A DNA stretch of 20,136 bases from Reclinomonas americana ATCC 50394. Its lineage: Eukaryota. Positions 1 through 20,136 of the stretch are shown here, piece by piece; positions within the stretch are counted from its first letter, which is position 1; each line of letters begins with the position of its first letter. The stretch is taken from assembly GCA_048213135.1 (NCBI GenBank), contig PS015026.1, positions 137,275 through 157,410 of the forward strand, given 5' to 3'. The notes under the pieces are model-generated. The model was given only the letters and a program-made list of their open reading frames with translations. It did not search any database and was not told the DNA's origin. Made by a program: the position numbers and the translations under genes.

Positions 1-243
1 CGCGAAAGACCGACCACTTCTGTTCATATGCGCGACGGGGAGTCTTGCTCCTCGTCTGGTGCAACCCTACACATTTTTTCCTCCCGGCCATTCTCTCCTC
101 TCTTGTCTCTTTTCTCTTATCCTTTCTGTGCGAGAGTCGCTTCTGTCGAGCGTCGATGTACACCGGTGTACTTTGGTTTCCATTTGTCGACGCGCTCGTC
201 AATTTCACTTGTTTTTTCGTCGTCGTTTGTGAGCGAGAGAGAA

Positions 244-2554
244 ATGTCTTCCAAGCGCGTCATGGTGTCTCAAGAAAAGGTGCNNNNNNNNNNNNNNNNN
301 NNNNNNNNNNNNNNNNNNNNNNNNNNNNNNNNNNNNNNNNNNNNNNNNNNNNNNNNNNNNNNNNNNNNNNNNNNNNNNNNNNNNNNNNNNNNNNNNNNNN
401 NNNNNNNNNNNNNNNNNNNNNNNNNNNNNNNNNNNNNNNNNNNNNNNNNNNNNNNNNNNNNNNNNNNNNNNNNNNNNNNNNNNNNNNNNNNNNNNNNNNN
501 NNNNNNNNNNNNNNNNNNNNNNNNNNNNNNNNNNNNNNNNNNNNNNNNNNNNNNNNNNNNNNNNNNNNNNNNNNNNNNNTCTCTCTTTCTTTCGTTAGTC
601 ACAATGTGCAGTCGACTCACTCACACGCTGTGAAGGCACGAGCTGCTCTGCTGGCACACCACCCCTTTGCTCTGTGTGGTGCCGACCTCGCCGACTCTGC
701 ACACACTCTGTGCGCGGTGATTGACTGCCCAGAGAGTGCCTCTCGCATCACCAGTGAAGAGGAGCTTGTCGACGCCGTGGTCTCGGCCGGAAGCATGGTC
801 GGTCAAAGTCACGACCCCAATTGAAGCTGCATGTCGTTCCGATCGTTCGACTGACCGAGTGTAATATTATCGAACATGTGTGTGTCTAGCAATTGCGTGA
901 TGCGTTGTCGGTGGTGGATGTGCAGCAGCTGGCGAGCAAGATGGGCGTGAAGGTGCCGCCGGTGGTGACCAACCCGCGCGCCCATCAGCGAGTGGTGAAA
1001 CAGGTGTGTACGGAAGCGGTGTCTTGTTCGGATTCGAGAACGAGAGAAACTGACTCTTGTTTTGCTGGTGCAGCTCATGCAGCGGTGGACGGAAGAGGTG
1101 GAGGTCGACGACGAGGAGCAGGGTGGCGGGTCGAAGCGGCGACGCGCCAAGAGCTCCTTCAATGTGTTTGTCAGCGATCAGATGCTGGCCATGGCGAATC
1201 CGCAACCGGACGATGTGGAGAATGTGAAGTGAGCGGAGTTGCCTGTGTGTTATCCATGGTGTTGCTGTTCCTCAATCAGGTGATCTTCTACGTGCAGTGC
1301 GTCTGCCCTCAACATGAGAGACAGGATGAAGGAGATCGGTTTGTGTGCATGCATGCATGATGCGTTGTGTGTGGTCAACAGCTGTCCCGTGCTAACGTTT
1401 TTGCCAGCTCGTCGCTGGCGCACCGTGACGCTGGAGGAGCGTGCCGAGTATCGAGATCGAGCAGCGCGTGAGCGTCAACAGCCTACCTCGTCCTCAAAAA
1501 AGGCAAAGAGCGAACCGGAGGCACCAGCCGCAAGCACCACCGCGGCTGCTGCGACTGCAGCGGAATCCGCTCCAGCTTTCACTCCCAAGAAACCCAAGAC
1601 CGCCTACGCCTGTTACACCAGTGCCGAGCGCAGTCGGTGAGCACTATACCGACTATTGGCTCGGCATACTTCCTGCCTGCCTCTCTCACTGCATGCTGCT
1701 CCAGTGTCGTCGCCGAGAATCCGCAAGTTGTCGGTCAGCCCAAGGAGATTACTCGTCTCCTCTGTTGCGTCGCAAGTTGAAGACCACGGTCACCCTTCCC
1801 ACACAAACTCACTTTCCCCGCTCGCAGCTGAAAAGTGGGCGACAGCCACTGCCGAAGTGAAGGCCACGTACGAGGCCATGGCCACGGCCGACCGTGAGCG
1901 GTACCAACGAGAACTGACCACGGGAGAAGTTGAAGGTCTGACACTCATCGTTGACATCGTGACATATTCACGCCGCTCACATGGAGTACAGCACCGCGGG
2001 GCGGCAAGGCACCGTCAGGGGGGAAGCGCGCACCCAAGAAAGCAGCCGACAATGGCGACAGTGGTGCTGCGCCGGCCGCGGCTGAAGAGGACGGACGCAA
2101 GGCACGCTCGGCGTTTGCCATTTTCTCCGCCGCCAAGCGCATGGAGTTGCGTTGCATCCCAGCACCCACCCCAACAATGATACACGCCGTTACTGACGAA
2201 ACTCACAGGAATCCCAACATTCGCCTGACGGAGATTTGTTGCGTTCCCTCCACCGTCTTCCACCCCCCAGTCTCTCCTCCCCACTGACCATCGCACACAG
2301 CGGCACTCTGGCGCGACACCTCCGAGGCCAATCGCGCCCCCTTCCAGGAGGTGGCGGAACGCGAGAAAGCGGCACTGCAGGCCTCCAGTGTGCCGCTGAC
2401 TGCTCTCAGTGCCACACCCGCGCCACCTCTGCCAACAATCGGCGCCGACATGCTGGCGAATCTGCCGCCGCTGCTGTCGACCGACATGGCATCGCTGCCG
2501 CCGCTGCTGGCGACCGACATGGCGTTGTTGCCGCCTCTGCCCCTGCTGCCGTGA
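244..2554 (+). CDS. Multi-exon protein with three HMG boxes (exons approx. 244-279, gap, 612-797, 890-1003, 1074-1228, 1298-1338, 1408-1636, 1705-1763, 1828-1935, 1992-2145, 2209-2237, 2301-2554)
   Basis: GT-AG splicing keeps one open frame and assembles three HMG-box-like units: RRAKSSFNVFVSDQ...MRDRMKEIARRWRTVTLEERAEYRDRAARER; PKKPKTAYACYTSAERSRVVAENPQ...KEITRLLSEKWATATAEVKATYEAMATADRERYQREL; KARSAFAIFSAAKRMENPNIRLTEISALWRDTSEANRAPFQEVAEREK. The 5' part is uncertain because of the gap at 284-579. Confidence 0.85.
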
Positions 2555-2630
2555 TGCAAAAACACAAGCACACACACACACATTCACGTCTATTTCGTCT
2601 TCGTATTCTCTCTACGTGTCTCTGTTGCGA

Positions 2631-5600
2631 CTATGGGGGCGCTTTCCGAATGAAGCACGACACGAAAAAGCCTCCCGTAGCCGTGGTTCCCGGTGAACAG
2701 CGCAGACATGCCGATGCTCCTGCGCACTCGGCGAGTGAGCTGCGTGAGGGGGAGGAGAAACAATAGCGCATAGGCGTACCCTGAAACACCACGTCGCGAC
2801 CGCGGTGTGGCCACGCAGGCATCACGTGCTCCAGCTCAAAGTCCGGACAGGCCTCCAGCACTCGCTGCACCACTCGCTCATTCTCCTCTTCGTGTATGGA
2901 GCACGTCGAGTAGACCATGCGCTGCACCGATGGAACTGCAGTCGGCACACGGACACACAGATAGACGGAGGGGCACAGTGAGAGAGGGTAGAGAGAGAGC
3001 GGGGGAAGAGAGAGAGAGAGGAGGGAGGAGGGAGAGAGAGAGGTGGGAGAGACAACAAAAAGACAGACAGACAGGCAGGCAGAGACACACAGTCAGGCAG
3101 AGAGACAAACAATCACACAAACAAACACGCAGACACATAGACAGACAGACAGATAGACAGATAGGCAGACAGACAGACAGGCAGAGAGACAGACAGACAG
3201 ACAGAGAGGCAGACAGACAGACACACAAACAAACAAGCACACAGACAGGCAAGCAAATACGCAGACAGACAGACAGGTAGGCAGAGAAAACAGCCGGAGA
3301 GGGACAGACAGAGAGACGGAGAGAGAGAGAGAGACAGACAAAACAAACACACAGGCAGACACACAGAGAGACAGACAGACAAAATGTCAAGTGTCGGTGA
3401 AGTGAGTGCTGCCGTGAGCGCAAACAACGCAACAAGAGAGAGCCTTCAAGCAGATCTGCGTCTGGAAACTCGACAGCTTGGAGAGCCGCTCCTGCAGTGC
3501 CTCCTCATCTGCGCAGAGGAGAGTGAGACGGAGGGTGGTGCGAGCAGTGGGTCGCACAAAAACGACGCAACCGACTTGCTCCCACTCGGGTCGATTGGTG
3601 AGGCCACTGCCCGAACATGAGGGGTCACACAAAATGTGCGTGGCTCGCCTCAGCAATGCGTCGTGCTCCGGATCGCATTGCAGGAAGCTGCGCAGGAAGT
3701 TAGTGACGAAGAGACATCATCAACTACATGATCGAGAAAACACAACTCTTCCAGCCGCGTGGTGATGCCTGCACACACAGACGCACAATGAATATCGACT
3801 AGAGATAGAGAGCAAGTCGAGGAACGTGGCACGCACAGGTGGCTCCCGTGCGCTCCACATTGGCGCGCAACGTCTCCATGCGATGCGCGTCACGATCAAA
3901 CGCCACCACCGCGCCCGTGTTGTTCATGAGGGCGGCCAGCAGTGTGGTCTTGTTGCCGGGCGCGGCACATGCGTCGACCACCACTGGCTCGAGCGCAAGG
4001 TCCGCCGAACCACTGGCCTCCCCGTTCGCCGCCTGCCTCTTTCGTCGCTCTTTGCGGTTCAAGGGCGTCGCCGGCACTGCGCTGCGACCGCGTGGTGGAT
4101 CCAACACGAGCGCCGGCAAGCAGCTGCTCTTTTCCTGCACGACCAGCGCACCCGATCGCACCAACTGGTTGCGCAGAATGGCCTTGTCGTCGTGCGCGAA
4201 TACGAGAAGCAGGTGAGGGAAGTCGACGTCCACGGTGAATGATTTCTCCTTTTCCACTTCACTGAAAAGGATAATGAGTGGGAGGTGGTGGTGGGTGGAA
4301 AAGCACGGGCGGGGTGGCGCAACTCAAATGACTCCACGCGACGGTAGCCCGACGACAGCACCTCCACCACCTCCTCCATGCTCGTTCGTAGTGTGTTGAC
4401 GCGCATGTAGCGGGGAATGGAGCGGTCGACTGTGGTGTGTGTGAGTGGGAGGTGAAGGGGAGTGAAAGAGAGTACGTGCGGAAGTACCAGCTTCATCGCG
4501 CAATCGTTCTGGAATGAGATCCTCGTTGCGCTCTACTTGTTTGCGTTTCTGGTTGGCGGAAGGGAGGTTGGTGGGAAACGAGGGGTCGACACAGAGATAC
4601 ACGAGAACACAAGAACGGTGAACATACATGCACAAGGTGCAACACAATGCAGACAGGGAGCCAACAAACACGCACACGTACTTACAATCAAGAAACGCAG
4701 AACAATGGAACACACCGCAAACAAGAAGCACAGTGCAATGGAACAGATGAGCCAATGCAAATGACCACGTAGGCTGAGATAAAGAGAACGCAGAATAACA
4801 CATCACGGACCAACAATAGAGAATGCAAATGCGCAAATGCACTCGTTGACAAAGAGACGCGGCACGCGTAAACAGAAAAGCAACGAAGAGTAACTAAGAA
4901 ACCAAGCACAACACAGTCAAGCAATACAAAGCATGCACAATATAAACAAGGACAATTCACACATAAGCACACACACACACACACAAAACACAAATACACA
5001 TACACATACACGTGTGCGCTCACCTTGAGTGCCTGCAGTGCGTTCTGGAACTTTTGCTTGTTGCCCTGAATCAGCCGCACCGCTGGCGACTTGGAGCGAA
5101 GGCCATTCAGACCGGTGCCAAAGAGCACATCGTACACCAGCAAGTACAGCAGAGGCTTGGAGAGCTGCGCACAGCGGAGGAGTGAGGGCGAATCATCGTC
5201 GCAGCGCAGTAAGAGGGGCTCGCGCAACAGTCTCTGTTGGCTTGAACTGCAGAGGCCAGCAGTTAGCACGAAGAATGCAACAGAAGTGGGGGAACGAAGG
5301 ACCGAACCCGAGTTGCGCGCAACACTTGCTCAATGGCCTCCGAATCTGTCGGCGACAAGGTGAGTGCCATGACAAGCATGCGATGGGAGTGACCACGATG
5401 CAGCGCAACATTTCAGTGTCTGGCACACCAGTGCATACGTGAATCTGAGGGGAGGAGGATGTGAGAGAGAGGGAAGCAAGATCGTCTGCATTCGTGCCAG
5501 TGTGCGCAAGGGGAGGAGAGTGTCGGAGCGAGTGCCTTCGTTTCTCGTGGCAGGGTGAACGATCACAGGGGTGCCAGTGTGAGTGAGTGCGAGAAGGAGA

Positions 5601-6703
5601 GAGAGAGAAAGAGAGAGAACGGAACAGTTCATGATTCACTCTCTCCGGCATGCACGCGATCAGAGATCACTCTTGCTGCTGCCTGTGTGTAAGAGTCGAG
5701 TGCGAGAGTGTGACAGAAAGACAGAGAGTATGAAGAGCTCCTCGACTCACTCTCGCCTTGCACGCATGATCACTTCTGTGCTCTCTCTGTGAGTGCGTGT
5801 GAGTGTGAGAGAATGAAAGAGCACCTCGTGAGTCACTCTCGCCTTGCATACATGCAAGCAGACGGAGATCACTCTTGCTGCTGCTGCTCTCTCGCTATGA
5901 GTATGCGAAAGAGACAGCACCTCGATTCACTCTCGCCTTGCATGCACGCAGTCAGAGCTTACTCTTGCTGCTGCTGCTGCGCTCAATCTCTCTCTCTCTC
6001 TCTGTGTGCATAAGTGTGAGTGTGAGAGAACGAAAGAGCACCGCGTGATTCACTCTCGCCTTGCATACATGCAGACGGAGATCACTCAGGCTGCTCTCTT
6101 TCTCTCCCCTAACTCTCTCTCTCTGTGCATAAGTGCGAGTGTGAGAGAACGAAAGAGCACCGCGTGATTCACTCTCTCCTTGCATGCATGCAGACGGAGA
6201 TCACTCAGGCTGCTCTCTTTCTCTCCCCTCACTCTCTCTCTGTGCATAAGTGTGAGTGTGAGAGAACGAAAGAGCACCGCGTGATTCACTCTCGCCTTGC
6301 ATGCATGCAGACGGAGATCACTCTTGCTGCTCTCTTTCTCTCCCCTCTCCCCCTCTCTGTGTGTAAGTGAGTGAAGAGCACATCGTTCAGTCTCTTCTAG
6401 CAGTCACAGATCTCTCTCTTTGTGAGTGTGAGTGTGACCTAAAATCATGATGCACTCCCTCCTTGCATGCATGCATGTACTCACAGATCACTCCTGCTGC
6501 TCTCTCTCTGTGCATAAGTGTGAGTGTATGACAGAAGCACTCCGTCATTCACTCTCTCCTTGCATGCATGCACTCACTGTCTCTCTCTCTCACTCGTTTC
6601 ACACGCACTTCTTATTCTTCACCGCATCGCGCAACGACAAGTCACGCGCACTGCCTCGCCTCGCCCACACATCACCCAACACCCTCTCCGCATCATTATA
6701 CAT
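2631..6703 (-). CDS. NSUN5: NSUN5/Rcm1 large-subunit rRNA cytosine-C5 methyltransferase, 13 exons (6703-6609, 5444-5410, 5345-5308, 5246-5229, 5164-5024, 4548-4488, 4429-4324, 4261-3837, 3768-3747, 3687-3572, 3508-3434, 2935-2780, 2719-2631)
   Basis: Spliced product contains MYNDAERVL...[86 protein letters not shown] and GFFVSCF. These are NOL1/NOP2/Sun motifs plus the NSUN5-type N-terminus, and all exon phases are consistent. Confidence 0.95.
2950..3382. repeat. Degenerate (GACA)n/(GA)n microsatellite tract filling NSUN5 intron 11
   Basis: Runs of gaca/gagaga seen directly; lies inside the intron at 2936-3433. Confidence 0.9.
5575..6580. repeat. Tandem minisatellite, unit about 118 bp, roughly 9-10 copies, inside NSUN5 intron 1
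   Basis: Near-identical units (gtgcataagtgtgagtgtgagagaacgaaagagcaccgcgtgattcactctcgccttgcat...cagacggagatcactc) start at about 6006, 6125 and 6242, with more diverged copies on both sides. Confidence 0.9.
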
Positions 6704-6990
6704 CACACTGACAAACACACACACTGACACAAAGAGAAGAAGAGAACAAAGACACACACACACACACAGAAGAGGAAGAGAGCAAAAAAGACACAGACAC
6801 TCGCTCTCTCTGTCTTTCTCTCTCTCAGACACACACACACACACACACACACTCTCACACACACACACACACTCTCTCTCACACAGACACACGCTCGCTC
6901 TTCAATCGTTCATTGTAATCGACTGAAATGCGTCTGTTGATTTTCTTCTTTTGTGTTTGTTTGTTTGTGTTTTGTTTGTTTGTTTTTCTT
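6704..6990. promoter_or_regulatory. Probable bidirectional promoter region between divergent NSUN5 and CFAP157-like start codons
   Basis: Head-to-head ATGs at 6703 (-) and 6991 (+), only 287 bp apart; the interval is mostly CA/CT and T/GT-rich low-complexity sequence. Promoter function is inferred from position only. Confidence 0.5.
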
Positions 6991-7218
6991 ATGGCTGATG
7001 ATAGCAATGGAGATGCTTCGTTGTCGTTTGAGAATGAGCTGATGGCGATTCAGATGCGGTTGGCGGGCGCGGAGCAGAGGTTGGGCGAGAAGGTGTGTGT
7101 GTGAGAGAGAGTGTGTGTGTGTGTGGGAGAGAGATAGATGGAGTGTGAGAGAGAGAAAGAGAGAGCATTGTGTGAGGGAGAGAGATCGACTTGTGATTGT
7201 TGATTTCGTGAAGAGTGT

Positions 7219-7276
<58 letters not shown>

Positions 7277-10200
7277 TGGTGTGTGTGTGTGAGAGAGAGA
7301 GAGAGAGTATGTGCGATGTTGGACTGCGTTGTGTGTGAGAGATCGTTCTGTGATGAGCAGTTGTGCACTCTCACCTTCTCTGCCTGGCCCTCTTCCTCTC
7401 TCTCGTGTCTGGTCTCTCTTGCGTTTGTGAGCAAAGTGCGATCGTTGGTTGTTTTGTGTGGCGTGGAGACTTGAAAGTGAGAAACGCAGTCGTTCTTGGC
7501 CATGTGCACGTGTTGCTGAGCGTGTGTGATCGCTCAGCGTTGGTGTGTATCGGTGTCGATCGTCGTTTTTCTCGTCTCTCAAACACATTCACAAACCGTC
7601 ATCTCTCAGCGCCGTTCTTTCTCTCTCTCTTTCACACACACTCGCACGATTACTCGCACAGTCACGGTTCGCTGGTGCGTGTTCTCAACACGTAGGCGAC
7701 GGCTGCTTGCTTACCGTTGTTCTTTCGTCGCCGTTCTTCTCTCCCTCCTCACTCCACGTGTGTGTATTTCTCAGCGCGTTGCGATGGCAAATCGCTTATC
7801 GTTGTCTTTCGTCGGTGTTCTTTCTCTCCCCTCTCTTGGTTCACACATTTGCACGATTACTCGCACAGTCACGGTTCGCTGGTGCGTGTTCCTCAGCACG
7901 TAGGCGATGGGTGCTTGCTTACCGTTGTTCTTTCGTCGCCGGTCTTCCCTCCTCCTGTCCTCCTGGACGTGTATTCCCCAGCTCGATGGCGATGTGGATC
8001 TCTTATCGTTGTCTTTCATCGCTGTTCTTCGTGCCGTCTCTTGCATTCTCTGTGACATGCTTGCACGATTACTCGCAGTCGCGGTTTCTGTGCGTGTGAT
8101 CCTCATCACGATGGCGATAGGTGCTCCCTTTCCGTTGTTCTTTCGTCGGCCCCCTCCTCTCCATACGGGTGTGTATTCCCCAGCTCGATGGCGATGGCAG
8201 ATCGCTTATCGTTGTCTTTCGTCGCCATTCCATCTCTCCTCATGCTGACACATACATGCACCTTTCTTGCACAACTGCGGTGCTCGTGTGTTCCGTAGAC
8301 GTGATCGCTTGCTTTCTCATTTCTCGATGCCGATCGCTTTTGTCACTTAAACGCAGTGTACCTGTCGTTCTACTTCTGTCGTCTGTCTCTCCCATCTCGC
8401 ACTCGCACAACCACGGTGTACGCACCCCACATTTCGTTTGGGATGCCATGTTATCGTCTTTCGTCTTCTATCGATGACAATCATCGATCACGCATCTCCA
8501 TACCGCACACTGTCGCATTCTCTTCTCCCTTGCATTGCTCTCTTGTACGATCCCTCTTTTGTCATTGCTGTTGCTCTCCCCCTTCACCCTTTCACCCTCC
8601 CTCCTCTCTCCCCAGGACAACATCATTGAACAACTACGAGCCTACTGCGTCAGCCTGCAAGAACAACTGGAAGACGTCAAGGACGACCTGCGCACGACTG
8701 AGGAGAAGTGTGCGGTTCGTTATCCCCCATCCCTCTTCCACCCTTCCCCCCTCCCTTCCCCCGTCATCCCCACCCTTCTCCCACCCGTAGGTGGAGGTCT
8801 ACGTGGTCAAGGAGGAGAAAGAGTCGGAGGTGCTGGAGAAGGAGGTGACGATCCGCTCACTGCAAATCGAGGTGGAGCGGCAGAGCAACGAGGTGGCGCT
8901 GTACCGGCAGTACGAGTTGGAGAACATCAAGCTGCGCAAGTCGGTGGTGGAGCTGCAGGAGCGACTGTTGCGAGTGGAGCGGGAGTCGACGCACCGGGAA
9001 CGCGACCTGAAGGAGGACATTGCGAGATATCGCTCGATGCTCGACGAGGAGTTCCGCTCGCAGCTCGCCTCCAGCGAGGCGCGCTTTCGACAAATGGCAT
9101 TCGACGATCTCGACGAGGAGGCCAGGAAGGCTCTCACCGAGAATCGCAAGCTGCACAAGGCGCTATCGGAGCAGAGCGATCAGGTGGAGTTGATTCTCGA
9201 GCGCGCACGCCATCTGGAGGCCGAGAAACGGAAACTTGTGCGTTTTTCATTCATTCTCGCGACATTCATGTCGTCTTCTTCTTCTTGTATGCTGATTATT
9301 GGGGTGGCGCAAAAAAAGACGGTGGACGTGTCGGTGAGCCACGAGGCGGAGGATTTGCGCTCGCGGGAAATGAGTATTCTGCGCAAGCGGCTGTACGAGA
9401 CGCAGACGAGAGCGACACAGCTCGAGGATGCGTTGCGCACGAGAGAGGTGGAGCAGGCGTCGATGCAGCTGTTGTACTCGGAGTTTGAAGTTGCGGCTGC
9501 GTGGTGGAGGGAGCGCGATGTCATGACCGGTCCTCACATGCTGCATGCAGCGGCTGCGTGGGGAGTTGGAGGAGACCAAGAAGAAATACGAAGCCGCCAA
9601 GCTGGAGGCTGAAAGGTGGCGCGCCAAAGCAATGCATGGCGCCAGCAGTGAGCCCGAGTCGTCGGTGCGTGCTGATTTCCGTGCTAGTTGCATTTCACGA
9701 GATACAGAAAAAAAGAAGTCTCACTTGTCGCGCATACAGTTTCTCTCTCGCCTTCCGCCACGAGTTGCGCGTCGTTTTTTGCCCCGTATTGTGGTCCTCA
9801 CTCGTGGCCGTTACTCACAACTCCCACCGTTTCCTTTCCAATCCTCCCCCCACCTCCCGCACGCACAGTTCCGCGCCGATCGAGGTTTGTCTGCTTTGGC
9901 GCACGCATTTTTTATATATTGAGTGCGTGTTTCCGATATCGGCGGTGAAAAAATTCTCACAATACACAACACCACCACGGCAGACGACGAGGCAGCAATT
10001 GACGAGACGCATGCCAGGAGGATAGGCGACAGCGAGGAGGACACCAGGCGCATCTGGAACGCGCAGCTGTCGGGTGATTCCACCCTGGGCGATCGTCCTG
10101 TTTCACTCTTCTCCTCCAGCGAGGCCTCTTCGCCCACGCAGCAGCCGCCGCAACCCCTTTCGGCGTCTGGCTCCGAGGGGCAACAGCAACGCACGCGCGC

Positions 10201-10411
10201 TGCACCGCCTCCCTCACCGCACCTCTACCCGGGTGGACCGCTGCGCTCGGAGGCCGAGCGCGTGGAAAAGGATCGCGCACTCAGCGTGCTGAACAAGGCC
10301 TCGGTGCGCGTGGTGGCCAAACCGGCCAGGCGCGCCGATGCTGCGGCAGCACTGGCGGCCAACGGGCTTGGTGTACAGGGACGCGCACCGGTTCGTTACG
10401 TTGTACCGTGA
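6991..10411 (+). CDS. Long coiled-coil protein, CFAP157-like (exons approx. 6991-7092, 8616-8714, 8791-9237, 9319-9489, 9551-9664, 9740-9763, 9869-9884, 9984-10411)
   Basis: Phase-consistent GT-AG splicing gives an E/K/R/L-rich heptad protein. The segment FRQMAFDDLDEEARKALTENRKLHKALSEQSDQVELILERARHLEAEKRKLTVDVSVSHEAE resembles my recollection of the cilia/flagella-associated protein 157 family, so the family call is tentative. Confidence 0.7.
7093..7310. repeat. (GT)n/(GA)n microsatellite at the start of CFAP157-like intron 1
   Basis: Alternating gtgt and gaga runs seen directly. Confidence 0.9.
7630..8240. repeat. Tandem repeat, unit about 210 bp, about 3 copies with an internal sub-repeat, inside CFAP157-like intron 1
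   Basis: gcacgattactcgca recurs at 7644, 7851 and 8063. Each unit carries two related blocks, gcttaccgttgttctttcgtcg and gcttatcgttgtctttc. Confidence 0.85.
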
Positions 10412-11394
10412 CAGTGAAAGGGAAGAAGGCACGAGAAAGACGGGCCGGGGGTCACGCGGGCAAGTGAGTCTGTTTTCAGCACCGATTGCCTTTTCAAGTG
10501 GCAGGCTCCGCCTGGCTGCTGTGCCCATAGCATCTTTCGCACGGACGATGACCGCCGCACGTCGCCATGCTGTAGCATGTCCTACACACCCGATGCCGCG
10601 GCGTCCTCTCAGCAAGGACCGCATCCACGCGCGAGATTCCCGCAGGCCGGCGCCTCCTTTCGGGCACGCCATGCGACATTCGTCTTTCGGCATTACCGGC
10701 GCCGCGAATGAGCATCGATAGGTCCACGCTCAATGGCTGTGTCCCCCCTCTCTCTCTTCCCACCCACTGACACAGGCGCATGGGTGGGCGTGTTGCGTTG
10801 TGCGTGCACATATATTCATTGGTTCGCACAACAAGAATAGAATATGTGGTGGCGACCGAGTGGCCTAAATTGAATCTTGCGCGACACGATCGTGTGCACA
10901 CGTCAGCAACGGTCGCCAACGACACCTCCCGCAACGCATTGGGCGACAGCAGTGCTCCCACCGGATGCCCACGGCGCGAGGGTGAGTTGGGGTCGCCATG
11001 ATGTGCTTTAGCCGTTTTCGGCGATCACTGCTGTATCGTGCGCGGATTGTTTTCACTTTATTCTTTTCCTTCCCTCCAGTCGTGTTCGTATCTCACTTTC
11101 CCTTTCGCTGCGCGCGCAGGTTCGTTGCCAGCGCGGGTGGAGCCCCGGGGCGCCCGCGATGACGACGAGACACGGCGGTTGTGCACAATCAAGGCAAGCA
11201 GGTGGCTTTTCGATTGGTCGTTGCCCATTGACGAAAGACGTTTGCCCTTTTTTGCCGCCGTGACCACGAAGCGACACAGAACACAAATTGGACGACGGAG
11301 CGGAGCGCGCGCGCACACTACCTCGAACAAACGACGCGGAGAGAGAGAGAGGAGAGAACACGCATTCTTCCTGTGCCTTCTCCTGCCTTCTTCC

Positions 11395-11988
11395 ATGGAT
11401 CAATCGTCTGCGGCCTTGCTTCGCGGGCCGGCCCCCACCAGTGGCAACAGCAGCAACAGCAGCAGCATCGCAGCTTGCCTTCAGCAGCACCACCATCTCA
11501 ACCCTCTTCTTCACCACCACCACCACCACACTCAGCAGCAGCAGCAGCAACAGCAACAGCAGCAACAGCGGTACTCTGACGGTCTGCTGATGGCCGGCGT
11601 CTCCACCTTTGGCGACTCGATGCACGAGCACGGTGGCCGAGTTCCTGTTTCCGTCGTGTCGCGCACCAGTGGATCCTTTGTGCTGCCGCTCTCCATGGTC
11701 GCCGTCGATGACCCCTTTGGCCAGGCACAGCAGCAGCAGCAGCTCTATCAGCAGCAGCAGTTCCAGCTCTTGCGCCAACAACAACAGCAGCAGCAGCAGC
11801 AGCAACGAGCGGCGGTTGGCGACGATTATGATGGTGCTGCGGAGGATCAGCAGCTGGACTTTGATGGCCTCGTCCACCGACAGCGCCTGCAACAGCAGCA
11901 GCAGCAACTCCAACAACAGCAGCGACAGTTTATGGCGACCGCTTCTTCCTCAGACGGGAAAGCATATTCGTCGTCGGCGTTTCAACAA
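11395..11988 (+). CDS. N-terminal polyQ/polyH low-complexity part of a putative transcription regulator (runs into gap)
   Basis: ATG at 11395 opens MDQSSAALL..., with several CAG/CAA polyQ tracts, open up to the N gap. It probably continues in 13892-12721 (-). Confidence 0.7.
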
Positions 11989-12177
11989 NNNNNNNNNNNN
12001 NNNNNNNNNNNNNNNNNNNNNNNNNNNNNNNNNNNNNNNNNNNNNNNNNNNNNNNNNNNNNNNNNNNNNNNNNNNNNNNNNNNNNNNNNNNNNNNNNNNN
12101 NNNNNNNNNNNNNNNNNNNNNNNNNNNNNNNNNNNNNNNNNNNNNNNNNNNNNNNNNNNNNNNNNNNNNNNNNNNNN

Positions 12178-12408
12178 CTGTTGTCGACCGTGGCCACTCG
12201 TGAGCTGGTCCATGCCGTGGTGGAAATGAGTGGCGTTCTGGCGCTGGTCGACTTCTTCTTGTACCTGGGTGCCTTCTTCACCGAGATGAACCTGCAAAAG
12301 CCGGTGCGGTGCCTGACCATTGCCGATCGCTTGCTGGGAGTGGAAGAGTTCGACATTCGGGCACAGCGCAAGGAGTACGCCAGAGCCACAGGAGGTGCCA
12401 GTCGGTGA
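12178..12408 (+). CDS. C-terminal part of an RDD-family membrane protein
   Basis: LLSTVATRELVHAVVEMSGVLALVDFFLYLGAFF...RCLTIADRLLGVEEFD matches the RDD C-terminal pattern (xxRE, hydrophobic helix, TxxDxxxG). Composition is unlike the polyQ ORF before the gap. Confidence 0.7.
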   Translation: MLSTVATRELVHAVVEMSGVLALVDFFLYLGAFFTEMNLQKPVRCLTIADRLLGVEEFDIRAQRKEYARATGGASR

Positions 12409-12720
12409 GACGCGTAGCTACGTAGGAAGAGAGGCGATGCGTGTCGCGTGTGTAGACGGGCACATGCAGAATCCAGAGAGATTGTTGGATGTAATTCAAT
12501 TGGTGATTGGTTGTTATTTTTTGTTTCTGAGCGAGAAAAACTAACGAGCTGATTGTGTGGCAAAAGAGATTAGGAGTGCCAGCGGGTGCACACTATTCTA
12601 TACATAACAGAGTGGCACCACGGAGAGAAAAAGAACACTGACAAACGAAGAAAGGGAGAGGGGGGGGTGGTAGCGAAAAATCGACGACGACGACCATAAC
12701 AATATCGACGTGGGAGTGAG

Positions 12721-12811
12721 TTAGTGACGCTGACGCTTCTGCGGCGGCGGCGGAACCGCGTATGCGGCAAGCTGACTGCCGAGTGCGCCACCCATGTGCA
12801 TGCGTCGGTCG

Positions 12812-12844
<33 letters not shown>

Positions 12845-13892
12845 GCATCCCCATGACGGGCATCGTCAGTGGTGGAGCCGATAAACTCGGCGTTTTCGTC
12901 GTCGTCGTCCACGGCGTCGCCAAAAGCACGGCTGTACGCACGGCGTCGGCTGGACACTTGCTTTTCGCGAGTGCCTTCGTCATCATCAATGGCCAACAGC
13001 TCGTCGTCGTCCAGGCTGCGCCCGCCCGACTGTTGCAGCTGATGGTGATGATGCAGTTGTTGCTGGTGGTGATGGTGTTGTTGTTGTTGCTGCTGCTGCT
13101 GCTGCATGTGAAGATCATGCATGTAGCGCAGGTGCTCCTTGCCGTCAACGTCGGCGCCGGTGGAGTACGAGTCGGCAGCCGCCAGAGACGGGGGAGGACG
13201 GTGGCAAAAGGCCAGTCGATCGTCACTCGCGCCACCGCTCTGATCTGAGGAGGCGGCACCAGCGTGCGAGCTGCGCGAGCGGCGACTGCCCAGTGGGTTG
13301 CCGGCGCGGTTGTAGATTTTGCCCTGTGCATGCACCCACTGTCAGCAACCATGACAGATACAAGAGGCATCTCAATACAGAAGAAAGAAAACTCAACGGT
13401 GCGCTTGGTGCGACGCTGGAACAGGCGGAAGACGGTGGAGACGGCACACAGGCGTCCATCCACCTCCAACACGAAGCGCATGTACGGGCAAGTGGCGCCC
13501 GGCAGACGGCTGATGCGGAACACAATGGTCACAAAGGAGCTCTCACCACTGCCGGCCTTGGCGGAGGCACCCGACGAGTACGACAGCGGCATCTGCCTGC
13601 CCGGCGAGTCGGCCACCGGTGTGCCCGCCGCCGACGACACAGAGCGTGACGGCTTCTTGGCGCCGGGCGCCAGGTTCCATGACAGCTGCACCTCGTGGGT
13701 GGAGTCCAACATACCGGCCAAACTGGACGGGAGAATTCCCCCGACACCACCCGGTGTGCCGGCCAGCGAGCCACCAGAGGAAGAGCCGGCGGAGGCCATG
13801 TGCGGCGGCAGCAGCGCGCCATGCAGCAGGCCGTGCTCCGGCGCCATCTCCACACGGAACACCACTCGGGATGGCTCACCCAAGTATGGAAT
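12721..13892 (-). CDS. C-terminal part of a polyQ/H, poly-Asp putative transcription factor (exons 13892-13398, 13323-12721)
   Basis: Acceptor gtgcgtag precedes IPYLGEPSRVVFRVEM. A beta-rich block FVTIVFRISRLPGATCPYMRFVLEVDGRLCAVSTVFRLFQRRTKR is followed by Q/H and D tracts and a terminal PPQKRQRH (NLS-like), then TAA. Confidence 0.7.
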
Positions 13893-13970
13893 CTACGCAC
13901 AAAAATGGGATCGATATCAATCATGAGTGCTCCCACTCAACACACACACGNNNNNNNNNNNNNNNNNNNN

Positions 13971-14919
13971 CGCCTGCACGTTACACGTTCTTCAGCTGAC
14001 GACAACTCGGAGGAGGAGACAACTCCACACACACACACACACACACCTGCGGCGGCTTGCTCGGATCCGTCAGTTCCTCAGTAGACGCCACACCAATGCC
14101 CATCATGCGCTGCTTGACCACGGCACCGACCACGTACGACAAGGCCGCAAACGACACACACGTGATCAGAACACGATTCGGCAGCGCCTCCGCTCCCTGT
14201 CGTGCACCACCGACTCTCGCCTGCGCCGGTGCATCCATTGCCACTCCCAGCCGCAACATCTCCTCCTCTTCCACGCGACTCCGATGCAGGAACGTAAGGA
14301 AGGACACGAAAGCAAAGGCCAACACCGAGGTGACGATCCACGAGCTGCTTGCACACAACAACGATGAAATGAGGACCGCAGCAGTGACGGGAAGCGATCA
14401 GTGCACGCAACAGAAAGCGTGCCAGCAGTCGCTTGAACATGCTTGGTGGACGGATCTTGATCTTGGTCGGTGGCACAGGTGGAGGCGGAGGCAGCGCCAC
14501 ATAGGTGACTGCCACTGGCGGTGGCATTACGCCGGGTGTGGGCAGTGCAACGGGAGGCGGTGCACTGACACCCACACCCACAGAGGCCGCCACTGAAGCA
14601 GCAGCAGCGTCGACACCACTGCAGGCGAGAGTGAGGAGAGAGCAAGAAGAGTGTGACCGAACACACACACGAAACGATGATGGTGGCGACGGGGGAGAGG
14701 GAGGCACTGCGGCTGCGGTGCTATTGTTGCGCGCGGGGAGCAGCAGCAGAGAACGCACAGTGGTGGTCTGTGGCGCAGGGTGGTTACGTGCAGACAGTGT
14801 GAACAGTGTGCGCACGTGCGGCACTGTCAGCGCACTGCGAGGCACACACAGCGAGGGTGAGTGGCGGTCTCTCGCGTGCGTGTGTGCGGGATGAAAAACA
14901 CTGACCGTGAGAACCACAT
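13971..14919 (-). CDS. N-terminal part of an RDD-family (FAM8A1-like architecture) membrane protein (exons approx. 14919-14906, optional 14767-14759, 14618-14412, 14344-14047, 13973-13971)
   Basis: Pro-rich N-terminus, then PSMFKRLLARFLSWIVTSVLAFAFVSFLTFL and LITCVSFAALSYVVGAVVKQRMMGIGVAS, resembling the RDD motifs RRLLARLID and GKRLMGIRVV. The start exon is uncertain. Confidence 0.65.
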
Positions 14920-15055
14920 GAGCTCTCCTCTTTGCAGCGCGATGAGAATAAAACCCTCCCGCCCTTTCCAACAGTTTTTTTCTGCTCACCGGAGAAGATG
15001 CATGCTGCTACTTGTGGAGCGAGTGGTGGTCGAGATTCACATTCTTTATAGACTA

Positions 15056-15345
15056 CTACTGCACTGGGTACCACAACATGTGGATCTCCGAGACCATGAT
15101 TTCGCAAAACGCATACTCGGCACCCTGTGCGGCGGACGAGTTAGTTTGAAGCAGGAGCACACTCACAACTCGAGTCGACTCACCATGGCGACAACCTGTT
15201 CCAGCACCTCCGCCAGATCGCTCTGCAGCACCGAGACCAGTCGCTGACGCTTCGTTGACTCCTCGGTGGGGAGCAGCAGCTTCGCCTCCGACCACAGCAC
15301 AGCCAGCAGGTTCTCAATCATGTCTGCCACACGACATGAGTTTTA

Positions 15346-15406
<61 letters not shown>

Positions 15407-15452
15407 NNNNNNNNNNNNNNNNNNNNNNNNNNNNNNNNNNNNNNNNACTAAC

Positions 15453-15509
<57 letters not shown>

Positions 15510-18500
15510 CTCGCAATCGAGCGACGCAACAAACAGTATTGTCGAGACCGCGACTCAATTCCGCGCTCTGCTGCTCCAGCTGCCGCTGCACCAGCGCCTC
15601 TAGATCGTGTGGTGGATATCGCATTGCAGATCCCTTGTCGCCGAACGCGATCTACGCAATACCCACCATTGAGCACACCATTTCCCTCCATCCATCCATT
15701 CTCCTGCTCACTCGCCCGTCACGCACCTTCATCATCTCCGCCTGGCTCAGATCATTTGCTTGCTTCTGCCGCACGTCCTCCAGTGCGCGCTTGAGCATCT
15801 CAAAGCGGTTCACCGCATACCGCAACGACTCGCGCATCACATCCGAGAGCGTCGGCTGCCGAGTGCTCACACCTCGGTGACCTGTACGATCGGCTCGTGA
15901 GGAAACAGAAGAGTATAAATGCGAGAGAAGCGGTTGCAGAAGTACATACCGAGCTCCAGCGCAAGTTGTGGCGGTGAAAAGAGCGGCTCCTTGGCTCCTG
16001 TTTGCGCCTCCCGCACTGTGTTCATCGTCAGTCATTGGGTGGACGACGTAGGAGGAATGGAAACGAAACACGTACCCATCACCACTTGCCGGCAGTGCGT
16101 AATCAAATTCTTGGTGATCTTTTCGCACAGACGAACCACTGTGCGATAGAACGGAGTGGTCACGCACACGGCATGGAACAGGATGCAGTTCACAAAAAAG
16201 AAGCCACGCACCAGCAGGCGCGAGCGTCGACGGGGAGGTCGACAGCAGTCGCACGTATCGCTCAAGAAGGGCAGGGAGTTGGCTCTCGTATTTGAGCAGC
16301 TTTGGCTTCAACTGTGTTTTCAAAAAAAAAAAATGAGCACGTAAAAAAGCCACACCCAGACCAGAGAGAGAGAGAGACGAAATGCGCAACATTCCGTCGC
16401 AGAGCACCCGCGGACAATAACCACAGCGAGGTGGCCTGGTAAATCATCTGCAAGGTGACAGTGTCGCTGGTCTCTTGCAGCTTGAAGGCGCGCGAGAACA
16501 GACTCGAGTGTTGCTCGATGAAATGTGCCACCTGTCACAGCATCACACGTCAGCGCAAGCGCACACACTCACAATGGCACACAATGCTCGCAACGGCATC
16601 CTGCGGCTTGACTGAATCGAATTTGGCCAGCTCCGACAGCAGAGTGAAGCACGCCGACAGATACCGCTCGTGTCGCTCCGCCACCGACATGTGGAACCCG
16701 TCTGCAGGAAAAAAACAGCATGATGAGTGCACAGCATTCTCGCTACGAGCGGCGGCGACACTTACCAGCAGTGCGCAGCGTGTGTGCATTCGGCGACCTC
16801 CAATCCGAGTGGATACGACGCAGGTACTTGGCACTGTTCAGCACCTCTACAGTGTTGCAGTTGCACAGCAGCTCCACACCGCTGTCCTTTTGCGCCAGCT
16901 GCGAGAGGAACGACAGGCGCGACTCGAACAATTTGAGCCAGTAGTCTGTGTGCGCATTCGTCTCGGTCGCGTCAGCAGTACGTCTCATGTGGGGAAAACA
17001 ACAAGACTCCGCACCAGACATCTCCTTCGTCGACTCCATCAATGCATTGTCCAGCTCCACCAGATCTGCAGGTGACATGAGCAACACTTACTACACCCCC
17101 AGTTCTCCGACACAAATGCGCTCACCATTGACGAGCTCAACCAGTGCATGCTGGTTCAAGTGGCGCAGCAGGTGCTCACGAGTCTGCAAGTCGAACAATG
17201 CGGAGAGTGCCGCATGCGCCACTGGCTTCCACTCGCGCGGGCCGTTGCAGCAGTCGGCACAAATCATGTCACACAATGCGTTGTCGTACTGCGTCAGGCG
17301 TGCCTGTTGCTCCGTCTCCAGATACACGGCGGCCGTCGGTGCACCGGCATACAACTGCTGCAGCACTGCGGATTCCTCCTTTGATTGTTGCGCCAAGTTG
17401 GCCGAGTATCTACCATGCACAGTGTGAGAGCGATTCGCAAGGCAACAGAGGGACGCTGTGGACGAGACCTGGAGTAGTGCATCAGCACCGTGTACAAACA
17501 GCCGCGGACGTCTGGGTGGAATTTGACTGAGGCGGCCAGTGCTGCCAGCAGCGCCTGCAGGAGGTCCACGCAGTCCTTGACCACGTTGGCGTTCTTCACC
17601 GCTGTAAATCCACATGAGGTAAGTTAAGAGACATGTGACTCTCGAGAGATATCATTCGCCACCCGACGAACCGTGACCCTCACTCTCGCGTCGCAGCTTC
17701 ACCATCAACACGATGCACGCCTCGCCGAACAGCTTGCGCAGATTCGCCGGCATGCTGTGCTCCGCCAGGTACACCAGTAGTCTCTGCAGCAGCTGGAACA
17801 CCACGCGGTACTGGTCCTCGGGTGGAATCTCCGTGAACCGCTTGGACAAGGTCACTTCCACGACCTGCTTCCATCCGCGGAAGAGATTCAGCACGTCGGC
17901 CTCAGCATCACTCGCCGAGTTCCACTGTGACGCAAAGGTGACCAACTGGCGAATCTCATCAGACGCCTGCGAGGTGCGTCAAACAAGTTAGCAACACGTC
18001 CTCTGCCATCGCAACCCACGCTCTCCGAATCTCGACTCACCTCCACCACACTGCGCTGCGTCTCGGCCAGCACACGGAAACACACAGCCAGAATCGTGGG
18101 GATGCTGTAACGCGTCTCGCCCATTTCCGACATCTGCGAAGCATGCAGAGTGAGTGCGGCAGCACACAAGCACAAGTGGGGCGCCAACTGAGAACGGAAC
18201 CTCCTTGCACGAATCGACATCCACCTCAAAGAGGATGCTCAGCCGTGGTCGCTCCGGCCGCGGGAACACCCCATACGGCAACGCCTCCAGCCACTGCAAC
18301 ATCTGGAACGAACCATGGTCGCGAGCCACATCCACAAACTGACTGCCGTACGACGACACTTCGAGTCTGCAAAGAGGGGAGAGTTGGCAAGGAGAGCGTT
18401 GAGAAGAGGAACGCACACGGCACGACGCACCTCTGCCACACGCTCTGGTACAATTGAGAAATCACGGTTGACACTTGTCGTCGCACATCGTCTCGTCGAT

Positions 18501-19168
18501 GGTCTGCGCACGAAAGCACACAAATGTCGCGCTCAGTGTACGAGGTATAACCATGAATACCAATGACAAATATAACGCACCGAGGAAGAGTGCAATCGCC
18601 GTGGTCTGGAACAAGTATCCGTGGCCGCGAATGCGCATCAGATCGGAAACGAATTCGGGACTGTCGAGGTCCAACGTCGGCAGCGGCAGAAGTGGACTGG
18701 CGAACAACTCGCCGAGAACGTCCGTCTGCAGCACACACTTTGGTTGGTCACCATACACTTAGCCCGTCTGACATGCACGCGCACGCAACATCTGACGCTT
18801 GCAAGTAGCCAAAGAGAGCCTCGGCCGTGTGGCGGTCTGCCGCAAACACCGACACGAGCTGCATGGCCAGTGCGTACAACTCGGGCTGCTCGCCTGCATC
18901 CGCCACGAGGATCTGCCGCACGGCGCGCAAACACGACTTGTCTCGGGTTGAACTCGAAGTCACTGCCGAGGAGAGCGCCGATCAACATCTCTGTCTCCTT
19001 GAGCACACACGCACAGAGTGATGGCACATATATTGCGCAACAGTAGTACTCGTCAGCAATGCCATCGTCGCGCATGAAGCCGCACAAAAAGTGCGACAGA
19101 GTGTATGTGTTTGGCTTGGCGCAGCGGATGAGGAACTTGAGGAGCCAGCCACGCATCTCCGCTTGAAC
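15056..19168 (-). CDS. NUP205: Nucleoporin Nup205/Nup192, C-terminal half (about 20 exons)
   Basis: Spliced segments resemble Nup205 in the expected order: MRGWLLKFLIRC...LSHFLCGF, FRGWKQVVEVTL, VRGCLYTVLMHY, LCDMICADCCNG...AALSAL, LFESRLSFLSQLAQKDSGVELL, VAHFIEQHS, YMIENLLAVLW. Stop TAG at 15056-15058. Confidence 0.85.
15349..15507. repeat. (CA)n microsatellite spanning a gap in a Nup205 intron
   Basis: Pure ca repeats on both sides of the Ns at 15407-15446. Confidence 0.95.
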
Positions 19169-19313
19169 CTGTGACAAATTATGAGTCGGTGGTGAGCATC
19201 CTGGGGNNNNNNNNNNNNNNNNNNNNNNNNNNNNNNNNNNNNNNNNNNNNNNNNNNNNNNNNNNNNNNNNNNNNNNNNNNNNNNNNNNNNNNNNNNNNNN
19301 NNNNNNNNNNNNN

Positions 19314-20105
19314 CTGTTGCGAGATGCGATGAATCAGCCGGATCACTTGCCCGAAACACTGCTGAAGCTCGTCGAGTCTGCGCTGGTCGGCACCGACCGC
19401 GTCGAGTTGCACGAGGGTATGTTTTGTCACCACGCTTCAGGCACACCGCACTGTTGTGTCGCTGACGATCTCCATTCAGGACGCTGGATGGAGGAGTATG
19501 TGTTGAATGCGCTGCGGCTGCTCGACTTTTTGTTGCGACGTCAGGACGCATTCCGTGAGCTGTCGAACCAGAACCGCGGAGGCGTGCCACTGCATAGTCT
19601 GGACGAGTGGATTGCTCGCCAGATGAAGTACGTGCGCAAACTCTTCCAGCTGGCCTCGTACCGCTACAATGCCGAGGTACTGTTTCGTCATGCAATCGAG
19701 TTCAATCCTGCCACTTACTTTTGTGCCCGAATGCAGGTCCGCCTCTATGCCGCCCGAGTCCTCTACTCGCTCTCCGATCAGCACCAGTCCATGTTCAGCT
19801 TCCTGTCCCTCATGTCGGAACATCCGCTCATTATTGCCGACCTGAACGACTCGCTGGAGGACGCCGATATCGCGTACGACATTTTCCCCGACGAGGCCGA
19901 CCAGACAGACTACGTCGCCTTCTCGAGTTGCGTGCGCGCTCTCTGTCTCTCATTCCCTCATTTGTTCCTCTGCTTCGCTCACGCACTGTTGCGTGCAGAC
20001 CAAGAGAAGACGGAGCGGTACACGCTGCAGCAGTATCGAGTGGGCGGCGTGGAGGTGCTGTCAGCCGATCTGCGGGAGGCCGATCCAGTGAGACAGCGGC
20101 AGCTG
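19314..20105 (+). CDS. NUP205: Nup205/Nup192 middle segment (exons approx. 19314-19416, 19480-19676, 19737-19926, 19999-20105), opposite strand to the rest of the gene
   Basis: MEEYVLNALRLLDFLLRRQDAFREL...LHSLDEW...VRLYAARVLYSLS...IIADLNDSLE resembles the Nup205 region immediately before the segment that starts at 19168 (-). It ends at a phase-0 donor, gtgagc, at 20106. Confidence 0.75.
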
Positions 20106-20136
20106 GTGAGCGCACGTGAAGTGTGAGGAGTGCCGA

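Follow-up and report, generated by a model that had tools for sequence, protein, structure and literature searches.

After the GT dinucleotide itself, what eukaryotic 5' splice sites conserve best is the G at +5 and the G at -1, both read by a U1 5' arm that hardly varies. The window analyzed here, a stretch of 20,136 nucleotides from Reclinomonas americana ATCC 50394, raises the question of how introns are recognized when their commonest donor, GTTGCG, departs from both positions. If true, a commonest donor without G at +5 and -1 that the canonical arm cannot explain would amount to a natural experiment on 5' splice-site choice in a free-living genome, and would inform our view of U1 and U6 function, of pairing registers and of the possible co-evolution of snRNAs and splice sites. 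In practice, about a third of this organism's introns would be misplaced by gene finders that had learned only one donor matrix. Our analysis suggests that the splicing machinery has two ways of reading intron starts.

GTTGCG introns in the window

The census covers this one 20-kb window, with six genes (A, B, C, E, F and G) and 53 curated GT-AG introns. A sequence-only reading had proposed 17 GTTGCG donors, and the hexamer is present at all 17 positions, each on the strand given. They account for 32% of the curated introns (17/53), close to the roughly 30% first estimated, which makes GTTGCG the commonest donor hexamer. The same reading placed them in five genes; they actually occur in six, with three in A, five in B, two in C, one in E, five in F and one in G. 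It was right that the introns have normal ends, since all 17 start with GT and terminate in CAG. The coding sequences of all six genes are open after removal of these 17 and 36 other introns, 19 of the introns being packed into 4 kb of gene F. The features are listed below, with ranks from a donor-blind ranking, which uses no donor information beyond GT.

1764..1827, + strand: GTTGCG intron, 64 nt, HMG-box gene A, box 2; frame 0 to 1; donor-blind rank 4/37
2146..2208, + strand: GTTGCG intron, 63 nt, gene A, box 3; donor-blind rank 1/5; 3' end TACTGAC...CACAG
2238..2300, + strand: GTTGCG intron, 63 nt, gene A, box 3; in-frame stop inside; donor-blind rank 1/17, lead 7.5 units
5346..5409, - strand: GTTGCG intron, 64 nt, NSUN5 gene B
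5165..5228, - strand: GTTGCG intron, 64 nt, NSUN5; preceded by an 18-nt micro-exon (5229-5246)
4262..4323, - strand: GTTGCG intron, 62 nt, NSUN5; weakly fixed; donor-blind rank 3/21
3509..3571, - strand: GTTGCG intron, 63 nt, NSUN5; donor-blind rank 3/38; 3' end CTCAC...GCGCAG
2936..3433, - strand: GTTGCG intron, 498 nt, NSUN5; contains an (AGAC)n array at 3050-3381
9490..9550, + strand: GTTGCG intron, 61 nt, coiled-coil gene C; frame 0 to 1; donor-blind rank 1/32; recovered by the donor-blind parse
9764..9868, + strand: GTTGCG intron, 105 nt, gene C; weakest of the 17; lies in a stretch with an open frame from 9526 to 9922; ties with GTCCTC at 9794 in the donor-blind ranking
14345..14411, - strand: GTTGCG intron, 67 nt, gene E; frame 2 to 0; donor-blind rank 1/26; tandem acceptor CAAGCAG
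18963..19041, - strand: GTTGCG intron, 79 nt, Nup205-like gene F; donor-blind rank 1/23; the in-phase alternative GTGCGT at 19014 (52-nt intron) scores 4.4 lower donor-blind
18726..18789, - strand: GTTGCG intron, 64 nt, gene F; frame 1 to 2; donor-blind rank 1/26; recovered by the donor-blind parse
16532..16594, - strand: GTTGCG intron, 63 nt, gene F; in-frame stops inside; donor-blind rank 1/36, lead only 0.2 over GTGTGC at 16582; an internal GTGAGT is out of phase
16312..16390, - strand: GTTGCG intron, 79 nt, gene F; frame 2 to 0; donor-blind rank 1/21, lead only 0.3 over GTCTCT at 16378
15324..15530, - strand: GTTGCG intron, at least 207 nt, gene F; (GT)n array and N gap inside; donor-blind rank 2/104
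19927..19998, + strand: GTTGCG intron, 72 nt, gene G; donor-blind rank 1/13; 3' end CGCTCAC...GTGCAG
3688..3746, - strand: GTTGTG intron, 59 nt, NSUN5; register of the GTTGCG class with another middle base
13324..13397, - strand: GTTGAG intron, 74 nt, gene E; register of the GTTGCG class; recovered by the donor-blind parse
6630..6635, - strand: exonic GTTGCG (Ser-Leu-Arg), NSUN5 exon 1; negative example

GTTGCG occurs 39 times in the window, compared with 18.44 +/- 4.75 expected from 100 shuffles, none of which reached 39 (maximum 33). The sense strand of genes holds 29 copies, the antisense strand eight, and two are intergenic. Copies other than the proposed donors number 22, against 18.4 expected by chance, and the whole excess is therefore due to the 17 proposed donors. 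Nine copies lie inside exons, and the copy at 6635, tried as an 18th donor, reached 447.4 HMM bits compared with 462.0 for the GTGCGT donor at 6608. The hexamer alone is thus insufficient to make a donor.

A discrete class with a one-base-shifted pattern

The second donor class has the consensus W/GTTGCGY (the slash marks the exon border), and the main class is a degenerate G/GTNNGT led by GTGCGT and GTGAG. The sequence-only reading had itself posed independent degeneracy at +3 to +6 as an alternative. Across the 53 introns of the window, independent frequencies at these positions predict 1.72 GTTGCG donors, compared with the 17 seen (Poisson, 6e-12). The data support GTTGCG as a discrete, mainstream donor class that is not a product of independent degeneracy. 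The class also differs on its exon side: the exon ends in G in only 1/17 GTTGCG introns compared with 24/29 of the main class (p=3e-7), and T occupies -1 in 10/17 compared with 2/28. Position +5 is C in 17/17, a departure from the canonical-register MAG/GTRAGT, which carries G at +5 and at -1.

Nearly all donors without G at +5 have G at +6 (22/23, the exception being GTACTT), and these G+6 donors continue at +7 with T in 5/5 non-GTTGCG members and with T or C in 15/17 GTTGCG donors. The G+6/T+7 of the second class mirrors the G+5/T+6 of the main class. As a pattern, then, the proposal that GTTGCG is the local GTGCG(T) with one extra T holds well, with TGCGY at +3 to +7 beside the local TGCGT and G at +6 in 17/17. 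GTTGAG (13397), which equals GTGAGT plus one T, and GTTGTG (3746) likewise parallel GTGAG and GTGTG. The two classes differ in the balance of these endings, with GCG, GAG and GTG in a ratio of 17:1:1 in the shifted class and 8:7:3 in the main class (p=0.005).

Downstream of the donor, a CTNAY...CAG motif ends at 61-79 nt in 12/17 GTTGCG introns, compared with 2/12 sense non-donor copies and 0/8 antisense copies. YTNAY lies 12-22 nt from the 3' end in 14/17 introns and 43 or 51 nt from it in two more; no such branch motif was found for the 18789 intron. The median length is 64 nt, and 10/17 introns measure 61-64 nt compared with 4/29 of the main class, a contrast drawn post hoc (p=0.002). Except for their 5' start, GTTGCG introns have the features of ordinary short U2-type GT-AG introns. 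We also weighed, and dropped, base pairing between GTTGCG and the 3' end of the intron: counted by eye, CGCAG ends occur in 3/17 GTTGCG introns and 2/28 others.

How firmly the borders are fixed

Homology is most informative in gene B, whose best NSUN5 match is 40-42% identical and in which the NSUN5 HMM puts the curated donor-acceptor pair on top for 10/10 introns. The 5409 intron comes first of five GT-AG alternatives by 19 bits, the 3433 intron first of 17 by 16.4 bits and the GTTGTG intron at 3746 first of nine by 7.3 bits; each of the three ranks 1/117 among boundary pairs of any dinucleotide within +/-9 nt. Conserved NSUN5 residues emerge at these junctions, as had been claimed for two of them: splicing at 5409 gives the Y of TLKY, at 3433 the F of ALS-F-PSV and at 3746 the D of the conserved DFL. 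Skipping the micro-exon at 5229-5246 lowers the score from 446.5 to 435.4 HMM bits (a loss of 11.1). The 4323 donor leads GTCATT at 4332 by 1.9 bits, and the 3571 intron scores 446.5 HMM bits spliced compared with 442.2 retained. In gene A, each of the three paralogous HMG boxes is interrupted at the same point by a phase-1 intron, within the third codon ahead of the conserved Trp (Trp-3), with the donors GTTTGT (1339) in box 1, GTTGCG (1764) in box 2 and GTTGCG (2238) in box 3. This common position fixes the 1764 and 2238 introns. The analysis thus shows a class that is present in the DNA, discrete and located exactly at homology-supported exon borders.

The original placement relied on restoring reading frames, which succeeds to the extent that all six frames are open. 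Frame alone is a loose guide, however, as a unique frame-keeping GT donor within +/-90 nt exists for only 2/52 introns, one being 5228, and 3-26 alternative donors are left for most introns. The introns at 2146, 3571, 9764 and 19927 are stop-free multiples of three, and the frame therefore does not require them. The statement that only GTTGCG works at 15530 is correct for the neighboring GTTTGT at 15534, which is out of phase with the acceptor at 15324, but too strong overall, because GTCTCG at 15548 is in phase and scores 0.3 better donor-blind. Six of the 17 are weakly fixed: 1764 when the paralogue argument is set aside, 3433 when homology is set aside, 4323, 3571, 9764 and 15530. The Nup205 exons are poorly conserved and too weak for junction tests (Pfam E of 2.6e-5 to 6e-3), and another four exons, from genes F and G, had no homology match.

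Donor-blind parses missed small exons and serve here as a blind test rather than as gene models. Eight of the 34 introns so parsed start with GTTGCG, a hexamer found at 28 of the 1305 GT sites on the sense strand (P=5e-7). When GTTGCG is disallowed, the parse loses 9.8 score units; 30 controls lose 0.33 on average and 3.3 at most. In the donor-blind ranking, 11 of the 17 GTTGCG donors come first and the other six rank 2-4. From these sequence features we infer that the GTTGCG introns are spliced as placed.

Artefact, degeneracy or mobile origin

The placement by hand could itself have created the class, given that GTTGCG is a common codon pair (Leu-Arg, Val-Ala or Cys-Cys) that may fall near ordinary donors while the real sites lie elsewhere. 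The many frame-keeping alternatives leave room for such an artefact, as do the nine exonic copies and the copy at 6635, which was taken for a donor and proved exonic. We consider it improbable, because, without knowledge of the hexamer, the donor-blind parse recovers eight of the donors and the donor-blind ranking puts 11 of the 17 first, homology fixes 5409 and 3433 to the base and a paralogous intron position fixes 1764 and 2238, the non-donor copies stay near their chance number, and the branch motif with CAG at 61-79 nt accompanies the donors far more often than the sense non-donor copies. Still less probable is an origin as an introner or transposon-derived intron family with a conserved GTTGCG end and a target preference for T. 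The narrow lengths, the T at -1 and a 12-nt direct repeat flanking the 9490 intron are what such a family might leave, but intron bodies resemble each other no more than shuffled ones do (the median local alignment score is 7 for 105 pairs inside the class, for 375 pairs across classes and for shuffled bodies), the 3' ends carry no inverted-repeat partner of GTTGCG, and paralogous HMG boxes hold the same intron with either donor type. The least probable reading of all is a single degenerate consensus (GT, then T/G, G/C, C/G and G/T) with no separate class; the main class is indeed degenerate and includes in-register donors with T at +3 (GTTTGT, GTTCGT and GTTCGG), yet independence falls an order of magnitude short of the 17 donors seen, and the class differs beyond the hexamer in its exon-end G.

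Pairing with the U1 5' arm

The U1 arm used for pairing is the canonical one rather than one taken from this genome, with pseudouridine written as U; duplex prediction (duplexfold) allows bulges and loops, and its nearest-neighbor energies ignore U1C, U1-70K and other stabilizing proteins. Within these terms, GTTGCG donors have a mean predicted duplex energy of -0.58 kcal/mol, main-class donors one of -6.61 and the 541 unused exonic GT sites taken as decoys one of -2.76, so that GTTGCG is predicted to pair more weakly than the decoys (p=1.4e-5). The individual GTTGCG duplexes contain 2-5 pairs and range from +0.7 to -2.8 kcal/mol, with no clearly better alternative register. Against the decoys, the canonical arm gives an AUC of 0.19 for GTTGCG and 0.89 for the main class, compared with 0.83 and 0.96 for an arm complementary to GUUGCGU, one of 3863 variant arms tried.

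Because the canonical arm is predicted hardly to bind GTTGCG and the class is nearly invariant, a non-canonical snRNA arm appears the most likely reader. We put at roughly 0.55 the probability that the GTTGCG class is read through an snRNA arm other than the canonical U1 arm, one base out of register with the main class. Two 5' splice-site classes, W/GTTGCGY and G/GTNNGT, would then stand side by side in the major spliceosome. The second would be read one base off, with G and T/C at +6/+7 instead of +5/+6; its +1 G would occupy the place of the main class's exon-end G, and the exon-end G would no longer be needed. The lineage might have a single U1 whose 5' arm is altered or lengthened, or else a U1 paralogue with an arm complementary to GUUGCG(U). 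A more specific version, which we offer tentatively as possible rather than probable, has two codes: ordinary donors would be read via canonical U1, and W/GTTGCGY via a dedicated GUUGCG-complementary arm, on a U1 paralogue or a re-tooled U1, that would serve about a third of all introns under its own exon-side rule (no G at -1).

The main competitor retains a single canonical U1, which would read GTTGCG(T) either in a register moved by one base or with the U at +3 bulged out, with U1 snRNP proteins or U6 compensating for the weak duplex. We regard it as unlikely, though a serious contender. The motif is the local G/GTGCGT slid by one base with the exon-end G dispensable, as a shift would have it; GTTCCG, GTCTCG and GTACTG are main-class hexamers plus one base with G kept at -1; and Tan et al. 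2016 (PMC4856993) describes shifted and +3-bulge registers as proven in human cells. The predicted binding below that of unused exonic GT sites speaks against it, as does the splitting of the shifted-register pairs into 1+2+2 by mismatches. Canonical U1 should also prefer GTTGAG or GTTAAG, yet GCG makes up 17/19, and such registers account for ~1.5% of human sites (PMC4856993) compared with a third of introns here. Of the two mechanisms put forward by the sequence-only reading, shifted or bulged pairing to canonical U1 thus fares poorly, its duplexes being weaker than the decoys, and an altered or additional snRNA arm is favored, also by the GCG specificity (17:1:1 compared with 8:7:3). An altered arm has its own difficulties. 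Few eukaryotic RNA sequences are as conserved as the U1 5' arm, which argues against its alteration, and with a single arm that ends in CC, GTTGCG donors would be expected to follow a G at -1, which only 1/17 has. An Rfam search of the window returned no matches.

Comparison with known systems

A literature search for GTTGCG or GUUGCG with splice site or intron, judged by its listings, returned no paper on such a donor class. U12-type introns of the minor spliceosome provide a second sharp 5' motif read by a different snRNA, and they are expanded in Physarum. Like the GTTGCG class, they place a second 5' motif beside ordinary introns within the same genes. The U12 donor /RTATCCTT and the TCCTTAAC branch site are absent here, TATCC occurs in 0/53 donors and, unlike U12-type introns, GTTGCG introns share their branch motifs and CAG ends with the main class. 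Variant U1 snRNAs with altered 5' arms are encoded by the human vU1 genes; to our knowledge, the known variants are minor and none is tied to a large intron class. They would exemplify the mechanism at work here if a U1 paralogue reads GUUGCG.

Human genes contain 5' splice sites of the shifted-register and +3-bulge types, reportedly described by Roca and Krainer in 2009 and by Roca and colleagues in 2012. Like GTTGCG introns, these are GT-AG introns cleaved at the GT whose following bases fit the consensus only when slid by one position. The human sites are rare and varied, and their alternative register gives good pairing with canonical U1, whereas GTTGCG is one near-invariant hexamer at 32% of introns, predicted to be unpaired with canonical U1 in any register. 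Tan et al. 2016 (PMC4856993) covers such human sites, with about 1.5% validated.

Mamiellophyceae offer another parallel in their constrained GTGCGT(G) donors, described in Ostreococcus (Irimia and Roy 2008, PMC2483917) and Micromonas (Verhelst et al. 2013, PMC3879977). In the parts of these papers available, the authors raised snRNA changes complementing the divergent donor, and a GTTGCG donor class is not mentioned. The main donor of these algae is AG/GTGCGT, accompanied by a CTGAC-type branch motif, and resembles the main class here. Those genomes, as described there, are intron-poor with one strict consensus, whereas here the genes are intron-rich and two donor classes coexist within single genes.

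Gene and intron content of the window

The window has a G+C content of ~55%, is interrupted by several N gaps, and holds seven genes whose introns are short and very dense:

244-2554 (+), gene A, a three-box HMG protein
6703-2631 (-), gene B, NSUN5, an rRNA cytosine methyltransferase (Pfam RsmB/F; 38 homologues)
6991-10411 (+), gene C, a coiled-coil protein
about 11395-12408 (+), gene D, glutamine-rich
minus strand, gene E, with a membrane-like segment and Gln/His/Asp tracts
19169-15058 (-), gene F, C-terminal portion of a Nup205/Nup192-like nucleoporin (weak Pfam matches)
19314 onward (+), gene G

Genes were curated by hand from three-frame views and then script-checked, yielding 53 GT-AG introns and open coding sequences in all six intron-bearing cases. 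Long CAG/CAA poly-Gln tracts, together with His and Asp tracts, occupy 11441-11930 (+) and 12800-13120 (-) in genes D and E, and neither gene had a Pfam match. The 5' end of gene E (14990-14620, -) includes a possible ATG at ~15003 and a GTGAGC donor at 14990; one or two more introns may precede 14618 and are left out of the count of 53. Gene F opens with an acceptor shortly before the N gap at 19207-19313, its N-terminal half missing, and gene G starts within an exon directly past the same gap, its exons finding no match in Pfam. At 19170-19314, between the two, a piece of the scaffold may have been wrongly joined or inverted, or gene G may be a separate gene. An Rfam search of the window returned zero matches.

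GTTGCG donors as a separate class

Among the 53 introns, 29 have a donor (5' splice site) with G at +5, the main class, which follows the pattern G|GTNNGT and is led by GTGCGT and GTGAG; 17 begin GTTGCG, five have another hexamer with G at +6, one is GTACTT and one is N-masked. GTTGCG is the most frequent donor hexamer, followed by GTGCGT (n=8, including the later-added donor at 6608). Two donors start GTACT, namely GTACTT and GTACTG, at 4487 (-) and 19677 (+); GTACTT, which lacks G at both +5 and +6, is alone among the readable donors in fitting neither register.

The hexamer is present at all 17 positions where the sequence-only reading had placed it. Its 39 copies in the window compare with 18.44 +/- 4.75 expected from 100 dinucleotide-preserving shuffles, none of which reached 39, and the 22 copies left after removal of the proposed donors are at chance level. 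Relative to genes, 29 copies are sense, eight antisense and two intergenic; nine sense copies lie in exons, so the hexamer by itself is insufficient to make an intron.

Within this sample, GTTGCG is a separate donor class. Single-position frequencies at +3 to +6 predict 1.72 GTTGCG donors among the 51 readable ones, compared with the 17 seen (Poisson 6e-12), which supports, for these 53 introns, the earlier proposal of a second mainstream donor class. The exon side differs as well, G at -1 being found in 1/17 GTTGCG and 24/29 main-class donors (Fisher 3e-7), and T in 10/17 and 2/28, respectively. The two classes resemble each other in 3' ends, branch motifs and pyrimidine content, and U12-type signals are absent from the window's introns. 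A length of 61-64 nt is shared by 10/17 GTTGCG introns as against 4/29 main-class introns (p=0.002, a post hoc comparison). Neither this bias nor the T preference at -1 is explained by any model tried. A recent introner family as the source of the class is ruled out because the intron bodies show no sequence relationship, with a median local alignment score of 7 whether pairs are taken within the GTTGCG class, between classes or after shuffling.

Tests of intron placement

A frame-preserving GT donor is unique within +/-90 nt for only 2/52 introns, and ten of the 53 lack in-frame stops and are multiples of three (1339, 2146, 3571, 9238, 9665, 9764, 17014, 19417, 19677 and 19927, named by donor position), so that restoring the frame is in itself weak evidence; tests without donor sequence were therefore run. 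The ten, which include all three gene G introns, are by a rough estimate near chance level, with no depletion.

A dynamic-programming parse that used only codon usage, GT...AG, intron length and 3'-end features began eight of its 34 introns with GTTGCG, which accounts for 28 of 1305 sense-strand GT sites (binomial P=5e-7). Barring GTTGCG as a donor cost the parse 9.8 score units, compared with a mean of 0.33 and a maximum of 3.3 when equal numbers of random GT sites were barred (30 controls). When every frame-preserving GT-AG alternative to each curated intron was ranked by the parse's score, blind to donor sequence beyond GT, the GTTGCG donor took first place for 11 of the 17 introns and second to fourth place for the other six; over all 53 introns, GTTGCG was the most frequent top choice (11, versus five for GTGCGT). 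A CTNAY...CAG ending 61-79 nt downstream accompanies 12/17 GTTGCG donors, compared with 2/12 sense non-donor copies, both beside or inside other introns, and 0/8 antisense copies. Pyrimidines make up 63% of the 50 nt downstream of the donors versus 46% for the comparison copies.

Homology fixes several junctions. In gene A, the exons after introns 1339, 1764 and 2238 (+) enter the Pfam HMG-box profile at the same positions (37/38 onward), and in all three boxes a phase-1 intron falls within the third codon upstream of the conserved Trp. This common position fixes 1764 and 2238, both GTTGCG; the intron at 1339 has GTTTGT, so a single position can bear either donor type. The three boxes are probably products of internal duplication that took place once the intron was present, with a later switch of donor type.

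For NSUN5, an HMM was built from the 35 of 38 homologues with 380-600 residues, and the curated junction scored highest against all frame-preserving GT-AG alternatives in each of the ten introns tested. Margins for the GTTGCG introns were:

5409 (-), 19 bits
3433 (-), 16.4 bits
5228 (-), 5.8 bits
3571 (-), 2.6 bits
4323 (-), 1.9 bits

In a scan of all boundary pairs within +/-9 nt, with any dinucleotide allowed, the exact GT...AG pair ranked 1 of 117 for 5409, 3433 and the related GTTGTG intron 3746, by small margins of 1.6 to 3 bits. The scan and the homologue alignments uphold the residues TLK-Y and S-F-P previously read at 5409 and 3433. The sequence-only observation of GTTGCG donors is confirmed at the DNA, reading-frame and homology level. 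An 18-nt micro-exon (5229-5246, -; FKPTET) lies between a GTTCGG intron and the GTTGCG intron 5228, and leaving it out loses 11.1 bits. A further (18th) GTTGCG donor, predicted at 6635 where NSUN5 exon 1 was taken to end, was rejected: it scores 447.4 versus 462.0 for the GTGCGT donor 6608, 27 nt downstream, and this preference of 14.6 bits makes the GTTGCG at 6635 coding (Ser-Leu-Arg). Less well fixed are 4323, 3571, 9764, 15530, 16594 and 16390, some of which could be wrong; the donor-blind lead is 0.3 units or less at 16594 and 16390.

Three long introns, two in NSUN5 and one in gene C, each contain a tandem array:

3050-3381, (AGAC)n x82, in NSUN5 intron 3433-2936
5924-6369, 117-nt unit x3.2, in NSUN5 intron 1 (6608-5445)
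7610-8225, 207-nt unit x3, in gene C intron 1 (7093-8615)

The GTTGCG intron 9490-9550 (+) carries a 12-nt sequence, GCGGCTGCGTGG, close to its 5' end (9493-9504) that recurs as a direct repeat where the following exon begins (9552-9563); intron gain through local duplication would leave a trace of this type.

Recognition of GTTGCG donors

The class bears a regular relation to the main one. G occupies +6 in 22 of the 23 readable donors that lack G at +5; +7 is T in all five non-GTTGCG donors of this kind and T or C in 15/17 GTTGCG donors, while +6 is T in 20/28 main-class donors. GTTGCG(T), GTTGAG(T) and GTTGTG(T) equal GTGCGT, GTGAGT and GTGTGT plus one T, and GTTCCG, GTCTCG and GTACTG can be read in the same way as main-class hexamers with a base added. 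After a shift of one position, W|GTTGCGT agrees with the extended main consensus, G|GTGCGT, at 6/7 places; its +1 G then occupies the place of the main-class exon-end G, which fits the lost G at -1.

The sequence-only reading had offered a register shift or a variant U1/U6 snRNA, and the one-base-shift pattern is indeed seen. Its geometry is that of human-type shifted or +3-bulged sites, but canonical U1 pairing in a shifted register is probably not enough to read GTTGCG. Duplex energies were computed with ViennaRNA duplexfold, bulges and internal loops permitted. With the canonical 11-base U1 arm, U standing in for pseudouridine, rather than this organism's own sequence, they average -6.61 kcal/mol for the 29 main-class donors, -2.76 for 541 unused exonic GT sites serving as decoys, and only -0.58 for the 17 GTTGCG donors, a significantly poorer value than that of the decoys (p=1.4e-5). 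When this arm is used to tell donors from decoys, the AUC is 0.89 for main-class and 0.19 for GTTGCG sites. Specificity, too, is far higher in the shifted than in the main class, with GCG:GAG:GTG at 17:1:1 versus 8:7:3 (p=0.005), whereas a canonical arm should favour A where the shifted class has the C of GCG.

Taken together, a near-invariant hexamer, no predicted affinity for the canonical arm and an exon-side rule of its own argue for pairing with some other arm. GTTGCG may be read by an altered U1 of this lineage or by a U1 paralogue. Among 3863 variant arms, carrying at most three substitutions or else an insertion and no more than two substitutions, one complementary to GUUGCGU parts both classes from the decoys (AUC 0.83 and 0.96), as an illustration only. 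On these predicted energies and the GCG bias, a changed or extra snRNA arm seems more likely than a plain shift of canonical U1.

Comparison with known systems

A GTTGCG donor class was not found in the main text of open-access and bioRxiv papers, and a genome paper may report one. Excerpts of the Ostreococcus (PMC2483917) and Micromonas (PMC3879977) accounts describe, in both, a main donor GTGCGT(G) and a CTGAC branch motif; these excerpts mention no GTTGCG class, whereas the window has one. In humans, non-canonical U1 registers are established at ~1.5% of sites, and both the shifted register and the +3 bulge have been demonstrated for rare sites (PMC4856993); the GTTGCG donors resemble these human sites in geometry.

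Follow-up and report, generated by a model that had tools for sequence, protein, structure and literature searches.

GTTGCG opens about one intron in three in a Reclinomonas americana window, hinting at a second mode of intron-start recognition

How are intron starts recognized when two kinds of start, which differ in the exon base that precedes them, lie side by side in the same genes? This question is raised by a stretch of 20,136 nt of Reclinomonas americana ATCC 50394 (the window, meaning this whole stretch), with genes read on both strands. In all six genes, both kinds of GT-AG intron start occur. An initial annotation had claimed that the exonic base at -1 co-varies with the donor class, and had proposed two mutually exclusive recognition registers as the mechanism.

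Six gene models were curated: an HMG-box gene (gene A), NSUN5 (gene B), a coiled-coil gene (gene C), gene EF and two Nup205 pieces (G and H). They were derived from a gene finder blind to the exon bases at donors, from three-frame views and from homologues; the gene finder was self-trained, and donors were chosen without the exon bases. The open reading frame was unbroken in 6/6 spliced models, and intron removal restored the homology of NSUN5 to P0002 and of Nup205 to P0039 (846 residues aligned, E = 1.4e-40). The 56 predicted donors in the window, 17 of them GTTGCG and 39 other, were graded as high (27), moderate (13), having an in-frame alternative (10), low (4) or open-ended (2; donor 280 enters a sequence gap and donor 20106 reaches the window end). 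All 54 introns having both ends inside the window showed GT and AG ends, with CAG (48), TAG (5) or AAG (1) acceptors, and the end dinucleotides, the branch word and the restored frame and homology were those of U2-type GT-AG introns.

With both strands counted, the GTTGCG word was found 39 times where 18.4 would be expected, a count reached in 0/100 shuffles. Its donors were present in all six models (3, 5, 2, 1, 5 and 1 in A, B, C, EF, G and H, respectively), and homology or domain spacing pins down 8 of them. Five of the 17 are insecure: 4323, 19041, 16594 and 15530 have in-frame alternatives, the homologue score slightly preferring the ordinary alternative at 19041 and 16594, and 9764 hangs on a 24-nt exon. 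The GTTGCG donors and their near relatives are as follows (position, strand, donor with a slash at the exon-intron boundary, gene, intron, grade and grounds):

1763..1769, +: T/GTTGCG, gene A; intron 1764-1827; high; frame change with stops, HMG-box spacing restored
2145..2151, +: A/GTTGCG, gene A; intron 2146-2208; high; third HMG box restored
2237..2243, +: T/GTTGCG, gene A; intron 2238-2300; high; in-frame stop within intron
5404..5410, -: T/GTTGCG, NSUN5; intron 5409-5346; high; gapless against P0002, retention gives stops
5223..5229, -: T/GTTGCG, NSUN5; intron 5228-5165; high; gapless against P0002, retention gives stops
4318..4324, -: A/GTTGCG, NSUN5; intron 4323-4262; ambiguous; alternative C/GTGCTT 4306 with AAG-type acceptor scores 970 vs 976 for this donor (P0002)
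3566..3572, -: G/GTTGCG, NSUN5, sole -1 G of the class; intron 3571-3509; high; gapless against P0002, retention lowers score from 976 to 947
3428..3434, -: T/GTTGCG, NSUN5; intron 3433-2936, 498 nt with (AGAC)n array; high; gapless against P0002, retention gives stops
9489..9495, +: A/GTTGCG, gene C; intron 9490-9550; high; frame change, no other in-phase donor
9763..9769, +: A/GTTGCG candidate, gene C; intron 9764-9868; low; 24-nt pyrimidine-rich exon, alternative a single in-frame intron 9665-9868
14406..14412, -: T/GTTGCG, gene EF; intron 14411-14345; high; frame change into membrane-like reading frame
19036..19042, -: T/GTTGCG, Nup205 (G); intron 19041-18963; ambiguous; alternative T/GTGCGT 19014 scores 467 vs 463 (P0039)
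18784..18790, -: T/GTTGCG, Nup205; intron 18789-18726; high; only usable donor given stop and frame change
16589..16595, -: C/GTTGCG, Nup205; intron 16594-16532; ambiguous; alternative T/GTGTGC 16582 scores 472 vs 463 (P0039)
16385..16391, -: T/GTTGCG, Nup205; intron 16390-16312; moderate; frame change, CTCAT branch, T-run, CAG acceptor
15525..15531, -: T/GTTGCG, Nup205; intron 15530-15324 with gap 15407-15446; ambiguous; phase-1 donor required, T/GTGTGT alternatives in (GT)n
19926..19932, +: A/GTTGCG, Nup205 piece H; intron 19927-19998; moderate; in frame, no stop, pyrimidine-rich, CTCAC branch, homology neutral (137 vs 136)
3741..3747, -: A/GTTGTG near relative, NSUN5; intron 3746-3688; high; gapless against P0002, retention gives stops
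13392..13398, -: C/GTTGAG near relative, gene EF; intron 13397-13324; high; frame change
16997..17003, -: T/GTTGTT candidate, Nup205; intron 17002-16946; low; in frame, no stop, homology neutral (463 vs 463)

The ordinary donors are as follows:

279..285, +: G/GTGC.. candidate, gene A exon 1; intron enters gap 284-579
797..803, +: G/GTCGGT, gene A; intron 798-889; moderate
1003..1009, +: G/GTGTGT, gene A; intron 1004-1073; in-frame alternative 1019 likewise G/GT
1228..1234, +: A/GTGAGC, gene A; intron 1229-1297; high; without -1 G
1338..1344, +: G/GTTTGT, gene A; intron 1339-1407; ambiguous; alternative T/GTGCAT 1345
1636..1642, +: G/GTGAGC, gene A; intron 1637-1704; high
1935..1941, +: G/GTCTGA, gene A; intron 1936-1991; high
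5302..5308, -: G/GTTCGG, NSUN5; intron 5307-5247; high
5018..5024, -: G/GTGAGC, NSUN5; intron 5023-4549; high; takes out a 7-residue insertion relative to homologues
4482..4488, -: G/GTACTT, NSUN5; intron 4487-4430; high
3831..3837, -: T/GTGCGT, NSUN5; intron 3836-3769; high; without -1 G, gapless against P0002
2774..2780, -: G/GTACGC, NSUN5; intron 2779-2720; high
7092..7098, +: G/GTGTGT, gene C; intron 7093-8615, 1523 nt with 207-nt tandem repeat; moderate
8714..8720, +: G/GTTCGT, gene C; intron 8715-8790; high
9237..9243, +: T/GTGCGT, gene C; intron 9238-9318, AAG acceptor; moderate; in frame, no stop, T-rich
9664..9670, +: G/GTGCGT, gene C; intron 9665-9739 (or to 9868); moderate
9884..9890, +: G/GTTTGT, gene C; intron 9885-9983; high
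14984..14990, -: G/GTGAGC, gene EF; intron 14989-14835; moderate
14661..14667, -: T/GTGTGT candidate, gene EF; intron 14666-14619; low; in (GT)n run, in frame
14041..14047, -: G/GTGTGT candidate, gene EF; intron 14046-13893 with gap 13951-13970; low
18575..18581, -: G/GTGCGT, Nup205; intron 18580-18504; high
18425..18431, -: G/GTGCGT, Nup205; intron 18430-18367; ambiguous; alternative C/GTGTGC 18418
18195..18201, -: G/GTTCCG, Nup205; intron 18200-18134; high
18035..18041, -: G/GTGAGT, Nup205; intron 18040-17967; ambiguous; alternative C/GTGGGT 18019
17666..17672, -: G/GTTCGT, Nup205; intron 17671-17602; ambiguous; alternative A/GTGAGG 17683
17463..17469, -: G/GTCTCG, Nup205; intron 17468-17410; moderate
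17120..17126, -: G/GTGAGC, Nup205; intron 17125-17066; high; stops within intron
16760..16766, -: G/GTAAGT, Nup205; intron 16765-16702; high
16206..16212, -: G/GTGCGT, Nup205; intron 16211-16139; moderate
16070..16076, -: G/GTACGT, Nup205; intron 16075-16016; ambiguous; alternative T/GTTTCG 16069
15944..15950, -: G/GTATGT, Nup205; intron 15949-15882; high
15721..15727, -: G/GTGCGT, Nup205; intron 15726-15652; moderate
15178..15184, -: G/GTGAGT, Nup205 last intron; intron 15183-15125; ambiguous; alternative T/GTGAGT 15166 leaves only a 42-nt intron
19416..19422, +: G/GTATGT, Nup205 piece H; intron 19417-19479; moderate; retention drops P0039 score from 137 to 120
19676..19682, +: G/GTACTG, Nup205 piece H; intron 19677-19736; moderate; retention drops score from 137 to 112
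20105..20111, +: G/GTGAGC candidate, Nup205 piece H; window end 20136 cuts intron

A further GTTGCG at 18015, located within the Nup205 intron 18040-17967, is out of phase.

The base at -1 indeed co-varies with the donor class. G precedes 1 of the 17 GTTGCG donors (T10, A5, C1, G1, exactly the counts given in the initial annotation) and 32 of the 39 others (G32, T4, A2, C1); a Fisher test of G vs non-G at -1 over all 56 donors gave p = 8.4e-8. When low and open-ended donors were dropped, 29/34 ordinary donors carried -1 G, in line with the earlier estimate (about 30 among about 34). A T in front of GTTGCG reflects the background and is not donor-specific: among 1019 non-donor sense GTs, the preceding base is T in 438 (C251, G170, A160), and T is also at -1 of 10/22 non-donor GTTGCG words. 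Since the -1 make-up of the class resembles that of non-donor GTs, this position carries no constraint; the -2 base is likewise mixed (A4, C6, G4, T3). The true contrast is that -1 G is needed by ordinary donors and is dispensable for GTTGCG donors. Exceptions occur in both classes: the high-confidence GTTGCG donor 3571 has -1 G, and the ordinary GTGCGT donors 3836 and 9238 have -1 T. To call the two registers mutually exclusive was therefore too strong, as 3571 reads G/GTTGCG.

The intronic bases also separate the classes. The ordinary donors (39/56) are degenerate (GTGCGT, GTGAGY, GTRYGT, GTTYGT, GTC...), with +5 G, +6 T and almost always -1 G; G was counted at -1 in 31/38 and at +5 in 31/38 of them. 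The second class is a nearly invariant GUUGCGY, comprising 17/56 donors, or 20/56 counting GTTGTG, GTTGAG and GTTGTT, and +3 T, +4 G and +5 C are present in 17/17 GTTGCG donors. Compared with ordinary GUGCGY, its GCGY block is set one base further into the intron, which bears out the earlier alignment of GTTGCG with G/GTGCG at a one-base offset. The +7 base (T9 C6, n=17) parallels the ordinary +6 base (T24 C7, n=38), and T at +7 was found in 9/17 GTTGCG donors vs 1/10 unused sense-strand GTTGCG words (p = 0.04). C occupies +5 in 17/19 GTTG[N]G donors, as against 7/19 at +4 of the GTG[N]G donors (C7 A8 T4, n=19; p = 0.0019), which implies that +5 is read by something.

Beyond the donor the two kinds of intron are alike. 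The median length is 64 nt in the GTTGCG class vs 68 nt in the others, the acceptor is CAG in 17/17 vs 31/37, and a CTNAY branch word is found within the last 50 nt in 14/17 vs 28/37, the median being ~17 nt before the 3' end. These similarities indicate that the same branch and 3' machinery serves both classes.

The energy comparison suggested in the initial annotation was carried out for pairing with U1. The canonical 5' end of U1 was taken from Table 2 of PMC4856993, and the organism's own U1 may differ from it. The 17 GTTGCG donors gave mean energies of -0.16 kcal/mol in the canonical register, -0.15 in the shifted one and -0.27 with a bulge at +3, so that the shifted register brings no gain; ordinary non-GTT donors averaged -6.7 kcal/mol in the canonical register. 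Nearest-neighbour energies omit pseudouridines and snRNP proteins; weak shifted pairing to an ordinary U1 may thus escape them. In register-free duplex folding, canonical U1 paired less well with the class than with 1009 decoy GT sites (AUC 0.243). Among 256 tested variants, canonical U1 ranked 1 for the ordinary donors (AUC 0.865) and 200 for the GTTGCG class. Its top rank for the ordinary donors makes the presence of canonical U1 very probable.

Together, these data reveal two classes with differing -1 dependence in otherwise identical introns, one of them lacking complementarity to canonical U1 in any register. The most likely reading, which we put forward tentatively, is that GUUGCGY is recognized separately by a second reader, from intronic bases alone. 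The ordinary starts show the pattern that base-pairing to the universal U1 5' end should give, running from exon -1 at C9 to +6 at A3. The reader of the GUUGCG class would contact all six bases, +5 C included, and would leave the exon -1 contact unused; the simplest candidate would be a second U1-type 5' end carrying the complement of GUUGCG, or otherwise another RNA or a protein. At a later step, with one U looped out, the U6 ACAGA box may pair with G+6/Y+7 in place of G+5/U+6, and cleavage would stay in front of GU. Pairing of U6 one base further in would account for a +7 preference that mirrors the ordinary +6. From this pattern we infer the reader's existence, its identity and the U6 offset alike.

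It is also possible, but unlikely, that canonical U1 (together with U6) reads GUUGCGY one base off, either in a shifted register that places G+1 on C9 or by bulging U+3, the -1 contact being replaced or unneeded and the cut still falling before GU. Slid by one base, GTTGCG equals G/GTGCG with one mismatch, and both the +7 preference and the probable presence of canonical U1 suit this idea. The near relatives GTTGTG (3746), GTTGAG (13397) and GTTGTT (17002, low confidence) also do without -1 G, while the GTT[C/T] donors, which are unable to use the shift, keep it in 6/6; moreover -1 A, which would pair with U10 when shifted, is present in 5/17 donors vs 1/22 non-donor GTTGCG words (p = 0.07). 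The energies near 0 kcal/mol and the decoy comparison argue against it, as does +5. A plain shift predicts a +5 as variable as the ordinary +4; the observed base is a near-invariant C, though A pairs better with U1: GUUGAGU at 13397 reaches -2.7 kcal/mol when shifted, yet C outnumbers A at +5 by 17:1. The two-register mechanism first proposed thus found partial support: the GCGY offset and the +7 parallel favour it, whereas the energies and the +5 C went against a shift.

Shifted-register 5' splice sites were reportedly described by Roca and Krainer in 2009. The human sites resemble the GTTGCG class in having the pairing block one base deeper, the cut before GU and G+1 opposite U1 C9, so that exon -1 loses its partner. 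These human cases are rare and gain clear energy; here the class makes up 17/56 donors, is nearly invariant and has no predicted gain. Shifted and +2/+3-bulged registers have been proven in human cells, where the validated noncanonical registers of all kinds amount to 1.5% of 201,541 sites (PMC4856993). Registers with a +2/+3 bulge or an asymmetric loop in the 5'ss/U1 helix are also known (Roca et al. 2012; Tan et al. 2016 (PMC4856993)), and the class resembles them in that looping one U out of GU-U-GCGY yields ordinary GUGCGY. However, a bulge leaves C9 free for -1 G, which should then stay favoured, and the class makes no use of it; the gain from the bulge is 0.1 kcal/mol here, vs the criterion of at least 1 kcal/mol in PMC4856993.

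Less probable still is that no special reader exists and that GTTGCG is a frequent strong word read in the normal register, with local compensation between exon and intron. A split consensus of this kind, AG//GUNNN (U5 loop 1) vs NN//GURAG (U6 ACAGA box), with opposite -1 and intronic dependence in many species, has been described by Parker, Fica and Simpson (2025, PMC11732430). The likeness lies in two donor classes per genome that differ in the weight of the last exon bases, and the background-like -1 make-up of the GTTGCG class would fit. However, the known sites without G at -1 carry +5 G, +3 R and +4 A, whereas the exon-independent class here is GUUGCG, with +5 C in 17/17, +4 G and +6 G, and so, in normal numbering, has neither the exon contact nor the intron contacts; with +3 T it departs from NN//GURAG at three positions in all 17 donors, and with -1 G in 1/17 and a mixed -2 it does not follow AG//GUNNN. 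The exon-dependent class here has +5 G as well. As ordinary donors hold both -1 G and +5 G in the proportions given above, there is no seesaw among them, and normal-register U1 pairing of the class is ~0 kcal/mol.

The introns were predicted from sequence, and the classes or their association might be an artefact of donor picking or small-sample chance. In-frame alternatives exist for ten donors, four more are of low confidence, ambiguous ordinary cases were resolved toward the consensus-like site, which carries -1 G, and a self-trained gene finder could reinforce GTTGCG. We regard this explanation as very improbable, because the association persists in the high-confidence donors alone (-1 G in 1/10 GTTGCG vs 13/17 other, p = 1.3e-3), in high plus moderate donors (1/12 vs 23/28, p = 1.9e-5) and in a worst case with all ten alternatives taken and low or open-ended donors dropped (1/12 vs 23/38, p = 2.2e-3). 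Even automatic calls blind to exon bases, a set of 67 introns of which only 42 are in common with the curated set, gave 1/16 vs 25/51 (p = 2.5e-3). In addition, the NSUN5 junctions are gapless against P0002, retention leads to stops or lower scores, and the spliced models are all open, with the long Nup205 alignment to P0039.

U12-type introns have a long invariant 5' word, no exon consensus and their own 5' and branch consensus, and budding-yeast introns have the 5' word GUAUGU; in both, as here, a long near-invariant intronic word frees the exon side. A separate spliceosome for the GTTGCG class, analogous to the U12-type one, would match the invariant 6-7 nt word and the free -1, and is nevertheless hardly credible, as the 5' word is another one, the CTNAY branch, length and CAG acceptor are common to both classes, so that nothing points to a second branch-site reader, and both classes occur within single genes.

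A second reader of GUUGCGY, the reading that we prefer, has a possible precedent in animals, which have variant U1 snRNAs with altered 5' ends. Such a variant would supply a second U1-type reader of other specificity, here as a candidate only; to our knowledge, no large and defined group of constitutive introns relies on variant U1 snRNAs, and we are aware of no organism that uses a second U1-type 5' end for a large share of its introns. A reader in the normal register would still gain a pair from -1 G, and the lack of this preference needs the extra assumption of an already strong intronic helix. The sample that speaks to a separate reader is small, 56 donors from 20 kb with 5/17 class members insecure.

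In summary, GTTGCG opens roughly one in three introns of this R. americana window and, in contrast to the ordinary donors, does so without need of -1 G, which hints at a second mode of intron-start recognition.

The last exon base (position -1) co-varied with the class of 5' splice site. In the set of 56 donors inferred in the window, the 17 starting with GTTGCG (intron positions +1 to +6) were preceded by T (10), A (5), C (1) and G (1), exactly the counts of the initial annotation, whereas the other 39, referred to here as ordinary donors, were preceded by G (32), T (4), A (2) and C (1). The association proposed in that annotation between a -1 G and the donor class was borne out on these inferred donors (Fisher test, G vs non-G, p = 8.4e-8). 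It was also found among the 27 high-confidence donors (-1 G in 1/10 vs 13/17, p = 1.3e-3), in the high- and moderate-confidence donors together (p = 1.9e-5), and in a worst case in which all ten in-frame alternatives were adopted and the low-confidence and unverifiable donors removed (1/12 vs 23/38, p = 2.2e-3). The uncurated automatic calls, comprising 67 introns of which 25 lay outside the curated set, gave a similar result (1/16 vs 25/51, p = 2.5e-3). As the curated, worst-case and automatic tests agreed, the covariation is real within the window.

Intron phases were alike in the two classes (6/8/3 for GTTGCG vs 15/15/7 for ordinary introns). Five of the 17 GTTGCG donors were insecure; in two of them (19041 and 16594) an ordinary alternative, likewise preceded by T, scored slightly better against the homologue. 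A single validated GTTGCG donor, at 3571, had a -1 G, and three ordinary donors rated high or moderate in confidence lacked it (1229, A; 3836, T; 9238, T). Measured against codon-position composition, the -1 position of the class was A or T in 15/17 cases (6.1 expected, p = 1e-5) and G in one (5.9 expected, p = 0.007). On the other hand, T preceded 10 of 22 non-donor GTTGCG words, and the base before the 1019 non-donor sense-strand GTs of these genes was T in 438, C in 251, G in 170 and A in 160; non-donor sites being T-rich at this position, the -1 make-up of the class is close to background. What separates the two sets is thus that ordinary donors strongly require a -1 G and the class does not; a preference for T plays no part. 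Together, the existence of the class and its independence from the -1 base are well supported by the 56 donors inferred in 20 kb.

The window consists of nuclear DNA from a eukaryote; its G+C content is about 55%, and it is interrupted by five assembly gaps. Genes were placed by Pfam matches on stop-to-stop frames and by homologue searches, as follows:

244-2554, forward strand: gene A, HMG-box gene
about 5443-2632, reverse strand: gene B, NSUN5
6991-10411, forward strand: gene C, coiled-coil gene
11395-12408, forward strand: Q-rich gene with no supportable introns
15003-12724, reverse strand: gene EF, unknown
19168-15056, reverse strand: gene G, C-terminal half of a Nup205/Nup192 nucleoporin
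19314-20105, forward strand: piece H of Nup205, matching residues 797-956 of the Nup205 homologue P0039

Piece G matched P0039 residues 970-1863, just after those matched by H, so that H would be expected directly upstream of the reverse-strand G, yet it lies on the forward strand. With Nup205 on opposite strands in the regions 15056-19206 (which includes G) and 19207-20136 (which includes H), it seems that the small contig after the gap at 19207-19313 was placed the wrong way round in the scaffold, unless the locus carries a real inversion.

Introns were called with an exon-chain finder written for this window, whose donor score used intron positions +3 to +8 only and in which the last exon base therefore had no influence. 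The first two passes fused genes and picked many non-consensus donors, and a third still placed spurious introns in repeats and overlooked ones that were in frame; given this noise, each gene was curated by hand on three-frame views, on the basis of forced frame changes or in-frame stops, of branch word and acceptor, and of homology. All six spliced models formed a single open frame, three of them reaching natural stops. The junctions of the NSUN5 model aligned without gaps to its closest homologue, P0002, and retention produced stops for 9 of its 11 introns and a lower score for the other two. The spliced G model aligned to P0039 over 846 residues (E = 1.4e-40), and spliced H matched the same protein (E = 8e-12) whereas its unspliced DNA gave no match. 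The inferred donors comprised 27 of high and 13 of moderate confidence, 10 with an in-frame alternative (score differences against homologues of at most 9 units, too small to decide between the sites), 4 of low confidence and 2 unverifiable, whose intron enters an assembly gap or the window end.

Several features of the models deserve mention. Gene C contains two tiny exons, of 24 nt (9740-9763) and 16 nt (9869-9884), the first of which is pyrimidine-rich and may instead belong to one 204-nt intron. Its candidate intron at 9238-9318 starts T|GTGCGT and has the sole AAG acceptor; as it is in frame and stopless, its removal is supported by composition only. A further candidate, C|GTTACG...TTTTCAG (10395-10479), begins 15 nt ahead of the gene C stop codon and would, if used, swap the C-terminus; it was excluded from the model. 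In the NSUN5 region 5444-5700 a good acceptor occurs at 5444, but a tblastn search did not locate the first exon, which spans about 40 residues in P0002; it may sit in or beyond the repeat region. A tandem repeat (117-nt unit, 3.2 copies, 93% matches) occupies 5924-6369, between NSUN5 and gene C, with more diverged copies recognizable by eye back to about 5560. Long coding runs of poly-Q and poly-H (CAG/CAA) and poly-D (GAC), at 12724-13323 and 11395-11988, belong to two genes without family assignment. Introns are usually 50-100 nt long, and three long ones were filled with repeats:

3050-3381, in the 498-nt intron: (AGAC)n array, 82 copies
4560-5010, in the 475-nt intron: A/C-rich simple sequence
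7093-8615, the 1523-nt intron itself: contains a 207-nt tandem repeat, 3 copies

Rfam and tRNA scans of the window detected no RNA gene, and thus neither an snRNA nor a tRNA gene. The window's own proteins were absent from the protein collection searched, where the best NSUN5 match had 40% identity over an exon; a word-based protein search with a Nup205 exon gave no match, and HMMER gave six distant ones. A metagenome scan for the genomic NSUN5 of a relative kept 80 loci, mostly 27 to 43% identical to the query, with two short partial matches at 53 and 57%; no close relative was among them, and none of these loci was therefore used.

The GTTGCG class was present in all six gene models, and both classes were alike in intron length, branch word and acceptor, differing in the 5' word. 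Position +7 of the class (T9, C6, G1, A1) mirrored +6 of ordinary donors (T24, C7, G6, A1), while +7 was T in only one of ten unused sense-strand GTTGCG words (p = 0.04). Three more GTTG donors (GTTGTG, GTTGAG and GTTGTT) were preceded by A, C and T, respectively; with these pooled, a -1 G was found in 1/20 GTTG donors vs 32/36 others (p = 4e-10), and it preceded 6/6 GTTC or GTTT donors. Position +5 was C in 17/19 GTTG[N]G donors, and the equivalent +4 of GTG[N]G donors was C in 7, A in 8 and T in 4 (p = 0.0019). As aligned, the GCGY element (Y, T or C) of the class is displaced by one base, and the +7 preference supports the view that this displacement is functionally meaningful.

Donors beginning with GTC (798, GTCGGT; 1936, GTCTGA; 17468, GTCTCG) had a -1 G in 3/3 cases. 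A fourth candidate, which was not counted, is GTCGGG at 10069; it would begin a 51-nt intron that keeps the frame, contains no stop and has a good pyrimidine tract. Regarding the origin of the class, introners or transposons appeared unlikely, as inspection by eye showed no target-site duplication and no sequence common to the introns past base 7. Pairing of the 5' word with the intron's own 3' end was discarded because CGCAG acceptors occurred in both classes, as was a one-base slide from G|GTGCGY through a change of G+1 to T, in which the frame would shift and the acceptor could not slide by one.

The main rival reading, that of the initial annotation, holds that the same canonical U1 reads GTTGCG in a shifted or bulged register. 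We computed the best nearest-neighbour energy of each register, counting register-consistent pairs only, with the U1 5' end taken from Table 2 of PMC4856993. Assuming unmodified RNA and ignoring snRNP proteins, the mean for ordinary non-GTT donors was -6.7 kcal/mol in the canonical register, and no register favoured the 17 GTTGCG donors (-0.16 canonical, -0.15 shifted and -0.27 kcal/mol with U+3 bulged). Raw energies across U1 variants favoured GC-rich ones and were discarded as confounded. Next, each of the 256 possible tetramers was placed at U1 positions 3-6, and register-free duplex energies of donors were compared with those of 1009 decoy GTs from the same genes. The canonical tetramer ranked first for ordinary donors (AUC 0.865), which is evidence for a canonical U1 in this organism and speaks against one altered 5' end for both classes; for the GTTGCG class it ranked 200th (AUC 0.243), pairing worse than with random GTs.

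Thus, the displacement of GCGY on which the shifted-register proposal was built stands, and the +7 preference agrees with it, but the shifted and bulged registers were no better than the canonical one. The proposal further predicts a variable or A-rich +5, where a near-invariant C was observed, and we consider it doubtful. According to PMC4856993 and PMC9311317, human sites are proven to use shifted, bulged and asymmetric-loop registers, which together account for 1.5% of sites, in contrast to about 30% of introns for the class in this window.

The lack of energetic support for a shifted or bulged U1, together with the invariant +5 C, leads us to favour tentatively a separate first recognition of GUUGCGY, wholly through intronic bases, for which the simplest candidate would be a second U1-type 5' end. 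The displacement itself would be explained most naturally at the U6 stage: in ordinary donors the ACAGA box of U6 pairs with G+5 and U+6 (PMC11732430, and as generally known), and in the class this box would pair one base deeper. A fuller picture, which we regard as rather improbable, has two parallel first-step readers, in which the universal U1 5' end would serve the degenerate donors that lean on the exonic -1 G, and an additional small RNA, U1-like or of another kind, with an end complementary to GUUGCG would serve about 30% of introns before U6 pairs one base deeper. An artefact of inferred introns is unlikely because the association survived the sensitivity tests, and a U12-like system is unlikely because the branch word is common to both classes. 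Nor does a simple seesaw, in which +5 makes up for -1, fit the class, because it lacks a +5 G as well.

A split into AG//GUNNN and NN//GURAG sites across species is described in PMC11732430. In a full-text literature search for the donor word in connection with splicing, the 15 matches listed of 1,040 were all primers or other unrelated uses, and among them we found no earlier description of a GTTGCG donor class; such a search would not reach logos shown in genome papers.

Few steps of gene expression are as conserved as the reading of 5' splice sites by the invariant 5' end of U1. To our knowledge, the exceptions are rare or weak, namely shifted or bulged registers, U12-type introns and variant U1s. 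In a genome with two such classes, gene finders trained on a single donor model will get a third of the introns wrong; our first passes likewise mis-called introns of this window. A class that includes about 30% of introns, is nearly invariant over seven bases, is indifferent to the exon base required by the other introns of the same genes and is predicted to be unable to pair with canonical U1 in any register would represent a natural experiment on how U1 passes the 5' splice site on to U5 and U6.
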